From the IMG/VR virus record IMGVR_UViG_3300042544_001590, positions 1 to 64,000 of that record: a DNA stretch of 64,000 nucleotides; one strand, given 5' to 3'. Position numbers and translations under genes: made by a program. The notes beneath the pieces are model-generated. The model did no database searches and was not told where the DNA came from. It saw nothing but the letters and a program-made list of their open reading frames with translations. Positions 1 through 64,000 of the stretch are shown here, piece by piece; position 1 is the first letter of the stretch; each line of letters begins with the position of its first letter.

Positions 1-241
1 TGCAATCAATACTGTAAAGATTCCCCAAAAATCACAGGAGAAAACGGTGGTATCCGATGCAATCAATACTGTAAAGATTCCCCAAAAATCACAGGAGAAA
101 ACGGTGGTATCCGATGCAATCAATACTGTAAAGATTCCCCAAAAATCACAGGAGAAAACGGTGGTATCCGATGCAATCAATACTGTAAAGATTCCCCAAA
201 AATCACAGGAGAAAACGGTGGTATCCGATGCAATCAATACT
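1..241 (+). repeat. 57-bp perfect tandem repeat (3 full units plus 2 partial), coding
   Basis: GTGGTATCCGATGCAATCAATACTGTAAAGATTCCCCAAAAATCACAGGAGAAAACG at 47, 104, 161; partial copies at 1 and 218. Confidence 0.95.
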
Positions 242-505
242 CCCAATAACTTACCAGTCGTTCAATCTGGAAATTCGCAGTCCTTGGAATTCCTCCGTAA
301 CATTGGTATGACGCAGATCAAGATTATGGGTGATATTAAGGGTATTGCAGCACAAATTCTGAAAAAAATGGATTCTAATATGGGGGGTGGAAATAGTAAT
401 ACCGTTGTTCCCGTTTCCCAATCCCCCTCTAATCAAAAATCAGCCCCAATATCAATGAATTCCAATCGTGGTGATTATGGTTCATCCGCTTACGCACTCG
501 CATAA
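1..505 (+). CDS. C-terminal part of a repeat-containing (probably tail/baseplate) protein, 5'-truncated by the window edge
   Basis: Frame carrying the 19-aa tandem repeat (VVSDAINTVKIPQKSQEKT) is open from the window edge to TAA at 503-505; adjacent to baseplate-like genes. Confidence 0.6.
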   Translation, partial: AINTVKIPQKSQEKTVVSDAINTVKIPQKSQEKTVVSDAINTVKIPQKSQEKTVVSDAINTVKIPQKSQEKTVVSDAINTPNNLPVVQSGNSQSLEFLRNIGMTQIKIMGDIKGIAAQILKKMDSNMGGGNSNTVVPVSQSPSNQKSAPISMNSNRGDYGSSAYALA

Positions 506-513
506 GTAATATC
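503..513 (+). promoter_or_regulatory. Late-type promoter candidate TAAGTA, 5 nt before ATG
   Basis: Same TAARTA-N5/6-start geometry at 4435(-), 15356(+), 21980(-), 62446(-); resembles the T4 gp55 TATAAATA box. Confidence 0.55.
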
Positions 514-1341
514 ATGGCTAAATCCTTTAATGTGGTTAGAGATTATGATTGGACAAGTATTCCACGGGGCAGTGTGTTGAGAAAAAACGCTCCAAGTGTT
601 ACGGTGAGATCATTTAAAATAAATTCCAGCGAATCTTTGAATCGCATTAAAAGTTATGTCAACGCAGCAGCGGCAGAAAACGCCGATGAATTTTATAATA
701 AATTATATGGGAATACTGATCCAGACGATACATTTATATTCCCCTTTTTGGGTGATGCCGTTCGGTCATTCAGCAATGAATATGGGGATACTTTCCAATC
801 AGCATTTTTAGGGGCGGTTGACTCCGCGTTGGGGGAAGCCACCAAGTTGTATGGGGAAGTGGGTACATATAAATTGGGGGAAAATGCTGGTAAATTCGCG
901 GACAATATAAAATCGGCAGATAATATAAAATCGGCAATAGCAAACGCTACCAAGGGGATGTCCACACACCCCGGATCATATGTTGAAACTCCTAAATTAT
1001 ACCAATATTCTCAAAATGATGCAGGATTGGAGGTATCGTTCGTATTGTCAAATACCATTGACGCGGATGGTGTGCAAAAAAATATCAATATGATCAATCG
1101 ACTTACAAGAATTAATCGACCATTTCGTAAAAATGGGATTATAATGGAACCACCAAGGATTTACGAAGTTAAAGTTCCGGGTATTAGATTTATAAGATGG
1201 GCTAGTTGTAGTAGTTTTTCAGTGCAGCTTCTAGGAGCTAGACAATTACATGATGGTGAAATCATACCAGAAGGATATCTTATCAGTATGACATTTACAT
1301 CTCTCACCACAGAAGTCTCTAACTTTATGGATAAAATATGA
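514..1341 (+). CDS. Baseplate/tail-tube cap protein (T4 gp48-like)
   Basis: Size, position upstream of a gp53-like gene, C-terminal PPRIYEVKVPG...MTFTSL pattern typical of tube-cap proteins. Confidence 0.5.
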   Translation: MAKSFNVVRDYDWTSIPRGSVLRKNAPSVTVRSFKINSSESLNRIKSYVNAAAAENADEFYNKLYGNTDPDDTFIFPFLGDAVRSFSNEYGDTFQSAFLGAVDSALGEATKLYGEVGTYKLGENAGKFADNIKSADNIKSAIANATKGMSTHPGSYVETPKLYQYSQNDAGLEVSFVLSNTIDADGVQKNINMINRLTRINRPFRKNGIIMEPPRIYEVKVPGIRFIRWASCSSFSVQLLGARQLHDGEIIPEGYLISMTFTSLTTEVSNFMDKI

Positions 1342-1739
1342 GCAACCAAATTGGTCAATACCAGAACCAGATTCCATCCTTATCAGCTTTGGATATTAAA
1401 AGCTATGAAAGGATATTCAAGGTCTATTATGATTCCATCAATGGAAAGGAATTCCCGTATTATAACATTCTCAAGAAGATTGAAATACCGGAATTGGATT
1501 CATCTGTGATCGAGTTCCACAATGTCCAAATCCGTCAACCCCTAACCACCATATCCCACAATGTTTATGGTGACATTCGCTCTTGGTGGATCATCTATCT
1601 TCTCAACAAGGATAAATTCACGGGAGTCCCTTTCTGGGTGGAAGGAGGAACGCAATTGAAGGTTCTCAAGACCGAATTGAGAACTCTTCTCTACTTGGAT
1701 ATCACCCAAAACACTATCTTTGGAGGACGACATTTCTGA
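1338..1739 (+). CDS. Baseplate wedge protein (T4 gp53-like, LysM-like)
   Basis: LTTISHNVYGDIRSWWIIYLLN matches the gp53 IS..vYG....WWiI..lN motif. Confidence 0.7.
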   Translation: MSNQIGQYQNQIPSLSALDIKSYERIFKVYYDSINGKEFPYYNILKKIEIPELDSSVIEFHNVQIRQPLTTISHNVYGDIRSWWIIYLLNKDKFTGVPFWVEGGTQLKVLKTELRTLLYLDITQNTIFGGRHF

Positions 1740-3052
1740 TGAGTGATATTTATAAAATTAATGATGTCAATTATGACTGCGAATTCAAGCTCAAGAATCC
1801 TGATGGGCAGGAAGTCAAATTCACCAAATCCGCTTTGCGGGGGTTGACGATCACGGATAATTTCTTCAATCCATTTTTGGTTGGATCGGTGTCGATTGCT
1901 AATCCCTATGATCTGGTGGAGGATAAGTATCTTCTCAGGGGAGATGGTAGGGATGTGTTTTCCATGGAAATATTTCCTGAAGACAAACCGGAAGATAAGT
2001 TAAAATATGATTTTATTTTATTTTCCGAAGAGAATTTCGGCAATCCTGAAGTCCGTTCCGAGAATATCAAGAAATTCTCTATGGTTCATAAGGACTCTCT
2101 TCCATTCATGGACACCATTCCCTATGGTAAATCATTTTCTGGTAAAGCAGGAGATATTCTAAAGGATATTTTCAAAGAATTGGTTGGGGAAGACATGGTT
2201 GATGAAGAGGAATGGCAAAGTGGTGATTTTACCCTAACATATCACCCTCCCCTGACATTCCGTTACATGGATTTGATGAATTATCTTTTAAAACATTATT
2301 ATGCCAAGGATGGGGATATGTATGTGAAGGGGTTCATCCATTTCAATGAAGAAAACGGTAAATATCAACTTCGTTTACTTTCCAAGATATTTGAGAAAAA
2401 TAAAGATAATGTGATGGAAGCATTCACCTTGTCTGATTTTGCCGATGTGGGGGATACATCCAATGATAACAACCCCCCGCCCGATGCAGAGGTTAGTGAG
2501 TATAACAGCGGTATCAAGAACATTGGTTATTCAACCCCCATGTATGATATCAACAACGATTTCTTCATCAACACTGTGGTATATGGATATGATCCAATTC
2601 TAGGCATCCACAAGACAAGGATCAAGAAGCTGGAAGACATTGAAAAGCAATGGGAGAAGAAATTCGTCAAATCTTTCAAGGCAATTGGGGGAGAACCCAA
2701 ACCATTCGTTGTAAAAAATAAAAATACAAAACAGAAATTCCGACATTTCCGTTCTCCCTATCCAGTGGAGGATTCGGAGAAGATGGTGGAAGCTGAAATG
2801 ATCAATACCCTAACATTTTATAATTTAAGGGCAATCTTCGCCAATCTTGGTTCTGCCAACAGAGAGGGTGGTAAGTTTATTGATATTGTCAAGGTGGGGG
2901 AAGGCAAGCAGAAAAGCGATGAAAAGCTGCTTGGAAGGTGGTTTGTCCATGAATTGAGACACATTTTTTTAGGAGACGGTTACACGAATGAATTTTCGTG
3001 CTGCAAAACATATGGTGGTCCAAATTTAAAAATTGATAAAGAAGCTGAATAA
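1739..3052 (+). CDS. Putative baseplate hub / tail protein
   Basis: 437 aa after gp53-like gene; ITDNFFNPFLVGSVSI start and GRWFVHELRHIF end as in hub-type proteins. Confidence 0.5.
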   Translation: MSDIYKINDVNYDCEFKLKNPDGQEVKFTKSALRGLTITDNFFNPFLVGSVSIANPYDLVEDKYLLRGDGRDVFSMEIFPEDKPEDKLKYDFILFSEENFGNPEVRSENIKKFSMVHKDSLPFMDTIPYGKSFSGKAGDILKDIFKELVGEDMVDEEEWQSGDFTLTYHPPLTFRYMDLMNYLLKHYYAKDGDMYVKGFIHFNEENGKYQLRLLSKIFEKNKDNVMEAFTLSDFADVGDTSNDNNPPPDAEVSEYNSGIKNIGYSTPMYDINNDFFINTVVYGYDPILGIHKTRIKKLEDIEKQWEKKFVKSFKAIGGEPKPFVVKNKNTKQKFRHFRSPYPVEDSEKMVEAEMINTLTFYNLRAIFANLGSANREGGKFIDIVKVGEGKQKSDEKLLGRWFVHELRHIFLGDGYTNEFSCCKTYGGPNLKIDKEAE

Positions 3053-3054
3053 TT

Positions 3055-3966
3055 ATGAGATCGAATATTGATGTTCTTAGAGCTTTGTGCTTTTCCAAGG
3101 AAGATTTGGAGCAAATCCAAAATCTGGGAGATCAATTCACTGAAAAAGAGATTGAATTCATGATTGAGTTCAAAAAGATTTATGAATTGGGGTTGAACCA
3201 ATTGGAGAAATTCATCAACAAGTTGGATGAAGAGGGGAAGGATTTGGAGACATGGGATATTGATTACTATGTGAGACATCTTCTCAATGGTCCCCTTGCA
3301 GCCCAAACACAGGAATTATCCAAAGATAAAAAATATTTCGTAACAATTCCTGATATTCTTGGGGTTCTCGGTAATAACCAATCCACCCGCCATAACACCA
3401 CACTTTACACTGATGATATCGTTGCCTTGGACGTTCCAGTGGACGTTTACAATAAAACGCCGGAATTTACCCAGAAAAATATTATAAATTCCAATGATCA
3501 GGTGGAGCGAATGTTCCGTTCATCCATGGGGATGGCTGTGATTCATGACAACACCCTCCCGATAGTTGATAAGAAGCCACAGGATCGCTACAGCGAGGAG
3601 AAGACCGGGAAGTGGGTAACTAAGTCAAACGGTAGTTATGCCGTCAAGGATTCGTTCTGGCGCGTCAAATTGGAGGATGTGCGCCAACAGGTGTTTGATA
3701 AGGTGAAAGAGATGATTGAGGAAGAACATTATCGTATATTCGAGGATCGCAAAACCTATACACCATTTGATTCCGATAAGAACGATTCGGTTGCCACCGC
3801 TTACGAAATTGAAAAGATCGTCATTGATGGTGATAAGGAAGAAACCTTCAAATTGGATGTCTATGGGGATGTTTACGACACCCGCGACACCATTCTCAAG
3901 GTTGAGAATCCTGAGAAGAACAAGGAATACCTATTGAACACCGTGGAAGGTCAATTCGGGATTTAA
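3055..3966 (+). CDS. Hypothetical protein
   Basis: 303-aa ORF starting 2 nt after the previous stop. Confidence 0.7.
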   Translation: MRSNIDVLRALCFSKEDLEQIQNLGDQFTEKEIEFMIEFKKIYELGLNQLEKFINKLDEEGKDLETWDIDYYVRHLLNGPLAAQTQELSKDKKYFVTIPDILGVLGNNQSTRHNTTLYTDDIVALDVPVDVYNKTPEFTQKNIINSNDQVERMFRSSMGMAVIHDNTLPIVDKKPQDRYSEEKTGKWVTKSNGSYAVKDSFWRVKLEDVRQQVFDKVKEMIEEEHYRIFEDRKTYTPFDSDKNDSVATAYEIEKIVIDGDKEETFKLDVYGDVYDTRDTILKVENPEKNKEYLLNTVEGQFGI

Positions 3967-4424
3967 ACGTCCACAACCGTTGGTTCTTCTTTCTTTTCCA
4001 AAAGTTTCAGAATATCATTTCTGGTGAACGTGAGCTTGGGAGTGTTTTCATCCTCTTCGTTCTTGGTGACTTTCGCATCAATGTTCATCTGGGTGATTTC
4101 CTTCTGAGCCTTGATTTTATCTTCCGCATTCTTGAATTTCAACACTGTTTCCAAGGCGGATGTTGTGGATTTGGTGTGCGCTGAATAAGCCTCAAGCATC
4201 TTGGGGTCAGCACTGGCAATCACATCGTCTTTCATTTTTTCCATCACATCCACGGAATGGGCAATCACCTTCGCGGCGTTTTGTAACAATACTTCCGCCA
4301 TGTTTTCCCTTGTCAATTCAGGAACTTCTGTTTCCTGTTTGGGAAAATTATTGGATTTGTTTCTGAGTTGTGAAATAATATCATTCACTTCATCATCCAA
4401 ATCTTCGTCATCGTCGTAATCCAT
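3963..4424 (-). CDS. Possible terminase small subunit (T4 gp16-like)
   Basis: Helical 153 aa with ASADPKMLEAYSAHTKS and TFTRNDILKLL, reminiscent of gp16; preceded by TAAATA-N5-ATG. Confidence 0.4.
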   Translation of the reverse strand: MDYDDDEDLDDEVNDIISQLRNKSNNFPKQETEVPELTRENMAEVLLQNAAKVIAHSVDVMEKMKDDVIASADPKMLEAYSAHTKSTTSALETVLKFKNAEDKIKAQKEITQMNIDAKVTKNEEDENTPKLTFTRNDILKLLEKKEEPTVVDV

Positions 4425-4438
4425 AGTGATATTTAGGG

Positions 4439-4466
4439 TTGACTTCCATTACTTCAAGGGTAAAGT
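4439..4466 (+). promoter_or_regulatory. sigma70-like promoter TTGACT-N16-TAAAGT
   Basis: Directly upstream of rmlB ATG 4477. Confidence 0.45.
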
Positions 4467-4476
4467 AAAGGAAATT

Positions 4477-5439
4477 ATGGTTAATTTAAACGGAAAGACG
4501 ATATTGGTTACGGGAGGTGCTGGATTTATTGGAAGTAATTTTATTGAATATATTTTATCTCATTATTCTTTTTTAACTCTTATTAATATTGACAAGATGG
4601 GGATCGGTTCAAGACACCTAGAATTTAAACCAAAGCTTGACGGTAACGATTTCTTCAATATTAAAGAAGATATTAGGGGGATTTATAAGTTATATTCAAC
4701 AAACCCAATCAAAATTGATTATGTCTTCCATTTCGCAGCGGAATCTCACGTTGATAGATCGATAGCTGGTGCTTATGATTTTGTTGATAATAATGTTTTG
4801 GGGATGACCCGATTGTTGGAATGGATTAAAGAATGTCAACCACAAGCCAGAGTCATCAATATATCCACGGATGAAGTGTTTGGTCATCTGGAAAAGCATG
4901 GAGCACCTTTCAACGAGAATTGCAAATTCGCCCCCCGTAGCCCATACGCGGCATCCAAGGCATCTGCCGATCTGATCGCCAATTCGTATGTCACCACTTA
5001 TGGATTGGATATCATCACCACCCATTGTTGCAACAATTTCGGTAAACATCAGGCGGATGAAAAATTCATCCCCACGGTGATTCGGAACATGGTTTGGGGT
5101 AACAAGATTCCGGTCTATGGAACGGGAGAGAATATCCGTGAATGGATTCATGTGGACGATCATAACAAATCCCTTTTGGAAATCGCAGAGGGGGGTAGGG
5201 CTGGTTATCGTTACAATATTGGATCAAAGGTGGAGAAGACAAATCTGGAAATGATAGTTGACATTGCTGAAATTCTTGGTAAGGTAGCTGATATTGAATA
5301 CGTGGAAGACAGAAAAGGACATGATTTCCGATATGCGATTGATAGTCTCAATTACCGTAGGCAATTTGAATTGCGGGATCATTCCGAATCTTTGAGAGAG
5401 ACTGTGAACCACTATAAAGAGCAATATTCTACTAAATAA
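4477..5439 (+). CDS. rmlB: dTDP-glucose 4,6-dehydratase (extended SDR)
   Basis: VTGGAGFIGSN, HFAAESHVDRSI, ISTDEV, SPYAASKAS, EKFIP, REWIHVDDH, DRKGHDFRYA. Confidence 0.93.
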   Translation: MVNLNGKTILVTGGAGFIGSNFIEYILSHYSFLTLINIDKMGIGSRHLEFKPKLDGNDFFNIKEDIRGIYKLYSTNPIKIDYVFHFAAESHVDRSIAGAYDFVDNNVLGMTRLLEWIKECQPQARVINISTDEVFGHLEKHGAPFNENCKFAPRSPYAASKASADLIANSYVTTYGLDIITTHCCNNFGKHQADEKFIPTVIRNMVWGNKIPVYGTGENIREWIHVDDHNKSLLEIAEGGRAGYRYNIGSKVEKTNLEMIVDIAEILGKVADIEYVEDRKGHDFRYAIDSLNYRRQFELRDHSESLRETVNHYKEQYSTK

Positions 5440-5458
5440 TATAGACTGAAATAACAAT

Positions 5459-6535
5459 ATGGACGTAAAAACAGAAGTAGTAAAAGCACGGGTTGAAAAG
5501 GGATGGAGTTATCCCATGATCTTTGACACGTATGGAGTTCCCAAAAGCACAGCCCAAGATTGGGTGAAAAAATATGCAGCAGAAAGTGATGAAGAAGAAT
5601 CCTCAACTCCTTACGAGGAATATAAACAAGGATATGTGAACGAAAATCTCCAGAGGGACAAGCCCAAGAAACCCAAGAAATCCGAAGAGGAGATTATGGA
5701 ATTCCTCTCGCAACTTGCTCCAATCCAAGTTCATAGTGGCTATACAGTAGCTCCTTCCAATCTGAATGATTATGCTGTTGTTGGGTCTGATTTCCATTTT
5801 GGGTGTCACGACGAAGCAGCTATTAATATTTTTCTCTATACCATTGAGGAATTGAAACCCAAAACAATCGTTCTCAATGGTGATACCATGGATATGCTCG
5901 CCATCTCCCGCTATCCCAAGGATATCAAAAAACAGTGGAGTCTTCAGGATGAAAGAATTGCATATCATGAATTTTTGGATAACCTCATTGCTGTTTCGGG
6001 CGGTGCTAAGATTTATGAAACGGTATCAAATCACAGCGGACAATCCATTGATGGTAGATGGAGACGCTATCTATCGGAGCGTCTTGGGGAACTCGCGTCA
6101 TTACCAGATATTACGGATAAGCTGAGTTATCAGAACGTGTTCATGGGTGATTATCAGGAGCATGTGGAGCATGTTGATTATGTTGATCTGAACGGGTTGA
6201 TTGTGACACATGGTACGACCGTGCGTGGGGCTGGGGGGGCTTCTGCTAAGGGAGAGATTGAAAAATGGACTACCAGTATCATGCATGGACATACCCACAG
6301 GATTGGAAGCTCATGCAAGAGAATACCAGCTTTTGGTAATCGCCCCGATAGTCAAATTTACGGTTTTGAGGGTGGATGTTTGGGGAGTCTTGATGCGGTT
6401 TATTCATCTACCGCAAATTGGCAACAGGGATTTAACATTGTAGCTCTCGGGGATGAATCTTTTGGTGTTGAGCAAATCATGATCAACAACGGAATTGCTA
6501 ACGTTTCCACACTTGGACAGACTATTAGGGGATAA
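5459..6535 (+). CDS. Calcineurin-like metallophosphoesterase with N-terminal HTH
   Basis: SDFH, NGD..D, SNH, THG, HGHTH motifs; YGVPKSTAQDWVKKY HTH. Confidence 0.8.
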   Translation: MDVKTEVVKARVEKGWSYPMIFDTYGVPKSTAQDWVKKYAAESDEEESSTPYEEYKQGYVNENLQRDKPKKPKKSEEEIMEFLSQLAPIQVHSGYTVAPSNLNDYAVVGSDFHFGCHDEAAINIFLYTIEELKPKTIVLNGDTMDMLAISRYPKDIKKQWSLQDERIAYHEFLDNLIAVSGGAKIYETVSNHSGQSIDGRWRRYLSERLGELASLPDITDKLSYQNVFMGDYQEHVEHVDYVDLNGLIVTHGTTVRGAGGASAKGEIEKWTTSIMHGHTHRIGSSCKRIPAFGNRPDSQIYGFEGGCLGSLDAVYSSTANWQQGFNIVALGDESFGVEQIMINNGIANVSTLGQTIRG

Positions 6536-7401
6536 TGGAGTCGTTTTCAACATTCTTTGAAAGGCGTGAGCGCAACCCTCTTCGTAAGAAAGAATTGGAG
6601 GGATCGTCCACTCATCACGATTGGGTGGAATATGATAAGAATAATCTGGAACCTGAAGATAATAAAAAAATCCGTAAGATGGAAAAGCTTGGGGTGGAAC
6701 CCGAACGCATCCAAACATGGAAAGATTATAAATTAAAGGAGAAAGAGAATCAGCTTAAACACGATTATTATAGGACTAAAATTGATGAACCAACCCTAAT
6801 ATTGGATATTTTTGGTATCAAGGTTTATACCGATCAATACACATCCTATAATTTTTCTAAAGATTCTGTAAATCTCGAAAAGGCTGAAAACACGGTCAGG
6901 GAAATTGTTCGAGATTATAAGGATATCATACCCAACCGAAAACCAAAATTTATCATCACCGATACCAGTAAAAACCCCTATACCAAGGGGGTGAATATTA
7001 CGGGAAGTGGGGATGATCCGGCTGGAGTGTATAGGGATCGTCTCATTTACATTGATCAAATGAGTTCTGATAAATATAAAATTTATATCCACGAATACGC
7101 TCATTTTCTAGAAAATCGTGTTTCCAAGCAGGTTGAAAAATTTCTCCAAGAAGAATATAAGAAAATGTTGGACGGATTCTTTCGATCCATCAAACAGAGA
7201 AAACGGGAAAATCTGGAAGGTGTTGAGAACGAAAAATACCGAAAAGCAATTGCCAAGAAGCTGGGATTACCCACGGATTATGCCGCTGCCAACCATTCCG
7301 AGTGGTTTGCCGAACTGATCGCACACTGGAAGAACATGCCGAACAACAAGGCGACATATCGTTTTAGACAAGTAATGAAAAAAATAATTAATAGACTGTG
7401 A
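6535..7401 (+). CDS. Putative zinc metallopeptidase (HExxH), possibly virion-internal
   Basis: IHEYAHFLE plus SEWFAE third ligand; MESFSTFFE N-terminus. Confidence 0.55.
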   Translation: MESFSTFFERRERNPLRKKELEGSSTHHDWVEYDKNNLEPEDNKKIRKMEKLGVEPERIQTWKDYKLKEKENQLKHDYYRTKIDEPTLILDIFGIKVYTDQYTSYNFSKDSVNLEKAENTVREIVRDYKDIIPNRKPKFIITDTSKNPYTKGVNITGSGDDPAGVYRDRLIYIDQMSSDKYKIYIHEYAHFLENRVSKQVEKFLQEEYKKMLDGFFRSIKQRKRENLEGVENEKYRKAIAKKLGLPTDYAAANHSEWFAELIAHWKNMPNNKATYRFRQVMKKIINRL

Positions 7402-7600
7402 TGAGTGAGAAATATGAAGCGGTAATCGGGGGTTATACCTTTCTGATGAAGGATGACGGGGTGATTGAGGTATGGGCAGGGTTGGATAGCGAATATCCAG
7501 AATCCTTCATATATGTGAAGGATGGGAGCGTTTTAGATCGGAAATCTTTTGAGATGGAGATCATGGATTTTTGCCTTAAAAACTAGAATATAATTGTGGC

Positions 7601-7781
7601 ATGAACGAACGAAGAACTGAAAGAAGAACTCCAGAAAATGAATGACGAAGACCTGTTTTATTTTTTAAGAGAGGTTTTAACTGATCGTGTCATGGAATGG
7701 GCTGAAACCACTACTTATTATAATGAGCCGACATCTAATGCTAAATTAGCGGTAATTAAGCACATTCTGTGTGCTTATTAA
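7601..7781 (+). pseudogene. Small module gene with a +1 frameshift just after the start
   Basis: ATG at the canonical module position gives only 14 aa; removing one base (ATGAACG to ATGACG) opens a ~59-aa ORF ending at the TAA of the next module. Confidence 0.5.
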
Positions 7782-7802
7782 AAACTAGGATACAATCGAC
7801 CC

Positions 7803-8525
7803 ATGACTAAAATTGAATTTTCCGACGAACACCTTCGGGTGATGATGACTGCCTTGGAAGTGTATTCCAGACTGAGGGCTGGACAGATCAGGATCGCCAT
7901 GGATGAGGCATTCCGTGATATGAGCTTGTCTTGGAAAGAATTGGAATCCATTGAAAAATTTGTAAGGGGTATCTTGTATCCAGAACCCGTGGAACTGAAA
8001 TACGATGGACATGGGGGGTATTATGATCAATATGGCCGAACTTACGGAGAAGATGGGGAAATGGATGACACCCAAATGTCTTGGGAGGATAAAGAGCGTT
8101 TGAAGCGTTCTGAATTACATGGTAATTATGGGGTGTGTCACAAAGAGATGATCAAGAGTGGGGGGACATTGGCATACGAAATCTATTCCACGCTGCGTCA
8201 ATATGTCTCTCTGAAAAATAATGATGGATACGAAGCGGTGGGGGTGAATTATCTTGATCCTTTGCAAATCACCGAAGTTCCCCTGCCAAGGATTGAAGGA
8301 TTCACCGCCGAAAAGCGATTCCCCATCAAAGATAAGAAGACTGTGGTGAAACTTGAAAACGCAATGGAATTACATAAGGATTTTTCCAAATGTTGGGAAA
8401 TTGTTGGGGAATATCTTAAAAATAAATACCCAGAATTGGATGACTATTCCCAAGCAAGGATTGAAAGAAAAGATAATCATTACGTGGTGATTGTTAAGGG
8501 AGCTAGAAAGAAAAAAGATGAATAA
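7803..8525 (+). CDS. Hypothetical protein
   Basis: 240 aa; ATG exactly at module +1. Confidence 0.8.
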   Translation: MTKIEFSDEHLRVMMTALEVYSRLRAGQIRIAMDEAFRDMSLSWKELESIEKFVRGILYPEPVELKYDGHGGYYDQYGRTYGEDGEMDDTQMSWEDKERLKRSELHGNYGVCHKEMIKSGGTLAYEIYSTLRQYVSLKNNDGYEAVGVNYLDPLQITEVPLPRIEGFTAEKRFPIKDKKTVVKLENAMELHKDFSKCWEIVGEYLKNKYPELDDYSQARIERKDNHYVVIVKGARKKKDE

Positions 8526-8925
8526 AAGAATTATAATTTTAAGAGGAACCCAAAATTCTGGTAAAAGCACAGTTGCGAAGCTGTTTGGAGAAAATTCAAT
8601 AATCTGCTGTGCTGATGATTACTTCACAGACAATTGGGGTAATTATAATTTTGATCCCAATCTTCTGGGAGTTGCACATAGAATCTGTCGGGAAAAATTC
8701 GTGGATGCTTTAGATGATCCTGATATTGATACCATCGTGGTAGCCAATACAAATGCGACACAGAAGGACTTTCAATTTTATATTGACTCTGCGGAACAAC
8801 ATGGTAATATGGTGTTCTCACTGGTGGTAGAACGCCGACACGATAACCACAACAATCATAACGTGCCACAAGAGGCGATTGATCGTTGTGAACAGAATAT
8901 CAGAAACACATTAAAATTAAAATAA
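8518..8925 (+). CDS. P-loop kinase (AAA_33 / polynucleotide-kinase-like)
   Basis: IIILRGTQNSGKST Walker A, CADDYF, VVANTN, HNVP. Confidence 0.8.
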   Translation: MNKRIIILRGTQNSGKSTVAKLFGENSIICCADDYFTDNWGNYNFDPNLLGVAHRICREKFVDALDDPDIDTIVVANTNATQKDFQFYIDSAEQHGNMVFSLVVERRHDNHNNHNVPQEAIDRCEQNIRNTLKLK

Positions 8926-8926
8926 T

Positions 8927-9598
8927 ATGACAGGAGAAGAATGGGACAAAGACTTTAAGCAATCCTCAAAATTCATACAAGACTTGTCAATGGATTTTTC
9001 TTGGGTTGAGTGGGGAGAAGGCTCAATGAGCATATCACACGTTCCCAAGGGATGGGAGAAGATCATTCGCAATCTCTTTGGAGCGATCAACCAGTATTCC
9101 AAAACGAAAATTTATTATCTGGAAGATACTCCAATGAAGCGTTTCAAATTCTGGTGGAATGGTAAGATTTGGGATGTGTCGAAATTCGTTAGCAAGGTTC
9201 TGAAACCAACCCAAAGACTTTATCCAAGTGATAAACCACAAATGATTTTTCCTGAGATGCAGAAAAAGATTGAAGCTACCTCTTGGTGGAAATGGGAAAA
9301 TCGACTTCGAAAGTTGCTTGGTAAAATGCGATTCGATTTCACGAAATATGAGAGAACCCGATACCCCAATCCAGTCACTATAGAACAGGTGAAATCAAAA
9401 TTTGCGAATTTACGCTGTTATGTTAGTGGTGGGGATGATATTATCAGAGGTATGATCCGTTTGGCAGAATATCAAGCATCCCAAACCTGTGAAGTGACGG
9501 GCAATGCTGGTGTGTTCTGTGTCAATGAGCGGGGGTGGTATCGAACTCTTTCCAAGGCAAAAGCCAAGGAATTGAGATTCCAGCCTGTTAAAAACTAG
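8927..9598 (+). CDS. Hypothetical phage protein
   Basis: QVKSKFANLRCY...TCEVTG..G...GWYRTL C-terminal domain common in phages. Confidence 0.7.
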   Translation: MTGEEWDKDFKQSSKFIQDLSMDFSWVEWGEGSMSISHVPKGWEKIIRNLFGAINQYSKTKIYYLEDTPMKRFKFWWNGKIWDVSKFVSKVLKPTQRLYPSDKPQMIFPEMQKKIEATSWWKWENRLRKLLGKMRFDFTKYERTRYPNPVTIEQVKSKFANLRCYVSGGDDIIRGMIRLAEYQASQTCEVTGNAGVFCVNERGWYRTLSKAKAKELRFQPVKN

Positions 9599-9841
9599 GA
9601 TACAATAAGGGCATGAAATTATATAAAGTTGAGATGACGTTTGAAACAGTGGTATTGGCTGAAAGTAGCCAAGCTGCTGAAAGAGAAGCCCGTTACAACA
9701 TTGGGGAAGAAGACCCGATTGAGTGTTATATATTCGGTATCAGAGCATTGGGTGATCTACCCGATCAATGGGATGGGGATTGCATACCGTGGGGTGGTGG
9801 ACATAATGTGAAACAACATACAATTAAACAAATTTTGGAAA

Positions 9842-10522
9842 ATGACGAATCTTAATTTACCCGTGCTATTGGTCGGGGATACACATGGAGATTGGGATGC
9901 ACTCTTCCGCAAGCTGGAATACCTACAAATAGAAGATTGCGTTCTCCTTCATGTGGGCGATATCGGTATTGGATTTAAATCTCCTGATAAACAACATCGG
10001 GAGATCGAGCTTCTAAACAACCGTTTCAAGAAGCGTAATATTCAATTCAAAGGGTGTAGGGGTAATCATGATGACCCCAAATACTTCCTTGGTAGTGTCA
10101 TCCATTCCAATTTTGAATTGATTCGTGATTACTCTTATCAGAAGTTCAATGGGGAGCGTTTCCTATTCGTCGGGGGTGCCGTGAGTATTGATCGTCGTAT
10201 GCGAGTCCCCAACATGTCATGGTGGGAGGATGAAGCGTTTGTATTGAAGCCAGAACTTGTGGATAAGGTAGATGTGTTGATAACACACTCAGCACCTCAA
10301 TGGATTGGGGATTTTCAAAAATCTGGGATCGCCGGATGGTGTGAGAAAGACCCTACGCTTTGGGAGGAATGTGTGAAGGAACGGGAAGATATTGCCAAGC
10401 TGATTGAACTTTGCGGGTGTAAGAAGCATCTCTGTGGGCATTTTCACCAGTCACATTTCGCTTCCCATAATGGGTGTGATAGTCGCATTTTGGATATTTT
10501 AGAAATAGTGGAACACCGATAA
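9842..10522 (+). CDS. Metallophosphoesterase
   Basis: GDTHG, HVGD, RGNHD, THSAP, GHFH. Confidence 0.88.
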   Translation: MTNLNLPVLLVGDTHGDWDALFRKLEYLQIEDCVLLHVGDIGIGFKSPDKQHREIELLNNRFKKRNIQFKGCRGNHDDPKYFLGSVIHSNFELIRDYSYQKFNGERFLFVGGAVSIDRRMRVPNMSWWEDEAFVLKPELVDKVDVLITHSAPQWIGDFQKSGIAGWCEKDPTLWEECVKEREDIAKLIELCGCKKHLCGHFHQSHFASHNGCDSRILDILEIVEHR

Positions 10523-11204
10523 AAACTAGAATACAATACGGACATGAAACACAAAATTGACGAAGAGATCGTCTTCAAAACCTACGATGATAATGCGCTG
10601 ATTCACTTTGAAGTCACGCTCTGTAAATTCCCATCCGAAAGAATCGGTTGTATGATCCATGGATTGCCTGATCACGGGGAGATCAAGGATTTGGAGACGC
10701 TAGAACGAATCATTGGATGTCTGCAAGCTGCTAAAAAGAAATGGAAAACATTATGACCAATCTTCAATACATCAAAAAGCCATCCAAAAGACGGCAAGCT
10801 GAAGACGCTATCCTAGCTGAGAATGCTTTTAAAGATAACAAATGTGGGGAATATGATCCGAAGATCAACCCCCACGAAGAAGGTATTCGTCACGATAGGT
10901 TTAAGCGATATTACGAAGGAATCCATCGCAAACACGTTGAATATGAGCCGATCTTTCGAGACTTGTGTGAGGTCTATGGATTTGATCCTGAAAAACATTA
11001 TGCATATTGAAAGTTATAAAAACAAACTCATCAAGCATATTGATGACGCAGGAGATTTCGTCGTCAGCGATGATGGATACATTTATTTCTTTCCCGAGAA
11101 ATCAAATGGATACTTATCGGCTCATCAATTGCGGTTTATTGCGGATGAGTTGGACAAGCGCAACAAGCCTTGGGATGATAGCATTACGGAATACTTTAAT
11201 GAAA

Positions 11205-11573
11205 ATGAAAACACTACTAATTCTACTATTGACAATTAACCTTGGACTCTCCCAAGAATACGGAATCGCATCCCATTACTCAGTCAGAACAAATGGGGGG
11301 ACGCACACGGCAAGCGGAATTCCCCTGAGAGATGACGCATACACATTTGCCCATAAAACGCTACCGTTTGGTACGATTGCCAAAATCACCAATCTATCCA
11401 ATGGTAAGAGTGTGATGGTTCGATGTATAAATCGCGGGCCATTTATCAGGGGGCGTATCGTTGACCTTTCCCAAGCTGCTGCCTCCAAGTTGGGATTCCT
11501 GAAAAACGGGATTGTCAAGGTGCGGGTTGATGTGGTCAAGAGGGGAGACGGGAAGACCTATTTTAAAAACTAG
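11205..11573 (+). CDS. RlpA-like double-psi beta-barrel protein (septal lytic transglycosylase family) with signal peptide
   Basis: GIASHY, TASG, AHKTLPFGT, NRGPFIRGRIVDLSQAAA; hydrophobic MKTLLILLL start (true start downstream of ORF-track start). Confidence 0.85.
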   Translation: MKTLLILLLTINLGLSQEYGIASHYSVRTNGGTHTASGIPLRDDAYTFAHKTLPFGTIAKITNLSNGKSVMVRCINRGPFIRGRIVDLSQAAASKLGFLKNGIVKVRVDVVKRGDGKTYFKN

Positions 11574-11587
11574 GTTACAATACGGAT

Positions 11588-14500
11588 ATGAAGCAACCTA
11601 GAAAATTAACGCCCCCAAAAAAGGACGAACGACAATCCATTTACGTGGAAACTAAAAGCACTTGTACCCACGATTATCATGATGGTAAACGATTTGGTGA
11701 TTGGGAAAAGACGTATTCCAATAAAGTTGAGAAAATTTCCAGAAATAAGGATTTGTTGAATAAATGGAATTTTGAAGAATATAAGGTGCCGGATGAAACT
11801 TATGCTGCGTCCACACTGTATTTGGTTGTGGTGACTTATAGCTCTGGTGATTCCTTCGGGAGAAGCGAGGGAAACACATCCGTTGCGTATATCACAGAGA
11901 ATTCTGGGGAAGCCTTGGAAATTAGGGATATGATTAATGTTGGAAAAAAACCTTCCAAGGACGATCAAAAATATCAACATGGGGGATATGCACCATGGGA
12001 CGGACATTTTGAGAGAGTTAGCGATGTTGATATTGTGTTCCTTCCAGTGATGGGTTAAAAACTAGAATACAATACGGATATGAATCAACCAATAGATAAA
12101 ACAGGTGTTCACCGAACCCATTGCTGCTCAAGACATGGGTGTAAGTATGGGGAAGATAATTGTCCAGTAGTTACGGGTGAAGTTATTCAGGAATACCCTT
12201 GCGAGTATTGTGAGGAAGACCCCGCTCCAATATATCAAGTCCACTATATTCAAACTTATTTGTATTACGATAATGATAATTATCTATGTAGTAGTGATGA
12301 TGGTTCATTGGAAGAATATCTTTGTGCTGATTCCATCGAGGAGCTTTATGAGAAGATGGCAAAATGTTTGGTGGATTGGAAGATCACTGGAGAAGAAAGA
12401 TGTAAAAATGACAGTTTTGGGCTTTACGCAAAGGATACTTTTGATGTGGAATTTTCCCCCATTTATATCTATGTTGATGAATACTCCTCAGAGAAATTAA
12501 AAGCCACTAAGACCTATCAGGAAATTGGAGTTGCGCGAGACATCGCCAAGAAAAAACGCGAGGAGAAAGAAAAAGCTGATGCTCTTCGTAGGGCTGAAAA
12601 TGCAAGAATCCTAAAAGAAAAGGAAGAGAAAGCAATTTACAATAGACTCAAAAAGAAATACGAAAAATCATGAACGAACCGATCAAATACGAAAATTTGG
12701 GTGCTGAAATCTTGGCATTGCTTCGATCCAAAGCTGATGCAAAATGGGAATACTATAATCCTCACTTCTTAGTAGCAATTGCCGAAACAATTCAAGATTA
12801 TTATCAATTGGAAGACGAGGTTGTATGGGATTGGATTCAGGATATGGCGGGAGCATAAAATTATGATTAAATTAACAAAAATAGATATTAATCCCAACAG
12901 TGAAGTGATTCAAGCTTCCAATGTTGAGGAATACCGCATTGACCAAGAGCGTGGCACATGGGGTCAATTCTTTGAAGGAAAATCTCCTCCCGTGGACTAT
13001 TGGATCGTGGGAGAGCTTATTGGAGAAATCCAAGTTGGGAAGGCTATTCTCATTGACCGTTGGAATCGCAATGGGGTGGTGATTCGGGGAACCATGCATA
13101 CATCTGAAGTGAAGAAGCTTGAGGAGAACGATGGAGTAACCTATATCACAACCGCAAACAGTCTGTATAAGATGGAGCAAGTGGATGATGAGGATATTTT
13201 GAATTATGAACGAGAAATGCTTCAACTGCAATCGTGATGCCGTATGGTCTTACATGCCGGGAGCGGAATATGCTTGTGATGAATGCGTTCCCCGTGGATG
13301 CTCATGTAATTTTGAGCCAAAGGATGGGGATTGGGAAAATGAAGACCCTACAAATTGGGAAGAACGTGTGGGGGAAGATGGGAGAAAATACCCATGCTGC
13401 GAATGGATGACTTTCGAAAAATGAAAAAGAAATTAATCAATAACGAACAGGAATATAGAGAATTTGTATTCCTACTTCTCAATCATCATGATATTGATAT
13501 TTGGGAAGGTTGTGATATGGATCGACTTAACAGGGCGTTTGACATGTTTGACTCGCAACCCACGGGAAAGATGAGCGAAGAGCAATCAGAATTGTTGAGA
13601 TATTATTTTGAGTGTAAGGACAATCCCAAGCTAAATGAATTAACAGAACTCAAGGAATCCCTTGAATATATTGAAACGTATTATCTTGAGCAGTGTTTCG
13701 GCGTTGTCATCAAACATGACTGTTGGGATACTGATGAAGATGGTAATGATGTTGATGAAGATGGGAATATTATACCCGATGACTCATCCACTCCAGAAGC
13801 TCTAGTATTTGAAGATTGGGTGGGGGGATTAACATATCCATTTCTGATTGTTTATTGGTTCGCCAGCGGTTTTGATAGACTTGGAAAAAATTCAATCTGC
13901 GTTTTAGATTTTGTCGAGTTGAAAGATTTTAAAAACTAGGTTACAATAACCCCATGCACAAATTTATCAAAACAGACGATTGGCAATACATTTTTGACAA
14001 TTATGAATCGGTATATCTCGATGGGTTGAAAGGGAGATTCCTGATCCGTAGTTGGAGAATCGATGAGAACAGTCTTCATGATGGTTTGAATGACATGGCA
14101 AGAGCCTACCAAACCGCTCAACGCCAAGACAGGGAATGGGATGAGAGGGTGTGGTTTCCGTTTCTGGATGAGATCAAGGCAAGGGCTGTTGATAACAAGG
14201 TGATTCTCCATGCCAAACCCACCCATGAATATGGGGGAAAACAAGATCAATGGTGGGAATATGAATATTCAAACACCAGCCCTCGTTATGGGTGGGGTTA
14301 CTCCTTCAATTGGGTTGGAGAACCCGAAGAAAAGATTAATCACGATTTGGGACAAAAGCTTTATGAATTGGATCGCTATCAAAGGAAATTCGGAAATCGT
14401 GTGTTCATGCTTCAAAAGCTGCTTGAGAATTATCTGTTGAAATATGTCTATCGTATCTATAATTACGAATGGCTTGACAAGAACCAATTCTCCGGTAAGA

Positions 14501-14622
14501 TTGTGAAAATCACCTTGCGGGGGGATGAATATTGGTATCGTATTACCACAAACAGAAAAGGTGTGCCTGTGTGGGATAACTTTATCTGGCAATCAAATCA
14601 AACGGAGGAAATTAATCTATGA
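11588..14622 (+). CDS. Run of hypothetical proteins (11588-12058, 12080-12673, 12670-12858, ~12863-13237, 13206-13424, ~13421-13939, 13954-14622)
   Basis: Tightly packed + strand ORFs, several starting at module +1 and ending in the next module. Confidence 0.7.
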
Positions 14623-15311
14623 ATTACAAAATATTAATGGATGAAGACGAATTGGATCGTTTTATTGAATGGTTGCCCGATTTGGAAGAACATGAGACAA
14701 TATACAATGCGTTGTTCACAAGGAAGAAGTATAGTGTCTTATCAACGCATCCTTGGATCAAGGCTGATAAAAACCATATTCGTAGATTTACTTCCAATAA
14801 GGAACGACTAAAGGATAAAATCAAGCAACTTGAATGTCCTTTGGGGTCATATGTGGTAAAAGGTAAAGGTGGTGAAGGGTTTGTAGTGCCTCAAGAAAGT
14901 TTGGTATTATACTGTAGCCCCAATGCCCGTGATCTATGGAAAGCCACCATCCAAGGCGCAATTGACCTTATGAAAGTGGTGCAATGCCAAGGCAAGAACA
15001 GCAATCCCCATCAGGAGATTCTATCCACCATCCAAAGGACTGCTTCCAAGAAAAGGATTGTCACGTTCGATGTGGATGAGAAGAATCAGAACGTTCTGGA
15101 TCGCTTCACCGATGTTTGCGGCAAAGCTGTGGACGTTGTGGAGACGCGAGGTGGTTATCACTTCCTAGTCCATCCCAAGGAGATGCCCAAGAACACCAAA
15201 TGGCACCAGACGCTATCGGAGGTAAGTGATGTCACAGGTGACGCTTTACTTCCAATTCCCGGAACTTTTCAGGGAAATTTTTGCCCTCGAATGATTATTA
15301 ATAACCATTAA
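14619..15311 (+). CDS. Hypothetical protein with primase-polymerase-like motifs
   Basis: FDVD ... VETRGGYHFL resemble AEP/PrimPol motifs I and II. Confidence 0.35.
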   Translation: MNYKILMDEDELDRFIEWLPDLEEHETIYNALFTRKKYSVLSTHPWIKADKNHIRRFTSNKERLKDKIKQLECPLGSYVVKGKGGEGFVVPQESLVLYCSPNARDLWKATIQGAIDLMKVVQCQGKNSNPHQEILSTIQRTASKKRIVTFDVDEKNQNVLDRFTDVCGKAVDVVETRGGYHFLVHPKEMPKNTKWHQTLSEVSDVTGDALLPIPGTFQGNFCPRMIINNH

Positions 15312-15367
15312 CCTATGTTCGGTTCTTTTTTAGGTGGATAACCCAGTTTCGAGATTAAATACTCTTA

Positions 15368-16186
15368 ATGAAGAGTATAAAATATCCCGAAAAAGCTGGA
15401 ATTTATAAATTAACCTGTAAAACGAGTGGAAAATTCTATATAGGGAAATCAATAAATATAAGAGATAGAATAAAACGACACGAAAAATCAGCCAAAGACC
15501 TTAAAAATAAATGTCGTATAGTAAAAGCTATAAGAAAATATGGGTGGGACGATTTTGAAGTTGAAATATTGGAAATTTTTGAAGATTTTAATAGAGAATT
15601 TGATGATGCAAAATTATTTTTAATAGAATCTGATTATATAACCAAGCTCAATGCAACTGATGAAAAAGTTGGGTATAATATCTTAACTTGTAATTCTGGT
15701 AAAAACGGGATGAAACATACTGATGAAACAAAGGAAAAACTTAGAAAAGCTAATTTGGGAAAAAAACACAGCGAAGAAACTAAAAAAATGATGTCTGAGA
15801 AATTTTCCGGTGAAAACCATCCGATGTGGGGTAAACATTACACTAAAGAAGCTTTGGTCAAAAAGTCTGGTGAAAATTCATGTTGGTATGGAGTAAAGGG
15901 GGAATCCCACCCTACTTATGGGCGCAAACACACACCAGAAGCTATAAAAATATTAAAAGAAAAAAGACAATTACAAGACACAACACCTTTCAAGAGAAAA
16001 ATAAAACAAATCAATTTAGAAAATGGTGAATGTGTTAAAATATGGGATAGTATTAAAGAGGCTGCTATGTTTTTTGGTGTGAATCCGACTTCCATATCTG
16101 AAGTGTGTAGTAAGAGGAAAAAAGGAAATAGTGTGACAAAAAGATGTAAGGGGTATGGTTGGGAATATTGCGATGTTAAAAACTAG
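15368..16186 (+). CDS. Free-standing GIY-YIG homing endonuclease with NUMOD3 repeats and C-terminal NUMOD1-like HTH
   Basis: AGIYKL...FYIGKS..R...H, GYN, repeated KHT/SEETKxK and GENHPMWGK; AT-rich; TAAATA 6 nt before ATG. Confidence 0.92.
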   Translation: MKSIKYPEKAGIYKLTCKTSGKFYIGKSINIRDRIKRHEKSAKDLKNKCRIVKAIRKYGWDDFEVEILEIFEDFNREFDDAKLFLIESDYITKLNATDEKVGYNILTCNSGKNGMKHTDETKEKLRKANLGKKHSEETKKMMSEKFSGENHPMWGKHYTKEALVKKSGENSCWYGVKGESHPTYGRKHTPEAIKILKEKRQLQDTTPFKRKIKQINLENGECVKIWDSIKEAAMFFGVNPTSISEVCSKRKKGNSVTKRCKGYGWEYCDVKN

Positions 16187-16457
16187 AATACGATAACAAC
16201 AAAATTATGGAGAAATTAGTGTTAAGATATTATTGGTATATCCCGTATGAAGCTGGTGGTGAAGTAAATCATCCATTTGAATACGAATCCAAGGAACAGG
16301 CATTTGTAGATTTTATGGAGCTACGAGAAGACGCTGAATGGGATTTTGAATTTTTGGGGCAAATATTTGATGTGAATGATACTGAAGACGTTCAATTCTT
16401 TACTTTGGAAGAATGGTTTGAAAGATACAAGCTTAAAAACTAGATTACACTGATTCC

Positions 16458-16895
16458 ATGAAAATTGAAATCACCACGGAGGAGAAACAGAAAATTCTCA
16501 AATTCTCCACAGACATCAGACTAAAATTTGATGATGGGGAAGTTGAACCCATTCATAATTCAAAGGAATCCAAAGATTTTGTTCGTGAATTTCTAAAGAG
16601 TCGTGGAATCGGAAAACCGAGGGTTTATGAACAGGGAATCTATGCTTTTGGTGATGTTGGGATGCACACTGACAATCTCTCCCCAAAATCTGCAATGACC
16701 ATGTGTTTATTGATTTCCGGTAGTGGTAAATTGTTCGCTTGGGATGGTAAAAAGGTAAATGAATGTCGTGTCAACAAAGGAGATGGTGTTATTTTCGATT
16801 TCAATCTCCCCCACTCATTTGAAGCTGATAAAACATGCCAAGCATTTCTAGTGGACATTCCAAAAAAATATAAGAAAAATTTACTGAATGAGTGA
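16458..16895 (+). CDS. Cupin / 2OG-Fe(II) oxygenase-like protein
   Basis: MHTD ... GDGVIFDFNLPHS (HxD...H). Confidence 0.5.
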   Translation: MKIEITTEEKQKILKFSTDIRLKFDDGEVEPIHNSKESKDFVREFLKSRGIGKPRVYEQGIYAFGDVGMHTDNLSPKSAMTMCLLISGSGKLFAWDGKKVNECRVNKGDGVIFDFNLPHSFEADKTCQAFLVDIPKKYKKNLLNE

Positions 16896-17991
16896 TATGA
16901 AACTCCCCGACACTGAACAATTTAATTTTAAAGATGTCACCATTGCTGGGGATGACTGTTGGCTGATTACACCATCCAATATGGCTACCAAATGGACTGA
17001 CGACAATGCACGATTTCGTTCATGTATTGTTCGTAAGTCGGATAACTTTGTAGTGTCGCAAGGATTTTCCAAATTTACCAACTTTGGGGAGAAGCCTGAT
17101 TTTCAACCATGGGATAATTCATGGAAGATTGAAGCAATACACAAATTAGACGGAAGTCTTTTGATCGTTTCAAAGTATAAAGGGGAACTTATCATAAGAA
17201 CCCGTGGAACTGTTGATGCTCGTCAAATGGCTAATGGTCATGAGATTGATCTTCTTATAAAGAAATATCCATTCTTTTTCAATTTCTTCACCAATCATAC
17301 TCCCCCAACAATGACTCAATCTATATTGTTTGAGTGGACTACCCCCAAAAACATAATTGTGATCAGAGAACATGAAACTCCCACATTGACATTAGTTGGT
17401 GTTGCATCACATGATGTATATGAAACATATTACGCTGGTCAAGAATGGTTGGATGATTTCGCCAAAGTATATGGTCTTACCCGTCCTGAAAAGTATGAAT
17501 ACAATTCCATTGAGGAGTGCATCCTTGATGTATCTGCTTGGAAAGGAAAGGAAGGAGTGGTTTTATACTCTCCCAATGGTCAAACATTAAAGAAAATCAA
17601 AGCAAGCCTCTATTGCGAACTTCATAAAATCGCAACGGGAATGCGAACCATTTCCAATGTGCTTGATGTGTTCATGGAGTCTCCCCGATTTGTGGAATAC
17701 CAAGATTTTTATAATTTCCTCTGTAACTCACTTGATTTTGAAATCGCGGAACGTGTCAAAGATGATATCGCCAAAATCACGGAAGCATACGGCAAATTCA
17801 TCCATTCCGTCAACACCATTGAACGTGCCATGGGATACATCTCCAAGCTGGACTCCCGTAAGAAGCAAGCAATGGCTATTCAGGAGCATTGGGACGGCTG
17901 GATGGTTCCGGTTAGCTTTTCATTGCTTGACAACAAGCCAATCGATGATAAGCTGGTGAAGAAATCAATGGAGAAGCTACTGAATCTATGA
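16888..17991 (+). CDS. RNA ligase 1 (T4 Rnl1-like)
   Basis: KFTNFGE, KLDGSLLI (motif I), FEW, KEGVVL (IV), KIK (V). Confidence 0.8.
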   Translation: MSDMKLPDTEQFNFKDVTIAGDDCWLITPSNMATKWTDDNARFRSCIVRKSDNFVVSQGFSKFTNFGEKPDFQPWDNSWKIEAIHKLDGSLLIVSKYKGELIIRTRGTVDARQMANGHEIDLLIKKYPFFFNFFTNHTPPTMTQSILFEWTTPKNIIVIREHETPTLTLVGVASHDVYETYYAGQEWLDDFAKVYGLTRPEKYEYNSIEECILDVSAWKGKEGVVLYSPNGQTLKKIKASLYCELHKIATGMRTISNVLDVFMESPRFVEYQDFYNFLCNSLDFEIAERVKDDIAKITEAYGKFIHSVNTIERAMGYISKLDSRKKQAMAIQEHWDGWMVPVSFSLLDNKPIDDKLVKKSMEKLLNL

Positions 17992-18276
17992 AATTGGAAC
18001 AATTACTAAAAACAACACCAGAGACGCTTGCAGTGGAACAACATGCTGCTCTCAAGGAACATGTCATCAAGGTGTTGGAATCAACCCTTCAAGCGGTGAA
18101 GGATGAGTATTATAGCGCAATCCAAGAATTAACCATTGATTCTCCTGCCGGAGATGGATATGGTTGTAACAACAATTTCATAAATTTTGGATATAATGAA
18201 AAAGACCCACTTGATATTTGCGATGTCATGGAACGGTTGATTGAATTGAAAAAGATTGCAAAGAAAAAATAATATT

Positions 18277-18513
18277 ATGAAAAAACAATACACATTAGCA
18301 ACATCATCCCAATGTGGCCCCTGTTACACCCTCAAATCCCGAATTGAAAAGGAGAAGCTTGAGGTTGAGATCAAGGACTACACCAATCCCGAAAACATCG
18401 AATGGTTTAAGAAACATGGTATCCGTGCCGTCCCCCGTCTGGTGATTGAGGATGGGGATAACGTGGAGATCATCCAAGGTATTGAGGAAATCATCGAAGC
18501 ATTAAAGAAATGA
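18277..18513 (+). CDS. Glutaredoxin/thioredoxin-like protein
   Basis: CGPC active site, GIRAVP. Confidence 0.8.
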   Translation: MKKQYTLATSSQCGPCYTLKSRIEKEKLEVEIKDYTNPENIEWFKKHGIRAVPRLVIEDGDNVEIIQGIEEIIEALKK

Positions 18514-18760
18514 AACAACAACCATCCTCAATAGAAGCTCAATGGGAAGTTGAACTGAATTGCAAATGCCCCGAATGTGGGGAATTTGTCAATCTTCTAG
18601 AAGCTCCCGATTTTTGGGATGGACGAGGATGGTTGGACATCCCACAGCATAATACGGAAGCAACCAATAATCTGGAAGTTGATTGTCCTGAATGTGAGCA
18701 CTTTTTTGAAGTGTGTTGTGTGTGGTAATCTTTAAAAACTAGAATACAATAATTTCCAAT

Positions 18761-18949
18761 GATCGCTTCGGCAGCATCACAACATTGCCAGAACCTCCCT
18801 CTACCATTCACTTGGCAAGGAGACTGGCGGGATCGAGAAATGGAGCCTTCGGGTGTGCGGAAAAAGTCAGTAATGACAGGCATAAATTCCATATATCCCC
18901 AAACTCGGATGCTGAAAAGGTGGGCGCACACCGTTCCGAAGCGATCACC
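18761..18949 (+). ncRNA. Unknown ~190-nt pseudoknotted RNA with terminal stem and 3' ACC
   Basis: TGATCGCTTCGG (18760) pairs with CCGAAGCGATCA (18936); CAGCATC/GATGCTG; GGTGTGCG/CGCACACC crossing it; TTGCCA/TGGCAA; GTCA-GTAA-TGAC; follows module at 18733. Confidence 0.7.
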
Positions 18950-19093
18950 TTTTTAATATGGACAAGAAAGTAAAAATTCATAAATTTTGGATACCTGCAA
19001 CATCTACTGTTGGGGTATCAAGAGATAGGCTTTTCGTTGCAAAGGCTGATTATGATAGAGTGATAAAGCGTATTAAAGAACTTGAAGAAAAAC

Positions 19094-19741
19094 ATGATTA
19101 AAATTAAGAAAAAACGCAAGGATTACGATAAAATCCTATTCATTTCAGACACGCACTTTGGACATGACAAGCCGTTCCTATGGGAGCCAAGGGGATTCCA
19201 ATCTGCCAAAGATCATGATGAATGGATTCAGGATCAGATTGATTCCATTTCTCCTGAGAGTCTGCTTATTCACGTTGGCGATGTGGGCTTGTCAGTTGGG
19301 GCAGAGCGCATCAAAGACTTTATGCTAACATTCCCCTGTGAAACTCTGATGGTGAGGGGCAACCACGATTCAGGAGTTCAACAACTCTATCAAGAGCATC
19401 TACCGGAAGGTTTTCAGAATTGTGAATTGTATCCAATTCGTATTACGCCAAACATTACGTTGTTGGGTTATGAATTCCTATTGGATATTGATCGTGATCA
19501 ATTCTATGTGAGGCACATGGCAGCGTTGGTTTACCCCTTCTGTAATAAAAATTATTCACATATCTGCGGTCACTCCCATGGCAATCTAAAGCAAGCCAAT
19601 CCTGATGGGAATGGTTTTGGTAAGATGCTTGATGTGGGGGTGGAGAATGCCAAGAGGTATAATGGAACCGCTTTCTTCAAGCTGGAGGAAATTGTGGATA
19701 TCATGGCTAGGAAAGAAACATCGAAATTTGATCATCACTGA
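19094..19741 (+). CDS. Metallophosphoesterase
   Basis: SDTHFGH, HVGD, RGNHD, CGHSHG, LDVGVE. Confidence 0.88.
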   Translation: MIKIKKKRKDYDKILFISDTHFGHDKPFLWEPRGFQSAKDHDEWIQDQIDSISPESLLIHVGDVGLSVGAERIKDFMLTFPCETLMVRGNHDSGVQQLYQEHLPEGFQNCELYPIRITPNITLLGYEFLLDIDRDQFYVRHMAALVYPFCNKNYSHICGHSHGNLKQANPDGNGFGKMLDVGVENAKRYNGTAFFKLEEIVDIMARKETSKFDHH

Positions 19742-20207
19742 TATGAAAGAATTAATTGAAAAGGTTGAAAAAACCAAAAAATGGATGAACTCCACGTTTC
19801 ACAAGTTGGATACTTTTGATGTTGATCTTGACATTGAGGAAACGGGTGTTAATCTTGAAAAGCTTGAGAAACGGATAGCCAATCTCCGAAAGGAATGGGA
19901 AATTGAATATTCATATCTTGAAAACGAAAAACAAAATAACACATATGACAAACAGTAAAAAAACAGATACACGAACAATGCGTAGAGACAAAAAATGGCT
20001 TCGCAGCCCGGATCAACGGAAACGGATGAAAATTTTCCAAGTGGAGATGATCCAACGCAAGGATGGTTCTTTCCATATTTTGGGAGGAGGAGCTTCAGCG
20101 GTGTTGAGAACAAATGCTAAACATTCAATCACCGTACCTGTTGATGTCCGTGATTTGGCAACGGAGATGCGGATGAATGGTGTGACATCGTTCTAATCCA
20201 TAATAAT

Positions 20208-20254
20208 GAAAATTCCGTCTCCTCTTTTTATGTTTTGAGGAGGCGGAATTTTTC
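20208..20254. terminator. Intrinsic terminator-like hairpin
   Basis: AAAATTCCGTCTCCTC-loop-GAGGAGGCGGAATTTTT with T tail. Confidence 0.7.
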
Positions 20255-20634
20255 TTTAAAAAATAGACTATAATAAGATCATGAATGGATACTTGGGAGA
20301 ATTTGAAGTGGATATGGAAGACACGCCATACAAGGATTATGATAAATCCGATTGGATGGTGGAATATATCCAAATGTATGGAGGTATTGATGGTAGCCAT
20401 CACAAGGATTGGGTGATGGATCAATGCATCCGTATTTGGAGTGGTTCAGAAGTGATTGTTAAGGAAGCTCGCTGGAAAGATGGAGAGCGAGAGTATTCGG
20501 AATTTAGAATCAATGTCGGAGAACCCACCAAAAAATATGAAAAATTGGTGGAGGATACCGAAGAAGAAGGATATGAATGGAATCAAGGAATAGCACCTTA
20601 AAAACTAGAATACGATTATGCCAACAGGATAAAA

Positions 20635-21969
20635 TTATCCAAAATCTGAGTAACCACTAACAAGTGATTTCTCAGATTTCAGACTAAAACAACTCCATCG
20701 ACTAAAATCATAGTCCTTGAAGAGAAACCTTAATTCGTTCAGTTTCTTATTATCTCTCAGATATTCATGAATGCCTTTGTAACCAATATTCTTAGGGTTA
20801 TAGTCCGATAGAATTGAATTCCATCTCTCTTTTATCAGACCCCTATTAATCTTTGGATATAAGACATCCACATCTGAAAATTCTTTACGCTTTTTGATAT
20901 AGCGATTTAAAAACACATGGCAACGGCGAGCAATTTCTAATGCTGCCGCAATGCTGTCGGTTTCCTCTGGATGATCAAGACATCCAACGGTGGAAGAATA
21001 CGCACATATAATCTCTTGGTTTTTGATACCAAGAATGTTAAGACGCTTAATGAGGTTTTGTGAAAATTTTAAACGATTCCAAGAGTTATTAAGGAGTCTA
21101 TTTAGCTTACGTCCTTTATTGTGGTCTTTAGAAGACATTGTAAGCTTCTCAAGACCCACACATTCCACTTTATAATATTTACAGAGATTTGATATGGATT
21201 TGGCAATTTCTACAACCTCGTGATCCTTTTTATTCTTACTATACGTCTCATTCAGCTTGGTAAGATCATAAACACTCTTATGGATGATAGTATCATCATT
21301 GAAATCCCTGATTGTAAATGCGATGTAATTGGGATTTAAATCCAATCCTGTGATTCTATTTTCAATAAATTGGTGTTCTTGTTCCATTAAGACAGATTCA
21401 TCAAAAGTAATATAAATATAATTATTATCTAATTTATAAGTGATCGGGGTGGAATTAAATTCAAAATACGATTGTAACTTTTCAAGCATCTTCCATCTGG
21501 AATTTGAAGTATTTAATTTCAAATTATAATGATCATTTTTAGTGCGTTTGAATATAATTTGTTTATTTATAATATCTAATTTTAATTTTCTATTACCGAG
21601 GGGTTCGTTCCGACCACCATTAAAAAAAGCTGGTCGGCTGTTTTTAATATTATTAAATTCTTCTTTAGTAATTATGCCTTTATTAAAACGTTTCCACTGA
21701 TTAAGTGATCCAAATGTTGTTTTGGTTTGTTTACACTCTTTAGCGGATTTAAAGAGAGCGGAAGCATCTCCAATTTGTGCTGCAAGGATGCTGGCATCAA
21801 CCAAATCATAATTAACATTGTAAGAACTCTTGATTTTTCTGGTGGCGTGGGTGATATCGTGTTTTTCCTTTTTGAAAATATTGAAAGCAATTCTTTTGAT
21901 CTTGTTGCATTCCTTGAGGAATGGTGCAAGATCGGAATCACATTCATATTTGACTTTGAGAGTAGTCAC
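20635..21969 (-). CDS. tnpB: TnpB/Cas12f-like RNA-guided RuvC nuclease, no TnpA
   Basis: RuvC I GLDLNPNYIA, II VGLEKL, III ETDSIAAALEIARR; AYSS motif; no zinc finger; probable GTG start 5 nt after TAAATA. Confidence 0.75.
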   Translation of the reverse strand: MTTLKVKYECDSDLAPFLKECNKIKRIAFNIFKKEKHDITHATRKIKSSYNVNYDLVDASILAAQIGDASALFKSAKECKQTKTTFGSLNQWKRFNKGIITKEEFNNIKNSRPAFFNGGRNEPLGNRKLKLDIINKQIIFKRTKNDHYNLKLNTSNSRWKMLEKLQSYFEFNSTPITYKLDNNYIYITFDESVLMEQEHQFIENRITGLDLNPNYIAFTIRDFNDDTIIHKSVYDLTKLNETYSKNKKDHEVVEIAKSISNLCKYYKVECVGLEKLTMSSKDHNKGRKLNRLLNNSWNRLKFSQNLIKRLNILGIKNQEIICAYSSTVGCLDHPEETDSIAAALEIARRCHVFLNRYIKKRKEFSDVDVLYPKINRGLIKERWNSILSDYNPKNIGYKGIHEYLRDNKKLNELRFLFKDYDFSRWSCFSLKSEKSLVSGYSDFG

Positions 21970-22010
21970 ATAAGTATTTAGTATATAACACGTTATTTTT
22001 TGAAATAGTG

Positions 22011-22038
22011 TTGACATCTTTAAAAACTAGATTACAAT
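22011..22038 (+). promoter_or_regulatory. Module copy with canonical -35: TTGACA-N16-TACAAT
   Basis: Same arrangement at 46175 (TTGACT-N16-TACACT). Confidence 0.75.
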
Positions 22039-22059
22039 GATAGCATAATAAATAAAAAA

Positions 22060-22689
22060 ATGACAGGATATACAGCAGCAGTTCAGGACGGAACAATCAC
22101 GGAATTCAGGGATTACGCACTTCAATGCGCCAGAGCTTTCGGGGCTTGTGTGATGCAACGGGATGACGACCCATCAGAACCTCCAAAAGAACAGGAAGAA
22201 TCGTCATATTATCAGGAAAGGGTTGATGAGACTCTGAAAGAAATCGAAGAACTGAAAAATCTTTCCGATGAAGAATTGGTGGAATCTGAAAAGAACACAA
22301 ATCTGAGAGAAATCGAGAAATGTAAACAACGTATTGAAGATAAAAAAATCGAAAGACTTCGATATGAAGATATGTTGGAGAAGGTGGAAGCTTGGAAATC
22401 CCCGTCTTTCGAACACAATAATTACAAGGAATTCATGATCAATCAATTGAAAGATTCCATTGCATTTGATTGTGGTGGTAGTTATTACGAAGACAATCTC
22501 CTGCAAGCTATTTCCAAATTGGAAAATATGCCAACAGCCAAAGAAATTAGGGAAGAGCGTTTTTCATCCTTGCAAAAGGATTTGAAATATTATCAGAAAA
22601 ATCTAGCAGAAGAGAAGGAACGAGTATCCGGTAGAAACCAATGGATTAGACAGCTTTATGAATCACTTGAAAATGGAAGCAAATCCTAA
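22060..22689 (+). CDS. Conserved phage hypothetical protein
   Basis: TGYTA...CARAFGA..M.RDD N-terminal family pattern, recognised from memory. Confidence 0.7.
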   Translation: MTGYTAAVQDGTITEFRDYALQCARAFGACVMQRDDDPSEPPKEQEESSYYQERVDETLKEIEELKNLSDEELVESEKNTNLREIEKCKQRIEDKKIERLRYEDMLEKVEAWKSPSFEHNNYKEFMINQLKDSIAFDCGGSYYEDNLLQAISKLENMPTAKEIREERFSSLQKDLKYYQKNLAEEKERVSGRNQWIRQLYESLENGSKS

Positions 22690-23758
22690 AGAATACTTCT
22701 ACGAAAAGTGGGTCGATGAACACCTGAGAGTTCAGGAACTTGAGAATTTCGTGCGTCTTGTCGCCAACGGCAAGCGATCAGATGGGACGTATAATTATTG
22801 CAGGGAAGCGTTGGAACAAAAAGCAAAGGAATTGTTGAAATGAAGAAATATCGAATAGTTAAAAAACATTACATCAATAACATTGAGTATTTCATTGTTC
22901 AAGAAAAAAATATTTTGGGTATATGGACAAAACCATCCAATGTTCTTCTATTACAATTGACAGGATATCATTTAAGATGTAGAGAATTTAGATCACTCCA
23001 AGATGCAAAAGAAGCTCTTGATATGGCGGTAAACCATAAGGCGGATGAAGTGGTTTACGAAACATCCACATAATAAAAAATGAAATACAAACTTAACATA
23101 TCTGATGGATGCACGGCAGGAGGACATCTGGAAGTCAACGGTGTTGCCTATTCATGCGAAGACCCGCGATACGAGCTTACCAAAGAACAGCGTGAAAAGT
23201 TCCATGAGGATTTGTTTGTGGAGATTCGGCGCATGTTCGATGATGGGGAAATCGGTGTGAATGATCTGGTGCAATTGCTCCATGTGGAGGATACCCATTA
23301 TTCCGAGAGATGCGATCAATGTTTTGATACGATGGTGACAACTTATTACGAATTTTAAATATGAAAGATTATCGCAACGCGATTTTTGACGAACGATTCG
23401 CTCTGCTACCAGAACATCAACAAAAGCTGATTCTTATGTTTTTCGGCTCAAGCTGCTATAGTGTGGCGGAAGCTGTGGTGATCTGGATGAACAGTATGGA
23501 TTGTTCTGGTGTGGCGAGAGATATGATCCTTGACTATAAGAACGAATATGATAAATTGATGAATGAATATGAAAAAGAAAACAAAGAAACAACTTGAAGG
23601 TTGGATGCTCGAAAACTTTAATGGTAAATATGTAAACATCAATAATCTAACAGAAGATGAAGCAAAGGCGCAGCTTTTAGAACACTGCCTAGCAATGGAT
23701 AAGATGATGGGCAACCTCCAAAAAAACTTTGATCTTTGGGAAAAATTGGGATACTAAT

Positions 23759-24262
23759 ATGAGACAACTTAAATTCAGGGTTTGGGACAATCTCAAAAAA
23801 GAATGGATGTCCAACAAGAACATTTGGAGGATGAAAACCGATCCCAATGGCATTGGGGAAATTGAACCGAATGCTTTCTATTGGAAACAACATCCTCAAG
23901 GGTTGACAATCCAACAATTCACTGGCAAATTTGATATTGAAGATCGTGAAATATGGGAAGGTGATATTGTCGAATTTGTATATGCCCTTCAAACAGATAA
24001 GAACGGTGCAAAAGACACGAGACTACCCAAGGAGTGTTTCGGTGTTTACGAGATATTTTATTCAGATTTTAACGCTTGCTTCAAAGTCAAATGTCATAAG
24101 AAAAATTGGCTGGATGGAAATCATACGACACAAAAAGAGGCCGATAGACAAACCATCGAACCCCTTTGTCCTGTTGGTGCAAAATTGGAATCCGATCTTC
24201 AACAATACGGTGTTTGCCGAGTGATTGGGAATATCTTTGAAAATCCAGAATTGATAAAATGA
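23759..24262 (+). CDS. YopX-family protein
   Basis: MRQLKFRVWD, QQFTGKFD..REIWEGDIV, VIGNIFENPEL. Confidence 0.85.
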   Translation: MRQLKFRVWDNLKKEWMSNKNIWRMKTDPNGIGEIEPNAFYWKQHPQGLTIQQFTGKFDIEDREIWEGDIVEFVYALQTDKNGAKDTRLPKECFGVYEIFYSDFNACFKVKCHKKNWLDGNHTTQKEADRQTIEPLCPVGAKLESDLQQYGVCRVIGNIFENPELIK

Positions 24263-24741
24263 AACAATACACAATTTGGATGACATGTATGGGCGGAACT
24301 GCCACCGCTGGAGACTACATCGCGGAAACCAAGCGCAAGGCTCTGGCAATGGCAAAGAAGGAGCATGGGGACGAATGGACTTATTATGTTCATCGAGAAC
24401 AGAAGATCGGCTTGGAAGGACGGCACTATTTCATTGCCCGATATTGGAACGATGTGGATAACCAGTTGGAATTTTTCCAAGCTTATTCTTGGGATGGTAG
24501 AACGAGGTATGGTGATGAAAAGGATGCTGAAAAGGATTTGAAACATACTTTGAAAAATTCGGATCATACAGATTGGCAGATTTTCTGGATTAATACTGAT
24601 AGAGATGATCGCAGAACACCTGAGAGCATTCGGGCTGATATTGAAGCCAAGGGTGAGGAAATGGAACGCTTGAAGGAGACTGATTATGCTGCTTGGGTGG
24701 ATTTGAAAAACGATTGTTAAAAACTAGAATACGATCAGAGC

Positions 24742-25230
24742 ATGAACCTTTTCAGCACTTCAGAATGTCCTGATCAATCCGCTCGCTGGTTGGTGGATCG
24801 TCACGTTTCAAAAATGGGATTGGAAGCGACCCAATGTTTATGCACTGCTTATCATGAGCAGGATATCGAAGCTCCCTATCGACCATCACACAAAAATCAC
24901 CCAACTTCCATCTGGATACGGGCAAGCTACGACAACTTCCAATGGGCAATTGCTCATGGACATGCCATCTTTGACGAATACACGGCACGATATGGTAAGA
25001 TTCACAAATCCCAAGCTGTTCTTGATTGGTGTGAGGAAAATGTATCCAAGCTGGGATTTGATTCGTTTGACCTGACACCTTTTGCCATTGCCATATCGGA
25101 TGACAGCATTTGTCGGACATTGCCGGAATTTGATGAGAGTGATCCTATTATGGCTTATCGTTATTATGTAAAATTTGATAAAGCGCATTTACATGCTTGG
25201 AAAAGAAACAAACCGGAATGGATCGAATGA
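24742..25230 (+). CDS. Pyrimidine-dimer DNA glycosylase (DenV-related) family protein
   Basis: MNLF...DRHVSKMGLEATQCL, HKNHPTSIW, EYTARYGKIHKS, AYRYY. Confidence 0.65.
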   Translation: MNLFSTSECPDQSARWLVDRHVSKMGLEATQCLCTAYHEQDIEAPYRPSHKNHPTSIWIRASYDNFQWAIAHGHAIFDEYTARYGKIHKSQAVLDWCEENVSKLGFDSFDLTPFAIAISDDSICRTLPEFDESDPIMAYRYYVKFDKAHLHAWKRNKPEWIE

Positions 25231-25997
25231 AATCACTGATCATAGGTAGTCACGCTATCCGCCATTGGTTTCCCGATTTTCCAAGGGAGCCAAAGGACAT
25301 GGATATCATGTGCGAACAAGGCACTAGCACTAAAGAGGTGGAATATCTCTGGATACCAGAATACCAATATTTTCTGGATAGTAATCAAGATGAACAATAT
25401 CTTGACAAAGATCACCTATATACGCTAAAATTGTCGCATTTGGGTTTTAATATCTTCTGGGAAAAGCATTGCTCCGATGTATGCTTTCTCAAATCAAAGG
25501 GATGTGTTGCCGATGAAAAATTATATAAGAAATTAGTGAAAGCATGGATTTTGAAACATGGCAAACAGTGGGCTTCCCTGAAAGGTAAGGACTCCCAAAC
25601 ATTCTTTGAGGATGCAGTGAAGCGAAAGTATGTCCATGATACTATCCATGACGCGGTAGCCATCTACGACAAACCTTTATACGAATCCTTGGTGTATGAA
25701 GGTGTATCATGTTCCAAAAAAGGATTTGACAAATTATCGTATGATGATAAATTGAATTTAGTCCGAGAGGAAGTCTATGTCACCGCTTTAGAGAGGTGGT
25801 TAATCCCCCATGACTTCAAATTCTCAAAGATTGAAGCGTATCAGAAAGCTTTGAAGAAATTGGCTACAACCATGAGTAGTGGGTGGTTCAAGTTCTTCAT
25901 CCTAACAAACATTGATGTCCTGAGAAACGATAGGGATTTCTCTTACATTGATAAATTCAAACAAGCAGAACAACAAAATAAATTAAGAACAGTATGA
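25227..25997 (+). CDS. Conserved phage protein with nucleotidyltransferase-like N-terminus
   Basis: IIGSHA...PKDMD, YTLKLSH, HDTIH, EE.YVTALER. Confidence 0.55.
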   Translation: MKSLIIGSHAIRHWFPDFPREPKDMDIMCEQGTSTKEVEYLWIPEYQYFLDSNQDEQYLDKDHLYTLKLSHLGFNIFWEKHCSDVCFLKSKGCVADEKLYKKLVKAWILKHGKQWASLKGKDSQTFFEDAVKRKYVHDTIHDAVAIYDKPLYESLVYEGVSCSKKGFDKLSYDDKLNLVREEVYVTALERWLIPHDFKFSKIEAYQKALKKLATTMSSGWFKFFILTNIDVLRNDRDFSYIDKFKQAEQQNKLRTV

Positions 25998-26485
25998 AAA
26001 CAAGCAAAGAAATAGAAGCGGAAATTGCTCGTATGCAGCAAGAATTGAAAAAAGTGAAGGAATTGGAAAGCGGAAAGCTGCCCAATATTCTGGAGAATTT
26101 TAATCCCAAGAAGATCAAAAAAGTTCTTGATTTTCTCGAAAATAAGGATAATTGTGTAAAATATCTCAAGAATCCAACGGAGCGGCAAGTTAAATGGGGT
26201 ATTGATACATATAGCTTCTATGATTATGAGGAACCCATTCAATTTGGTGATTGGGTTGTAACTTGCGTCGATCAACAAGGGGGTGGTGAAGGTTCGGGAG
26301 AACATTGGCATTGCGTCTTCAAGGTTGAGAAGAGTGGTAATCTTGTGGGACACTATTACATTCCCGGCTACTACCAGTCCTACAATGGAACGGAGATCGA
26401 ATGGGATGGTATCTACGAAGTTGAGCCATATGAGAAGATGGTGATCGACTGGAGAGCGGTTTAAAAACTAGCGTATGGTCGTTCC

Positions 26486-26923
26486 ATGCTGAAAGCGAAA
26501 GGAACCATCAAGGTAGAGTCCAGAAAATCCCGTATTGTCGTGGAGACAGGATCGGATATTTTGGACTACTATGGGTGGTTCCTTTCGCGGGAGTACTGGA
26601 TCAAGTTACAGAAGCCCTTACACGATGCTCACATAACAGTATGCTTCCATCGCTACCATAAAGATGTTGATTGGAAGAAAGCTGAATACTATGATGGAGA
26701 AGAAATTGAATTTGAATATGATCCTTATCTCATTCGGGGGGGATACACCAAAGGATTCATCATGTTTTATTTAAAGGTTTATTCAGAGCAGATTGACAAA
26801 ATGAAAAAGGAACTTAACATTGTGGATGGAGATTCATATCATGGACTTCACCTTACAGTGGCGAACGGAAAAAATGGTAATGTTCAACCATATTGGCCGG
26901 AAATGATCACCGTTAAAAACTAG
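26486..26923 (+). CDS. 2H phosphoesterase-like protein
   Basis: Two HxT motifs (AHITV, LHLTV) about 72 aa apart in 145 aa. Confidence 0.6.
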   Translation: MLKAKGTIKVESRKSRIVVETGSDILDYYGWFLSREYWIKLQKPLHDAHITVCFHRYHKDVDWKKAEYYDGEEIEFEYDPYLIRGGYTKGFIMFYLKVYSEQIDKMKKELNIVDGDSYHGLHLTVANGKNGNVQPYWPEMITVKN

Positions 26924-26939
26924 AATACAATACAAAAAT

Positions 26940-27347
26940 ATGGCAACAAGAAGCAGCATTAGCATTAAGACACCGGAAGGTAAATATCGTGGAATTTACT
27001 GCCACAACGATGGCTATCTATCATATAATGGTAGGGTTCTCAAGGAACACTATACCGATGTGGATAAGATCAACCGTCTGATTGATCTGGGAGACATTTC
27101 ATCTCTTGGGGAACGGGTGGAACCGATTGGGGAACATTCGTTTGACAAATCAGAAAGGGGAACTACCGTAGCTTATGGTAGGGATCGGAGAGAAAGGAAT
27201 GTAGTGTTCAAAGTGGTGGAAGAATTGAAATCCATTCCTGATAATTACGATTCCGAATATGATTATGTTTGGGATGACGGTTGGAAGATTCTGAAAAACG
27301 GAAAGCTTCGGGAATTTGAACCAAACGAAAAAGAGGTAGAAGATTGA
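26940..27347 (+). CDS. Conserved phage hypothetical protein
   Basis: MATRS.I...YCHNDGYLSYNG..L..HY...LIDLGDISSL. Confidence 0.7.
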   Translation: MATRSSISIKTPEGKYRGIYCHNDGYLSYNGRVLKEHYTDVDKINRLIDLGDISSLGERVEPIGEHSFDKSERGTTVAYGRDRRERNVVFKVVEELKSIPDNYDSEYDYVWDDGWKILKNGKLREFEPNEKEVED

Positions 27348-29272
27348 AAATTATGAATATGGAACACACACTAATTAGGTATATTAGAAACAAGAAGGGA
27401 CAACCCCGTGGGGTGGTCGTAGCTCTGCGGGATAAGAACGAGGTTTGCTATGGCTATTCCATCTGCAATCCGATTGATCGTTGGGATAGGCATGAAGGAT
27501 TGAACCGAGCCATTTCCCGTGCAAAGGAAAGGGAATATGATCTTCCCACCGCTCCAAACACAATCAAACAAATTGTGGAAGGATATGAAAATCTCTCCAA
27601 ACGTGCCGTGAAATATTTCAAGGATTTGCCAAGGGAGATGGTGGAATTTGATAGCATTGAAATCATTCAATAATGGTTGAAGAAAAAACATTACCTCTCC
27701 ACGAACTCAAATACTACCATGGTGAAAGCCTTGGTTTTATATTTTCTGGTGTGATACCATCTTCCAATGATGCCATCCAGCGATTGGCGAACAATCTGGT
27801 GAGGTGGGGGGTATCCAAAAAGCTACCGGAGTTCTATGTTCGGGTGACTCCAAATGAAGTGGCATTCATTTACGCTCCCGATTCAGAATTTAAGCAAGCG
27901 GCATTCTATCAAGCATGTGGGCAGTTCAACGTGATGGGAATATTTACCATTGACACATTGGCATCATGGCTTAAATTACATTAATATGAAAAAGAAATAC
28001 TTAGTGGAAGCTTTGGCAGCTTTTGAGGATGATGATCACATCATGATTGGGGATGATGCTTTATCATGGGTTCCAAAAATTACTAAAATATGCGGTGGTA
28101 GAATTCCATATATGGTATATTATTGTATTCGTAATAAGGGGCATACTGGTAGATGTTATTGCACCTGTAAGGATGTGGACTTCGATGCTGAAATATTTGA
28201 TTGATGGACTACCAATTGATTATGCTACCATTGGAAGCTGGGGGAACATGTATCCTTGATTATGATCCTGAAATCCATGAGAATATGGAAAAATCCATCA
28301 TGCTATGTGGTAGGGAGGATTTGGTGTTGTGTTCCGTTCCCGTGGTATATCAGGGTAAGTGTTCCTTACACTTGATAAGTGATAATGAGAATTTAGATGA
28401 CTTTTGGGAAACGTGTGTTAAGGTAAGCGACGATGAATAACGAAATAATATTACCGATTGAATTGTTTGATGGTCGCCTATCTCTCCTTGAGATAGGGAC
28501 AGTGGGCGTTATCATGTCTTATCCCCACCAAGCCAAGGATGTGCTTGACAAATGGGATGGAACTGCTATCTTCAACCAGACGATCAACCAGATGATGGAT
28601 CGGGGAATGATTACCGTGGAAGGTGATGAACTGGTATTGAAAATCGATGATGAACAACCAAAGTATAATAATATGAAAATTGAAACGGCATTAAACGAAT
28701 TGTATAACAATGGAATTTGCAATGAGGACAACGTGGAAGCGATCCGTGATGTCATGGAAGAGCTTTCCAACGAATTCTATCATTTGGGTTATGAGGATGG
28801 TAGGATTGATTTTAACGTGGATGGTGATACATTCACTGCATATGGTAAGAAAGAGGACTTCTCTTAAAAACTAGACTACACTGATACCATGAAAGCAAGT
28901 TATCGCAAAACAAAGACTGGATATTACCCTGTAATTATCTTCAATAACAAATCGCGCATGACGCATCGTGTCCAATGTTTCACAAAAGATTCGGCAATTA
29001 GGCTTGCGGAAAGTGTTATCAACGACATTATCAATGTCGGGATTATCTCAGAATATCAAGAAAATGAACATTCAAGCATACGTTAATATTGAGCCTATAA
29101 CAATCAAGAGAGAATTGACCAGAGGTGAGTGTCTGGAATTCATCACGGAAATTGATGCTGCATACAAGGATGTGGGTTTCACGTTGGAATTGATCAAAAT
29201 CCTGATGAAGTCTGTTAAGGGTGATCTGGAGGATTTTGAATGGAATGAATTATTGGAATCATTCACGAAATT

Positions 29273-29707
29273 ATGATCAAGATACCTGAAGAAATTATAA
29301 ACAGATTCAATTTACCAAATACGGCATTTTTATCTGGAAGTAGAGCCATGGGATTCCCAAGAGAAGGGAGTGATTGGGATGTTTGCTTTCCCAATCACTT
29401 AATAGCTGATATTAAAGACAAATGTGATAATATCAAGGAAAGTGAATACTTTGAGGGATTTGTAACACAATTTGGAGAATATAAAGTGAATTTTATCCCT
29501 CTCCATCCCTTAGATATGGTTTGTTGGATTTTAGCAACCAAAACAATTGCTGATTTGAACAACACCTTCGAACATACCAGAATTAAAGAACCGGATATGC
29601 GCCATGGGATATTTGAAACATTCAGGGGAGTGTTCAAAACGACCATTGTTTACGAGGGAGCAAAGGCACTTGATCCGATAATTGAAAAGCTGCTTGCCGA
29701 TTCTTAA
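29273..29707 (+). CDS. Minimal nucleotidyltransferase-fold protein
   Basis: LSGSRAMG...SDWD (GS..DxD). Confidence 0.6.
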   Translation: MIKIPEEIINRFNLPNTAFLSGSRAMGFPREGSDWDVCFPNHLIADIKDKCDNIKESEYFEGFVTQFGEYKVNFIPLHPLDMVCWILATKTIADLNNTFEHTRIKEPDMRHGIFETFRGVFKTTIVYEGAKALDPIIEKLLADS

Positions 29708-30516
29708 AAACTAGACTACACCGATACCATGGAAAGATTAATTGTTGCTGCTGCCATGCTAATGGATGATGGGGATGTTGTGGTCGGTATCCGACACTTT
29801 TCCCCTGAAATGCGTAAGATTATGTTTAAAGCTTATGGGGAAAAATATCATTTGAAAGTCAAGGAACAAGGATTTGTGGATCAAATGGGGGTATTTTTAA
29901 GTCGTGAGGATGCTTGGAAAATAGCTGAAAAAGAAGGTCAGATCAGACGAAAAGTATCTTCTGAGGGAACGCTCTACAGTGAGAACCTTTATTAAAAACT
30001 AGATCACACTCAGGACATGAAGCAAGAACTTTATATCGAACTTGATGGTAACACATCCAAAGAACTTTGGGATAATCTAATGGATTTGATGTGTGAAGCA
30101 TGTAAATGTAAAAACGATGAGGGGGTGGACGAATGGCCACTGTTGATGTCAAAGAGTTATAAGGGACTGATCAAAGTGGTTGATCTTGGCAAGGGGAATA
30201 CCAGCGGAAACCAATATCATAAAGATGTAGAGATCAAAAAATTGAAAGCCGAAATTACCAATTTGGAGAATAGAAAATCGGGACACAATATTTTGAATTA
30301 TGTGTGATTGTTATAAAATTGGTGGACCTTGGATTGCAGAAGACCCAAATTGTCCAGTTCATGGAACTGAGGCTAGGATTAAAACAAACAAGATTGAAGC
30401 TCTTAAAACAAGAGCCGATCAAGCTACAAATCTTGAAGAAGTGACGGCAATATTAAAAGACTTTATTGATCTACAATCGGAATGATTTCTTTTAAAAACT
30501 AGACTACACTGATACC

Positions 30517-31473
30517 ATGCAGATTAACACGCTAGAAACCAAATTCGCCAAATGCTCGTCAATTGAGATTCCCGATTCCTATTACAATAGGATGACTACG
30601 GGATGTCCTGAAATTGACCTGATGTTCGGCACGGAACATCTCATGGGATTTATGGCTGGAAGCGCGATTGCGATGACGGGAACTCCGGGGGCTGGAAAAT
30701 CCACCTTCACTTTGTTGGTATCTCAAATGCTTGCCACTCAAGGTAAACGTGCCGCCATTGCCTCTGGAGAGGAATCCCATCTTCAAATCGCCTATGCTTG
30801 CAAGCGTCTTGGTGTTACCGATGTGGACGTTGCCCATATCAAGAATGTGGAAGAAATTGCGGAAGCCATGCACCATTACGATTTCATGGTTGTGGATAGC
30901 TTTCAAGCCCTTCGTTCCAACAAGAACATGAAAAAGAGGGAATTCTATCAATACGCTCAGGATTTGCTTCTATCAACTGCCAAGGAGACGGGATGCGTTC
31001 TGGTGTTCGTTCTCCATATCACCACCCAAGGACTGCCCAAGGGCGGAACCGATATCATCCATGCCGTGGATGTGAACATGAAAGTCACGGTGGATAAGGA
31101 GGATGATTCCATGCGTCTCTTTCATGTATATAAGAATCGCTTTGGAGAAACCAAGATTCATATGGCAATGATGACTTCCAAGGGATTTGACTTCAAGGGT
31201 GCTTATGTTGCTCCTGTGGAAGCTGAAAAGCCTAAGAAGGATAAGACTCCCACTGCGGAGATTCGCAAGGAAGAAATTCTCAATATGGATGAACCTTCCC
31301 ACTTGACTATGGATCGGGTGTGTGATAGGCTTGGGGTAGCGGGACACACTGCTGGCATTCTCCTTCGGGAGCTTGTCGGAGAGGGCAAGATGCAGAAGTA
31401 TGGTAGGGGTGTGAATGCTGTTTGGAAGATCGCGCAGGAATGTCAGAAATTACACAAACATTTAACGAAATGA
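30517..31473 (+). CDS. RadA/Sms-like RecA-fold ATPase with C-terminal HTH
   Basis: GTPGAGKST, SGEES, VVDSFQ, HAVD, KNRFG; lacks zinc finger and Lon-like domain. Confidence 0.8.
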   Translation: MQINTLETKFAKCSSIEIPDSYYNRMTTGCPEIDLMFGTEHLMGFMAGSAIAMTGTPGAGKSTFTLLVSQMLATQGKRAAIASGEESHLQIAYACKRLGVTDVDVAHIKNVEEIAEAMHHYDFMVVDSFQALRSNKNMKKREFYQYAQDLLLSTAKETGCVLVFVLHITTQGLPKGGTDIIHAVDVNMKVTVDKEDDSMRLFHVYKNRFGETKIHMAMMTSKGFDFKGAYVAPVEAEKPKKDKTPTAEIRKEEILNMDEPSHLTMDRVCDRLGVAGHTAGILLRELVGEGKMQKYGRGVNAVWKIAQECQKLHKHLTK

Positions 31474-32454
31474 AAATGATCGCAAACATTCACAATATAG
31501 ATGAGTTTGGGATAAAATTTCAATTTGAAAAATTTAATCGTGGATATATTGTTAATTATGAATATGTAACTGTTAGCTGGGAGGAATTATCATGAAACTT
31601 AATAATATACTACAAGAAAAAATCGAAAAGATGTGTTGTGATGATCTTATACGTGATCCGTATAGGAAACAAGAATTCGACACATTTTACGGTGAAAGCT
31701 TTGAAAATAAGAATCAAATTCTGAGATTGGTTATGGAAAGCCATAATATTGGATTGGATTTGACTACCATTCAATGTTTCCAGATTTGGGATTGTCTTTC
31801 TGCTCAATGGGGTTGTTCTGGTTTTATGAATATACCAAATGATCCTGAAAAATTGGAGAAAATGTTTGGGGAAGCAATTGAAACATTTTTAAAATTATCA
31901 TGAAATTAAATCAACGAGAACAAACGATCCTGAAAGCCATGCAAGAGGGAGAGAGATGTATCTATATGCCATACCGTGGGCGTCTCAATCCCCACGCATA
32001 TTTCACCATTGGACATATTGGTAAATGCACCCGTGAAATCAATAAATTGATTAAATTGGGATTGGTTATCCATGAGAATGTTGGGTATAATAGAGATAAC
32101 GTAGTCCTAACACCAGAAGGAAAATCATTTCAATTGGATTTGGAAGAACCCTATGATGTGTGGGTAGTCAATAGCAATTGGTGTGTGAAAGTTGAGAAAT
32201 ATTCAGGATTCCTAAAAGAACACACTTTGTTGATGGCAAATGGTAGTTCCGTTAAGAAAGGCAAGGATCGGGAATTCTTTTTGGATAGAGCCAAAGCATT
32301 TGAATACGCCATTGGATTGCAAGAACGGCATGTTTACTCAGCGAAGGGAAAGGTTGAAATGGCTGAGAAAGCCTTGGAAGGCATTCAAAAGCACATGGAA
32401 AATCCAGAAGAGGATGCGGCTAGATATCTTTAAAAACTAGAATACAATCATCTC

Positions 32455-33063
32455 ATGAAAATTACAAACATTAAATTTCCTGAATTTACAGGACTTCGTT
32501 GCCTGATGATGCCTTATATCCAAGGAGAACCCGAATCGGTTCCCGTGGAATATAGAACCAAATATGACGATATCATCAAAAATATCTTTTTCAAGAAAGG
32601 CGATATCGGGTATCTAACCATTGACGAATCGGAAGCTATTGCTGGCAATCCCCATAGGGGCGCAAGGGCAAAGCATGGGAGGGCATTACACACTGAAGCG
32701 GGTCGTCATCCTGATACATCCTATCAATGGGGTGGTGGTAATAATTGGGGTGGATCAAATAGGGTTACATTGGATTCCGATGTGGAAATCCTCCTAGCCA
32801 ATAATCTGGATGATTCCTGTGCATTGTGGGATACCACTCATTACGATACGACATTGGATGGAGATATTGGACATCTGGCTGATCAATACCCATATGATAA
32901 AGCAGTCTTTATGAAGACGGGAGAAGTCCATAAGATCGGTATCCTGACTCCCCATGAAAGCATTCCAGTTAAGGAAAACACATTCCGACAATTCTTGAGA
33001 ATCGTTTCATCTGGTGTGCATGGAAGGGAATCTTACTTTACGGTCAATCCCCTGATGGCTTAA
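32455..33063 (+). CDS. Hypothetical protein (possible double-stranded beta-helix oxygenase)
   Basis: LHTE...PHESIP....RQFLR. Confidence 0.4.
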   Translation: MKITNIKFPEFTGLRCLMMPYIQGEPESVPVEYRTKYDDIIKNIFFKKGDIGYLTIDESEAIAGNPHRGARAKHGRALHTEAGRHPDTSYQWGGGNNWGGSNRVTLDSDVEILLANNLDDSCALWDTTHYDTTLDGDIGHLADQYPYDKAVFMKTGEVHKIGILTPHESIPVKENTFRQFLRIVSSGVHGRESYFTVNPLMA

Positions 33064-33536
33064 AAACTAGAATACACTATCACTATGAGTAGAAAATATA
33101 TTAAAATCAAGAATTCTTTTGATGATATTATAAAGGTATTGAAAAATAATGGTATTGATCATCAACGAGCCGTTGTTCTAAAAAATGATGTATTTGTAAT
33201 GTTTGATCATCTCAAAAAAGAAATCGAGAGAAGCCAACACCACCATAAAAAATCAATTAAAAAGGAAGATAGATTTGTTAAGATCGAAACCACCAACTCC
33301 GCTAACTCCAAGATCACATATAGACCTGATAATGGGGAATGTCTGATCAAATTGTCAAAGACTACTCCCGAATGGAAAATGGAAATTGCCCAAAAATTTG
33401 GAGAACATGTTATTGCAAATTTTCCCGATGATGTTAAATTGACATTGCGCGGAACTCTCAAATGGAGCGATACCAACAGAAATTTTCACACAACCTTATC
33501 AGATAATAACAAAAGCCAATTTAAAATTATATTCCA

Positions 33537-34553
33537 ATGAAACATTACTCATTCCCTAAAATCCGCCAATACCATCAAGTTTTGCGCGATCTGAAACTTC
33601 ATCACCAATACGTTGGCAAGGATGAAATTGGCAATCCCATTTTTGATTCCAGTATCAAGCTTCCCGTAGTGGATTTCGTTGGATATACGAAACTTCATGG
33701 GACGAATTCCTCCATCGTGTTCTCTTATGATGGGTCGTTCTATTGCCAATCAAGGGAGAACGTCATCGATGAGGTGAAAGACAATGCCGGATTTGCCCAT
33801 TGGGTGAATAAGGAAGGAAAGGGAATTTTTGATCTGATCAAGCACCATTTTGATGGGTGGGATGGTAAGGTTGTGTTGTATGGTGAATGGTGTGGAGGTT
33901 CAATTCAAAAGGGTGTTGCCCTGAATGAGCTTCCCAAGATGTTTGTGGTGTTCGGTGGTAAAAAAGTGTGTATTGTTGATGCGGAGACTTCAGAATGGTT
34001 TGATACTTCCCAAATTCAAGATCATTCCATTAATGTCTATAACATCACGGAAGCTCCGCAATATCGCATTTGGGTTGATCTTGAACGTCCTGATAAAGCG
34101 ATTGAGCAAATGACCGCATGGGTTGATGAAATCGATGTGGAATGCCCTTTCGCTAAAATGTTGGGTGTATCTGGACATGGGGAAGGTATCGTATTTCGAG
34201 AAGCTACTAAACATTCGTTTGATAACGCATTCAAGGTAAAGGGAGAATCCCACTCCAAATCCAAGATCAAAAAGCTTCCAACAGTAGATGTGGTCAAGAT
34301 GGATGGTATCCAAGAAGCAGTGGAAACCCATTGCCATGAAGATAGGATGCAACAAATCTACGATAAGATCGTCCTGACGGAAGCCGATAAGGTTCCCCAA
34401 AAGATTGGTGATTTCATCAGGCTATTGATTGAGGACGCATGGATTGAAGAAGGGGATAGCATCAGAGCATCCGATATCTCTCGTAAAGAATTTGGTGCTG
34501 CGGTATCCAAAAAAGCGGCAAGATGGTTTCAAGCTAAAATTTCTGAATTTTAA
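33537..34553 (+). CDS. RNA ligase 2 (Rnl2-family)
   Basis: KLHGTN (motif I), QSR, LYGEWCGGSIQKG, GEGIV, FKVK. Confidence 0.82.
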   Translation: MKHYSFPKIRQYHQVLRDLKLHHQYVGKDEIGNPIFDSSIKLPVVDFVGYTKLHGTNSSIVFSYDGSFYCQSRENVIDEVKDNAGFAHWVNKEGKGIFDLIKHHFDGWDGKVVLYGEWCGGSIQKGVALNELPKMFVVFGGKKVCIVDAETSEWFDTSQIQDHSINVYNITEAPQYRIWVDLERPDKAIEQMTAWVDEIDVECPFAKMLGVSGHGEGIVFREATKHSFDNAFKVKGESHSKSKIKKLPTVDVVKMDGIQEAVETHCHEDRMQQIYDKIVLTEADKVPQKIGDFIRLLIEDAWIEEGDSIRASDISRKEFGAAVSKKAARWFQAKISEF

Positions 34554-35073
34554 TATGATTGACATATTTGAAAAACATGGGCTACGCATTGCCCGAATGT
34601 TGGCATGGTCTAAGTCCAGATATCGGGAAGAGAATCCCGATCATGTCGTGGTATTCAATGCCAATGTCTTCACGGAATCATCCGGTAAGGTGTGGCATGG
34701 AGACTTGGACTTGACAAAGGATGGGGATGTGCTAAAGTCCATTTCAAAGGAGATTGGCGAATCGCTGTATGTCCTGTATGAGATGGATGGAAGGTTTGGC
34801 AATGAGAATCTGAAATTTGATTTGGTGGAAGAAAAAGCAATTGGAAAATTTTGATATGAATCACAAATTCTATTACTATGAATACTCCGATGATGGGGGA
34901 CTTACTTGGACTTTCGGGGACTATAGAAAGCATTTGATAACAATCATAGATGTTGCCAGAGATAATCCATATAAAATTCGAATTAAGAATGAAAATGATG
35001 AAGTAGTTGGCTATGATTTAATAGTGACAACTGAAAATGAACTTGATACTTTTATGAAAATAATGAATAAATT

Positions 35074-35640
35074 ATGAACTTATATTGTGTACGTCATGGC
35101 CAGTCGGAGGGTAATATTAATCCCGAAGCGTATTACCAAATGCCCGAATGGAAAATCCCTCTTACGGCAGAGGGTAAGAAACAGGCTGAAAACGTTGGTA
35201 AGAATTTGTCGGATATTGATAGTTTTTACATGATTTCCAGTCCATATGTGCGAGCTAGGGAAACAGCAACCATCATCAAAAAACAAATCAAGACAATATA
35301 TTCCTATTATCAAGAATCCCCACTAATCATCGAACGAGCATGGGGCAACCTACGGGATGAAGTGAATCAATTTAAAACAAGGGAAGAGCGCAATCACCTA
35401 TTTGATTTCTATCGTCGCCCAACGGGAGGGGAATCCTTTGCAGATGTTTATCAGAGGGCATTCGTCTTTCTGGAATATCTCAAGAATAATTTCAATGATC
35501 CCAAGGATATCATCATTGTATCCCACGGGGAATTCCTCAAGGTTCTGCTTATGATCATTGATGGGAACACTGTGGAGGAATTCAATGATCTGCCGAATCC
35601 CAAGAATTGTCAGATCATCACAAGAAGAATCAACGAATAA
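35074..35640 (+). CDS. Histidine phosphatase (phosphoglycerate mutase family)
   Basis: RHGQS, SSPYVRARET, GGES, VSHG, N-C-I. Confidence 0.9.
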   Translation: MNLYCVRHGQSEGNINPEAYYQMPEWKIPLTAEGKKQAENVGKNLSDIDSFYMISSPYVRARETATIIKKQIKTIYSYYQESPLIIERAWGNLRDEVNQFKTREERNHLFDFYRRPTGGESFADVYQRAFVFLEYLKNNFNDPKDIIIVSHGEFLKVLLMIIDGNTVEEFNDLPNPKNCQIITRRINE

Positions 35641-38300
35641 AAACTAGAATACACTGATCCCATGCCCGACATTGAAATTAACGGAACAAAATTGTGCGTA
35701 TCTTTGGAAACCATCATCAATGGAATGTCCAAGGAACAGAAGAGAGAAGTCCTATCATGGCTTGCCACCGATGGGGAAGTCATGGAATCCGTGGTGGATC
35801 ATATTCTGGGAAGGGATGAGCAAGGATGGTCAACGGGTGATCCAAACCGTTGCCAACAAATCCTTGGGGAAGTGGAGGATTTCCATCTTGCTGATGTCAG
35901 ATATAACTGGAAACCTTGGGATGAAATCAAGCAGAAATTGAAGAACATTCGTGCTGATGAGCGTCTGTATTGGGTTCTCTATCATCAAATTGACGCACAA
36001 ACGAGTAGTATGGTGTTCAATGAATTACGGAGACTTGGGGTGGAATCCAATTACACAACCAAAGAGGCTGATGAGGATATTGCCACGATCCATGAGATTA
36101 TCAAGGATACGTTCAAACAGATGGCTAAAGATAAGGTTAAAAACTAGAATACAATAGCAACATGTTTAAGCTACCACAAATAATCATTGGCTGTATCCTA
36201 TTCTTTATCGGCATGTCCATCCCTCTGGGATTCTTCAGCCTGTTTGGTATGTTATTGGCACTTGTTGGCACGTTCTTTATCTCCCGTCCTTTCGCATTGG
36301 ATAGCGGATTTGGGAATACTCCCATGTTCTTCCTGTTGGGCATGTTCGTGTTTATCCCCTCGTTCTTTTTAACACGAAAGACTTTCATTGAATTTGGTAT
36401 GGATGACTTAACAATCGGGGCAATCCGTCTCACACTTTGTATGGTGGGGGGTGTGCTTGCCTTTCTCTCAATCTCAAAATCAAAATAATATGCAAGAATT
36501 CATAGCTTATAGCAACATGGTAATCGGATCACTTTCAATCACTGGAGCATTAATATTGCAAACCAAAAATTGGCAAAGTTCATTCGTATTCAAGGTTATT
36601 CCAATGTTTAGTGGTTTGATACTTGTGATTAATGGACTGTATCTTATCGGTTTACGGTTTTAAAAACTAGACAATAATCACAACATGACACTGGAAGAAT
36701 TCCAACAAACCAAACAGAAAGAACTTGCAAATCTCATTCCATGTCGTAAGATCGCTTACGAAGAGGGAACGGATCACAAGGTTGTTCTAAGCAATGACAA
36801 GTTCTGGGACTTATTCGCATTCTTCAAGAATCAATGGCACTACATTACAACAATTAAGATATAACATGACAAAGTATCAAAAATTATGGTTTGAAGAAGG
36901 TTATTATGATAACCAACAAGGGGAACATCCCGAAGCATTTTGTCAGGAAAAGTGGATGAAGTCCATATATGACTGTGGTTGGGGTGGTGAACAATTTACA
37001 ATGATTGTGGAACACTTTCCATTCTACAAACAAGGAGCAACAAAAGCATATAACGAAAAAAACAAATAACATGGCTAATAAAAAAACAAGGGCAAGTCGG
37101 GCAAGAGGATGGTGCAGCACACTGGATGAGCAAACCAATGGCAACAAAATCTTCAAGGGAGAGATTTGTGATACTGCATGGAACGCGAAAGCATCCAACA
37201 AGCGAGCGCGAAAGGTCTATGGTAGGATATCACAACAAGGCAAGGACTGATGGGTAGCATGTTTGACAACCGCAAGATTCTCCATGGCCTTCCAAAGGAT
37301 GGTCAGAAGATCGAAGCCATTACTAACAAAACCAATTCGTGGTTTCTATCAGTGGTGGAAGATACTAAAAAGCTGAAGATTGGAAAGGAATATACTGTTC
37401 TCAAGACGGAACTCAATTCATCCAGTTCTTATGTGTGGCTTGAGGAATTTGGAAAAGATGTATTCTTTAATATACATAGCTTTGAATGGGAACTCCCGAA
37501 TCTTGATCCAAATGATCTGATTGGGTTTTTCGTTTCCGATATGAATACCATTCATCACAAATATGGGTGGGGTGTTCAAGTGGGGGAGAATATCAGACAT
37601 GAGGGAAATCCCATGATCGTGGTGAAGTGTGAGAATAAGGAACATGTCGATTACATCACAAGCGTAGAATTTAAAAACTAGAATACAATAAAGACATGAA
37701 ATACACAGTAATTTGGGAAGACCGCTGGCAATCAGGATCACATCATCATTGTATCACAAAGAAGACTTGGGTGGAAGCTAATTCCATTGAAGACCTTATG
37801 AAAGAATATGGTGATTATGCCCGATTCATTTTTGAGGGACATATCCTAACTTTGGGGGAAGAATTCAATCAGGAATTGGTTGATGTGATTGTTTAAAAAC
37901 TAGAATACAATATCAATATGAATAACGAACAACAAATAAACGAAGCCCTTCAATGGCTACAATCGACGGGTCAATCTTTGGTTGACTTCACTGGCGAACA
38001 ATCTCCTCTCTACTGTCAGGAAGTTCTCAATTGGACATTCTATGGTAATATGATAACGGTAATCATCGGCATCATTTGGATTATTGGTTCTCTGTTTCTA
38101 ATCAAACCGTGTATTAAAGCTTGGAATTTTGAATATGGTTATTGCAACAAAGGAGCAGCAATTTCTGTATCTACCTCTTTGGCGTTGGTGATTGCAGGTG
38201 CATTCATACCAATTACTATTCTCAGTGTTGTTGATATGGTTAAAATTAAGGTTGCACCACGAATGGTATTGGTTGAGCATTTTCAACAAAAATTAAAGTA

Positions 38301-38762
38301 ATGCACCCCCAATTCAATCCCCAAGCCCTGCTTAACAAACCTCTGGAAATCTCCTATTGGAAAGATTCCATTGGGGAGGACGCAAAAATCGTTGACATTG
38401 GGGAAGACCAATATAAGATCGTATTTGAGCAAGCACCGGAAGACGATGATCAGGAAGACCTTTTCATTTGGACAACCCAAGAACCGGAATCAATCGAAGG
38501 AGATAGAGCATTCTTCCGAAACATTGGAGCAACAAATTTCTATCTGAAAATCAAACAAAAACTAGAATACAATAACATTATGAAAACAACAGTAAAGGAA
38601 CTGAGTGAGAAGCTGGGAGTAGATACCGTGTATGTGAACGGATTTCTTCAAACCCTAATCAAGATGGGCAAGGCAAGCGTGGTAGGCAAGGTTGAAAAAC
38701 CTAGCGGAACCCGTGGCAAGCCTTCCAATATCTACGAAATCAACGAGGGTATCGTTGACTAA
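38301..38762 (+). CDS. In-frame fusion of two module genes; second part (ATG 38580) is a small HTH-like protein
   Basis: Module at 38556 begins CAAAAACTAG instead of TAAAAACTAG and is read as QKLEYNNI-M. Confidence 0.6.
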   Translation: MHPQFNPQALLNKPLEISYWKDSIGEDAKIVDIGEDQYKIVFEQAPEDDDQEDLFIWTTQEPESIEGDRAFFRNIGATNFYLKIKQKLEYNNIMKTTVKELSEKLGVDTVYVNGFLQTLIKMGKASVVGKVEKPSGTRGKPSNIYEINEGIVD

Positions 38763-38774
38763 CAATTTTCCAAT

Positions 38775-38973
38775 GGAGCAACGGTGTGGAAAATCTTAGA
38801 CACACAGCAGAGTCGCTTGAAGTATCTCTGGATTAGTTTATCAGGCAAGAAAGAAGGAAAGACGAAACCTTCCCCCTGACGCACGAGTAGCCAGTCGTGG
38901 TGAAAGCCAGATATGTTGAGTAGATCGTGGGCATGATCAGCCTAGAGTGGGGGTAAGACCCACTTGCTCCACC
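38775..38973 (+). ncRNA. Unknown ~200-nt RNA with tRNA-like acceptor, D-like and T-like arms
   Basis: GGAGCAA/TTGCTCC+ACC; GTGT/ACAC; GTGGG-7nt-CCCAC; internal TCAGG/CCTGA, GAAGG/CCTTC, CACGA/TCGTG; no convincing ORF. Confidence 0.7.
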
Positions 38974-39060
38974 TTTTTAATAAATAAAACACTAACCACC
39001 GCGAAAATGCGTGGCCTGACGGCAAATGGAAGCTCTACCAAGTGGGGGACTGGCATTCTG

Positions 39061-39183
39061 CATAACGCCGATGTGATGGCATCGCTGCCGAGAGCGAGCG
39101 TCGATCCTCCAACCAAACACTGATATGCCAAACGACTCCGACAACACAGCGGGCAGCGATTGTCCATCCACGCCTTGTTCGCT
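39061..39183 (-). mobile_element. Integron attC-like site 1
   Basis: AAC-GCCGATGT-GATGG-CATCGCTGCC ... GGCAGCGAT-TGT-CCATC-CACGCCTT-GTTCGCT: imperfect palindrome with unpaired spacer and extra bases on one arm. Confidence 0.7.
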
Positions 39184-39427
39184 TTTTCGAGCCACTTGGG
39201 AGGAGAGAGATGGTAAAATGGAACCTGTGAATACTCCTGATCTCTTCGTGTGGGCCTGCGTGAACACAAAAACCGGAGAGGTGGAGATGACGGAAATCCA
39301 GCCCTTCGACGACGATCTCAATGAGAACCTTGTGGAAGGGTGGGAGTGGAGACGCTTCCGACTCATTGAAGCGAACGTCCAAGGCCATGCGACGGCGCGC
39401 AGTGGCCCGAATCCACCACCGACTTGA
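39125..39427 (+). CDS. Cassette-borne hypothetical protein
   Basis: GC-rich; starts inside attC1 loop and ends inside attC2 loop. Confidence 0.6.
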   Translation: MPNDSDNTAGSDCPSTPCSLFRATWEERDGKMEPVNTPDLFVWACVNTKTGEVEMTEIQPFDDDLNENLVEGWEWRRFRLIEANVQGHATARSGPNPPPT

Positions 39428-39464
39428 ACGGCTAGTTCCCGTTGCCATGACTCCCTTGTTAGCC
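39370..39464 (-). mobile_element. Integron attC-like site 2
   Basis: AGCGAAC-GTCCAAGG-CCATGCGACGG ... CCGTTGCCATG-ACTCCCTT-GTTAGCC. Confidence 0.65.
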
Positions 39465-39475
39465 TTCTTAATTTT

Positions 39476-39691
39476 ATGACCTACATACCAGACCCAATCG
39501 AAAGAGGCGAGATGCGTGCCGAGGCCGCATACGATGAAATGATCCAACCTGACGGCAGGATGAAATGCCCGTGCGGAGAACTGTTCGACCCCGACAGCGA
39601 GGGCGGAACACTCAGCCCCGATCCGTATGCAATGCCCGTCTGCGGGAAATGCTGCGAGGAGTATTTTTCTCAGGCTAACAGTAACTTATGA
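39476..39691 (+). CDS. Cassette-borne small zinc-binding hypothetical protein
   Basis: CPCG...CGKC; GC-rich; bounded by GTTAGCCT (39458) and AGGCTAAC (39672). Confidence 0.65.
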   Translation: MTYIPDPIERGEMRAEAAYDEMIQPDGRMKCPCGELFDPDSEGGTLSPDPYAMPVCGKCCEEYFSQANSNL

Positions 39692-39778
39692 CCCCCAATA
39701 AGTGTCCATAACCATGCCGGAATCAATTACACGCTTTCCTTACTACATTCTTAAAAACTAGAATACAATACAAAAACA

Positions 39779-40339
39779 ATGAGCAAAACGCTAATTACAA
39801 CACTGTCGGTTCTTGGAGGTGTCATCCTCCTTGGAGTAATCCTTTTGGTTTCCGTTCTGGGAAGCTTCAACTCTTACACAAGGTTTGAGAATCTGGCGAA
39901 AGCGGCACAAACGGATAATAAGAACATCCTTGATAACACCCGAAAATCCATTCGGGAAGCTGCCAACGTATCGGATAAGGAAGTGGAAGCCCTTACCAAT
40001 ATCATCACGGGTTATGCTGATGCGAGAGGGGGCAACACTGCTGGAGACGGTCAACTTGTCACTGTAGGTATGGTGACGGAAGCAGTCCCAAGCATCCAAG
40101 GCATTGAAACGCTGAAGAACCTGCAAAACATCGTGGTTGCAGGACGAAAGGATTGGCAAATGGCACAAACACGATTGGTTGATATCAAACGACAAGCGGA
40201 TAATATGATTGGAACCGTACCATCTGGAACCATTCTGAAATGGTTTGGTAAAAAGGAAATTGAAATTATCATCGTAACTTCCAAGGAAACCGAAGGTAAT
40301 TTTGCCACTGGTGAGGATAATTCCAATTGGGTTGAGTGA
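39779..40339 (+). CDS. Membrane-anchored helical protein (LemA-like)
   Basis: N-terminal TM helix then a helical domain; paired with the next membrane gene. Confidence 0.45.
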   Translation: MSKTLITTLSVLGGVILLGVILLVSVLGSFNSYTRFENLAKAAQTDNKNILDNTRKSIREAANVSDKEVEALTNIITGYADARGGNTAGDGQLVTVGMVTEAVPSIQGIETLKNLQNIVVAGRKDWQMAQTRLVDIKRQADNMIGTVPSGTILKWFGKKEIEIIIVTSKETEGNFATGEDNSNWVE

Positions 40340-41409
40340 TGAGCGGATACTGGATATTCCTGTTGATGATAATCCCCGTGATCGCGGGGGTTGTCTCATG
40401 GCAAAAGTTCCACACAATTGAATTGTGGGAATCGGCAACAAGCGTGGGAGCGGCACTGGTTGTGATCATCTCTGTTTTTGGCATATCACAATGTAGCCTG
40501 AGTCATGATACTTATACCGAATCCGGTAGGATTATGTCGGTTGTCCACACTCCTAAATGGAAGGCTGAATGGACGGAGACGGAGACATACACCACAACCG
40601 ATTCCAAGGGTAAATCCCATACACATACAAGACTGGTTACAAGAAGAAAAACACATTCCCCCACATGGGTTGCAGATACGACAATCGGTAGTATGCAAAT
40701 CACGGAAGGATATTTTAATTACATTGGGAGACAACATGGAATTCGTAAAGAGTTGGGGTATCGTCCCGATTATGATTCAGGAGATAGATATGATTATCAT
40801 TCCACGGTATCTGATGATCCCGAATTTTGTGATTATCCGGTCAATGGAACTGCCATGTGGTTAAATCCAATCCTAACCCAAAAGGGATTGCGTGGATATG
40901 AAAAGCTATCAGACAAGGAAATCCAACAATACGGACTATTTGATTATCCGAAGCATGATAAATTCAAGTCATCCCGATTGTTGGGGGGTGTTCCCCTAAG
41001 CCATTGGGATTGGGATAAGATGAATACCTATCTATATGATCAAAGGGGGGTGAATGTTCTCATGGTCAAATTGGGTAGCATTGATACTGCCAAGAAATTC
41101 CAACAACATTGGAAGAACGGTAGGAAGAATGATCTGGTTCTATGCTATGGTGATGGTTGGTCTTATGTGTTTGGATGGACTGATAAGGAACTGGTTAAGA
41201 TGAATCTTCAGACGATCTTGTTGGATAATCCAATTGATATTAATATCATACCTTTGATAAAATCGGAAATTCTGAAAAATTACGAGCCTCATAATTGGGA
41301 GCAATATCAGGACGATGAATTTGTGGTAGAGACTTGGATGATCGTCACGGCATTTCTCCTGATGATCACAACCCAAGCAGGACTCTACTACAAGTTCCAT
41401 AAAAACTAG
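40336..41409 (+). CDS. Membrane protein with large soluble domain
   Basis: Two N-terminal and one C-terminal hydrophobic segments. Confidence 0.65.
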   Translation: MMSGYWIFLLMIIPVIAGVVSWQKFHTIELWESATSVGAALVVIISVFGISQCSLSHDTYTESGRIMSVVHTPKWKAEWTETETYTTTDSKGKSHTHTRLVTRRKTHSPTWVADTTIGSMQITEGYFNYIGRQHGIRKELGYRPDYDSGDRYDYHSTVSDDPEFCDYPVNGTAMWLNPILTQKGLRGYEKLSDKEIQQYGLFDYPKHDKFKSSRLLGGVPLSHWDWDKMNTYLYDQRGVNVLMVKLGSIDTAKKFQQHWKNGRKNDLVLCYGDGWSYVFGWTDKELVKMNLQTILLDNPIDINIIPLIKSEILKNYEPHNWEQYQDDEFVVETWMIVTAFLLMITTQAGLYYKFHKN

Positions 41410-41423
41410 CGTATAATCGAAGT

Positions 41424-44400
41424 ATGAAACCAACAATCAGTCTGATTAAGTCCATCATTTGGAAAATGTATTATCACCTATCTTTAGGCAAGGATTACCA
41501 ATCCAGTATGAAGAGTGCATCCAACATCTTCTCCAACGTGATCGACTCCACGAACGGTAGGGTGTCGCATTTCCATAACATCAAAGGTGATCGCATTCGG
41601 GGATGGCATAAGCGAATCAAGTTCAATGTCAATGTCACACAACATCCTTTAATCTCAAAATATTATTAATATGATGACTGATATTTACAAAATCGGAGAA
41701 TACACCATCTTAATTGAACGTGATGAAGATGATGATAATTTCTGGTATTATCATAATGTAATTCTACCAAACGGAGAACAACATATGTTAGATACTTGCA
41801 GAAATATCAATAATAAGGATATTGCGGCGTTTATATCATTCTATGAAGTCCATGGTAGATTTCCAACACGTAAGGATCATCCGACGAATAAGGTTGTAGG
41901 GTTGAATGCCAAGCGGATTTCGGAGATTAAATAACACCATGAGCCAATGTCGCTACTGTCAGTCCCAATCGTATGGTCTAGGTTGTCCCGCTTCCCCATG
42001 GGGGAGACATGAGCATTTCAACAATGAAAAGAAATGTGAATTTTGCGGCGGGACTGGATACGGTTCGGGATGCACACTTAGTCCTGTTAAAAAGCATAGG
42101 CATGGAAGCGGCAAGAACAAGTGTAGGTGGTGTGGAAATACTGCGATGGGTATGGGCTGTATCCATTCCCCAAGCGGATTCCATGAGAAGTGATGTTTAA
42201 AAACTAGATGATACTTAGGATATGACAAAAGCAGATTCTTTCAAGGAAAAATTACAAAATCTTTTGGATGATTTCAACGCATCCATCATATTCAATTTCA
42301 ATCCACCAGATATGAAGATGTTGGAATATTGTAATGGTTTTCAAGTCTGTTTTGAACTGGAGGTAGATAAGTTTCAATTCGTCCAATTGACTGGTGGGGA
42401 TAACTTTTCAATTGAAAAAGATACTATCCTTAAAAACTAGGCGATACTTGGTGTATGAAAATTATCCCGACTGATTACAAAATCGAACACGATTTGAACG
42501 AACACACTTATTATATTGTTCGTAGAATGAGCCTTAAATATAATAATAAATGGTTTGTTACCATGTATGACCGAAATGCTTTTTTAGTGGAGAGCGACAT
42601 GGGTTGGTCTTCTTGGACTTGTGATGAACATGGTTATAATACCCCCGAAGAAGCTTTGGAAGCTTGGGAAAGATACATAAAAACTAAGGGATACTAACCA
42701 CGACATGAAAACATTCACAATTGAACAAGTCCTCGAATATGTCGAAGGGTGGTTGGGTGCTGATGACGACAAGCAAACCCTAAACATGAACCAGATCAAG
42801 GCAATGCTGAACAATGCTCTGGTATGTGTGGACGATCCAAGCGATGGGATCGAAGAGTATGTGGAGCGTAAGGGTATTCCACTGTATAAGGTATTAGGAT
42901 TACCAAAAGATTCATTTAAAGATTTCATCGAAAACAACAAGGATTTGGTATAAAACAATTTAATAATATGAAAGATGTGGACTTTGATAATGATTTCAAG
43001 CTGGGTAAAGCCAAGCATAAAAATCTTGGGAATGTTGAAATAACTGAAGCATGTTTATTCATGCAAGATTGTAATCCCGATCCTTCGACTCTTTATGTTG
43101 AACATGATGGTGATATTAAAGAAGTATCTTACAATATGATGATTCCCGAATCTAAAAAATAAATATGAGAACTGAATACACAAACAGTTGGGGAAAACGC
43201 ATCATAATGACTGATTGTGTGGAGTATTGGGAAGACCCTTTCATCTGTGATGATGTTGGGGAGCCGAAGGGTCAATGTGGAAGCTGTGGTCATAAGTGGT
43301 ATGAACATGAATTGGATGCTCTGCCATTGATTGCCAGAACATCCGCATTGGAAATCCAAGATCGGGAATTTTCAATTTTAAGAAATAAATAATATGATTA
43401 ACGCAAACGAAGCACGGGAACTATCAGGCAAGACGATTCAGGAATTGGCCGAGGATTTTGATGAGCCTATCCGCAAAGCTGCCAAGGATGGCAAGCGGAG
43501 CATTTGTCATTACCACGGAACGCTGGAAAACGAAGCGTATTCCAGAACTGAAAAGTGGGATAAATTCGTGGCACACATGGATGATCTTGGGTTTACCGTT
43601 TCCCTTCATTACGAAGAGAGACAATTTGTGGATATGCGTATCAATGTCAAATGGGAGTGACTTTTAAAAACTAACACACAATAGCTTTGTTCTCTCAGGG
43701 GGTGATCTCCCCTTTCTCCGAGATTCCGTAGCATGGCAGTATAAATGGAGACGGAGAGGACTTTACTTTAAATATTATCATGGGCAGACCACAACAAATT
43801 GAAAAGGAACTTGATTGGGAATTTGCCACACATTGGGGTGAAAAACCTTGGGGAATCAAGAAGAAATCCCATAAGTGGGAGAAGGATCAACAACATCGTC
43901 GGGAGCGTAGGAGAGCGAATGACGATCCTGAATGTGGTGCGGAGTATCGCAAGTATGATGGGTTTATTTGGTGATAAAAACTAGAGGATACTTGAGCCAT
44001 GAACGACGACACTTACGCGCTTCGCATGATTGCGATAGCCAATGCTGAGATTGCGCGGGTCAACCTTCGCGTTGAATCCATGAAAGCTGAAAATACTCAA
44101 CGTATGGGAGATGGATTATCCCTAGCTTATACTGAAAAGGCTTTCATTGATGAGGAAGCGGGACTCAATTACGCAATTTCCCTATTACAATTTTAATATT
44201 ATGGAAGATTTCATAGATAAATTTGAAGAGTGGACAGACGAAGAACTCACCCAAAGGTGGAACTATCTGGAAACCAAACCGCTATCCCATTATGTGTCCC
44301 AAACGATGGATGACATTGAGGCAAGTCTTAGCTATCGGAGGGTGGTAGCTTGGGATGCGGATGGTAAGATCACCCACAGGGATTAAAAACTAGATTACAC

Positions 44401-47400
44401 TTGCACACACTGACTACAACATGAAGACATACAACAACGCGAAGGAACTCTGTTCAGACGATTACAACAACAATTTCTGGAGATTTGGTCGTTCCCTTTA
44501 CAAAATCACGGCATGTGGTCCGTGGAGTCGTTTGGTGCTGACCGAAGATCGCAACGTCTATTACGAATCCAAAGGTGCGAATGATCCAACCCTATTGGAC
44601 GATCCTGATATCATTGGCATTGAAATCGGCAGCATCGTGGAAGGCAGTGATGTGGAGATCGGGCCGGAATTTCTCAAGTTCCCATTCACCGATAAGGAAC
44701 TGTGGGACACGGTGGAGCAAATCAACGAGGAAGCATCCTTCTATTGGAAACGTGACAATGAGGATGATTTCTTAATTGAAATTGATGGCAATGAATACTA
44801 TGTGACTAGCGGATGGGGAATTGAATTTCCTGAAAACATTCCCGACACTGTGAAGACATTCTTTGAGAATTTCCAAGACGATATCATGGAGATTGAGGAT
44901 GGGGATAGCATTGAGATTCAGGATTACAAGGTGACGAAGCTGGACAAAAGTGATTTCATTTTTTAAAAACTAAAATACACTCCTACCATGACCTACACTG
45001 AACGCAAAAACGAATTGGAGCATCGCAACATTGAAAAGCTTTGCTTGAAATATCTCGGTTCTCCCTTGGTGATCGATCCTGATTACGAATTGGAAGCTGA
45101 ACCGCGAGCATACAAGACGGAAGATGATATGTTCTTCTTCGTCCCTCTGCTGGATTCTCCTGTGATGGCTAGGACTTTGTTGGGGGAACACCCGATTCCC
45201 GGACGCTACCACTACGCAATTGAAACCATTCAAGGGGATGGGGGATCGTATTGGGAACCACCTGACTATGATCAGGTGGAGATCGGGCGGGAGGATAGTC
45301 TGGAAAAAGCCATCGCGTTTGCCGCCCATTATCTTCTGGATATCAATCTGAATGGAGAAGGGGAAGGATCGTATTACAGCATGGAATCCACACTTGAAAA
45401 GGAATTCCCCTCGCATTGGAACGAATAAAAACTAGATCATAATAACACCATGGAAGAGAAAATCTACAAGCTAATTAAACATTACATCTTCAATCCTCAT
45501 GTCACCGCCGCAAGCGTTTCATTGGATTTGCTGAATCTGGTGGAATGCCAGAATGTTGAACTTATCCGTTCAATCATCCACGGGGTGGAAGGTTACGACA
45601 GTTACGACAAAGCGTTGAAGGAACTTGATCGTATGATTGAATGCTATAAAAAATAGGATACACTCACACCACATGGAAAATCAATACGAAAATAACTCAT
45701 CAGTAATATTAAAAGGCTTAACCCGTAAAGTGGATGATAATACCTATGAAGCGTTTGGTAAAAATGTCGCATCAATAACCACAAATCATGTTATGGTAAC
45801 TTTTAATTTACATAAAGTTCGACGGGAAAAGCTTTGTCATTTTAGGGGCAGTGCGATCTTAGATTCTTTTTAAAAACTAGAACACAATAACACCATGGCT
45901 AAACAATACTACATGTTCATTCCGCTGGATATCGACAAGAATAAGAAAACCCGATTCGTTGTTGAGACGGATGGAATTCCAACTGGTAATCTATTCTCTG
46001 GTAGGGTGGTTGCAAGGAACAAGAAAGCTTACTGGTATCTGGGAGACACTTCGGATCAATGGGCGAATCCCATTGCTGATATGAAGAACGGTAGCAAGCC
46101 ATCATTCCTTCCCATCAATTGGGATGAAGTGGATGAGAAATTTGACGAGCATTGCATTGAAGGGTAAAAACGAATTGACTTTTTTAAAAACTAGACTACA
46201 CTTTGGTCGTAACGAAAAACAACAACACACACTACTACAATGGCACACGAAATTGAAATTGGAACTGATCGGGTAATCACCTATGGCGCACGGGCATGGC
46301 ACTTGCTTGATGAAAATCACCAGACTCCTCTTACCAAAGAGATTCTGAATCCCCTGTTCATTCCCTATCTGGAAGGACAAGCTAACGTCAACATTGATGG
46401 TGTTGAAGTCCCGCTTGAAGGATGGAAAACCATTGTTGCGGATATCCGTAACATCGAGGACATTGAGGGGGATTTCCGTCCTGTTCATGTCGCATCCGAC
46501 AAGTATGAAATCCTTCAAAATGAATTGCTTTTTGATGCTCTTCAGGATGCTCTGGATAGTATCAATTACAAGATCGTATCGGCGGGAACTCTCTCTGGTC
46601 TGAAGAACTTCTTCGTATCCGTCGAATTTGATGGAGAGTCGAATATCAATCTTCCTGATGGAAGTGAGTGTAAGGCATTCTTCTCTCTCTTCACTTCCCA
46701 TGATGGCACGAAGAACGCGAACTATTATGATACAACGCATAGGACTGTGTGTGCAAACACGCTTCGCTCTTCCTTTGAAGCAAAGGGTAATCAGGGATTC
46801 CGTATCTCTCATACCAAGAACGCATCCATCCGTATCAGCAACATGGCGGAAATTGTTAATAACACTCTGCTTGGTCGTCGCCAATTTGAAGAGAAGATGG
46901 CGGAACTTTACAGCGTTGAATGTGATCTTTCCAAGGCGGAACGCTTCGTTGCGGGATACCTTGCTGACAAGACCAAAACCGAAGAGAAGCTTTCCACACG
47001 TTCTCTGAATCAGATGGCGGAAATCGTCTCTCTGGCATGGAACGGTAGCGGTAATCGTGGTGGGAACATGTTCTACCTTGCCCAAGGTGCAACGGAATTC
47101 TGGACTAGGGGTAATGGCACGGGCGGATCAAACAAAGACCTTGGACGTAAGGCATACTCCGCTGAATTCGGGCTGGGTATGGAGAACAAGAGAAACTTCG
47201 TATCCGCTCTTGTCAATCCTGTGGAGCGTGAGAAGCTTATCAAGCGGGGTGATCTGGTTCTTACTGCTGGATGATATCAAACAGCTTCCGATTAATCCCG
47301 CTCGGACGGGAAAAATGCTGAGACGGAAGGAACGGGAATAGCATTACGCCCGACCACTTTTAAAAACTAGATTAAGATTTGGATATGAAAAATATCTCTA

Positions 47401-50400
47401 AAAAGATACTAGCAGTGATTGAAATTGCGGAGCAAAATAATTATAGAGTATCTCATTGTCACGATTGTATTTTCATTACCAAAGGTAAGACGAATCGTTC
47501 AAGGGGAATTCAGGTTTGGGAGGATATGACAGCTACTAGATGTGATGTTGATCTATCATACACAAATAAACTGAAAACAAAAAAAGACATGTTGAAAGCT
47601 TTGGGTTTAGAGGAATAAAAACTAGATTAAGATTTGGACATGAAGACACAACAACAAATGTTCTACCAATCCCAAAGGAAAATCGCTGAACGATACCATG
47701 CCATTGATTGGATCGCAAAGCAGGACAACAAGCCAACACTGGAAGAGTTGGAAATCCTACGGAAAAAGAATCCAGCATGGAACTCGTATCCTGAAGCATT
47801 CGCCCTTAAAAACTAAACCATAATAACGCCATGACGACAATCACCACACAAATCTACTCCTACAAGGAACTCTCTCCCGAAGCGCAAGCAAGGGTGATTG
47901 CGAACAAGATCAAGCAAGCGGAGAACGATGAATGTCTTCTGGAATGGACTTCCCAAGAGATGCTGGATTCCCTGAAAGCAATCTGCGAAGCTTGTAACCT
48001 GCGATTGGTTGACTATTCCTTTGGAACTTATTGTCAGAATTGGAAGGTGAATGTCAATAACTGCGTGGTGAATGATCTGGAAGGCAATCTCGCGTTGGCA
48101 TGGTTTCTACGGGTTCTGATTGACAATGGCTATGCGCGTCCCAAACACTTCAAAGACATGCAATTTCCCGGTGTCTGTGGGTTCACGGGCGTATGCTTTG
48201 ATGATGATATTGTGGAATGCGTGTGGAAGGAACTGCTTGGAGGTAAGACTGTTCGCAAGGCATTTGATCAAGTTGCCAAGATGTTCTGTGATACTCTGGA
48301 GAACGAATACGCATATCTCACAAGCGCGGAAGCGATTCTGGATTATCTGGATCAATCGGAAGAGATTCACACCGAAGACGGGGAGGAATTTTAATATATG
48401 ATAACTGGAATTATTTTCGTTACAATGGTTTGGCTGATGATATCAGGGAATTTTCTATGGGGACTTGCTTTGCTGATAGCATATCTGTGGATACCGAATC
48501 TTGATTAAAAACTAGAGGATACTTACGACATGGCAAATACAATGGTAAATAAATTGAATCGGCTTTTAATCAAGGCTGAGACTGAGCTAAAGGAAGCTAA
48601 TGATATGATTCCTGAAGGCTATCAAATGGCAGCAAACACCTTACCAAAAAGAATCAAGTTGATGGTGGAAGGACTTCATACGTTCGCAGAAGATAGAAGA
48701 GAACTCCAAGAGGAAGTCTGGAGACTTGAAAGGGAGCTTGCTGATAAAAACTAGAACACACTCACGACATGAACAAAGAAATTGCAGAGATGCTTATTGA
48801 TTACGGGAACGACCTATCCCTTCACGAAAATTACAGCGGACGGGGAATGTATGGGAAAACCACAACCGCCATCACTGGTGATAGCATGAACGATCTTATG
48901 GCAGCAATCGGAGAACTTTTCTTTGAAATGGTTCTGGATGCCAAGGATATGGGAGAGGATTATGATACGACTGGCGCAAAGGATTTGAAAGACGTTCTTT
49001 TAAATCTCCAACAAGACAGCCTTGGAAGAGGATACATTTTTTACTGATAAAAACTAGACTACACTACACACATGAACAACACTACAAACATTCAGTCATT
49101 GACTGCTAACGAAATCCTTTCCAACTTTTTCAAAGGAAAGGGTCAATTCATGCGAGCGGCATGGAAGAGTAACCCAAAACCAGCGGCAGTACACAAGGAT
49201 GTTGTTCTGGAAAAGCGGACAACCACGATTGTTCGATCCGGTCTGGAATTCCAAAACCTTTCCAGTGTCAAGGTTGGGATTGAAGAGGGAACGCGGGGGG
49301 AAGTGCAAGAGCTTCCTTGGGGTTCGTGGGTTTTTTATCCATACCTTATCAAGCACAATGAGTCATACTATTGCAGATTGTATCCAACCGATTCGATTCC
49401 AACCGTGCGATATTTTGTCAATGGTGACGAGACTCCAAAAGATGTCTTCGCCACATATCTCACCCCATCGGAAGCTAAGAAATTGACAGGAGAAAAGGAA
49501 AAGCCTGAATGCTTCACGATCAAGATGGAAAACGTTCTTTCCACGGAAGAAGTGGTTAGTGGCGGAATTGAAGAAGGACAAAATGTTTCAATGTTTGCCA
49601 GTGGTGAAAATGTTGGCAAGAGCTTGATCTTTGATAAAAACTAATATAGACTCTCAATAACAACAAAAACAAAAAACAAACATGACAAACAAACTAAATT
49701 GTTGCGCCCATAACATCACTCGCCCAAATAAGCCCCGTGGTTGGGATTACAAGGGTGTAACAGCTACTTTAGATGCAAATCGCAAGGGCATTGCGCTTCT
49801 TCGCAAGCGTCAATTCTCTTGGACGCAAATCCACCAGTGCCTTCAACGGGTTGGTATTGATGTGGATTACAACAACCTGTATCAATGGCAACTGCGTAGG
49901 TTCCGTTGATTGACGCATTAAGCATAGCGGAAGCTCCCGCCCGATCCTGATAAACGGTAATCAGGAAACTTTAATAATATGAAAGATTACGAATTATATA
50001 CAGTGGAATGGGAATACGAAGATTCGCTTCCCAAATACTTATCTGATCTGGACTATGATCTGATGTGGCGCAGGAGTGAAATTCGGGACGGCGTTCGCAT
50101 GTTCCCCTATATCACGATCTATTCCAATGAGGATGGATCAAGCAAAAGGATTTACCTTTGCGCTTAAAAACTAGCCGATACTCCTACCATGACCGATACC
50201 AAACAACGAATCCACAAGACAATCCAACACTTCGCGGAAGTTGCCCGAATCAAGGGTTACGAATTCCCCAAATGTGTGATTGATTACTCTCTCAAGGGTG
50301 CTACCGCTGGACAGGCTTTCCGTAGAAGTCACAAGATGCGATTCAATCTCGCTCTTGCTGAAAGGCACATGGACGAATTCTTGTCCAGCACGGTTCCCCA

Positions 50401-53400
50401 TGAAATGGCACACATCCTTCAGTTCAAGCATTATCCCCATTCCAAGCCACATGGGAGGGAATGGGATCACTTTTGCCGTGTGCTTACGGGAGAAACCATG
50501 CCACGATGCCATAGCTACGATGTTACAGGCATTGAGAGGACACGCAAGGTCAAGAAATATCTTTTCGCTTGTGGATGCCGTCAACATACTGTATCCAAAA
50601 CGATTGTGAATCGGATCATGGAGGGAAAAACATACACTTGCACATGCTGTAAAGGTAAGATCAAAGCAGTATAAAAACTAGAACATACTCACAACATGAA
50701 GATCGTCAAACACACTCTGGAACATCTGCACAAGGGAACGGACATGCTTGACCTTCCCGAATATTTTCGGGGAACGGAAAAGCAATGCAAGGGAATGATG
50801 TTGCGCTTTGAATGGTGTAAGGATCAAAGCCTGTTCGGGGGATACTGGCGGGATGAGGATGGGGAATGCTACTATCTATTACCATGAAATTTAGAAAAGA
50901 ATCAACCAAAACAATCTCTTTGGAATCGTATGTCACTTTACGTGCTGAATGGTTGCCAATGCTACGGGATACCATTTGGATGGAATATAACGCAAGGGGA
51001 CATCGTGTGGTTGATGGTCACATGGAGTGGCAATACTTCCATGATGAGATCGAAGCAAAGAAGTGGAGTGAAGCAATTCATTCTTAAAAACTAAACCATA
51101 ATAAAGACATGCAAATCAAGAAATTTGGTTGGGATGTGAAAGTTGTTCGTTTGGAAACAAAGGATGAGGAAACCGTGAAATACAGCGCAAGCCATAATTT
51201 TCCGGTGACTGCTGAACACGTTAGGAAATCCCCATCTGTAAAAAGATTCATTGGGGATGATCTTCTGGTATCAATCACACCTTCCGACGATAAAAACTAA
51301 ACCATAATACGCACATATGGACACGGAAAATATCAAGCCCTATGAGGACATGACCGACGATGATCGTTGGCAAGCCATTGGTTCCGCCCGATACATTCTG
51401 GAGGATGTGAGTATGGAAAAGATGGCGGAAGTCTCAGGATTGCCCTTGGGGGTGATTTCGGCGGCATACAAGAACATCTTTCGCCATGTCAATGATAGGG
51501 AAGAACCGCGCCCAAAGAATCCAACAAGACCAAGACGCATTAAAAACTAGAACACAATTACGACATGCACATTACAATGTGGGAGAATTCATTTACCATG
51601 AATGACATTATTAAAAAACTTCATAAAGAAGGTGTTTCGGGTAGAATGGACTTCCGAAAAATTAAATTTATTATTTGTGATGGAATGGGGGAACCCTTTT
51701 TGAGAGTTGAATATCCCCAAGAAATTGGATTTGATGATGATTATTAAAAACTAGATTAGGATTTGGGTATGAAACAAAAGATCAATCACTGGTTTGCCAC
51801 CTATCGGGAAGATTACAGTATCGATGATATGGTTCAAGCAACCGAAAATTGTGCGATAGAACTTGGACATGATGAATGGTTGGATGATCCTGATCATATG
51901 GTATGGGAAATAGCTTGTGAATGGTTTGAATAATATGGAAAAGGAAATTATATATATCAAATACGATTACTTTGATCGAGATAGCATTCAGGATTTTCTA
52001 TATGAAATAGAAAATATGTTTTCCAAGTATCCTTGGGGTGGTGGATTCCGAGTTGAAAATTTTCGATGTGATCAATCATATTTCTATTGTGATGCCGTGT
52101 CTGAAATTTACACCCATGATGATTTTGGGACTGCAAGACAAACATTTTCCTATATGCAAGGCATGATCTCTGGATACTTACTAGCCAAGGGAATTGAAAT
52201 ACTTTAAAAACTAGAACACAATCACACCATGACAAAGAACCAAGAAACAATCGCCAAGGCATTCCGTCACAATACAGGCAAGTCTTTCCTAGACTCTGGA
52301 GACTTCTACGGAAGGCATTATGACAAGCCGCCAATCTCCGATGAGCAACCGCTTATCAAGGTGCATGTTTATGGCAACGAGCCAAGCGCAACCATTGAAA
52401 CCGCTCTTTTCCTTGCCGAAACTTGTGAAGTGGATTTTAACATTCAAGATCAATTTGAGGCATGGGCGGCTCTGGAAGAGAACTCTGAACTCTCATGGTT
52501 TGAAGCGGGGGAAACATTTGCAACCGAAGTGCTGGGTCTGACTCAGCTTGCAAGGGATAATACATATAACAATGAGAATGACTTATCTCAGGACTATGTG
52601 TGGGAAGTATATGCAGAAGAGGATTGTGGGGATTGGTTTTATCAAGATGATGCTCTGATGGTATGCTATGCCCATACGGGATGTGATGTGCGGGGAGGAT
52701 ATGCTTATCCTCTGTTCATGCGATGCCAAGGTGATTATGTAATCCCTATGGATATTGTGGTGGAATGGCGTATCTCCGAAGGGACAAGGGATGGGGAGGA
52801 ACTTAGCCAAGAGGAATGCCAAGAGCTTGATGAGCAATGGTCAATTGGTTATACTTCCAATCCTACCTATCAATTCTCCAAGGATATTGAGAAAGTCATT
52901 GAGGATTCGACAACCGTTGACAGTGTGGAAGTTAAGTTGAAAAGCGGAGAGATTGTCAAGGTCTGGGCGAGCGCAAGGACTGACTGGTAATTTAAAAACT
53001 AAACGATAATACGACCATGGGATGCGACACTAGAGGATATGTAGTTACCGACAACATTGATGTTCGGGAAATTGGTAAGCGAGTGCTTGCCGTAGTAAGA
53101 ACGATTCAGGGGGAAGCTACAAGCACATTCGTAAAGAATGATAATGTATTTGTAAAACCTGAATATGATCCTGATTGGAACTTCTATATATTCCGTTTCA
53201 AGGATGGGGTTGACCAACGGCTAATGTTTGTCCATGTTGATACCGAAGATTTTGAGGAATGCCACGGGGAACTTGGCAAGCGGGGAATCATTTTCTCTCT
53301 GGGAATGTGGGGGAATAGCGTGGAACTGATTCAGAAATTTCTGGATGCTTTTCAGGACATGGGAGCTTGCTACATCCAAGAAAACGATTGTGGGGATGCT

Positions 53401-56400
53401 CCAGCGGTATATAAAAACTAGCACATACTCCTACCATGAACAAGATACCAAGGGAAGAGATTGAAAAGCTTGCCAATCGCGCAAAGGTGAATGAAACCGC
53501 TGTGTGGAACTTTCTGGGAACCGCGCACTTTTGCGGAAGCATTCCCAATGCCCTGATGAATCTGGACATGGATGCCCGATTGTATGGGTGGAACAAGGAA
53601 ACCACACAAGCGATTCGGGATGGGTTGCTGATAAAAACTAAACCATAATTAAGCCATGAAAAACGATATCATCATTAAAAAATTTGGAAAATACACCGTC
53701 ACCTTAGAATTATTTGAGGAAGATGGTGAGCAACGATCATATTGCGACATTGAGAGCAATGCGGGGGGAGCATCTTCCCTTGGTTTTGCATTGGATATGG
53801 GATTTCTTAAGAAAGATAACGAGGAAGAGGAGAATATTTCCGAAAATATTCTTTCTCAGATTGAAAATTGGGCATTGAAGAACGGATACTAACCATTTAA
53901 AAACTAAACCACCATCATACCATGACAATTGAAACCGTGGGAATTGAAGAGATTGACGGGGAGAAATACCACATTGGAACTCCCGTGGAACATCTGACAA
54001 TCAAGGAAGCCAAAGCATGGATCAAGGAACATATGTTTGACCGTGATTATTGGGACTACAAGGCGGAACGCAAGGGATTCTTTCGGGAAGTCCAGTTCAT
54101 CCATATCCTGAAAAACGGGGAAGTCCATACGGAATACGAAACCAATTTTGTTTAAAAACTAGACCACAATACGGACATGAAAGCAACAATCGATCCCAAG
54201 GAAGTGACAGTGAGACATAGCATCATGGAGGATGTGGGGAGGGAATTCCTAACCGTGGATTGTCCCGAAGGGTGGGATGATGTGAAGAAGCTTGTGAAAA
54301 AGGTTCTCACGTTTGATGGGCGGAAATTCGCTTACACGGGATGGAATAGCGATAGGAATGAAGCTTTCTTCGCTCGCCCTCTGAATGGGGTGGAGATGGT
54401 GGCGAGGATTTCATAAAAACTAAAACATAATCACACTATGAACGAAATTCAAAAACGATTGGAATATCTTCGCGGGGAGATTGAAGCGGAATGTATCAGT
54501 TACGAAGAAATAGTGGAACTGGAAAGCCTGAAAGAGTATATCAGTCCCGATGATGTTGTGCTTCTGGAATGGGCTGGAGTTGCCGAATAAAAACTAAATT
54601 AATATTAACGCATATGGGAGCCGGATGTTATTACACACACAAATGCAATCGCCAAAAAGCTTGCTGGATTGACTTTAACCATTCCGATAATGAGGGATAC
54701 GAGGAAGATGATTACGATCTTATGCTGATGTGGGAAGAGGATATCATCGACAATATTGAATATCTGCTTTCCAAAATTGGTTATCGCAATATGCAAAACG
54801 GTCTTTGCAAGGTTGAGCTTGTGCCGAAATATTATGGGGATGGTTTGATCATTGACATATCTCCTGCAATGGAGGAATGGGAACCGTCTTACAATCTCTT
54901 TCTGGCCAATTTTGACCGTATGGAGAAAAACATCCTGCGATGCTTGCACAAGGCGGGATTTGAGCTAAGGATTGCCACAAGTGGATACACCGCTTGCCAA
55001 TACATTCCCAAGGGATGTGATAAAAACTAAAGAATACTTCAAATATGAAACACAAAGCTGGTCTGTATCGGTTTGAGAGAAGCCCTGACTTGTTCGCCGC
55101 TATCAAGGGATGCCAAGGGGATACTCTGGAAATCCGTTTGACGGAAAAGGAAGCCAACACCCTATTACAGAATCAGCTATTCAAAGGCTGGGATTTGTGG
55201 GATGGACATATTTGGGAGAATAAAAACTAGGATAAGCTTTGATCATGCAACAATACGAAAACATTAAGAATGGTTTGGAAAAGATGATTCAAGACATTGC
55301 CAAAAAAGAAAAAGGTAATCTCACGCTTGAATCCAAGTTGCATCTTAAAAAGGTGAAAAAGGAACTTGTGGAAATGCGTAGGCAACTGATTCTTTTACAT
55401 TTTGATATGGAGGATATTTATGCGATTCCATGCTGAATATTACCGTGATGGGTGGAAATGTGGGGATGGATGTTGCTCCGATAGCTGGGTGAACTGTGAC
55501 ATATCCAAGGATGGGAAGTTATGGCTATCCAAAGATGAATTGAGACATATCCATGGTGAAGAGGATGCCAAGAAAGATGTGGAAGAAATCATCGAAACGT
55601 GGTTTGATTTGAAAAGGGGGGAATATGAATTGGAACTGGATTGTAACATTTAAAAACTAAACGATAATCAAACCATGTCATACTACAAAGACAAACTCGA
55701 CAAACTTACGGAGGACGAGCGGGATGCCCTGCTGGAATTCCTTGAGAACATCACGGAGGGCGATATCCTGATCATTGCCAACGAAATGCAGATGGATCAT
55801 GCCGACAAGCGAAAGCTTTGCCGTGCATTGGAGAACTTCCAAGACGCATAAAAACTAAACCATAATTACACCATGAACAAATACCGGATCACTTACAAGG
55901 ACTGTGGCGAAATCATCACGGAATATCGCAAGGGGGATGATGTATTTGAAGTGCGGGATTGGTTCTGGGACAGCATTGAATCATGGCAAGGCGACACTTA
56001 CGGAATTGAACTGATCCAAATCACACGGGTTAAAAACTAGCATACACTGATACCATGACAATGAACGAAAAAGCGAAGGTTGCCAAAGGAATTCTGAAAG
56101 TTCTGGAGCAAAGGGGGAGGGATTGGGATGAGGAAAGATGGAATTCCTTCATGTTGGGAAGTCTGGAAGTCCTTTTTGAACACGTTTTCACCTTGCTGCC
56201 GGATGATGAGGTGGAATATTGGCAAGGGAAATACGATCTTAAAAACTAAACGATAATAAACATATGAAAGCAACAAGAAAAGAAGCTGTGGTGGAAGTGG
56301 TGGAACCCACCAAGATTGTTCTGGAACTAACGGAATTGGAAGCGAACACGCTGGGAGCAATCCTTGGAAATATCAATCGGGATATGGTTAAGGAATTCGT

Positions 56401-57598
56401 GAAAATTCATGATAAGCTGATTTTCCGAGTGGGGGTGGAAGAGGTTCATAGTCGATTCCAATTTGATCTTTACGATGCCCTGTGCCGAGCTTGCAACCCT
56501 TAAAAACTAGACCATAATTACGCCATGACCTACCAAGAGAAAGACAATATCCGGGAAGCAATCGAGTGGGATGGTTTCCAATGCATCATGCTGGGAACCG
56601 TATCCAAAGCGGGTATCCAAAGGCGCATGGATGGGAGCTTGGTGAGCGTATCAAATCCAAGGCAACCGGATACCAAGAGACTGGAAACCTTTGCCATCAC
56701 CGGACAATGGTTGTTTAAAAACTAAAACATAATAAGACCATGACGAAACACAAGCTGCCAACGATCAAGGAAATTGCAAAGCTTCTCATGCATTGCAAAA
56801 AATATATCCATGTTGATTCCCGTGCCTTTGACGACGACGATACGCCTTCCATGCAAATCACAATTGGAATCAACACGGAAAGCGGGGAATGGGGATATCA
56901 AACGGGGGACAATAGCTTCACGGGGGGAGCATATCTTTATCCAACGTGGGGAGTGGGATATCTCTTTCGGAATTCCAATTGTCGGGAAGTTGCCAAGGAA
57001 ATTCTGGCGGATGCCGAAAGCTGCCTGTATTAAAAACTAAACCATAATAAAGCCATGCCTTACTTACTACTGATTGAATGGGGAAATTGTGATAAGACTT
57101 ACGAATCTTTCCAATTCTTAAAAGATGCTAAACACGCCTTTGAATCCCATAAACATGAGGAGAATGTGGAATTTATGGAATTGGTGATCATTGGGGAGAA
57201 TGTGGAAAGCTGGTCAAATCCCGATTGTTCCCCTGAATCAGACTTTTAAAAACTAAACCATAATAAAGCCATGACAAACGAACAAATCGAATTTTCCCGA
57301 AGGAACGGAATTTGAATGTTTCTGATAAAAACTAGATTAAGATTTAACCATGACCTACAAAGCAATCTCAAATCCCCTGTGGAAGCTCAAGGATGAATTT
57401 GCCCATCTACTGCTTCCCAAGCACGTTTCCTTTCATGGTGCAATGCCTTCCCCTGCGGAAGCTTATGAAGTGATTCACAAGCCATCCATGGAAATCAATG
57501 ATCGGGGAAGAATCACCTATTCCAATTACTTCTACGGGAAGATTCTGGAAACGATGGAGGAAGCCCAAGCGGTGGCGGAAAAGCTGAATAACCGATAA
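41424..57598 (+). CDS. Array of roughly 60 small hypothetical genes, most with their own module (named members listed separately)
   Basis: ATG 24 nt after module T (e.g. 44988, 47831, 49072, 52229, 53017, 56740, 57350); stops usually in the next module. Confidence 0.75.
41939..42193 (+). CDS. Small Cys/His-rich repeat protein
   Basis: Three repeats of CxxC...G.GC..SP...H.(H). Confidence 0.7.
   Translation: MSQCRYCQSQSYGLGCPASPWGRHEHFNNEKKCEFCGGTGYGSGCTLSPVKKHRHGSGKNKCRWCGNTAMGMGCIHSPSGFHEK
43689..43761 (+). ncRNA. Structured RNA or 5' leader starting at module +1
   Basis: GTTCTCTC/GAGAGGAC closing AGGGG/CCCCT and TCTCC/GGAGA helices. Confidence 0.5.
46240..47274 (+). CDS. DUF932-family protein
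   Basis: MAHEIE..AWH, YEILQN, SAGTL, TSHDG, RTVCANTL, HTKN. Confidence 0.85.
   Translation: MAHEIEIGTDRVITYGARAWHLLDENHQTPLTKEILNPLFIPYLEGQANVNIDGVEVPLEGWKTIVADIRNIEDIEGDFRPVHVASDKYEILQNELLFDALQDALDSINYKIVSAGTLSGLKNFFVSVEFDGESNINLPDGSECKAFFSLFTSHDGTKNANYYDTTHRTVCANTLRSSFEAKGNQGFRISHTKNASIRISNMAEIVNNTLLGRRQFEEKMAELYSVECDLSKAERFVAGYLADKTKTEEKLSTRSLNQMAEIVSLAWNGSGNRGGNMFYLAQGATEFWTRGNGTGGSNKDLGRKAYSAEFGLGMENKRNFVSALVNPVEREKLIKRGDLVLTAG
47285..47356 (+). ncRNA. Compact pseudoknotted element ending in ACCA
   Basis: CTTCCG/CGGAAG, TCCCG/CGGGA, AATGCT/AGCATT, CGGG/CCCG, then ACCA and a T run. Confidence 0.45.
50189..50674 (+). CDS. SprT-like zinc metalloprotease
   Basis: TAGQA, TVPHEMAH, PHGREW, C-terminal CGC...CTCC. 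Confidence 0.85.
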   Translation: MTDTKQRIHKTIQHFAEVARIKGYEFPKCVIDYSLKGATAGQAFRRSHKMRFNLALAERHMDEFLSSTVPHEMAHILQFKHYPHSKPHGREWDHFCRVLTGETMPRCHSYDVTGIERTRKVKKYLFACGCRQHTVSKTIVNRIMEGKTYTCTCCKGKIKAV

Positions 57599-57619
57599 AA
57601 ACTAGCGCACAATCATAGC

Positions 57620-57688
57620 ATGAACGAAACAATGACCGAAGCGGATATCCAAGACATGATTGACTATCACAACGGGATCGTTAAATGA
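57620..57688 (+). CDS. 22-aa peptide MNETMTEADIQDMIDYHNGIVK
   Basis: ATG at module +1; paralog at 58993 differs synonymously. Confidence 0.55.
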   Translation: MNETMTEADIQDMIDYHNGIVK

Positions 57689-57694
57689 TACTTT

Positions 57695-57769
57695 GGTGCG
57701 GTAGTCCAGCGGCAGGAGACAAATGACTTAAAATCATTACAGGGTCGGTTCGAATCCGACTCGCCACTC
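57695..57769 (+). tRNA. tRNA-Leu(UAA), short variable loop, defective acceptor (possible pseudo-tRNA)
   Basis: AATGA-CTTAAAA-TCATT, GTCGG-TTCGAAT-CCGAC; acceptor needs a bulge; no CCA. Confidence 0.65.
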
Positions 57770-57790
57770 TTTATAAAACTAAATGAAAAT

Positions 57791-57868
57791 TGTCCGGTAG
57801 CTCAAAGCGGTGAGAGCACTTGCCTTATAAGTGAGAGGTTGCGGGATCGACACCCGCCCGGACTACCA
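57791..57868 (+). tRNA. tRNA-Ile(UAU)
   Basis: Cloverleaf, loop CTTATAA, encoded CCA, T-loop ATCGACA, U1-U72 mismatch. Confidence 0.85.
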
Positions 57869-57900
57869 TTTTTTAAAAACTAAAATAAGATAACACCACG

Positions 57901-58557
57901 ATGACAACAATTGAATTTTGCAGCAAATACTCTCTTAGTGAAATGTGTGAGGAAGGACGGAATTTCGCTTTGAGTCTTGAAACAATGTCTCAAGTTTGGG
58001 AAAATTGTAGAAATCCGAGTTGGCTTTTCTGGATTCTCGACAAATGCAAGCCGCTGGATAAGGAACAATCCGTGAGATTGTCCATTGCATTTGCGGAAAC
58101 TTGTCTTATTAATGTTCCCGATGGAGAAACTCGCCCCAAACTTGCGATTGAAGCCTCAAAAGCATGGCTTGATAATCCATGCGAAGAAACAGAGTTAGCA
58201 GCAACATCAGCAGCAGAGTCAGCATCAGTAGCAGCATCAGCAGCATGGTCAGCACGGTCAGCAGCAGAGTCAGCAGCACGGTCAGCAGCATGGTCAGCAT
58301 GGTCAGCACGGTCAGCAGCACGGTCAGCAGCAGAGTCAGCAGCATGGTCAGCAGCAGAGTCAGCAGCATGGTCAGCAGAGTCAGCAGCAGAGTCAGCAGC
58401 ACGGTCAGCAGCACGGTCAGCAGCATGGTCAGCACGGTCAGCACGGTCAGCAGCAGAGTCAGCAGCATGGTCAGCAGCAGAGTCAGCAGCACGGTCAGCA
58501 GCACGGTCATCGCAATGCAATACGATACGGGAAATGATTTCAAACCCCTTCGGTTAA
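57901..58557 (+). CDS. Protein with low-complexity SA(A)W/R/E repeat tract
   Basis: GTCAGCA(GCA) 9/12-bp units ~58195-58510; N-terminal RP..AIEA..AWL domain. Confidence 0.75.
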   Translation: MTTIEFCSKYSLSEMCEEGRNFALSLETMSQVWENCRNPSWLFWILDKCKPLDKEQSVRLSIAFAETCLINVPDGETRPKLAIEASKAWLDNPCEETELAATSAAESASVAASAAWSARSAAESAARSAAWSAWSARSAARSAAESAAWSAAESAAWSAESAAESAARSAARSAAWSARSARSAAESAAWSAAESAARSAARSSQCNTIREMISNPFG

Positions 58558-58992
58558 AAACTAGAATAAGATAACACCATGACATTAAACGAGATCAAAA
58601 CAGCGGTTCGGGACGGTAAAAAAGTGTGCTGGGCAACCCCGATCTACGAAGTGATCAATCCGATCAAATCACCAACTTTGGATGCCAACGAAGAGCAATG
58701 GCTGATTCGGTGCAAGGCAAACGGTTCTTGCATTGGTTTGACACACCAAGACAATATCACGATGAACGGCGAGGAGAGCGAATTCTTCATCGCATAAAAA
58801 CTAGCCTATAATCACACCATGCAAGAAACAATGTCAATGAGAGTCCGGTCTGATAGGTGGGAATGGATTATGAAATGGTGTGAGGAAAACGGAAAGGATT
58901 GGAGGATTGAGGGAGATTGCCAAGAAGCAAGGATGGCATGGATCAAGTTCATCCAAGAAACCAAACCATAAAAACTAGCCTATAATCATCCC

Positions 58993-59061
58993 ATGCCTGA
59001 CAATATGTGCGAATACGATATCCAAGACATGATTGACTATCACAACGGGATTGTTAAGTAG
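58993..59061 (+). CDS. 22-aa peptide MPDNMCEYDIQDMIDYHNGIVK
   Basis: ATG at module +1; paralog of 57620. Confidence 0.55.
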   Translation: MPDNMCEYDIQDMIDYHNGIVK

Positions 59062-59070
59062 AATTTAAAT

Positions 59071-59147
59071 GGTTGCGTAGCCCAACCGCTAGAGGCCACA
59101 GACTTAAAATCTGTTCAGTATGGGTTGGAATCCCATCGCAACTACCA
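59071..59147 (+). tRNA. tRNA-Leu(UAA), short variable loop, C19-G56 swap
   Basis: GGTTGCG/CGCAACT-A-CCA; ACAGA-CTTAAAA-TCTGT; T-loop TTGGAAT. Confidence 0.85.
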
Positions 59148-59173
59148 TTTTTTAAAAACTAAAACACAATAAC

Positions 59174-59464
59174 GCTGAAGTGCTGGCACCCGCTGTCGAA
59201 AAAACTACAACGAAGCCCCAAATGTCTGATACCGAAAAACTTGCGGAAGCCACTGATAGCGGGTTGCTCCAGCCACGCCTTGTTCGGCTTCTTCCGTGTC
59301 CGTTCTGCGGTTCCGAAGCTCGCATTGGACAAGGCGACGGATGGCCGGGGGAAACCGTGGTCGAGTGCAGCAATGACGAAAACTGCCGCGCTCAAATGTC
59401 CTGCATCTGGGGCGAGAAGAATGAAACCGAACTCTGGAACGCCCGCGCAAATCCTCAGCCGAAC
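59174..59464 (-). mobile_element. Single integron-type cassette (attC 59171-59288) inserted in a module spacer
   Basis: AAC-GCTGAAGT-GCTGG-CACCCGCTGTC ... GATAGCGGGTTG-CT-CCAGC-CACGCCTT-GTTCGGC; far end GCCGAAC; excision restores CACAAT-AACAAC-ATG. Confidence 0.8.
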
Positions 59465-59626
59465 AACATGAAACAACTTGCAACTCTCGCCTTCTATGCG
59501 AAATACGCCGGATGGCAATCCTATCACAAGTCCATGCTTCCCCAAGTCAAAGCCCTAACACGCAAGGGATTTCTGGAAATGAATGAGCATGGGCAAGCGC
59601 GGTTCACGGGAAAGTGTCAAGATTAA
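59222..59626 (+). CDS. Lar-family restriction-alleviation-like protein fused in frame to the resident gene (ATG 59468)
   Basis: LLPCPFCGSEA...VEC....C...WNAR. Confidence 0.65.
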   Translation: MSDTEKLAEATDSGLLQPRLVRLLPCPFCGSEARIGQGDGWPGETVVECSNDENCRAQMSCIWGEKNETELWNARANPQPNNMKQLATLAFYAKYAGWQSYHKSMLPQVKALTRKGFLEMNEHGQARFTGKCQD

Positions 59627-59642
59627 AAAACTAGCCTAGAAT

Positions 59643-59717
59643 GCGCTTGTAGCTCAGTGGTTAGAGCGAGCCTCTCATAAAGGCTGGGTCGATGGTTCAA
59701 TCCCATCCGAGCGCACC
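59643..59717 (+). tRNA. tRNA with CAU anticodon (elongator Met or Ile2)
   Basis: GCGCTTG/CGAGCGC, AGCCT-CTCATAA-AGGCT, ends ACC. Confidence 0.88.
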
Positions 59718-59737
59718 TTTAAAAACTAGCATAGAAT

Positions 59738-59814
59738 GGATGCGTAGCTCAACTGGATAGAGCAATTCCCTTCTAAGGAATAGGTTGTGGGTTCAAATCC
59801 CGCCGCGTCCACCA
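59738..59814 (+). tRNA. tRNA-Arg(UCU)
   Basis: GGATGCG/CGCGTCC-A-CCA, ATTCC-CTTCTAA-GGAAT. Confidence 0.92.
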
Positions 59815-59838
59815 TAAAAACTAAACCATAATCACACC

Positions 59839-62800
59839 ATGACCCACAAGGAACACCTGCTCAAAACACAATTCGGATTCATTGCCACCAAGGAAGATGA
59901 GGAAAAGCTTATCGCAGAGGATCGCTTCACACCCGTTCTGGTGCGCTGTGGCAATGGAAGGTTCCGTTGCGCGGTGCAGGATTTGGCACACTTCGTCAAG
60001 GTGATCAATGCCAGCAAAGAGGACTATGTGAGGGACGCATCCGTGACCCTATAAAAACTAAACCATAATAACACCATGTTCGACAAACCAATTGCAACCC
60101 GCCCTTACTCATCCCATCCTGATGATTCCTATCTCCAAGTGGTTCTCCACAAGAACTTCAAGGGGGAATATGTCACCCATATCCAGAATCTCCATACAGG
60201 CGGATTCGTGCATGGCCATTACTTTGGCAAGGACACGGATGCGCTGGAAAAGGCAACCCAAGACTTCAAGAACCGATAAAAACTAAACCATAATCACACC
60301 ATGACCAAGAAATACCTGATAATCAAGCTGGAAGCCAAGGAAAGCCAAATTCCCGATGGTTACAATATGACAACCCGGACGGAATATTTCGGGGTTACAA
60401 CCGGATATCCCTTTCCCCATGACACTCTGGAAGAGGCGGAAGAGGAATTGGCACGGAATATTTACAAGTTTGAGCAATACACGATCATTCCGGTCTATAC
60501 CTACGAATAAAAACTAGATTAAGATAACACCATGACCGAAACACAAGCAAGGCAAGCTCTGGATGCGTGGACAATCAAGACCTATCTGGATTGGGTCAAT
60601 AATTACCTGACCATTGAAAAGATGGCAAGCGATTACAATCTCTCCCCAAAAGGAATGAAAGCAATCCTTGAAAAAGGCAAGGAACTTTATGAAGGATAAA
60701 AAACTAGAATAAGATAAATCCATGCATTACACAATCAATATCTCCCTCAATGGGTATCACTTATTTGCAACAGCGGATCATAGCTTGTGCGATACCCAAG
60801 AATACATCAGATGCTTCGCCATCTTGAAAGCGAAATTTCCTGAAAGCGAAGGATATAAAGTGGATGGAACCCTATGGAAGACAATCGGTAACTCGGTGAA
60901 TGATTCCGGTGATAAAAACTAGAATAAGATAAAGCCATGCAATACAACCTACTGATTGATTGGGGAAACGGAGAGAAAAGCTTTCAGGAATTTGACAACC
61001 TGATCCTAGCTCAAAAAGCAATGGAAAACTCCAAGGACAATCCCGAAATCGAATTTATCATTCTGGTAAAGAGCGAAATGCTGGGATTCTGGTCAAACCC
61101 ATGCAGCGGAGAAGAGGACTGATAAAAACTAGCGTAAGATCAGGACATGAAACAATTCAACCTATTCTGGAAGTTCTCAGGTATTAAGAACTACGACCCC
61201 CACCAAACCATCACCGCAAGGAATCTCCCGGAAGCCTTGGAAATAGCTGCAAACGACCATGGTTTCCTGATTAGGGGAGAAACCCTAAAACGCAACGGCA
61301 ACCGTAGAATTGAATTTTGGGGATATGCCGGGGAAGGAACGATGAAAGTCCCCGCACCGATTATCCAAGGGGTGATTGCCAATGCTTAAAAACTAGCGTA
61401 AGATCAGGACATGACAATCAACGGAATCCAAATTAAGACAACCCTTTCCAACACCAAAAAACCGGATTGGAGCAGGGGCAATCATAACCATTACAAGGTG
61501 CGGATTTCCAAGGGAAGGAATAGCGTATCCTTTGATTACTTTGACAGCATCCACAATACGCAAAATAATGAGGAAGCGGACATGAAAGATATCCTTTTCT
61601 GCTTTGCATCCGATGTGAGCAACGGGCGGGAGGAATTCGATGATTCCATGATGACTCCCAAGCAATACCGAGAATGCAAGCGTGTGGCCAATGCTGCGGA
61701 AAGGATGGGCATTTCCAACGAAACACTGGCGGAATGGTGGCAGCTTTAAAACAAAGGACGCGGGAATCAGTGTGACAAAATGACGCACCTCCACCTAAGT
61801 CTCTGATAGTGTGACAAAATGACGCACTCAAGGTGCGACAAAATGACGCACTGTGACAAAATGACGCACTTTAGGAATAGAAGGATACGAAAGGATAGGG
61901 GAAATAACTTTTAAAAACTAGCGTAAGATTTCAGCATGACGAAATTACTCGACAAAGAACACGTGAAAGCAATGGTAAAAGCTCTGGAAAGCGCGGGCTT
62001 GCCTTTGGAAAAGGATTGGCAAAGCGGGACTGTTCGGGCATACATCAACGGCAAGGAAATCTTCGCCGCTCTGGAGAAGGGCAAGAACCAGCCTTGGATT
62101 GTGCGCCATGTTGATGATCTGTTCGCATAATGTTCCTAATCAGAATGTTCCTTGATATGACATAATCGACAAAGCCAAGTTATATCAAGAGGTTTGGAAT
62201 AATCTTTATGATGCATTTCCTCGCCTATCTCACCACATATACAATTTTCGCGCAATATCTTACCACGTTTTAAATATACATTTGCTGTTGATCGTGCATT
62301 AGCTTTCAATCGCTGAATATCACTAAGTTCTGAATGTTTGGTTCTATTGATTCGCATCCATTCAGCACGGCATGATTTACACCAACGTTGATTATTAACC
62401 CGCTCATTCACTTTACATTTATTACAATATGTCATAATAATACTTAGAATATTGTTCCACATTTGTATAGTGGAACAAGTGATGTTTAAAAACTAGCCTA
62501 GACTGATCACATGAAGGAACTGCCACCGTGCCACAAAGATTCCCCCCTCCATGATAAATGGCTTGTCATTGTCGCTCAAATGGAGGATGAGGGATGCGAT
62601 ACATCCGATGCCCAATCCATAGCCGATATTGAGGTGTTTAAAAACTAGATTAAGATTTAGCTACCAATACAACGCCGGAGCCGCTGCGGAGCGGAGTCCC
62701 CCGCAAAGGGACATATAAAAAAGCTTTTGTCGTTCGATTCCCGGATGCATACGGGATAGAGCAAGAGGACTAGCTATCCTTGGACAAGACGAAAGCGGAG

Positions 62801-64000
62801 GGTTCGAAACCTTCCTCGGGCTTCCTTTTCTTAAAAACTAAACCAGAATAACACCATGACGAGACAATATACAAACCGACTGCTGGAAATGATCGAAGAT
62901 GGTCTGCTTGACAAGGACAACGTGATCATGGCTTGTGTCAAATACATGTCGGAGGACGATGTGGAGGACATGATGAAATGCAACGAATTTCTGGAGGACG
63001 AAGAAGAGGAGGATGAGGACGAATAAAAACTAGCGTAAGATAGCCTCACCATGAAACGATACGCCATAAGATCAAAACAAAAGGAAATAGGATATATCAA
63101 ATTTACAGTTCCCACCATTGAAGTATTACATTTCAATTCTCCTTTCTTTCTTGGATCGTGGTGTGCTGACAATGGAACACTGTGGACATGTTTGGATGAT
63201 GGGAAAAACATTTTTGAGAATGAGAATGAAGCCAAGGAAAGATTGGCCGAAATCATCAAGGAATTGTTCGCTTAAAAACTAGACCAGAATAACACCATGA
63301 TAATCACATACACCGCAAGATACGCAGATGGTGAAAAAGTCACGTTCACGGGAAAATTCGATGACCTGAAAGACTTTGGGAATTTCGCTCACCGTGAGAG
63401 CAAAAGGCCGAATTACAATGGTGATATGTTCATCATCATTAGCATCGTTTAAAAACTAGCCTAAGATTATCGCACCATGAAACAACTCATCCTTGACACC
63501 CTCGCCGCGTTCTTCCTGTTCGCGTTCACTCCCATCGTCCTGTTCATCCTGATCGGATAACCTTTATAAAAACTAGCGTAAGCTCGTAGCACCATGAAAC
63601 TGAAAATAACAAGCACCGCACCAGTCGCAGTCGAAACCTATGTTGAGGGTAATATTGTCCTCGGGCATTTCGAGTACAACGAGGGTGATTCCGCCCTTGG
63701 GGTCAATCCCCACTTTGTCCTTGTCGATGAAGTGTCGGATGACTTCCCAATCCTTTGGGAAGGGCAGGAAGTGACCATTCACAACGGGTGGTTCATCTTC
63801 GATGACGTTCACTTCGGAGAAGTGAAATTCAAGTTCGCCGGATATTAAACCAACCCCGAAAGGGGTTCAATCCCCCTTATAAAAACTAGCCTAGACTGAT
63901 CTCGTAACCAACACCAACCAACACCATGACCAACAAACAAATCATCGCAAAATTCGTGCAAGGCGCAACCAAGGGCAAGAACAGCCTGAAAAGCATGTTC
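59839..64000 (+). CDS. Array of very small module-headed hypothetical genes (59839, 60076, 60301, 60532, 60722, 60937, 61147, 61411, 61936, 62511, 62856, 63051, 63297, 63477, 63594, 63926 partial)
   Basis: Each start follows a module, mostly at the fixed distance. Confidence 0.7.
61771..61869 (+). repeat. Four 18-bp direct repeats TG(T/C)GACAAAATGACGCAC in a non-coding gap
   Basis: Copies at 61771, 61810, 61834, 61852. Confidence 0.92.
62136..62435 (-). CDS. Small HNH endonuclease-like protein
   Basis: CNKC..CKSC, then CICG...HHKDYSKPLDITWLCRLCHIKEH; TAAGTA 5 nt before ATG. Confidence 0.8.
   Translation of the reverse strand: MTYCNKCKVNERVNNQRWCKSCRAEWMRINRTKHSELSDIQRLKANARSTANVYLKRGKILRENCICGEIGEEMHHKDYSKPLDITWLCRLCHIKEHSD
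62674..62825 (+). ncRNA. Unknown ~150-nt RNA with tRNA-like T arm and acceptor-like closure
   Basis: GCCGGAG/CTCGGGC, GAGGG-TTCGAAA-CCTTC, GCTTTTGTC/GACGAAAGC, GTCCC/GGGAC, TCCCG/CGGGA; follows module at 62639. Confidence 0.6.

Follow-up and report, generated by a model that had tools for sequence, protein, structure and literature searches.

How does a T4-like phage come to place one near-identical 24-bp unit, consisting of a stop codon, a promoter and a start codon, in front of more than 100 unrelated small genes? The window analyzed here comprises the first 64 kb of a 207-kb contig from a lake metagenome. The arrangement points to an undescribed way of steering the host RNA polymerase and to a genome that appears to be expressed largely or wholly without mRNA leaders.

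Structure and distribution of the module

The exact 9-mer TAAAAACTA occurs 94 times in the window, 93 of them on the + strand, whereas shuffled sequences give 0.65 copies (maximum 4). The full module reads wTAAAAACTA-N3-TAnAAT-N5-Y-A(TG). The module array described in the initial annotation was therefore confirmed, with some corrections. One copy lies on the - strand, although only + strand copies had been reported. Five further one-off variants share the same geometry. The R after the 9-mer is not universal, as C occurs in relatives. The array does not stop at the window edge but runs on for 14 more copies, and nine more copies are located elsewhere in the genome. The density of the module rises from about 1 per 1.2 kb (7.5–40 kb) to about 1 per 270–320 bp (50–64 kb). 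The coordinates of the main features are listed in Table 1.

Table 1. Modules and associated features in the 64-kb window.
Coordinates	Strand	Feature	Details
7577..63903	+	Module array	93 exact copies (7577 to 63880) and 5 one-off variants (20257, 38556, 45647, 59624, 60697), all co-oriented with the genes; continues to about contig position 67,600
7577..7603	+	First module	9-mer 7577-7585; -10 hexamer TATAAT 7589-7594; predicted start and ATG at 7601
20257..20283	+	One-mismatch variant	TAAAAAATA-GAC-TATAAT-N6-ATG
22011..22062	+	Hybrid promoter	-35 TTGACA 22011-22016; 9-mer 22021-22029; -10 TACAAT 22033-22038; predicted start 22045; followed by late-type TAAATA 22049-22054, N5 before the ATG at 22060 of a 209-aa protein (phrog_8905)
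35220..35228	-	Only - strand copy of the 9-mer	Inside a + strand ORF; no hexamer/ATG geometry seen; probably not functional
46175..46242	+	Hybrid promoter	-35 TTGACT 46175-46180; 9-mer 46185-46193; -10 TACACT 46197-46202; predicted start 46209; 31-nt leader to the ATG at 46240 of a DUF932 protein
57695..57868	+	tRNA-Leu(TAA) and tRNA-Ile(TAT)	Inside the array; tRNA-Ile preceded by a degenerate module (TAAAACTAAATGAAAAT)
59071..59147	+	Second tRNA-Leu(TAA)	Followed at once by the module at 59153
59624..59642	+	A6-tract variant	TAAAAAACTA-GCC-TAGAAT; abuts the first base of tRNA-Met (59643)
59720..59737	+	Module before tRNA-Arg	Hexamer TAGAAT (59732-59737) abuts the first base of tRNA-Arg (59738); predicted start (59744) would fall inside the tRNA
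59815..59841	+	Typical right-hand module	TAAAAACTAAACCATAATCACACC-ATG; starts directly after the 3' end of tRNA-Arg
60697..60724	+	A6-tract variant	TAAAAAACTA-GAA-TAAGAT-N6-ATG

A sequence logo was built from the 93 + strand copies, with the T of the 9-mer counted as position 0. Position -1 is T or A, position 9 is G (68) or A (25), position 13 is A in 93/93, position 17 is T in 92/93, position 23 is C (74) or T (16), and position 24 is A in 85 copies. The ATG lies exactly at +24 in 70 copies and at +26/27 in 10, while the rest have longer leaders or precede tRNA or non-coding DNA. The upstream ORF ends inside the 9-mer in 67/93 cases (72%), 43 at TAA (positions 0–2) and 24 at TAR (positions 7–9), so the stop codon assigned to the module in the initial annotation also holds.

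The module was found at 435 distinct sites in relatives, many of which share no DNA similarity with the window, and it is kept in such contigs of 33–46% GC. At orthologous sites in relatives of 60–92% identity, positions 0–9, 12, 13 and 17 are kept in 100% of cases, while the flanks drop to 31–70%. The 82 module-led ORFs contain only one paralogous pair, indicating that the invariance is due to selection and not to duplication. About 26 of the 435 copies of the 9-mer have no hexamer and are often followed by G-runs or paired in inverted orientation, so the 9-mer has at least one use outside promoters.

Promoter geometry and genomic context

The hexamer at positions 12–17 shows the sigma-70 -10 profile (T-A-n-A/G-A/C-T), with A2 and T6 (positions 13 and 17) invariant or nearly so. 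The two -35 hexamers noted in the initial annotation are present, each with a 16-bp spacer (Table 1). Among the 435 distinct sites, TTGAC[AT] is found at offset -10..-5 in 12 sites, giving a spacer of exactly 16 bp, and at most twice at any other offset. Y at position 23 and R at position 24 are kept in 71/76 and 76/76 of sites whose ATG is displaced to +27, and in 50/60 and 51/60 of sites with no nearby ATG. Shine-Dalgarno-like words were identified upstream of 25% of genes without the module, compared to 21% at random positions, so no Shine-Dalgarno signal is evident. A TANNNT placed 6–7 bp before an ORF is an established signature of leaderless genes (PMC12340547). No excess of terminators was detected inside the array, and a strong intrinsic terminator stands at its end, near 67.4 kb.

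Two other promoter classes in the same genome show the same spacing to the start codon. Canonical promoters (TTGACA-N16/17-TAnnnT-N6-ATG) were identified, as were T4-type late promoters (TAAATA-N5-ATG), with 8 of the latter in one 21-kb locus against 0.79 in shuffles. In both classes the start codon sits where T4 and sigma-70 geometry puts +1. The predicted leaderless layout is not special to this module or region but is a genome-wide habit of this phage.

The phage is a deep-branching member of the T4 superfamily, with homologues of gp23, gp20, gp21, gp13, gp15, gp32, gp41, gp43, gp44, UvsX and the late sigma gp55. The gp55 homologue matches PDB 7D7C chain F with an E value of 3.6e-13, and no gp55 paralogue was found. 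No RNA polymerase family hit turned up in about 203 of the 207 kb. Among about 170 ORFs of the array, no sigma, MotA, AsiA, HTH or other DNA-binding regulator was identified, and the genes behind the hybrid promoters gave no lead to a reader of the 9-mer. A search for transcripts found no RNA run holding the sequence, and the one related run gave only scraps.

Interpretation of the module

The initial annotation proposed a phage-specific promoter class in which a spacer element replaces the -35 and drives leaderless mRNAs, by analogy with sigma appropriation in T4. This interpretation is partly supported. Every sequence-level test performed supports that the module is a promoter, that the 9-mer stands where the -35 is missing, and that the mRNAs are leaderless, and the T4 analogy is apt because the phage is a distant T4-superfamily member with a gp55 homologue. 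A phage-specific factor, however, is inference. The anatomy of the module, its statistics, its conservation and the T4-type genome with gp55 rest on the sequence analysis itself, whereas the transcription start site, leaderless translation and the identity of the reader of the 9-mer are inferred.

We consider the following model more likely than not. Each module would be a compact intergenic unit whose first bases supply the stop codon of the preceding gene and whose hexamer is a -10 element for a sigma-70-type holoenzyme. Transcription by the host's multisubunit RNA polymerase would start 7 nt downstream of the hexamer, at the A of position 24. In most copies that A is the A of the ATG, so the mRNA would have no leader and no Shine-Dalgarno sequence, and 70S-type leaderless initiation would be needed. 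In about a fifth of copies the ATG would follow a 2–3 nt leader, most often ACC. The invariant TAAAAACTA would lie in the spacer, at -24 to -16, taking the place of the missing -35 and TGn elements as the specificity determinant. Its most likely reader, by inference, is a phage-specified protein that works with the host enzyme, either an activator or sigma-remodelling factor or an unrecognised sigma-like subunit. A few promoters with a canonical -35, some with and some without the 9-mer, would allow expression by the unmodified holoenzyme. In this view, transcripts from successive promoters would be nested and end together at the terminator near 67.4 kb. The model does not explain three tRNA genes, as tRNA-Met, tRNA-Arg and tRNA-Ile begin immediately after the hexamer and would be truncated by a start at position 24.

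A possible but less likely alternative is that the unmodified host holoenzyme reads the 9-mer directly, as a host-specific or simply very strong spacer or extended -10 element. The array would then be an immediate-early class that needs no phage factor, as T4 early promoters do. With the host unidentified, this reading cannot be excluded. The genes served are the many small ORFs typical of T4-type early regions, no phage regulator was found in the array, and T4 early promoters also carry extra conserved positions beyond the host consensus (PMC2988021). Some bacteria, such as Campylobacter and Helicobacter, replace the -35 by A/T-rich spacer signals. However, nine invariant bases in more than 400 sites is far tighter than any known host-read spacer element, and no sigma-70 or core domain is known to make base-specific contacts across -24 to -16. 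The canonical -35 promoters of the phage show no trace of the 9-mer in their spacers, so the holoenzyme does not need it when a -35 is present. A scan of 185,579 species genomes, limited to its first 120 hits, returned only single, chance-level hits.

It is unlikely that the module is mainly a recombination or mobility junction that shuffles gene cassettes, like the promoter-early stem-loop cassettes of T4-type phages, with incidental promoter activity. Unrelated ORFs do carry near-identical extended modules in local runs, for example ...AACCATAATAACACC-ATG, tRNA genes are joined exactly at the module edge, and gene content between modules differs widely among relatives while the module is constant. 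However, no stem-loop or terminator component was found, and a junction function does not require the -10 profile, the Y/R or the strict distance to the ATG. Shuffling at promoters is a consequence that can coexist with the promoter function.

An RNA-level role is more doubtful still. In read-through transcripts, the A-rich UAAAAACUA plus the fixed 21-nt gap would serve termination-reinitiation, act as a ribosome standby site in a host without Shine-Dalgarno pairing, or mark an endonuclease cut that creates 5'-AUG ends. This would fit the stop codon inside the 9-mer at a fixed distance from the next ATG, the lack of an evident Shine-Dalgarno signal together with A-rich upstream regions, and the lack of an excess of internal terminators, with which every internal gene would also be present on read-through RNA. 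It does not explain the conserved A13/T17 in a -10 profile, the exactly placed TTGAC[AT], the conserved Y/R when the ATG is shifted, the modules in front of tRNAs or non-coding stretches, or the same spacing to ATG in canonical and late promoters. It may still be a secondary use of the same bases.

A promoter for a phage-encoded RNA polymerase, single-subunit (T7/N4 type) or multisubunit (phiKZ/AR9 type), is very unlikely: although near-invariance over about 18 bp is typical of phage-polymerase promoters, AR9 and phiKZ virion-polymerase promoters share the geometry of a conserved AT-rich element followed by 6 N and the start (PMC5312081), and two of the three tRNAs that start right after the hexamer begin with G, as a T7-type +1 would, it is opposed by the absence of polymerase hits in about 203 of the 207 kb, a T4-type lineage with gp55 that uses the host enzyme, the -35 hexamers at 16 bp with the sigma-type A2/T6 pattern, and a pyrimidine at position 18 in 47/93 copies, which does not fit a T7-type start.

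Comparison with known promoter systems

Phage T4 middle promoters, which combine a MotA box with a sigma-70 -10 and depend on sigma appropriation by AsiA/MotA (PMC2988021, PMC6755090), also belong to a T4-superfamily phage using the host polymerase, lack a -35, keep an excellent sigma-70-type -10 and carry a 9-bp phage-specific element upstream, in dozens of copies per genome. Here, the element is TAAAAACTA and not (a/t)(a/t)(a/t)TGCTTtA, and it lies 3 bp, not 12 +/- 1 bp, from the -10, so it is centred near -20 and not -30. It is invariant, whereas MotA boxes tolerate many changes. No MotA or AsiA homologue was found among the about 170 ORFs of the array, the more than 110 copies serve the small early-type ORFs, and the transcripts are predicted to be leaderless.

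Leaderless genes with a -10 adjacent to the ORF are found in Deinococcus-Thermus (PMC12340547) and mycobacteria (PMC4633059). The large Thermus phage phiYS40 reportedly has leaderless middle and late mRNAs (Sevostyanova et al. 2007, cited in PMC12340547). These systems share a TANNNT 6–7 bp before the start codon with nearly invariant T1, A2 and T6, no Shine-Dalgarno sequence and a dispensable -35. They have no invariant 9-mer next to the -10, whereas here all three promoter classes of a T4-type phage show the layout and the stop codon of the preceding gene is built into the promoter.

The virion-RNA-polymerase early promoters of phiKZ-like jumbo phages (AR9: AAATATATATTAT-(6N)-G; PMC5312081, PMC8244752) likewise occur in a jumbo phage and consist of a long, highly conserved AT-rich element followed by 6 N and the start site, with dozens of copies in front of early genes. 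Those phages encode their own split beta/beta' polymerases and have 26–491-nt leaders, while in the part of this genome searched no polymerase gene was found, a subset of sites has sigma-70 -35 boxes, and the predicted leaders are 0–3 nt.

T4 early promoters and promoter-early stem-loop cassettes (PMC2988021; reported by Arbiol et al. 2010) also provide one strong promoter per small ORF in plastic early regions of T4-type genomes, with conserved positions beyond the host consensus, and are likely sites of cassette shuffling. T4 early promoters are UP/-35/TGn/-10 promoters with leaders, Shine-Dalgarno sequences and an adjoining stem-loop, whereas these modules have no -35, no TGn, no stem-loop and, as predicted, no leader.

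Phage sigma factors that read a single extended element include phiEco32 gp36 (AATGTA centred at -11.5; PMC12276001) and T4 gp55 (TATAAATA). In these systems a phage protein redirects the host core enzyme to a short, highly conserved phage-specific element without a classical -35 consensus, as may be the case here. In the module, however, the -10 keeps the housekeeping TAnAAT profile and the specific element lies upstream of the -10, not in it. The only sigma-like gene found is the gp55 homologue, which matches the separate TAAATA late class.

Architecture and conservation of the module

The 9-mer TAAAAACTA occurs 94 times in the 64-kb window, whereas dinucleotide-preserving shuffles give 0.65 copies with a maximum of 4. 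Of these copies, 93 are on the + strand and one is on the - strand. Alignment of the 93 + copies gives the module w-TAAAAACTA-R-A-n-Y-A-n-R-M-T-N5-Y-A-T-G. Counting the T of the 9-mer as position 0, position 13 is A in 93/93 copies, position 17 is T in 92/93, position 23 is C or T in 90/93, and position 24 is A in 85/93. The ATG lies exactly at +24 in 70 copies and at +26/27 in 10. The ORF upstream ends inside the 9-mer in 67 of 93 cases, at TAA (positions 0-2) in 43 and at TAR (positions 7-9) in 24. Module density rises from about one per 1.2 kb on the left to about one per 270-320 bp on the right. Only five one-off variants with the same geometry exist in the window. The array of stop, promoter and start modules described in the initial annotation is therefore confirmed, with two small corrections. 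One copy is on the minus strand, although the copies seen in the initial annotation were all on the + strand, and the array continues past the window.

The parent contig (IMG/VR 3300042544_001590; JGI Ga0453230_0000007) is 207,489 bp long and was obtained from a lake-water metagenome. The window is its first 64 kb. We followed this contig and a near-identical 167,851-bp sister contig to about 203.7 kb. The + strand array goes on for 14 more copies and ends near 67.4 kb at a strong intrinsic terminator. The rest of the genome is that of a distant member of the T4 superfamily. A set of head, neck and tail proteins was identified, including gp23, the gp21 protease, the gp20 portal, gp13, gp15, a gp3-like tube terminator, and gp6-like, gp10 and wedge proteins. 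Replication and repair proteins include gp32, the gp41 helicase, the gp43 polymerase, the gp44 clamp loader, UvsX and RNA ligases 1 and 2. Ribonucleotide reductase, ThyX, three Mom-like proteins and many sugar-modifying enzymes are also encoded. A 149-aa ORF next to the recombination genes matches the T4 late sigma factor gp55 (E = 3.6e-13 to PDB 7D7C chain F), and has no paralogue in the genome. No RNA polymerase family was found among the called genes or the large ORFs across about 203 of 207 kb.

A megablast search found no near relative among cultured phages. By protein matches, the closest cultured relatives are Caulobacter phage Cr30 and Sinorhizobium phage phiN3, with 34-39% identity, whereas gp23 is only about 33% identical to any cultured T4-like phage, so the host could not be inferred. 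Neither Cr30 nor phiN3 has the 9-mer, and phiN3 early regions carry conventional UP/TTGAC/CTAT promoters with leaders. A partial pattern scan of species-representative genomes gave only single chance hits.

The module is under selection and is not a product of duplication. The 82 module-led ORFs of 40 aa or more include only one paralogous pair. A pattern scan of IMG/VR brought in 120 stretches, and together with loci from one further protein look-up, 56 fetched loci carry three or more copies each. These come from many contigs with 33-46% GC, several of which share no detectable nucleotide similarity with the window. Over all fetched relatives there are 435 distinct sites, 409 of which have both A13 and T17. 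The ATG is at +24 in 262, at +27 in 76 and at +26 in 11. At orthologous sites in relatives of 60-92% identity (13 alignments, 9 modules), positions 0-9, 12, 13 and 17 are kept in every alignment, while the immediately flanking positions fall to 31-70%.

Predicted promoter geometry

Four independent features point to a sigma-70-type promoter whose +1 is position 24. First, the hexamer at positions 12-17 has the classical -10 profile, with its two flipped-out bases (A at -11, T at -7) invariant or nearly so. Second, TTGAC[AT] occurs at offset -10 to -5 in 12 distinct sites and at most twice at any other offset in the 30 nt upstream, although more than 95% of sites have no -35. The 12 sites include the two window sites named in the initial annotation and a third at contig position 71,820. 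This fixes a 16-bp spacer to the hexamer at positions 12-17 and rules out the overlapping hexamer at positions 7-12 as the -10, for which the spacer would be 11 bp. Third, the pyrimidine/purine pair at positions 23/24 is kept when it is not part of the start codon. In the 76 sites with ATG at +27, which have the leaders ACC, ACA and ATC, position 23 is Y in 71 and position 24 is R in all 76. In the 60 sites with no nearby ATG, the counts are 50 and 51.

Fourth, the same phage places two other promoter types at the equivalent distance from start codons. Canonical TTGACA-N16/17-TAnnnT-N5-7-ATG promoters without the 9-mer were found in 10 distinct cases outside the array, including ThyX and the first gene of the minus-strand operon. 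T4-late-type TAAATA-N5-ATG promoters were found in 27 distinct cases, with 8 in one 21-kb locus against 0.79 in shuffles. In T4 the late element ends 5 nt before +1, so the A of the ATG falls on the predicted +1 here too. The module itself does not fit a TATAAATA-type late element, whereas this separate class does.

A TANNNT placed 6-7 bp before an ORF is the accepted signature of leaderless genes in Deinococcus-Thermus (PMC12340547), and about a quarter of transcripts are leaderless in mycobacteria (PMC4633059). Consistent with this, no Shine-Dalgarno signal exists in this phage. Shine-Dalgarno-like words occur upstream of 25% of genes without a module, against 21% at random positions. Genes without a module are instead mostly joined by overlapping or abutting stop and start codons in A-rich context, of the ATGA or TAATG type, with gaps of -8, -4, -1 and +1 nt. 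No RNA run containing the DNA was found, and aligning the one related run with 54-60 kb gave nine short fragments and no 5' ends.

Some observations do not fit this geometry. The tRNA-Ile, tRNA-Met and tRNA-Arg genes begin at the base right after the -10-like hexamer of a module, which is degenerate in two of the three cases, and a start at position 24 would therefore cut into them. They may be matured from read-through RNA, or these junctions may be scars of cassette exchange at module edges. Several tRNAs are also followed at once by the next module. A search with Rfam at relaxed threshold found no undetected tRNA-like genes after modules that lack a gene. In addition, about 26 distinct copies of the 9-mer lack the hexamer. 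Several are followed by G-runs at the end of the array, and in some relatives two 9-mers in inverted orientation flank about 25 nt of G-rich DNA. This suggests that the 9-mer is a protein-binding site in its own right.

Proposed mechanism and alternative explanations

We propose that the module is a -35-less, TGn-less promoter for the host multisubunit polymerase. The anatomy of the module, its counts and its conservation were observed directly, while the transcription start, the leaderless translation and the reader of the 9-mer are inferred. The initial annotation had read the module as a phage-specific promoter class giving leaderless mRNAs, with the A-tract element replacing the -35, and this interpretation is partly supported. 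Positions 9-11 are GAA, AAC, GCG and similar, never TGn. By E. coli rules such a promoter would be very weak, and in this view the invariant 9-mer at -24 to -16 must supply the missing binding energy or specificity. The 9-mer is far more strictly conserved than any host-read spacer feature, and the phage's own -35-containing promoters show no trace of it. We therefore consider a phage-specified reader the most likely solution, either an activator or sigma-remodelling protein that touches the spacer, or an unrecognised sigma-like subunit. The few promoters with a real -35, some with the 9-mer and some without, could then be the ones usable by the unmodified holoenzyme, although this is also inference. 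Inside the array there is no excess of terminators. Terminator-like sites number 25, against 19.4 +/- 4.9 in shuffles, and none is associated with modules. Transcripts from successive promoters should therefore be nested and co-terminal, each gene being first on its own leaderless RNA. The 9-mer also supplies stop codons in two of the three frames, which makes the intergenic unit only 24 bp long.

No candidate reader was identified. Pfam and PHROG scans of the array ORFs gave no transcription factor, and about 170 ORFs from 0-68 kb have no sigma, MotA, AsiA or HTH-regulator hit, although highly diverged analogues cannot be excluded. The genes behind the three hybrid promoters, which carry both a -35 and the 9-mer, encode a widely distributed 209-aa protein (phrog_8905), a DUF932 protein, and a 122-aa plus 150-aa pair. 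Scans of these genes and look-ups in a protein atlas also gave no lead. A CtrA-box or UP-element reading of the 9-mer was rejected because the spacing and sequence do not fit. Full-text literature searches for the 9-mer in connection with phages, promoters and leaderless expression found nothing relevant.

Direct reading of the 9-mer by the host holoenzyme, which would make the array an immediate-early class, is the main alternative, but we consider it unlikely. A primary role as a recombination junction is still less likely. It is compatible with the local runs of near-identical extended modules and with the tRNA junctions, but does not explain the promoter-like constraints. The module also lacks the terminator-like stem-loop that is joined to the early promoter in the mobile cassettes of T4-type phages. 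An RNA-level role (re-initiation, ribosome standby or processing) is very unlikely as the main function, since it cannot explain the -10 profile, the -35 spacing or the displaced Y/R, but it may still be a secondary use. A phage-encoded polymerase is the least likely, given the gene inventory and the sigma-type features. Here, the hexamer is followed by 6 N and then A, a geometry that fits the phiKZ type, while position 18 is a pyrimidine in 47/93 copies, which argues against a T7-type start right after the hexamer.

The nearest functional analogue is the T4 middle promoter, which has a host -10 and a 9-bp phage element that replaces the -35 (PMC2988021). The T4 element is the MotA box (a/t)(a/t)(a/t)TGCTTtA, 12 +/- 1 bp upstream of the -10, whereas the element here has a different sequence and lies 3 bp from the -10. 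It is also invariant rather than tolerant of change, and no MotA or AsiA homologue was detected among the ORFs scanned. Leaderless transcripts are produced from -35-less promoters in Thermus phage phiYS40. The layout of a conserved element, 6 N and a start recalls the virion-polymerase promoters of AR9 and phiKZ, which however have long leaders and their own polymerases (PMC5312081, PMC8244752). Phage-specific promoter classes are already known, and the unusual aspects here are the position and invariance of the specificity element and the apparently genome-wide leaderless design in a T4-type phage.

Known ways of redirecting bacterial RNA polymerase act at the -35/-30 region (MotA/AsiA), at the -10 (gp55, gp36) or through the flap. 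It is possible, though tentative, that the 9-mer is read by a so far unknown phage protein that docks on the promoter spacer of a host sigma-holoenzyme. No activator, sigma domain or core element is known to make base-specific contacts at -24 to -16, so this would be a new mode of promoter recognition or sigma appropriation, coupled to a 207-kb T4-type genome in which early-type, canonical and late genes all appear to be expressed as leaderless mRNAs. Such an element, used more than 110 times per genome and conserved across a diverse family of uncultured lake phages, would add a new recognition position and probably a new factor. The system also gives a natural and very regular test bed for leaderless translation, as more than 260 distinct sites carry the ATG exactly at the predicted +1, about 75 carry a 3-nt leader, and T4-type late promoters are placed in the same way. 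Standard gene callers and RBS models will mis-handle such genomes. The 24-bp stop-promoter-start unit is an unusually compact expression part.

Coordinates and additional genomic features

Locations of the module array and of other features in the window, the contig and the fetched loci (L numbers denote individual fetched loci)
Feature	Location	Strand	Description
Array of 9-mer copies	window 7577-63880	+	93 copies
Single 9-mer copy	window 35220	-
Late-type promoters	window 22049-22062, 41928, 43769, 4435 (- strand); L289, L288, L260, L334 (many)		(C)TAAATA-N5-ATG before gp21, gp22, gp13, the probable sheath, tube and terminase genes, and the CCA-adding enzyme
gp55 homologue	L293:6833-7279
Canonical promoters without the 9-mer	contig 79,709 and 70,887 (- strand; L127, L121); L289:15745, 17962, 14771		TTGACA-N16/17-TAnnnT-N6-ATG, laid out for leaderless starts
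tRNA genes abutting a hexamer	window 57791, 59643, 59738
Duplicated cassette	window 57596-57769 and 58969-59147		Module, 22-aa ORF (shared C-terminus ...DIQDMIDYHNGIVK) and tRNA-Leu(TAA)
End of the array	L121:6980-7290 (contig about 67.4-67.7 kb)		Hairpin-plus-T7 terminator, GTTAGATATGGCATA-type repeats, G-runs, 9-mer with G-rich DNA, AT-rich stretch
Tandem repeat	window 1-241		Perfect 57-bp repeat, 4.2 copies, inside the first ORF
Repeat array	window 58190-58509		12-nt and 123-nt repeats (CAGCAG/CAGAGT...) inside the 218-aa ORF at 57901-58557
Large minus-strand ORF	window 20635-22017	-	460 aa, no family hit
Homing-endonuclease genes	window 15368-16186; L292:8180-8641; L295:15559-16521		GIY-YIG/NUMOD3, SegE-like, LAGLIDADG
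Mom/DUF723-type and sugar-related genes	L284, L288, L293-L295, L289, L291, L314		Three Mom/DUF723-type proteins; more than ten sugar-nucleotide and glycosyltransferase genes

At the end of the array, the strong terminator is followed in turn by palindromic repeats, G-runs, a 9-mer with G-rich DNA where a hexamer would be, and then an AT-rich stretch. The 9-mer-plus-G-run recurs in relatives, some of which have two 9-mers in inverted orientation (loci L042, L103 and L015). It may be a regulatory site, an origin or a packaging site. The tandem repeat at the contig start differs in copy number in another assembly (L126), and the sister contig ends at the equivalent point. This is probably where assemblies of a circularly permuted genome break.

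The Mom/DUF723-type proteins and the sugar-nucleotide and glycosyltransferase genes suggest hypermodified DNA, which could affect how the 9-mer is read. Homing-endonuclease genes are scattered through the genome, as in T4. The repeat array in the 218-aa ORF encodes a low-complexity Gln/Ser/His-rich protein. The 460-aa ORF is the only large minus-strand ORF inside the + array, and diverges from the hybrid -35-plus-9-mer promoter at 22011.

What the first reader, a model, noticed from the sequence alone, without database searches (positions are those of the whole stretch)
10520..63282. Upstream genes terminate inside the module (zero-gap packing, many proteins end in KN)
Seen: more than 50 ORFs stop at the module TAA (e.g. 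10522, 12058, 28867, 33063, 57033) or at its TAG/TAA seven bases later, giving C-terminal KN (11573, 13939, 16186, 26923, 36147, 41409, 49644, 55030). Third-frame cases read IKTKP*/IKTKGY*. tRNA-Arg CCA abuts the next module exactly. Inference: incoming or trimmed genes borrow their stop from the module, as expected if the module is the junction at which units are joined or deleted.
Basis: partly seen in the sequence, partly recalled or inferred. Interest (0 to 1): 0.6.

Follow-up and report, generated by a model that had tools for sequence, protein, structure and literature searches.

The report
Genes end inside leaderless promoter modules
In this 207-kb T4-like freshwater phage nearly every small gene is preceded by a 27-bp promoter-like module placed so close to the previous gene that the previous protein takes its stop codon (and sometimes its last residues, K-N) from the module; this is a consequence of an unusually compact, apparently leaderless gene layout, and the modules also mark where gene cassettes are swapped between related phages.

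Summary
The module is (T/A)TAAAAACTA(G/A)-NN-TAnnnT-N5-(C/T)-ATG. There are 96 copies in the window and 118 in the genome, all but one on the + strand. In 10520-63282, 64 of the 83 modules with a confident upstream ORF supply its stop: 40 at TAA, 24 at TAG/TAA giving ..KN. Random positions give 0.5.

Orthologues in related IMG/VR contigs show the tails are module-encoded. The same protein ends ..SE* with its own TGA, ..NE* at the module TAA, or ..KN* at the module TAG. Another ends ..DKN* in relatives and ..IKTKP* here. A third runs 27 aa past all seven orthologues to a module stop.

The module looks like a -35-less promoter whose -10 sits exactly 6 nt before ATG, implying leaderless mRNA. No transcript data were available to confirm this. 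The same geometry, with stops inside the promoter, recurs at T4-late-like TAAATA-N5-ATG sites, at canonical TTGACA promoters in a distant relative, and in a relative with a different box.

So stop-borrowing comes mainly from compaction. Modules are also preferred cassette junctions, as in the PeSLs of T4-type phages. I rate it a new variant of a known kind.

The parts
7571..63910 (+). Array of 96 co-oriented modules, (T/A)TAAAAACTA(G/A)-NN-TAnnnT-N5-(C/T)-ATG. It continues to about 74 kb in the genome, with 5 more copies at 157-165 kb.
   Evidence: 113 of 118 have A-11 and T-7. 78 have exactly 6 nt between the -10 and ATG, and the base before ATG is then always a pyrimidine (C 62, T 16).
10519..10546 (+). 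Module whose TAA (10520-10522) is the stop of ORF 9842-10522. The next gene starts at ATG 10544.
11563..11590 (+). Module whose TAG (11571-11573) stops ORF 11043-11573 (tail ..TYFKN). The next gene starts at ATG 11588.
   Evidence: The L018 orthologue ends ..IKRTKK* with its own stop and no module.
28864..28891 (+). Left copy of a pair of identical modules flanking a 1.6-kb, three-cassette block (28866-30494) that is absent from relative L019.
30492..30519 (+). Right copy of the identical module pair. The L019 junction is the left flank of 28866, one module, and the right flank of 30494.
35074..35640 (+). Gene ending ..RRINE* at the module TAA. Orthologues end ..RTIKN* (module TAG, L019), ..RTIGE* (module TAA, L014) and ..RTISE* (own TGA, no module, L012/L013).
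38301..38762 (+). Single ORF that reads in frame through a decayed internal module (38555-38582) with CAA in place of TAA. The distal part is a stand-alone cassette in L018 and L022. The internal module is further decayed in L019 and lost by a 12-nt in-frame deletion in L014.
41928..41941 (+). T4-late-like element TAAATAA-N4-ATG. Its TAA stops gene 41671-41934 (..EIK*). In L014 the same gene runs into a module instead and ends ..EIKN*.
42455..42697 (+). Third-frame case: the gene reads through the box and stops in the -10 region (..IKTKGY*). Orthologues in L017 and L018 end ..YLKN*.
48769..49047 (+). Gene with its own TGA directly abutting the module (TGA|TAAAAACTAG). The same TGA is kept in L017 and L018, where no module follows.
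49072..49644 (+). Gene of 190 aa that runs about 27 aa past the end of all seven orthologues (163-178 aa, own stops) and ends ..FDKN* at a module stop.
53436..53648 (+). Third-frame case ending ..LLIKTKP*, with the stop being the TAA of the CCATAAT -10. Orthologues end ..LLDKN* (L013) and ..LLNKN* (L014).
53504..53641 (+). Small ORF ending ..ADKN* here but ..DE*, ..TE* or ..AG* at the module TAA in L019, L014 and L013. This is a frame switch at the junction.
59643..59717 (+). tRNA-Met. It begins directly after the TAGAAT of a module and is followed by the next module.
59738..59814 (+). tRNA-Arg. It begins directly after TAGAAT, and its CCA (59812-59814) abuts TAAAAACTAA of the next module (59814-59841).
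20635..22017 (-). The only long reverse-strand gene in the array. It lies exactly between two + strand modules (boxes at 20600 and 22022). The module at 20600 has no gene of its own.
15368..16186 (+). GIY-YIG-type homing endonuclease gene ending with a KN tail at a module TAG.

Best explanation
The module is a compact promoter.

Anatomy. An invariant box TTAAAAACTA(G/A) occupies about -25 to -15, where a spacer would normally be, and no -35 element is present. Two bases later comes a sigma-70-type -10 hexamer, TAnnnT. Exactly six bases after that comes the ATG, preceded by a pyrimidine. Transcription should therefore start on the A of the ATG and give a leaderless mRNA.

Why stops fall in the module. 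There is no 5' leader, no Shine-Dalgarno sequence and no terminator, so the only non-coding DNA between genes is the promoter. The preceding gene runs into it.
- In one frame it meets the box TAA, which adds no residue.
- In a second frame it meets the box TAG/TAA, which adds K-N.
- In the third frame it needs its own stop just upstream, or stops in the -10 (IKTKP*, IKTKGY*).

Small indels slide the gene end against the box, so orthologues differ in their last residues.

Recombination. About a hundred unrelated genes carry the same sequence of roughly 27 bp at both ends. Homologous recombination between modules can therefore delete, insert and exchange whole cassettes without breaking genes, as in the PeSLs of T4-type phages.

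Shown here: the anatomy, the stop statistics, the non-homology of the tails, the cassette indels at modules, and the same geometry in three other promoter types.
Inferred: promoter activity, the start site at the ATG, and what recognises the box (possibly a phage-encoded factor).
For: Promoter-like anatomy:
- -10-like conservation, with A-11 invariant in 71 of 71 and T-7 in 70 of 71; no conservation at -35.
- 78 of 118 modules have exactly 6 nt to the ATG, all with a pyrimidine before the A. Another 17 have a 3-nt ACC leader.
- No Shine-Dalgarno enrichment anywhere in the genome. No excess of -35/-10 promoters or terminators in the array.

Same geometry in other promoter types:
- TAAATA-N5-ATG occurs 48 times against 6.2 +/- 2.5 in shuffles, with a sharp spacing peak. 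The genome has a gp55-like late sigma factor.
- Canonical TTGAC(A/T)-N16-18-TAnnnT-N5-7-ATG occurs 15 times in this genome and 14 times in the 21-kb relative L010. There the upstream ORF often stops at the TGA inside TTGACA.
- Relative L020 keeps the -10 and its 6-nt spacing but has a different box, AATAGAATTAAG. 6 of 11 upstream ORFs stop at its TAG.

Stops are a by-product of the box:
- Both box stop triplets stay invariant when unused: 47 of 47 and 32 of 32.
- Tails are not homologous among orthologues.
- Loss of the TAA fuses two ORFs in frame, after which the module decays.

Modules as junctions:
- Indels are bounded by identical modules, and block ends fall at modules.
- Only one paralogous pair exists among 102 module-driven genes, so modules did not spread by gene duplication.

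Background: the genome is a T4-like myophage, with DNA polymerase, portal, major head protein, tail sheath, terminase and baseplate wedge.
Against: - There is no transcript evidence. No RNA run holds the sequence, so neither promoter activity nor the start site has been observed.
- tRNA-Met and tRNA-Arg begin immediately after the TAGAAT hexamer. A start 7 nt downstream would fall inside the tRNA. These two modules must use the overlapping TAGCCT/TAGCAT hexamer, or the tRNAs come from upstream transcripts.
- The box position (-25 to -15) fits no known sigma-70 contact. No MotA or AsiA homologue was found.
- Breakpoints also occur at module-less gene boundaries, so modules are preferred junctions, not exclusive ones.
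Confidence: 0.7

Rival explanations
1. The module is first of all a translational stop-restart signal on polycistronic RNA. The box exists to end the upstream protein at a fixed 14 or 21 nt before the next AUG, so that 70S ribosomes can reinitiate without a Shine-Dalgarno sequence.
For: - The stop-to-start distances are fixed, and the genome shows no Shine-Dalgarno use.
- The stop-less frame is under-used: 14 against 56 and 36.
- No terminators lie between cassettes, so read-through transcripts are likely.
Against: - Only two of the three frames are stopped.
- Both stop triplets are equally invariant when unused.
- In L022 the last base of CTAN is often C or T, which removes the second stop.
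- L020 has both of its stops in one frame.
- The TAnnnT pattern and the pyrimidine-purine step at the ATG are hallmarks of transcription, not translation.
- This could still be a secondary benefit of the layout.
Confidence: 0.1
2. The module is the attachment or target site of a dedicated cassette-mobility system (integron-like or endonuclease-driven), and both the stops and the promoter resemblance are incidental.
For: - Cassette indels fall exactly at modules.
- The module-driven genes are unrelated to each other.
- An inverted cassette lies between two modules at 20635-22017.
- Homing endonuclease genes are present.
Against: - The strict co-orientation, the fixed distance to the ATG, and the -10 pattern are not explained by a recombination site.
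- Related phages show the same layout with ordinary TTGACA/TAnnnT promoters.
- Junctions carry identical repeats of about 28 bp, which is enough for general homologous recombination.
- No recombinase was looked for specifically, so this is not excluded.
Confidence: 0.08
3. The module is an RNA processing site. An endonuclease cuts long early transcripts just after the TAnnnT, releasing monocistronic RNAs with a 6-nt leader and mature tRNA 5' ends.
For: tRNA-Met and tRNA-Arg begin exactly after the TAGAAT hexamer. No terminators lie between cassettes.
Against: - In L022 and L017 the tRNAs begin 6 and 11 nt after the hexamer, so the abutment is not conserved.
- RNase P needs no such site.
- A relative has canonical -35/-10 promoters with the same -10-to-ATG spacing, which argues for transcription initiation.
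Confidence: 0.05

Closest known systems
PeSLs (promoter-early stem-loops) of T4-type phages (Arbiol et al. 2010, PMC2839356; Comeau et al. 2014, PMC4122927)
   Same: - Repeated regulatory cassettes in the hyperplastic regions of T4-like genomes, upstream of ORFans.
- They begin with the stop codon of the upstream gene and end at the start codon of the downstream gene.
- They border the insertions, deletions and replacements that distinguish related phages, through recombination between copies. Here the corresponding results are.
   Different: - PeSLs span about 100 bp and have an AT-rich region, a -35, a -10, a stem-loop terminator and a Shine-Dalgarno sequence.
- This module is about 27 bp with no -35, no stem-loop and no Shine-Dalgarno sequence.
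- It has an invariant box next to the -10, and the ATG sits at the predicted start site.
- The upstream stop lies inside the conserved core, not in a loose AT-rich flank.
-10-adjacent leaderless promoters (TANNNT a few bp before the ORF) of Deinococcus-Thermus (PMC12340547). From my own knowledge: also Actinobacteria and the middle/late genes of Thermus phage phiYS40 (Sevostyanova et al. 2007, cited in PMC12340547; not readable here).
   Same: A TAnnnT hexamer at a fixed short distance upstream of the start codon, no Shine-Dalgarno sequence, and often no -35. Here the corresponding results are.
   Different: - Here the layout is in a T4-like jumbo phage.
- It applies to three promoter classes at once.
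- It carries an 11-bp invariant box.
- No transcripts have been mapped.
T4 middle promoters (MotA box plus sigma-70 -10, with AsiA/MotA sigma appropriation). This comparison rests on my own knowledge.
   Same: A sigma-70-type -10 combined with a conserved box that replaces the -35. The box differs between related clades (TTAAAAACTAG against AATAGAATTAAG), as expected if it co-evolves with a phage factor.
   Different: The box lies at -25 to -15, not centred at -30. No MotA or AsiA homologue was detected. The recognising factor is unknown.

Membership tests
PeSL regulatory cassettes of T4-type phages | Sigma-70-like promoter with both -35 and -10 elements | tested here: not met
   The -10 is present (A-11 and T-7 invariant). 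There is no conservation at -35 and no excess of -35/-10 matches over shuffles: 50 against 39.7 +/- 6.
PeSL regulatory cassettes of T4-type phages | Stem-loop acting as terminator or attenuator | tested here: not met
   Only 14 or 21 nt separate the stop from the next ATG. Terminator-like sites number 25 against 18.7 +/- 4.4 in shuffles, and none lies at a module.
PeSL regulatory cassettes of T4-type phages | Many copies concentrated in variable regions, upstream of ORFans | tested here: met
   118 copies, 113 of them between 7.5 and 74 kb. Most downstream genes have no family match, and only one paralogous pair exists.
PeSL regulatory cassettes of T4-type phages | Copies border the indels and replacements between related phages | tested here: met
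   100 of 184 block ends fall inside modules, against 12.2 +/- 3.4. A 1.6-kb indel is flanked by identical modules. Breakpoints number 1.25 per module against 0.50 per module-less boundary.
PeSL regulatory cassettes of T4-type phages | Element runs from the upstream stop codon to a Shine-Dalgarno sequence and start codon | tested here: inconclusive
   The stop codon and start codon are present. There is no Shine-Dalgarno sequence: 3% of module genes have an SD-like word, against 8% background.
Leaderless -10-adjacent promoters | TANNNT hexamer about 6-7 nt upstream of the start codon | tested here: met
   113 of 118 have A-11 and T-7. 78 have 6-nt spacing.
Leaderless -10-adjacent promoters | Primary transcript 5' end at, or within a few nt of, the start codon | not testable with these tools
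   No RNA run holds the stretch, and contigs cannot show 5' ends.
Leaderless -10-adjacent promoters | AUG start and no Shine-Dalgarno sequence | tested here: met
   29 of 30 long module genes start with ATG. Other long ORFs use ATG 153, TTG 82 and GTG 40 times at the first candidate start. There is no SD enrichment.
T4 MotA/AsiA-dependent middle promoters | MotA and AsiA homologues encoded by the phage | tested here: not met
   No match to PF09114 or PF09010 at E <= 1.
T4-type late promoters (for the second motif, TAAATA-N5-ATG) | TATAAATA-like -10 element and a gp55-type late sigma factor | tested here: met
   48 sites against 6.2 +/- 2.5 in shuffles, with one sharp spacing. L024:1327-1776 matches phrog_234, late sigma factor, at E 1.9e-23.
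Integron-like or site-specific cassette systems | Dedicated integrase or recombinase acting at the repeat | not tested
   No recombinase search was made. Junction repeats of about 28 bp are enough for homologous recombination.

The most novel reading that the evidence does not exclude
A widespread clade of freshwater T4-like jumbo phages expresses essentially all its genes from leaderless transcripts.
- All three promoter classes (canonical -35/-10, a new box plus -10 class, and T4-late-like) are positioned to start on the A of the ATG.
- The box class replaces the -35 with an 11-bp element read by an unknown, clade-specific phage factor.
- Under a one-promoter-per-gene rule, the 27-bp promoter serves at once as stop codon, intergenic region, transcription start, translation start and recombination joint for about a hundred exchangeable gene cassettes.
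Probability: 0.45. Interest if true: 0.7.

Novelty: new variant of a known kind. Interest (0 to 1): 0.5.

Why it matters
- Gene calling. Gene finders that rely on Shine-Dalgarno sequences will mis-call starts in this clade, and C-terminal residues such as KN or IKTKP should not be read as conserved motifs.
- Evolution. The clade offers a minimal, sequence-defined version of PeSL-type modular shuffling. One 27-bp element supplies stop, promoter, start and recombination homology, so cassette gain, loss, fusion and decay can be read directly from metagenomes.
- Transcription. The invariant box next to an ordinary -10, which differs between sister clades, points to an undiscovered way of replacing the -35 contact. 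That is testable once a host or the RNA polymerase is in hand.
- Breadth.

Tried and rejected
- DNA similarity to isolated phages: none.
- Literature search for the box sequence: only chance hits. Searches for leaderless T4-like or jumbo phages found no precedent.
- Transcript evidence: no RNA run holds the stretch. Read laying was not used, because only contigs with next to none of the words were offered.
- Spread of modules by gene duplication: rejected. There is 1 paralogous pair among 102 genes.
- The box conserved because it is a stop: rejected. Unused stop triplets are equally invariant, and L022 tolerates C or T at the last position.
- Shine-Dalgarno-led internal genes as a contrast class: no SD enrichment in any class.
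- Host inference:
  - no WhiB;
  - homologues of the nucleotide-sugar epimerase are 37-45% identical and spread over many phyla;
  - canonical TTGACA/TAnnnT promoters argue against a Bacteroidota host;
  - the host stays unknown.
- A phage RNA polymerase: no single-subunit RNAP match, but the control rang nowhere, so this is inconclusive. The T4-like core and the gp55 homologue suggest the host polymerase is used.
- A possible chimeric module in L014 near window 44385: the similarity was too short to judge, so I dropped it.

Full report
**What the window is**

The window is the first 64 kb of a single-contig virus record of 207,489 bp with 39.4% G+C. The genome has a T4-like core:
- family-B DNA polymerase, about 29% identical to those of cyanophage and pelagiphage T4-likes
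- portal
- major head protein, tail sheath, large terminase and baseplate wedge
- a gp55-type late sigma factor next to an SbcD/gp47-like gene
- two RNA ligases, a CCA-adding enzyme and 13 tRNA genes

No isolated phage matches it at the DNA level. The source is freshwater.

**The module**

Aligning all copies gives (T/A)TAAAAACTA(G/A)-NN-TAnnnT-N5-(C/T)-ATG.
- AAAAACTAG occurs 71 times on the + strand of the window and never on the - strand.
- With the CTAA variant there are 96 copies in the window and 118 in the genome. Almost all lie between 7.5 and 74 kb, with five more at 157-165 kb.
- The box TAAAAACTA is invariant. The hexamer after it has the conservation profile of a sigma-70 -10, with A-11 in 71 of 71, T-7 in 70 of 71 and T-12 in 53 of 71. 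Nothing is conserved where a -35 would lie.
- In 78 modules exactly six bases separate the hexamer from the ATG, and the base before the ATG is then always a pyrimidine (C 62, T 16).
- Another 17 modules, clustered at 63-67 kb, have nine bases ending ACCATG. A few have longer C/A-rich leaders.

I took the longest open frame (at least 40 codons) that runs into each module. Of the 83 such modules in 10520-63282:
- 40 upstream ORFs stop at the box TAA
- 24 stop at the box TAG/TAA seven bases later
- 3 have a TGA abutting the TAA
- 11 have their own stop no more than 25 nt upstream
- 2 stop in the -10 in the third frame
- 3 read through

That is 64 of 90 modules, against 0.48 +/- 0.71 for random positions.

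The frame without a box stop is under-used (56, 36 and 14; p = 4e-6). Elsewhere in the genome long ORFs end in TGA about as often as in TAA (116 against 124), and TAG is rare (28). Next to a module, TGA appears only as TGA|TAA. The stops at modules are therefore not simply the genes' native stops.

**The tails are module-encoded, not homologous**

IMG/VR holds many relatives, at 74-85% nucleotide identity over shared genes, that carry the same module. Examples from orthologue comparison:
- Gene 35074-35640 ends ..RRINE* at the box TAA here. It ends ..RTIKN* at the box TAG in L019..RTIGE* at the TAA in L014, and ..RTISE* with its own TGA and no module in L012/L013. In L019 seven bases are missing and the box overlays the last two codons.
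- Gene 53436-53648 ends ..LLIKTKP* here and ..LLDKN* or ..LLNKN* in L013 and L014.
- Gene 42455-42697 ends ..YIKTKGY* here and ..YLKN* in L017 and L018.
- Gene 49072-49644 runs 27 aa past the end of all seven orthologues to a module stop.
- Gene 62511-62648 ends ..EVFKN* here and ..EVKN* in L013.
- Gene 48769-49047 keeps its native TGA both with and without a following module.

Among reciprocal-best pairs, 15 switch between the TAA and TAG classes, and many switch between a module stop and their own stop. That criterion is not met.

A natural experiment shows the box TAA really is the stop. At 38555-38582 the box reads CAA instead of TAA. The upstream ORF continues in frame, because the ATG is 24 nt from the TAA, into what is a stand-alone cassette in L018 and L022. 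In sister genomes that share the fusion the internal module is decaying: CTAG has become TTAG in L019, and L014 has a 12-nt in-frame deletion.

**What the module most likely is**

The anatomy is that of a promoter placed so that transcription begins on the A of the ATG. It has a -10 with invariant A-11 and T-7, a six-base discriminator and a pyrimidine-purine step at the start. There is no room for a leader, and the genome shows no Shine-Dalgarno enrichment.

Three independent comparisons support this reading.
1. The rest of the genome has a second motif, TAAATA-N5-ATG, present 48 times against 6.2 +/- 2.5 in shuffles with one sharp spacing. It sits upstream of structural genes on both strands. 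By the geometry of T4 late promoters (my own knowledge: TATAAATA at -13 to -6) this also puts +1 on the ATG, and a gp55 homologue is present.
2. The genome has 15 canonical TTGAC(A/T)-N16-18-TAnnnT-N5-7-ATG sites, several with TGn before the hexamer. The more distant relative L010 drives its small genes from 14 such textbook promoters in 21 kb, with the same -10-to-ATG distance.
3. Relative L020 keeps the -10 and its spacing but has a different box, AATAGAATTAAG.

The -10/ATG geometry is thus the constant, and the upstream element is exchangeable: TTGACA at -35, or one of two boxes at -25 to -15. A -10 hexamer a few bases before the ORF is an experimentally validated leaderless promoter layout in Deinococcus (PMC12340547).

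I could not obtain transcript data. Promoter activity and the start site are therefore inferred, not shown.

**Why genes end inside it**

With no leader, no ribosome-binding site and no terminator, the promoter is the whole intergenic region, and the preceding gene runs into it. This is not peculiar to the module:
- 16 of 41 upstream ORFs stop in the TAA triplets of the late-like motif.
- In L010 and in this genome, upstream ORFs repeatedly stop at the TGA inside TTGACA.
- In L020, 6 of 11 stop at the TAG of its different box.
- At 41928 the same gene end (..GAG ATT AAA) merges into a late-like TAAATAA here (..EIK*) and into a module in L014 (..EIKN*).

Both box stop triplets are invariant whether or not they are used (47 of 47 and 32 of 32). 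In L022 the last base of CTAN is often C or T. The box is therefore conserved for another reason, and its stops are used opportunistically.

**The junction idea**

The module is also where genomes differ.
- Against six relatives, 100 of 184 ends of homology blocks lie within the module, against 12.2 +/- 3.4 for random positions. Left ends pile up at the first base of the box and right ends at the ATG.
- The block 28866-30494 (three cassettes) is missing from L019. The junction is one copy of two identical flanking modules of about 28 bp.
- Only one pair of the 102 module-driven genes is paralogous, so the repeats did not spread by duplication.
- Breakpoints are 2.5 times more frequent per module than per module-less gene boundary, but they occur at both.

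This matches the PeSL model of T4-type phages, whose elements are also described as starting with the stop codon of the upstream gene (PMC2839356; PMC4122927). The present element lacks the defining -35, stem-loop and Shine-Dalgarno parts.

**Unresolved points**

- tRNA-Met and tRNA-Arg start directly after the TAGAAT hexamer. A start seven bases on would fall inside the tRNA. An overlapping TAGCCT or TAGCAT hexamer five bases upstream could place the start at tRNA position 1, or these tRNAs may come from upstream transcripts. In L022 a tRNA starts 6-7 nt after the hexamer, and in L017 it starts 11 nt after.
- What reads the box is unknown. No MotA, AsiA or single-subunit RNA polymerase match was found.
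- The host is unknown. The canonical TTGACA promoters argue against Bacteroidota.

**Verdict**

The stop-borrowing inference is supported. The recombination-junction inference is supported as a property of the modules, but it is not the cause of the stops. The cause is a compact, apparently leaderless gene layout shared by all promoter classes of this phage clade. It is a new variant of known kinds (PeSL-type cassettes and -10-adjacent leaderless promoters).

No alternative genetic code was used.

Noticed in passing
window 15356, 22049, 41928, 43769 (+) and 4435 (-); genome-wide on both strands (for example G000 94718-, 112995-, 180604-, 194562+): A second promoter-like motif, (C/T)TAAATA(A/T)-N4-ATG, resembles the T4 late promoter. 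It occurs 48 times against 6.2 in shuffles, with one sharp spacing that would also put the transcription start on the ATG. Late genes therefore look leaderless too.
   Followed up: partly
G000 outside the window (for example 104756-, 126068-, 139880+, 148627+, 197702+); L010 3678, 3912, 7079, 13537, 13897, 14123, 14384: Canonical TTGAC(A/T)-N16-18-TAnnnT-N5-7-ATG promoters, several with TGn before the hexamer, show the same leaderless spacing. The upstream ORF often stops at the TGA inside TTGACA.
   Followed up: partly
window 38301-38762 (internal module 38555-38582): Two cassettes are fused in frame through a module whose TAA has become CAA. The internal module is decaying in sister genomes (L019, L014). 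The distal 61 aa would also be made from the internal ATG.
   Followed up: yes
window 20598-22050: The only long reverse-strand gene in the array (20635-22017, 460 aa, no family match) sits exactly between two + strand modules. The module at 20600 has no gene and would transcribe antisense to it.
   Followed up: no
window 59626-59841: tRNA-Met and tRNA-Arg start immediately after the module hexamer TAGAAT, with an overlapping TAGCCT/TAGCAT hexamer 5 nt upstream. tRNA-Met encodes only CC of its CCA end, and the phage carries a CCA-adding enzyme (L001:12607-14133).
   Followed up: partly
window 7.5-64 kb and L001 1-4000: Module subtypes are regional: TACAAT hexamers at about 7-40 kb, CTAA-ACCATAAT at about 51-60 kb, TAAGAT at about 60-67 kb, and a nine-base spacing ending GCACCATG at 63-67 kb. 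This suggests local homogenisation or promoter classes.
   Followed up: no
window 46186-46242, 49636-49684, 44385-44423, 63881-63931: A few modules have 19-37-nt leaders rich in C and A (runs such as AACAACAAC) and no Shine-Dalgarno sequence. This hints at SD-independent initiation on unstructured leaders.
   Followed up: no
window 1-241 and the last ~150 bases of G000: A perfect 57-bp tandem repeat (4.2 copies at the start) is also present at the other end of the contig. The 'direct terminal repeat' call for this record may rest on this array.
   Followed up: partly
L020 (IMGVR_UViG_3300035034_000544), 16 sites: A sister clade replaces the box by AATAGAATTAAG but keeps the TAnnnT-N6-ATG. In L017 the box has six A's, and in L022 the base after CTA is free.
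   Followed up: partly
L023 2336-4435: A distant relative (31% aa identity) uses leadered starts: TATAAT/TATACT, then about 12 nt, then a purine-rich AAGAGAAAGAGA word 5-6 nt before the ATG. The leaderless layout is therefore clade-specific.
   Followed up: no
window 15368-16186; L002:4887-6572; L007:16817-18643: Three homing-endonuclease-like genes (one GIY-YIG and two HNH types). The first occupies a module-bounded cassette and has a KN tail.
   Followed up: no

What the first reader, a model, noticed from the sequence alone, without database searches (positions are those of the whole stretch)
18751..18958. Unrecognised ~190-nt pseudoknotted RNA with acceptor-like 3' ACC
Seen: 11-12-bp terminal helix, 7-bp inner helix crossed by an 8-bp pseudoknot (GGTGTGCG/CGCACACC), nested hairpins including a GTAA tetraloop, and its own module promoter. 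Flanks AATTTCCAAT|G... and ...ACCTTTTTAATA are essentially the same as those of the unrelated RNA at 38775. Inference: matured like a tRNA (RNase P, CCA completion); a possible decoy, ribozyme or reduced tmRNA-like RNA. No family I can recognise.
Basis: partly seen in the sequence, partly recalled or inferred. Interest (0 to 1): 0.72.

Follow-up and report, generated by a model that had tools for sequence, protein, structure and literature searches.

The report
New structured RNA gene, lake phage
A roughly 190-base non-coding RNA gene with a conserved fold sits among the early genes of an uncultured T4-like lake phage. It matches no catalogued RNA family, the claimed pseudoknot is not supported, and its function is unknown.

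Summary
The RNA is real. Window 18761-18949 (+) folds into a multi-branched structure that is kept in seven sequence variants from lake phage contigs: 94% of cells paired, 13 pairs with compensatory changes, 0 of 500 shuffles as good, and 31-41% paired in the slid controls. The overlapping 65-aa ORF carries stop codons in three of the four relatives checked. G-U pairs put the RNA on the + strand.

It is not kept in the relatives, it clashes with two hairpins that covariation supports, and an 8-bp match arises in 15% of shuffles.

No Rfam family, tRNA or tmRNA model matches. A covariance model of the RNA finds one copy per phage and does not match RNA B or the T4 RNAs C and D.

The gene moves between genome neighbourhoods and has five unrelated downstream genes, so it is an autonomous RNA gene and not a leader.

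The flanks it shares with RNA B (AAT|G and ACC|TTTTT) look like those of this phage's own tRNA genes, and the phage encodes a CCA-adding enzyme. tRNA-style end maturation is therefore plausible here. A second subgroup of the family lacks the ACC, so the ACC is not essential. No transcript data could be found.

The parts
18733..18750 (+). Promoter module TAAAAACTAG-AA-TACAAT upstream of the RNA
   Evidence: 117 copies of TAAAAACTA in the genome, 115 of them on the + strand. In 74 of the 115 an ATG lies exactly 15 nt after the motif; here an ATG lies at offset 17. The module is present in the L066, L004 and L312 variants and absent in L013, L255 and L328.
18751..18760 (+). 5' flank AATTTCCAAT, shared with RNA B (38765-38774)
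   Evidence: It is kept in subgroup I even where the promoter module is missing (L013). It is absent in subgroup II (L255, L328).
18761..18949 (+). RNA A: the structured non-coding RNA, from the first base of P1 to the ACC
   Evidence: Covariance model R1 scores it at 224.5 bits, and it is the only copy in the genome. Seven variants are known.
18761..18771 (+). P1, 5' strand; pairs with 18936-18946
   Evidence: 11 bp with 4 covarying pairs. Two internal mismatches appear in the L066/L004/L312 variants.
18936..18946 (+). P1, 3' strand
   Evidence: helix 1.
18772..18778 (+). P2, 5' strand; pairs with 18908-18914
   Evidence: 7 bp, 100% of cells paired, 2 covarying pairs (helix 2).
18908..18914 (+). 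P2, 3' strand
18785..18830 (+). P3 domain: a long hairpin with two internal loops. It is the nearly invariant core of the RNA.
   Evidence: 40 of 46 columns are invariant, against 22 of 68 in the P5 region. The tip hairpin has one covarying pair (CCA/TGG to CTA/TAG). Variant L328 has one C-U mismatch in P3a.
18834..18837 (+). P4, 5' strand; pairs with 18904-18907
   Evidence: 4 bp, 1 covarying pair (helix 6).
18840..18844 (+). P5, 5' strand; pairs with 18888-18892
   Evidence: 3 covarying pairs in the RNAalifold alignment. This helix is misaligned in A5 and A7.
18845..18854 (+). UUCG-tetraloop hairpin
   Evidence: G-U changes to C-G in three variants (helix 8).
18866..18877 (+). GNRA (GTAA) tetraloop hairpin
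   Evidence: 3 covarying pairs (helix 9).
18919..18932 (+). 3' hairpin whose loop always carries a G+C-rich palindrome
   Evidence: The stem GGTG/CACC changes to GTTG/CAAC in L013. The loop holds GCGC in the window variant, GCGC/CGCG in L013, and CGTACG in L255 and L328.
18947..18957 (+). 3' tail ACC-TTTTT-AAT, shared with RNA B (38971-38981). The next ORF starts at 18958.
   Evidence: ACC is kept in subgroup I and absent in subgroup II, where a run of T follows P1 directly.
18852..18859 (+). Not supported.
38775..38973 (+). RNA B: an unrelated RNA with the same flanks. It has a 7-bp terminal helix, an adjacent 5-bp hairpin, and then ACC.
   Evidence: It is not matched by model R1. Copies at 98% identity occur in related phages.

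Best explanation
RNA A is an autonomous gene for a stable, structured, trans-acting small RNA of about 190 nt. It belongs to a small clade of uncultured T4-like lake myoviruses and is expressed with the early genes.

Shown:
- It has a conserved multi-branched fold. P1 and P2 are stacked. They enclose a nearly invariant P3 hairpin domain and a variable P4/P5 domain capped by UUCG and GNRA loops. A 3' hairpin sits at the P1/P2 junction.
- It is non-coding and lies on the + strand.
- There is one copy per phage.
- It occupies different genome neighbourhoods and has unrelated neighbouring genes in different phages.

Inferred:
- In this phage it is built like the phage's tRNA gene modules: AAT|G at the 5' end, an 11-12-bp terminal helix (as long as a tRNA acceptor/T-arm stack), then A-CC and a run of T.
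- Its ends are therefore probably made by the tRNA machinery. That would be RNase P at the 5' end, then 3' trimming and completion of CCA by the host enzyme or the phage's own CCA-adding enzyme.
- The invariant P3 domain is the likely contact site for a protein or RNA partner.
- The palindromic loop of the 3' hairpin may let two copies pair.

The biological role is not known. The closest analogues are the tRNA-cluster RNAs C and D of T4, whose roles are also unknown.
For: Structure: 94.2% of 364 cells paired, 13 pairs with compensatory changes, 0 of 500 shuffles as good, and 31-41% paired in the slid controls.

Strand: invariant or derived G-U pairs in P2, P3, P5 and the UUCG hairpin fit the + strand only.

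Non-coding: the 65-aa ORF has stop codons in L013, L066 and L004.

Autonomy:
- In subgroup I the RNA lies between the RNA ligase and phosphoesterase genes.
- In subgroup II (L255, L328) it follows a small basic protein whose homologue in this genome is at 37071-37238.
- Five different genes follow it, and the three small downstream ORFs compared show no similarity to one another.
- It has its own promoter module in four of the seven variants.

tRNA-like module:
- Phage tRNA genes have AAT|G at the 5' end and ACC(A)|TTT at the 3' end. tRNA-Met 59643-59717 ends GCGCACC|TTT.
- The phage encodes a PolyA_pol + HD nucleotidyltransferase at 76607-78133.
- RNase P is known to process non-tRNA phage RNAs (PMC11143913).

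Core: the P3 domain has 40 of 46 invariant columns.
Against: - No transcript evidence exists: no RNA run was listed.
- Subgroup II lacks both CCAATG and ACC, so tRNA-like ends are not universal.
- The next ORF starts 8-20 nt after the tail and has no promoter of its own, so the RNA is co-transcribed with downstream genes. It could therefore also act in cis or as a processing signal.
- The family holds only seven closely related variants (76-100% identity), so some of the covariation is inherited rather than independent.
- No T-loop or other tRNA elbow motif was found.
- No partner has been identified.
Confidence: 0.6

Rival explanations
1. It is a cis-acting 5' leader, either a riboswitch or a protein-binding attenuator, that controls the ORF immediately downstream (18958-19101) and the phosphoesterase operon.
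For: The promoter at 18733 has no ORF of its own, unlike most of the 115 + strand modules. An ATG follows the RNA within 8-20 nt in every variant, and there is no promoter in between. The size, the closing P1 helix and the invariant internal loops all resemble an aptamer.
Against: The downstream gene differs in five ways: a 47-aa ORF, a 68-aa ORF, a 54-aa ORF, a 66-aa ORF, or the phosphoesterase directly. The three small ORFs compared show no similarity. The RNA sits in two different genome neighbourhoods. No expression platform or alternative pairing with the start region was seen. No riboswitch model in Rfam matches.
Confidence: 0.12
2. It is a processing or termination signal only. P1 plus the run of U would mark where transcripts are cut or ended, like tRNA punctuation, releasing a downstream mRNA with a very short leader.
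For: A run of T follows P1 in all variants. In subgroup II it abuts the helix, and a run of A lies upstream. The phage's genes lack Shine-Dalgarno motifs (16 of 166 against a 16% background) and mostly start at a fixed short distance from the promoter. Fresh 5' ends close to the ATG would therefore suit translation.
Against: A 190-nt fold with a nearly invariant 46-nt domain and eight internal helices is far more than punctuation needs. The ACC spacer and the weak base of P1 make a poor intrinsic terminator. The terminator scan reports nothing here.
Confidence: 0.08
3. It is a tRNA mimic that works through a CCA end. It could be an aminoacylatable RNA, a reduced tmRNA-like RNA, or a decoy for tRNA-targeting defence nucleases, linked to the neighbouring RNA-repair genes.
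For: In this phage there is an ACC after a 11-12-bp helix, next to a T4 Rnl1-type RNA ligase (16888-17991) and a metallophosphoesterase (19082-19741). The phage encodes a CCA-adding enzyme.
Against: ARAGORN finds no tRNA or tmRNA here, and Rfam finds none. There is no T-arm, no anticodon-like conserved loop (the loop sequences vary) and no tag frame. Subgroup II lacks the ACC and is not next to the ligase or phosphoesterase genes.
Confidence: 0.07
4. It is a ribozyme of a new class, self-cleaving or otherwise catalytic.
For: It has a complex conserved fold with invariant unpaired nucleotides and matches no known family.
Against: No known ribozyme model matches. RNA B has the same flanks but a different interior, so the ends are more likely set by a shared trans-acting factor than by self-cleavage. 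There is no positive evidence.
Confidence: 0.04
5. It is a protein-coding gene: the 65-aa ORF at 18759-18956, starting at the ATG placed like other promoter-proximal start codons.
For: The ORF spans the region exactly. Its ATG lies 17 nt after TAAAAACTA, close to the usual 15 or 18 nt.
Against: The frame has stop codons at codon 3 in L066 and L004 and at codon 20 in L013. Indels of 1-2 nt separate the variants. Substitutions follow base pairing rather than codon positions.
Confidence: 0.01

Closest known systems
Bacteriophage T4 small stable RNAs C and D (species 1 and 2 RNA, in the tRNA cluster)
   Same: Both are non-coding RNAs of 119-139 nt (T4) or about 190 nt (here), encoded by T4-type myoviruses on the same strand as the tRNA genes. 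RNA D ends in CACC followed by A. Their role is unknown (PMC3014915). Like RNA A, they are absent from Rfam.
   Different: There is no sequence or structure homology: model R1 scores below 8 bits on the T4 region. RNA C carries a canonical T-arm and RNA A has none. RNA A lies outside the tRNA clusters and has its own promoter module.
Non-tRNA RNase P substrates of phages and bacteria (P1/P7 C4 antisense RNA, phage M3 RNA, 4.5S RNA precursor, tmRNA precursor)
   Same: A terminal helix with a G at +1, a U at -1 and a 3' A-CC, the features RNase P uses on tRNA-like substrates. This feature list rests on my own knowledge of RNase P. The list of substrates is from PMC11143913.
   Different: None of their Rfam models matches. 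Cleavage has not been tested. Two family members lack the ACC.
Candidate structured RNAs predicted in IMG/VR phage genomes (PMC10690425)
   Same: It is a covariation-supported intergenic RNA motif of uncultured phages, with unknown function.
   Different: Whether RNA A is among those 10,006 candidates could not be checked, because no supplementary files are held.
Kissing-loop dimerisation hairpins (HIV-1 DIS; phi29 pRNA loop-loop contacts)
   Same: A hairpin loop carries a G+C-rich palindrome flanked by purines, and the palindrome survives sequence change (GCGC, CGCG, CGTACG). The resemblance is recalled from memory.
   Different: No dimer has been shown. The phi29 pRNA model in Rfam does not match, and this phage is a T4-like myovirus with no known need for a packaging RNA.

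Membership tests
tRNA | Cloverleaf with D, anticodon and T arms, detectable by ARAGORN or Rfam RF00005 | tested here: not met
   ARAGORN and Rfam find 5 tRNAs in the window and none at 18761-18949. Covariation supports P2 rather than a D-arm pairing.
tmRNA (one-piece or two-piece) | tRNA-like domain with a T-arm, pseudoknots, and a tag reading frame ending in a stop codon | tested here: not met
   ARAGORN and the Rfam tmRNA models do not match, even at E up to 10. There is no T-loop next to the 3' strand of P1. No reading frame is conserved.
T4 RNA C / RNA D | Sequence and structure homology to T4 rnaC or rnaD | tested here: not met
   Model R1, run with filters off on the T4 tRNA region, gives a best score of 7.9 bits, and that hit is not on rnaC or rnaD.
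RNase P / CCA-enzyme substrates with tRNA-like ends | G at +1 with U at -1, a terminal helix of 7-12 bp, and a discriminator base plus CC(A) at the 3' end | tested here: inconclusive
   All features are present in subgroup I (window, L013, L066, L004, L312) and in RNA B. The ACC and the G at +1 are absent in subgroup II (L255, L328).
RNase P / CCA-enzyme substrates with tRNA-like ends | Actual cleavage at 18760/18761 and a non-templated A after ACC | not testable with these tools
   No RNA sequencing run holding the stretch was listed.
Riboswitch or cis-regulatory leader | Consistent association with one class of downstream gene | tested here: not met
   Five different downstream genes and two genome neighbourhoods.
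Any Rfam 15 family (including GOLLD, ROOL, HEARO, Y RNA-like, 6S, RNase P RNA, pRNA, known ribozymes and riboswitches) | Covariance-model score at or near the family's gathering threshold | tested here: not met
   There is no hit at gathering thresholds. At E up to 10 there are only four chance-level hits. Just one of them overlaps the RNA on its + strand: AgvB, 17 bits against a threshold of 56.
   67% of cells paired and 337 of 500 shuffles as good. No other covarying crossing helix was found.
Kissing-loop dimer RNAs | A self-complementary loop sequence kept through sequence change | tested here: inconclusive
   The loop holds GCGC, GCGC/CGCG or CGTACG in the three loop versions. By my rough estimate the chance of this is of the order of 0.002, but there are only three versions, and dimer formation cannot be tested here.

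The most novel reading that the evidence does not exclude
RNA A and the unrelated RNA B, which has the same flanks, may represent a class of phage small RNAs carried in the same gene module as the phage's tRNAs. On this reading they are matured by RNase P and the phage's own CCA-adding enzyme. RNA A would act as a symmetric homodimer, formed through the palindromic loop of its 3' hairpin, and would present two copies of the invariant P3 domain to a host or phage partner. That would make these lake phages a comparative handle on the still unexplained T4 RNAs C and D.
Probability: 0.15. Interest if true: 0.65.

Novelty: new variant of a known kind. Interest (0 to 1): 0.45.

Why it matters
T4-type phages have been known for about fifty years to make small stable RNAs beside their tRNAs, and no function has been assigned to them. 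Here a distant T4-like lake phage carries two further unrelated structured RNAs, each wrapped in the same flanks as its tRNA genes, and it also encodes its own CCA-adding enzyme. RNA A has a well-defined, covariation-supported fold and a nearly invariant 46-nt domain, so it is a tractable object for structure probing and partner pull-down. The interest is limited because the family is narrow (seven close variants, all from lake metagenomes), the host is unknown, and thousands of phage RNA motifs of unknown function have already been predicted.

Tried and rejected
- Rfam at gathering and at permissive thresholds found nothing.
- ARAGORN found nothing at the RNA.
- BLASTN of the 2-kb region against cultured phage genomes gave no match.
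- Exact 14-mers from the core, searched in IMG/VR, gave mostly chance hits. L014 was a chance 20-mer inside a coding region.
- Structure-based patterns were searched in IMG/VR, JGI metagenomes and GTDB genomes. They gave seven real variants and no bacterial or prophage copy. All partial hits failed the covariance model.
- More distant phages of the clade, reached through phosphoesterase homologues, lack the RNA at that locus. One has a tRNA-Ser there instead.
- Ro/TROVE protein, tested for a Y-RNA reading, is absent.
- RNA runs: none was listed. Read laying was not used, because DNA runs cannot show transcript ends.
- Complex prediction with the CCA-adding enzyme was not folded and gives no evidence.
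- Supplementary data of PMC10690425 are not held.
- An RNase P RNA reading was rejected: the GGAAAAAGTC stretch that recalls conserved region I is not kept in L004 or L255.
- An intron-containing tRNA was rejected: there is no T-arm, and P2 covaries.
- A TnpB guide RNA was rejected: the RNA is on the opposite strand, 1.7 kb away.
- An anti-Shine-Dalgarno mimic (CCTCC/GGAG in P3a) was rejected: the phage's genes lack Shine-Dalgarno motifs, and L328 has CCCCC/GGTG.
- The tail CACCTTTTT is complementary to the internal GAAAAGGTG, but this pairing is not kept in L013 or subgroup II and is absent in RNA B. It is left unexplained.

Full report
SETTING
The window is the first 64 kb of a 207,489-bp IMG/VR phage record with direct terminal repeats and 39% G+C. 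The phage has a tail sheath, a portal protein and a family-B DNA polymerase. That polymerase is under 30% identical to those of cultured T4-like cyano-, pelagi- and enterobacterial phages. The phage is therefore a distant, uncultured T4-type myovirus. The DNA occurs in lake-water metagenomes.

The first 67 kb form an early-type region of small + strand genes. Most of them sit behind a repeated module, TAAAAACTAG-NN-TAcAAT. There are 117 copies, and in 74 of the 115 + strand copies an ATG lies exactly 15 nt after the motif. Genes lack Shine-Dalgarno motifs. The genome carries 13 tRNA genes. It also encodes a PolyA_pol + HD nucleotidyltransferase, which is the architecture of a CCA-adding enzyme, at 76607-78133.

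THE OBSERVATION
The promoter module is at 18733-18750. The flanks are truly shared with a second RNA at 38775-38973. The 12-mer CACCTTTTTAAT occurs only at these two places in 207 kb, and both are preceded by (T)TTCCAATG. The stretch folds better than shuffles (z = -4.0).

HOMOLOGUES AND STRUCTURE
I collected seven distinct variants, 76-100% identical, all from lake or freshwater phage contigs. They came from exact and structure-based pattern scans of IMG/VR and JGI metagenomes, and from contigs encoding homologues of the neighbouring phosphoesterase. The variants are the window sequence, L013, L066, L004, L312, L255 and L328. There is no copy in GTDB genomes or in cultured phages.

RNAalifold and explicit pair counts agree on a nested fold of 52 pairs in ten helices. 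On the seven sequences, 94.2% of cells pair and 13 pairs show compensatory changes. None of 500 column shuffles does as well, and sliding the partners by 1-3 columns drops pairing to 31-41%.

Covariation supports these helices:
- P1: 4 pairs.
- P2: 2 pairs.
- The tip of P3: 1 pair.
- P4: 1 pair.
- P5: 3 pairs in the RNAalifold alignment.
- The UUCG hairpin: 1 pair.
- The GNRA hairpin: 3 pairs.
- The 3' hairpin: 1 pair.

G-U pairs in P2, P3, P5 and the UUCG hairpin fix the strand as +. The P3 domain (18785-18830) is nearly invariant, with 40 of 46 columns unchanged, against 22 of 68 in the P5 region.

THE PSEUDOKNOT
The 8-bp complement 18852-18859 with 18925-18932 exists only in this variant. 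Across the variants 67% of its cells pair, no better than shuffled columns (337 of 500 as good). Its two strands belong to the conserved UUCG hairpin and the conserved 3' hairpin. A perfect 8-bp stem turns up in 15% of dinucleotide shuffles of the RNA. A scan of all column pairs found no other crossing helix with covariation. I treat it as chance.

NOT CODING
The ORF at 18759-18956 (65 aa) starts where promoter-proximal start codons lie. In L066 and L004 it stops at codon 3, and in L013 at codon 20. Variants also differ by 1-2-nt indels.

NOT A KNOWN FAMILY
Rfam 15 gives no hit at gathering scores and only chance-level hits at E up to 10. ARAGORN finds no tRNA or tmRNA here. Model R1, built from the family, finds one copy in the genome. 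It scores under 8 bits on RNA B and on the T4 tRNA region that holds RNAs C and D. Rfam also fails to recognise T4 RNAs C and D, so a negative Rfam result does not by itself mean that a phage RNA is undescribed. The phage has no Ro/TROVE protein.

AUTONOMOUS GENE, NOT A LEADER
In subgroup I (window, L013, L066, L004, L312) the RNA lies between a T4 Rnl1-type RNA ligase gene and a metallophosphoesterase gene. The genes directly next to it differ between variants. In subgroup II (L255, L328) it follows a small basic protein whose homologue in this genome is at 37071-37238, about 18 kb away and close to RNA B.

Five different genes follow the RNA: ORFs of 47, 68, 54 and 66 aa, or the phosphoesterase directly. 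Pairwise BLASTP among three of the small ORFs finds nothing. More distant relatives of the clade lack the RNA at the ligase-phosphoesterase locus, and one has a tRNA-Ser there instead. This pattern fits a self-contained RNA gene that moves within the mosaic early region. It does not fit a regulator of one downstream gene, and it weakens any functional link to the RNA-repair genes.

THE FLANKS
In this phage the tRNA genes are preceded by AAT|G in four or five cases and followed by ACC(A)|TTT. tRNA-Met 59643-59717 ends GCGCACC|TTTAAAAAC, so its CCA is incomplete, exactly as in RNAs A and B. The T-run plus A-run after these genes is the start of the next promoter module.

RNA A has an 11-bp P1, or 12 bp counting U18760-A18947. 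RNA B has a 7-bp terminal helix followed directly by a 5-bp hairpin. Both give the 12-bp length of a tRNA acceptor/T-arm stack, which is the unit read by RNase P and CCA-adding enzymes (established knowledge, not tested here). RNase P is known to process several non-tRNA phage RNAs (PMC11143913).

tRNA-style maturation of A and B in this phage is therefore a reasonable inference. It is not a property of the family. L255 and L328 have AAAAAGCTT before a 10-bp P1 and a run of T directly after it, with no ACC. In L013 and RNA B the 5' flank is kept without the promoter module. That argues the flank is read as RNA or as a minimal -10 element, and I could not decide which.

A POSSIBLE DIMER CONTACT
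The loop of the 3' hairpin holds GCGC in four variants, GCGC/CGCG in L013, and CGTACG flanked by purines in L255 and L328. A G+C-rich palindrome survives three different loop sequences, which is what a kissing-loop homodimer would need. By my rough estimate the chance of this is of the order of 0.002. That rests on only three loop versions and nothing else, so it is a lead and not a finding.

WHAT COULD NOT BE DONE
No RNA sequencing run containing the stretch was listed, so expression, RNA ends and CCA addition remain untested. The complex prediction with the CCA-adding enzyme was not folded.

VERDICT
This is a real, structured, non-coding RNA gene of a narrow phage clade, unrecognised by Rfam. 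The nearest analogues are the unexplained small stable RNAs of T4 (PMC3014915). The tRNA-like maturation is plausible for this phage but not essential to the RNA. The tmRNA idea is rejected. The decoy and ribozyme ideas have no supporting evidence.

Noticed in passing
window 38775-38973 (+): RNA B is a second RNA of about 199 nt with the same flanks as RNA A but no similarity to it. It has a 7-bp terminal helix (GGAGCAA/TTGCTCC), directly preceded on the 3' side by a 5-bp hairpin with a 7-nt loop, then ACC and TTTTT. There is no Rfam hit. Copies at 98% identity occur in related phages.
   Followed up: partly
window 38900-39700: A 52-56% G+C island lies just after RNA B in a 39% G+C genome. It contains only short ORFs without Pfam hits and no Rfam hit. 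It could be foreign DNA or a further RNA.
   Followed up: partly
window 20635-22017 (-): A 460-aa ORF lies on the minus strand in an otherwise all-plus region, with RuvC-like motifs by eye. Pfam gives no hit, but the gene at the matching place in relative L310 (5458-6501, -) carries PF07282 Cas12f1-like_TNB. It is probably a TnpB-like insertion. A + strand promoter module at 20599 points antisense into it.
   Followed up: partly
whole genome; window 7577-63880: The promoter module TAAAAACTAG-NN-TAcAAT occurs 117 times. An ATG lies exactly 15 nt after the motif in 74 cases, and the genes have no Shine-Dalgarno motifs. This suggests leaderless or near-leaderless early mRNAs.
   Followed up: partly
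window 43665, 46185, 49635, 59153, 62639, 63880; genome 65580: These promoter modules are not followed by an ATG at the usual distance. They may drive further RNA genes or long leaders. For example, a G+C-rich hairpin follows the module at 43665.
   Followed up: no
window 59643-59717 and 59738-59814: tRNA-Met and tRNA-Arg start directly after the TAGAAT of a promoter module. Either transcription starts right at the end of the module, or these tRNAs are read from upstream promoters. This bears on where RNA A's transcript begins.
   Followed up: no
window 15368-16186; genome 88887-90572 and 200817-202643: Homing endonuclease genes: one GIY-YIG + NUMOD3 and two HNH.
   Followed up: no
window 18914-18922 and 18946-18954: GAAAAGGTG inside RNA A is complementary to the tail CACCTTTTT (9 pairs, one of them G-U). 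The pairing would compete with P1 and with the 3' hairpin. It is not kept in L013 or subgroup II and is absent in RNA B. It remains unexplained.
   Followed up: partly
L307 3205-3313: In a more distant relative (phosphoesterase 65% identical), a tRNA-Ser (UGA) gene lies in the ligase-phosphoesterase interval in place of RNA A.
   Followed up: no

What the first reader, a model, noticed from the sequence alone, without database searches (positions are those of the whole stretch)
20599..22070. TnpB-only element that splits a gene start and rebuilds it with its own promoter and ATG
Seen: left of the element is ATG CCA ACA GGA TA (MPTG.., 20618) going nowhere. Right of it is ATG ACA GGA TAT ACA GCA (MTGYTA.., 22060), so ACAGGATA is duplicated. 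The insert carries a full TTGACA-plus-module promoter facing out, no tnpA, intact RuvC D-E-D residues and a late-type TAAATA promoter like the homing endonucleases. From memory this gene family starts MPTGYT. Established: TnpB guides derive from the flank beyond the gene 3' end. Inference: RNA-guided homing into the empty allele with neutralised insertion cost. The predicted guide (TATCCTGTTGGCATAATCGT...) runs toward the module itself, and the stranded left module would transcribe antisense to tnpB.
Basis: partly seen in the sequence, partly recalled or inferred. Interest (0 to 1): 0.75.

Follow-up and report, generated by a model that had tools for sequence, protein, structure and literature searches.

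The report
Phage TnpB element that rebuilds gene start
A 1.4-kb selfish element in a lake phage encodes only a Cas12-like, probably RNA-guided nuclease (TnpB); it sits inside the start of a phage gene and carries its own outward promoter and start codon that keep the gene working, which would be a new way for such elements to spread among viruses without harm.

Summary

- **Empty allele:** Two related phage contigs (L003, L004) carry exactly the predicted sequence ATGCCAACAGGATATACAGCA. The window has a clean 1439-bp insertion (20632-22070) flanked by the 8-bp repeat ACAGGATA.
- **Protein:** The 444-aa protein has a Cas12f/TnpB fold with an invariant D-E-D triad but no zinc finger. It fails the curated TnpB HMM cut-offs.
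- **No transposase:** The complete 207-kb genome has no tnpA.
- **Guide RNA:** The last ~250 nt of tnpB carry a conserved, co-varying RNA structure that ends in a hairpin, like an omega-RNA. The right end closes with a family-wide motif, TAAYTN.
- **Target geometry:** At five independent insertion sites this guide matches element-free genomes, each time directly after GT[A/C], a TAM-like motif.
- **Rebuilt start:** The left-end side carries a 57-bp cassette (TTGACA-16-TACAAT plus the phage's promoter module, an A-rich leader and ATG). Its first 33 nt recur identically next to a relative's element (L114) at a different site, so it is portable.
- **Relatives:** Other family members rebuild up to 16 N-terminal codons, a -35 box or a split gene.

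Cleavage, the RNA and homing itself are inferred, not shown. I rate it a new variant of a known kind.

The parts
20598..20616 (+). Stranded native promoter module of the target gene (TTAAAAACTAGAATAC plus GAT). The gap to the ATG is only 4 nt, against 9 nt in the empty allele.
   Evidence: The module occurs 89 times on the + strand of the genome, and 55 copies lie exactly 9 nt before an ATG.
20618..20634 (+). Stranded 5' end of the target gene: ATG CCA ACA GGA TA, closed by a TAA formed at the junction with the element.
   Evidence: It is homologous to the uninterrupted start in L003/L004.
20612..20631 (-). Predicted omega-RNA guide, which is also the retained protospacer copy: TATCCTGTTGGCATAATCGT, the first 20 nt beyond the right end.
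   Evidence: The right-end boundary is set by the family-wide TAAYTN motif. The guide matches empty allele L003 at 17/20, directly 3' of GTA.
20624..20631 (+). Left copy of the 8-bp direct repeat ACAGGATA (protospacer positions 1-8).
20632..20637 (-). Right-end terminal motif TAATTT (family consensus TAAYTN). Its TAA is the tnpB stop codon.
   Evidence: Seen across elements at different sites (15 loci listed).
20642..20679 (-). Terminal hairpin of the omega-RNA-like scaffold, just before the guide.
   Evidence: inverted repeat I4.: -25.7 kcal/mol against -9.2 for shuffles. A hairpin at this position in all 12 relatives folded (clearly stronger than shuffles in 9 of them), each with a different sequence.
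20632..20880 (-). Candidate omega-RNA scaffold overlapping the 3' end of tnpB.
   Evidence: Synonymous codon identity rises from about 0.55 to 0.8-0.87 in the last ~85 codons. The consensus structure has 96% of cells paired and 13 compensatory pairs, against 38-49% and 1-5 in shifted controls.
20635..21969 (-). tnpB-like gene, 444 aa, GTG start. RuvC residues D210, E274 and D338. No zinc finger.
21975..21981 (-). CTAAATA late-type promoter-like motif, 5 nt before the tnpB start.
   Evidence: Conserved upstream of tnpB in L012-L016, L019 and other relatives. TAAATA-N4-7-ATG is about twice as frequent genome-wide as in shuffles. Function untested.
21995..22005 (+). Outer edge of the conserved left-end core (ATTTTTTGAAA). 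Similarity among close relatives at different sites stops here.
22006..22062 (+). Outward-facing expression cassette carried by the insert: TTGACA (22011) - 16 nt - TACAAT (22033), module copy 22020-22035, A-rich leader and a new ATG (22060).
   Evidence: Absent from the empty allele. Best sigma-70-like site in the region. Its first 33 nt (22007-22038 region) are identical next to L114's element at a different site.
22063..22070 (+). Right copy of the 8-bp repeat ACAGGATA. It is now codons 2-4 of the rebuilt gene and is followed by TAC, the reverse complement of the GTA TAM-like motif.
22060..22689 (+). Rebuilt target gene (phrog_8905, function unknown), 209 aa, MTGYT..., lacking Pro2.
   Evidence: dN/dS is 0.31 against L003.

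Best explanation
Window 20632-22070 is a tnpA-less TnpB/omega-RNA element that behaves like a free-standing homing endonuclease gene in a T4-like lake phage.

Proposed mechanism:
1. tnpB is transcribed from its own CTAAATA-type promoter.
2. The 3' ~250 nt of that transcript fold into an omega-RNA scaffold. The guide is the 20 nt of flank just past the right end. This flank is the native -10 region, start codon and first four codons of the target gene.
3. In a co-infecting phage that lacks the element, this sequence lies next to a GTA motif and is cut.
4. Recombinational repair from the occupied genome copies the element in.
5. The occupied allele is immune, because only 8 nt of the protospacer remain next to GTA.
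6. The target gene loses its promoter and start codon. An outward-facing cassette on the left-end side replaces them: a sigma-70-like promoter, the phage's own promoter module, a leader and an ATG fused in frame. The gene is therefore still expressed, minus Pro2.

Shown by sequence: the insertion, the empty allele, the protein fold and catalytic triad, the conserved RNA structure, the guide/TAM geometry, and the portability of the cassette.
Inferred: RNA production, cleavage, homing and promoter activity.
For: - Empty alleles with the exact predicted junction, in 87-96% identical flanks.
- AlphaFold model with pLDDT 86.8. All top PDB hits are Cas12f, Cas12k, TnpB (8iaz, 8h1j, 8exa) or Fanzor2.
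- D210, E274 and D338 are invariant in 34 homologs.
- 26 of 34 relatives hit TIGR01766 and 5 hit NF040570 guided_TnpB.
- tblastn hits the annotated ISCaje4 TnpB of Campylobacter phage CP220.
- No TnpA of either kind in the complete genome.
- Synonymous-site conservation, covariation and a co-varying terminal hairpin in the last ~250 nt.
- Right-end motif TAAYTN across the family. Guides match naive genomes 15-19/20 directly after GT[A/C] at 5 of 5 sites tested.
- The cassette lies inside the insert, is the best promoter-like site in the region, and is shared with L114 at another site.
- L016 and L114 carry 15-16 recoded N-terminal codons of their targets. L012 restores a -35 box. L116 brings TTGACA-16-TAAGTT.
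- The target gene is intact, with dN/dS 0.31.
Against: - The window protein does not reach any curated TnpB HMM cut-off.
- It lacks the zinc-ribbon found in characterised TnpBs, so nuclease activity is not guaranteed.
- No RNA data could be examined, and Rfam has no match.
- Four lake metagenomes holding this phage show only the occupied allele and no empty joint. There is thus no sign of ongoing polymorphism within the species.
- The TAM-like motif is only 2-3 nt, which is unusually short.
- The rebuilt protein lacks a Pro2 found in every homolog examined, so the cost may not be fully neutralised.
- The origin of the 8-bp repeat and of the recoded 5' segments is unexplained.
Confidence: 0.72

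Rival explanations
1. Passive gene cassette. The tnpB gene was shuffled in by recombination between the many copies of the phage promoter module, in the way promoter-flanked cassettes move in T4-type phages. TnpB plays no part in its spread, and the flanking repeat and second module are by-products.
For: Module copies flank the insert (20598 and 22020). The module is present 89 times in the genome. Only the occupied allele was seen in the population sampled.
Against: The junctions are not in the modules. The right end abuts a protospacer that, in naive genomes, follows GT[A/C] at 5 of 5 sites, including sites in phages and regions without modules. The ORF, the catalytic triad and the RNA structure are all under purifying selection.
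Confidence: 0.1
2. Inter-phage weapon or exclusion factor rather than a drive. TnpB cuts the start of a conserved gene in competing phages mainly to kill or exclude them. Copying of the element is incidental.
For: The guide covers the promoter and start of a widely conserved gene. Intron endonucleases are known to act this way in jumbo phages (PMC11620839, seen).
Against: The same geometry gives homing whenever the flanks are homologous, and here they are 87-96% identical to the empty-allele phages. Family members sit at many different sites, as expected of a spreading element.
Confidence: 0.1
3. An ordinary IS200/IS605- or IS607-type insertion sequence, mobilised in trans by a TnpA from the bacterial host. 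GT[A/C] would be the TnpA target and TnpB only an accessory.
For: Insertion exactly 3' of a short conserved motif is the IS200/IS605 rule (established knowledge; Karvelis 2021, PMC8612924).
Against: There is no tnpA in the phage. The inserted DNA includes site-specific rebuilt gene ends and an 8-bp repeat, which peel-and-paste transposition does not make. All close relatives found are on phage-like contigs. Subterminal TnpA-binding hairpins were not looked for.
Confidence: 0.06

Closest known systems
TnpB/omega-RNA of IS200/IS605 and IS607 elements (ISDra2, ISFba1)
   Same: - RuvC fold with a D-E-D triad.
- Structured RNA overlapping the 3' end of tnpB.
- Guide taken from the flank beyond the right end.
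- In the empty site, the target is preceded by a short conserved motif.
- The occupied site is immune because the element separates the motif from the target.
   Different: - No TnpA anywhere in the genome.
- No zinc ribbon.
- Below the curated HMM cut-offs.
- Resident in a lytic-type T4-like phage.
- TAM-like motif of only about 3 nt.
- The inserted DNA also carries a promoter/leader/ATG, or recoded N-terminal codons, that restore the interrupted gene.
Free-standing homing endonuclease genes of T4-like phages (Seg, Mob; intronless homing)
   Same: - A nuclease gene with its own late-type promoter, lodged between or inside conserved phage genes.
- Presence/absence polymorphism among relatives.
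- Predicted spread in co-infection by break repair.
- One relative (L032) splits the gp46/Rad50-like gene, as HEGs split genes.
   Different: Target recognition is predicted to be by RNA guide rather than by protein. Self versus non-self is set by the insertion itself rather than by substitutions in the target.
IStrons (group I intron plus TnpB; PMC10690162)
   Same: A TnpB element that neutralises the cost of landing in a gene.
   Different: IStrons restore the gene by RNA splicing. This element restores it at the DNA level by supplying a new promoter and start.
IS elements with outward promoters, and integrative elements that carry a replacement gene end (own knowledge, not tested here)
   Same: An outward-facing -35/-10 drives the neighbouring gene, and a duplicated gene end keeps the target functional.
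   Different: Those elements use DDE transposases or integrases, and usually replace 3' ends (tRNA genes, icd). This one is a TnpB-only element that replaces a 5' end.

Membership tests
TnpB / Cas12 (RuvC-type RNA-guided nuclease) | Split RuvC fold with WED/REC-like N-terminal part | tested here: met
   AF2 model with pLDDT 86.8. Foldseek PDB: the top 41 hits are all Cas12f/k/g, TnpB or Fanzor2, with E from 1.7e-9 to 1e-3.
TnpB / Cas12 (RuvC-type RNA-guided nuclease) | Catalytic D-E-D triad conserved | tested here: met
   D210 (LDLNPN), E274 (GLEKL) and D338 (ETDSIAAALEI) are invariant in 34 homologs. Placement in the active site of the model was not measured.
TnpB / Cas12 (RuvC-type RNA-guided nuclease) | Match to curated family HMMs (Pfam OrfB_IS605 / OrfB_Zn_ribbon, NCBIfam guided_TnpB) | tested here: not met
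   No TnpB family in Pfam. TIGR01766 scores only 16.4 bits against a cut-off of 32. Relatives do match: 26/34 hit TIGR01766 and 5/34 hit NF040570, best E 1e-13.
TnpB / Cas12 (RuvC-type RNA-guided nuclease) | Zinc ribbon (CxxC...CxxC) between RuvC-II and RuvC-III | tested here: not met
   The 64 residues between E274 and D338 hold no cysteine pairs.
TnpB / Cas12 (RuvC-type RNA-guided nuclease) | Omega-RNA scaffold overlapping the 3' end of the gene, with the guide in the flank | tested here: met
   In silico only: synonymous-site conservation, covariation, terminal hairpin, and guide-target matches in naive genomes. RNA not observed.
TnpB / Cas12 (RuvC-type RNA-guided nuclease) | Conserved TAM directly 5' of the target in the empty site | tested here: met
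   GT[A/C] at 5 of 5 sites where a naive genome was available. The motif is short, and its function is untested.
TnpB / Cas12 (RuvC-type RNA-guided nuclease) | RNA-guided DNA cleavage | not testable with these tools
   Needs biochemistry or an interference assay.
IS200/IS605 or IS607 insertion sequence | Encodes, or is accompanied by, TnpA (Y1 HUH or serine recombinase) | tested here: not met
   PF01797 and PF00239 are absent from the complete genome, and the controls rang.
IS200/IS605 or IS607 insertion sequence | Insertion without target duplication, and subterminal hairpins bound by TnpA | tested here: inconclusive
   An 8-bp repeat flanks the inserted DNA, but it can be read as part of the rebuilt gene end. 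TnpA-type end hairpins were not examined.
Homing endonuclease gene (functional class) | Same-locus presence/absence among related genomes, with the nuclease target spanning the insertion point of the empty allele | tested here: met
Homing endonuclease gene (functional class) | Super-Mendelian inheritance or co-conversion in mixed infection | not testable with these tools
   The host is unknown. Metagenome contigs showed only the occupied allele.

The most novel reading that the evidence does not exclude
A whole clade of phage-borne, TnpA-less TnpB elements spreads as RNA-guided homing genes. It has evolved a general 'insert into the 5' end and bring your own 5' end' strategy. A portable outward promoter/leader/ATG cassette, together with site-specific recoded codons, restores the target. 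The recoding falls on protospacer positions 9-20, or on the TAM, which is what makes the occupied allele immune. The short remnant of the protospacer (0-19 nt, typically 7-8) left beside the TAM would then be the scar of the first capture of a new site at a TnpB-made break. That would amount to a route by which such elements retarget without any transposase.
Probability: 0.35. Interest if true: 0.88.

Novelty: new variant of a known kind. Interest (0 to 1): 0.78.

Why it matters
- **TnpA-free spread in viruses.** TnpB is the ancestor of Cas12. How TnpB-only elements, which are very common, persist and move without a transposase is an open question. TnpA-independent 'non-restorative' homing has been shown in a plasmid population and is called theoretical for phages (PMC13565253). 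This locus gives a natural occupied/empty pair, a defined guide, a candidate TAM and a family of independent insertions, so the idea can be tested directly in viruses.
- **A new way to neutralise insertion cost.** After introns, inteins and IStrons, this is a DNA-level fix: an element-borne promoter and start codon, or recoded N-terminal codons.
- **A minimal nuclease.** The protein is a compact (444 aa), zinc-finger-less RuvC nuclease with a very short TAM-like motif, which is of interest as a minimal programmable nuclease.

Tried and rejected
- Megablast of 5 kb against GenBank phages: no match.
- Pfam and PHROGs on the nuclease: nothing useful.
- PDB sequence-profile searches with 5- and 34-sequence profiles: only noise. 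The link to TnpB needed the fold search.
- Rfam at a permissive threshold: no known RNA family.
- Metagenome scan with the protein alignment: no confirmed loci. A DNA-pattern scan gave 5.
- Right-end pattern scan of viral contigs: only loci already known.
- Read laying on four lake metagenomes with partial word share, looking for an empty allele of the same species: the partial share was just fragmentary low-coverage assembly. All junction-spanning contigs were occupied.
- Reading the 8-bp repeat as a DDE-type target duplication: rejected. There are no terminal inverted repeats, and the repeat length varies among sites (4-12 nt, 18 of 19 at L014; none at L114 and L116).
- TTGACA as a general feature of the module: rejected. 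Other module copies have no -35; only one other TTGACA+module promoter exists, at genome position 71820.
- G000 as the empty allele for L013, L019 and L029: only partly usable, because the neighbouring genes differ.
- P0007, whose long ORF suggested the same cassette: it has a different left end.
- A distant multicopy subfamily has discrete ends but was not pursued.
Full report
**What is in the sequence**

The window is the first 64 kb of a complete 207,489-bp virus record with direct terminal repeats. Lake-water metagenomes hold the same sequence. Contigs of its relatives carry T4-type genes: gp32, the gp44 clamp loader, a gp46/47-like pair, gp25, the T4 portal, gp13 and gp15.

- At 20618 the + strand reads ATG CCA ACA GGA TA and then runs into a TAA. 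At 22060 it reads ATG ACA GGA TAT ACA GCA and opens a 209-aa ORF.
- ACAGGATA is present at 20624-20631 and again at 22063-22070.
- Between the two copies lies a minus-strand ORF.
- Its neighbours are the genes phrog_23179 (upstream) and phrog_8905 (the target, function unknown).

**The empty allele exists**

I searched viral contigs with the target protein.

- One contig is identical to the window and is also occupied (L002).
- Two contigs with an 87% identical protein (L003, L004) read module - 9 nt - ATGCCAACAGGATATACAGCA without interruption.
- More distant homologs (L005-L010) all start ATGCC(A/C/T), giving MP(T/S)GYT.
- With the insert removed, the window aligns to L003 at 87-96% identity for about 600 bp on each side.

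The window therefore holds a clean 1439-bp insertion, 20632-22070. Equivalently, the boundaries can be shifted by up to 8 bp.

**The protein**

- Pfam and PHROGs gave nothing.
- tblastn found about 32% identical proteins in Lak megaphages, in an uncultured 462-kb phage, and in the annotated ISCaje4 TnpB of Campylobacter phage CP220.
- The large protein database holds 196 homologs. Many are on contigs of about 200 kb, and some are named IS605 OrfB by JGI.
- All close relatives start at a codon matching the window's GTG at 21969, 5-6 nt after CTAAATA. The protein is therefore 444 aa.
- D210, E274 and D338 are invariant in a 34-sequence alignment reaching down to 30% identity. There are no cysteine pairs between E274 and D338, so the usual zinc ribbon is missing.
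- An AlphaFold model (pLDDT 86.8) matches only Cas12f, Cas12k, Cas12g, ISFba1 and ISDra2 TnpB, and Fanzor2 among its top 41 PDB hits.
- In NCBIfam, 26 of 34 relatives hit TIGR01766 and 5 hit guided_TnpB. The window protein itself stays below the cut-off.
- The genome has no Y1 transposase and no serine recombinase, and the positive controls rang.

**An omega-RNA-like element**

- Across 12 elements, synonymous codon identity is 0.47-0.68 (mostly about 0.55) through most of tnpB. It rises to 0.78-0.87 in the last ~85 codons, and 23-24-nt stretches there are nearly invariant at the DNA level.
- RNAalifold predicts a long-range stem system over window 20880-20693 (-). It has 96% of cells paired and 13 pairs with compensatory changes. 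Shifting the partners by 1-3 columns gives 38-49% paired and 1-5 compensatory pairs.
- Just before the stop codon every family member has a hairpin, with different sequences in different sub-lineages; it is clearly stronger than shuffled sequence in 9 of the 12 folded. In the window it spans 20679-20642 and folds at -25.7 kcal/mol, against -9.2 for shuffles.
- Rfam has no matching family.
- No RNA data could be examined.

**Geometry of the right end**

Elements at different sites share a terminal motif, TAAYTN. In the window it is TAATTT, whose TAA is the stop codon. Similarity between elements ends there.

I took the next 20 nt as the guide and searched genomes that lack the element at that site. 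The matches were well above the next-best hit for the first, second, fourth and fifth rows. The third was only one match above, but it lies at the homologous gene.

| Element / naive genome | Match | Bases just 5' of the target |
|---|---|---|
| Window / L003 | 17/20 | GTA |
| L016 / own genome G000 | 18/20 | GTA |
| L114 / G000 | 15/20 | GTA |
| L116 / G000 | 19/20 | GTC |
| L029 / G000 | 18/20 | GTC |

Five of five targets sit directly 3' of GT[A/C]. This is the canonical TnpB arrangement: TAM, then the target, with the element's right end joined exactly at that boundary. It covers part of the -10-like box, the start codon and the first four codons of the target gene.

In the occupied allele, GTA is followed by only 8 matching nt and then by the new ATG and A-rich leader (11/20 matches overall). 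Self-cleavage is therefore not expected.

**The left-end side rebuilds the gene**

Similarity among close relatives at different sites stops at ATTTTTTGAAA (window 21995-22005).

The remaining 57 bp of the insert (22006-22062) contain TTGACA - 16 nt - TACAAT, which is the best sigma-70-like site in the region at 11/12. They also contain a copy of the phage's promoter module, a 21-nt A-rich leader and an ATG. None of this is in the empty allele.

The decisive comparison is L114. Its TnpB is 81% identical and sits in a different gene, the homolog of the window gene that starts at 38580. Next to its left-end core it has the identical 33 nt, agtgTTGACA...TACAAT, and a similar leader plus ATG. The promoter cassette is therefore a portable part of this sub-lineage and not a local accident.

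Other family members show variants of the same theme:

- **L016** interrupts a helicase gene 47 nt after its ATG. It keeps the stranded 16 codons by the right end. On the left-end side it carries a recoded copy of those codons, again with exactly 8 identical nt at the junction. G000 131170 is the empty allele.
- **L114** carries about 15 recoded codons.
- **L012** sits inside the -35 box of a native promoter and regenerates it.
- **L019** and **L116** bring TTGACA-16-TAAATT and TTGACA-16-TAAGTT.
- **L116** and **L032** supply the stop codon of the upstream ORF from the right-end TAA. L032 splits the gp46/Rad50-like gene and gives its second half a new ATG.
- **Orientation:** in 12 of 14 distinct sites the left end faces the 5' end of a divergently oriented gene (my tally).
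- **Where the copies differ:** in the window and in L016, the left-end copy differs from the native sequence mainly at protospacer positions 9-20, and homology resumes beyond. In L014 the protospacer copy is almost intact (18/19), but the GT of the motif reads TT. Both patterns fit selection for self-immunity. This is an inference.

**What the promoter module is**

- TTAAAAACTAGAATAC-like modules occur 49 times on the + strand of the window, where 0.1 are expected. They occur 89 times in the genome, all but two on the + strand and mostly within the first 72 kb.
- 55 copies lie exactly 9 nt before an ATG.
- Modules also lie 3 nt before a tRNA gene and between tRNAs. This favours a compact -10-type promoter that gives very short leaders over a translation signal. 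That is an inference.
- The stranded left copy has lost 5 nt of its spacer. Whether this matters is unknown.

**State of the rebuilt gene**

It is full length and 87% identical to the L003 protein, with dN/dS 0.31. It lacks Pro2, which every homolog examined has. The phage is abundant in several lake metagenomes, so the arrangement is viable.

**Mechanism and rivals**

The best reading is TnpA-independent, RNA-guided homing between co-infecting phages, with the insertion cost offset by an element-borne 5' end.

- **Shown:** the insertion/empty pair, the fold, the triad, the RNA conservation, the guide/TAM geometry and cassette portability.
- **Inferred:** RNA, cleavage, homing and promoter activity.
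- **Rivals:** passive cassette shuffling between modules, a pure anti-competitor weapon, or mobilisation by a host TnpA in trans. All three are less well supported (see that section).
- **Against ongoing mobility:** four metagenomes showed only the occupied allele.

**Unexplained**

The origin of the short junction repeat is open. Its length is 8, 8, 7, 7, 12 and 4 nt at six sites and none at two. So is the origin of the recoded segments. Two ideas fit:

- a longer original duplication whose guide-matching part was later scrambled; or
- capture of a new site by end-joining at a TnpB-made break, which leaves the TAM-proximal stump of the protospacer.

I could not discriminate between them.

**Novelty**

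TnpB, the omega-RNA, the TAM and restorative homing are established (PMC8612924, PMC10055086). TnpA-independent spread has been shown in a plasmid population, and homing into phages is described as theoretical in a 2026 review (PMC13565253). Four literature searches found no description of phage TnpB elements that carry a replacement promoter, start codon or N-terminal codons. I therefore rate this as a new variant of a known kind.

Noticed in passing
window 7576-62653 (+), e.g. 12055, 24717, 37671: A 16-nt module, TTAAAAACTAGAATAC, occurs 49 times in the window and 89 times in the genome, nearly all on the + strand within the first 72 kb. Most copies lie exactly 9 nt before an ATG and have no -35. 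It is probably a phage-specific compact promoter that gives near-leaderless mRNAs.
   Followed up: partly
window 57695-59814: A cluster of five tRNA genes (Leu, Ile, Leu, Met, Arg) is interleaved with module copies. One module ends 3 nt before tRNA-Arg. This argues that the module acts in transcription or processing and not in translation.
   Followed up: partly
window 38555-38625: This gene start (module, then ATGAAAACAACAGTAAAG...) is the empty allele of another TnpB insertion seen in relative L114. It contains that element's protospacer directly after GGTA.
   Followed up: yes
G000 134788-136906 (outside the window): The gp46/Rad50-like gene of this phage is split into 306-aa and 298-aa parts by a 108-aa ORF of unknown function. 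In relative L032 the same gene is split at a nearby point by a TnpB element.
   Followed up: partly
G000 71820 (outside the window): This is the only other place in the genome where a perfect TTGACA sits directly upstream of a module copy (TTGACATCCTTAAAAACTAGG...). It resembles the promoter carried by the element.
   Followed up: no
L003 about 617 nt downstream of the insertion point (corresponds to window ~22687): The empty-allele phage has about 1.1 kb of extra DNA just after the target gene that the window lacks. Further indels lie at about -710 and -1900. The neighbourhood is a mosaic hot spot.
   Followed up: no
L040-L113 (viral contigs of 100-550 kb): Distant relatives of this TnpB (28-39% identity) are common and often multicopy in huge phage genomes, including Lak-like ones. 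One subfamily (L076, L082, L092, L094, L102) has sharply defined ends, with the right end finishing AAAAACAATACA.
   Followed up: partly
L013 and L029, left-end side: In these relatives the gene next to the left end differs from the gene at the same place in the window's genome (for example, a ParB-like ORF in L013). The element may travel with neighbouring cargo, or sit at gene-replacement boundaries.
   Followed up: no
L016 83-793: A GIY-YIG/NUMOD3 homing-endonuclease-like gene lies about 2 kb from the TnpB element in this relative, so classical HEGs and TnpB elements coexist in these phages.
   Followed up: no
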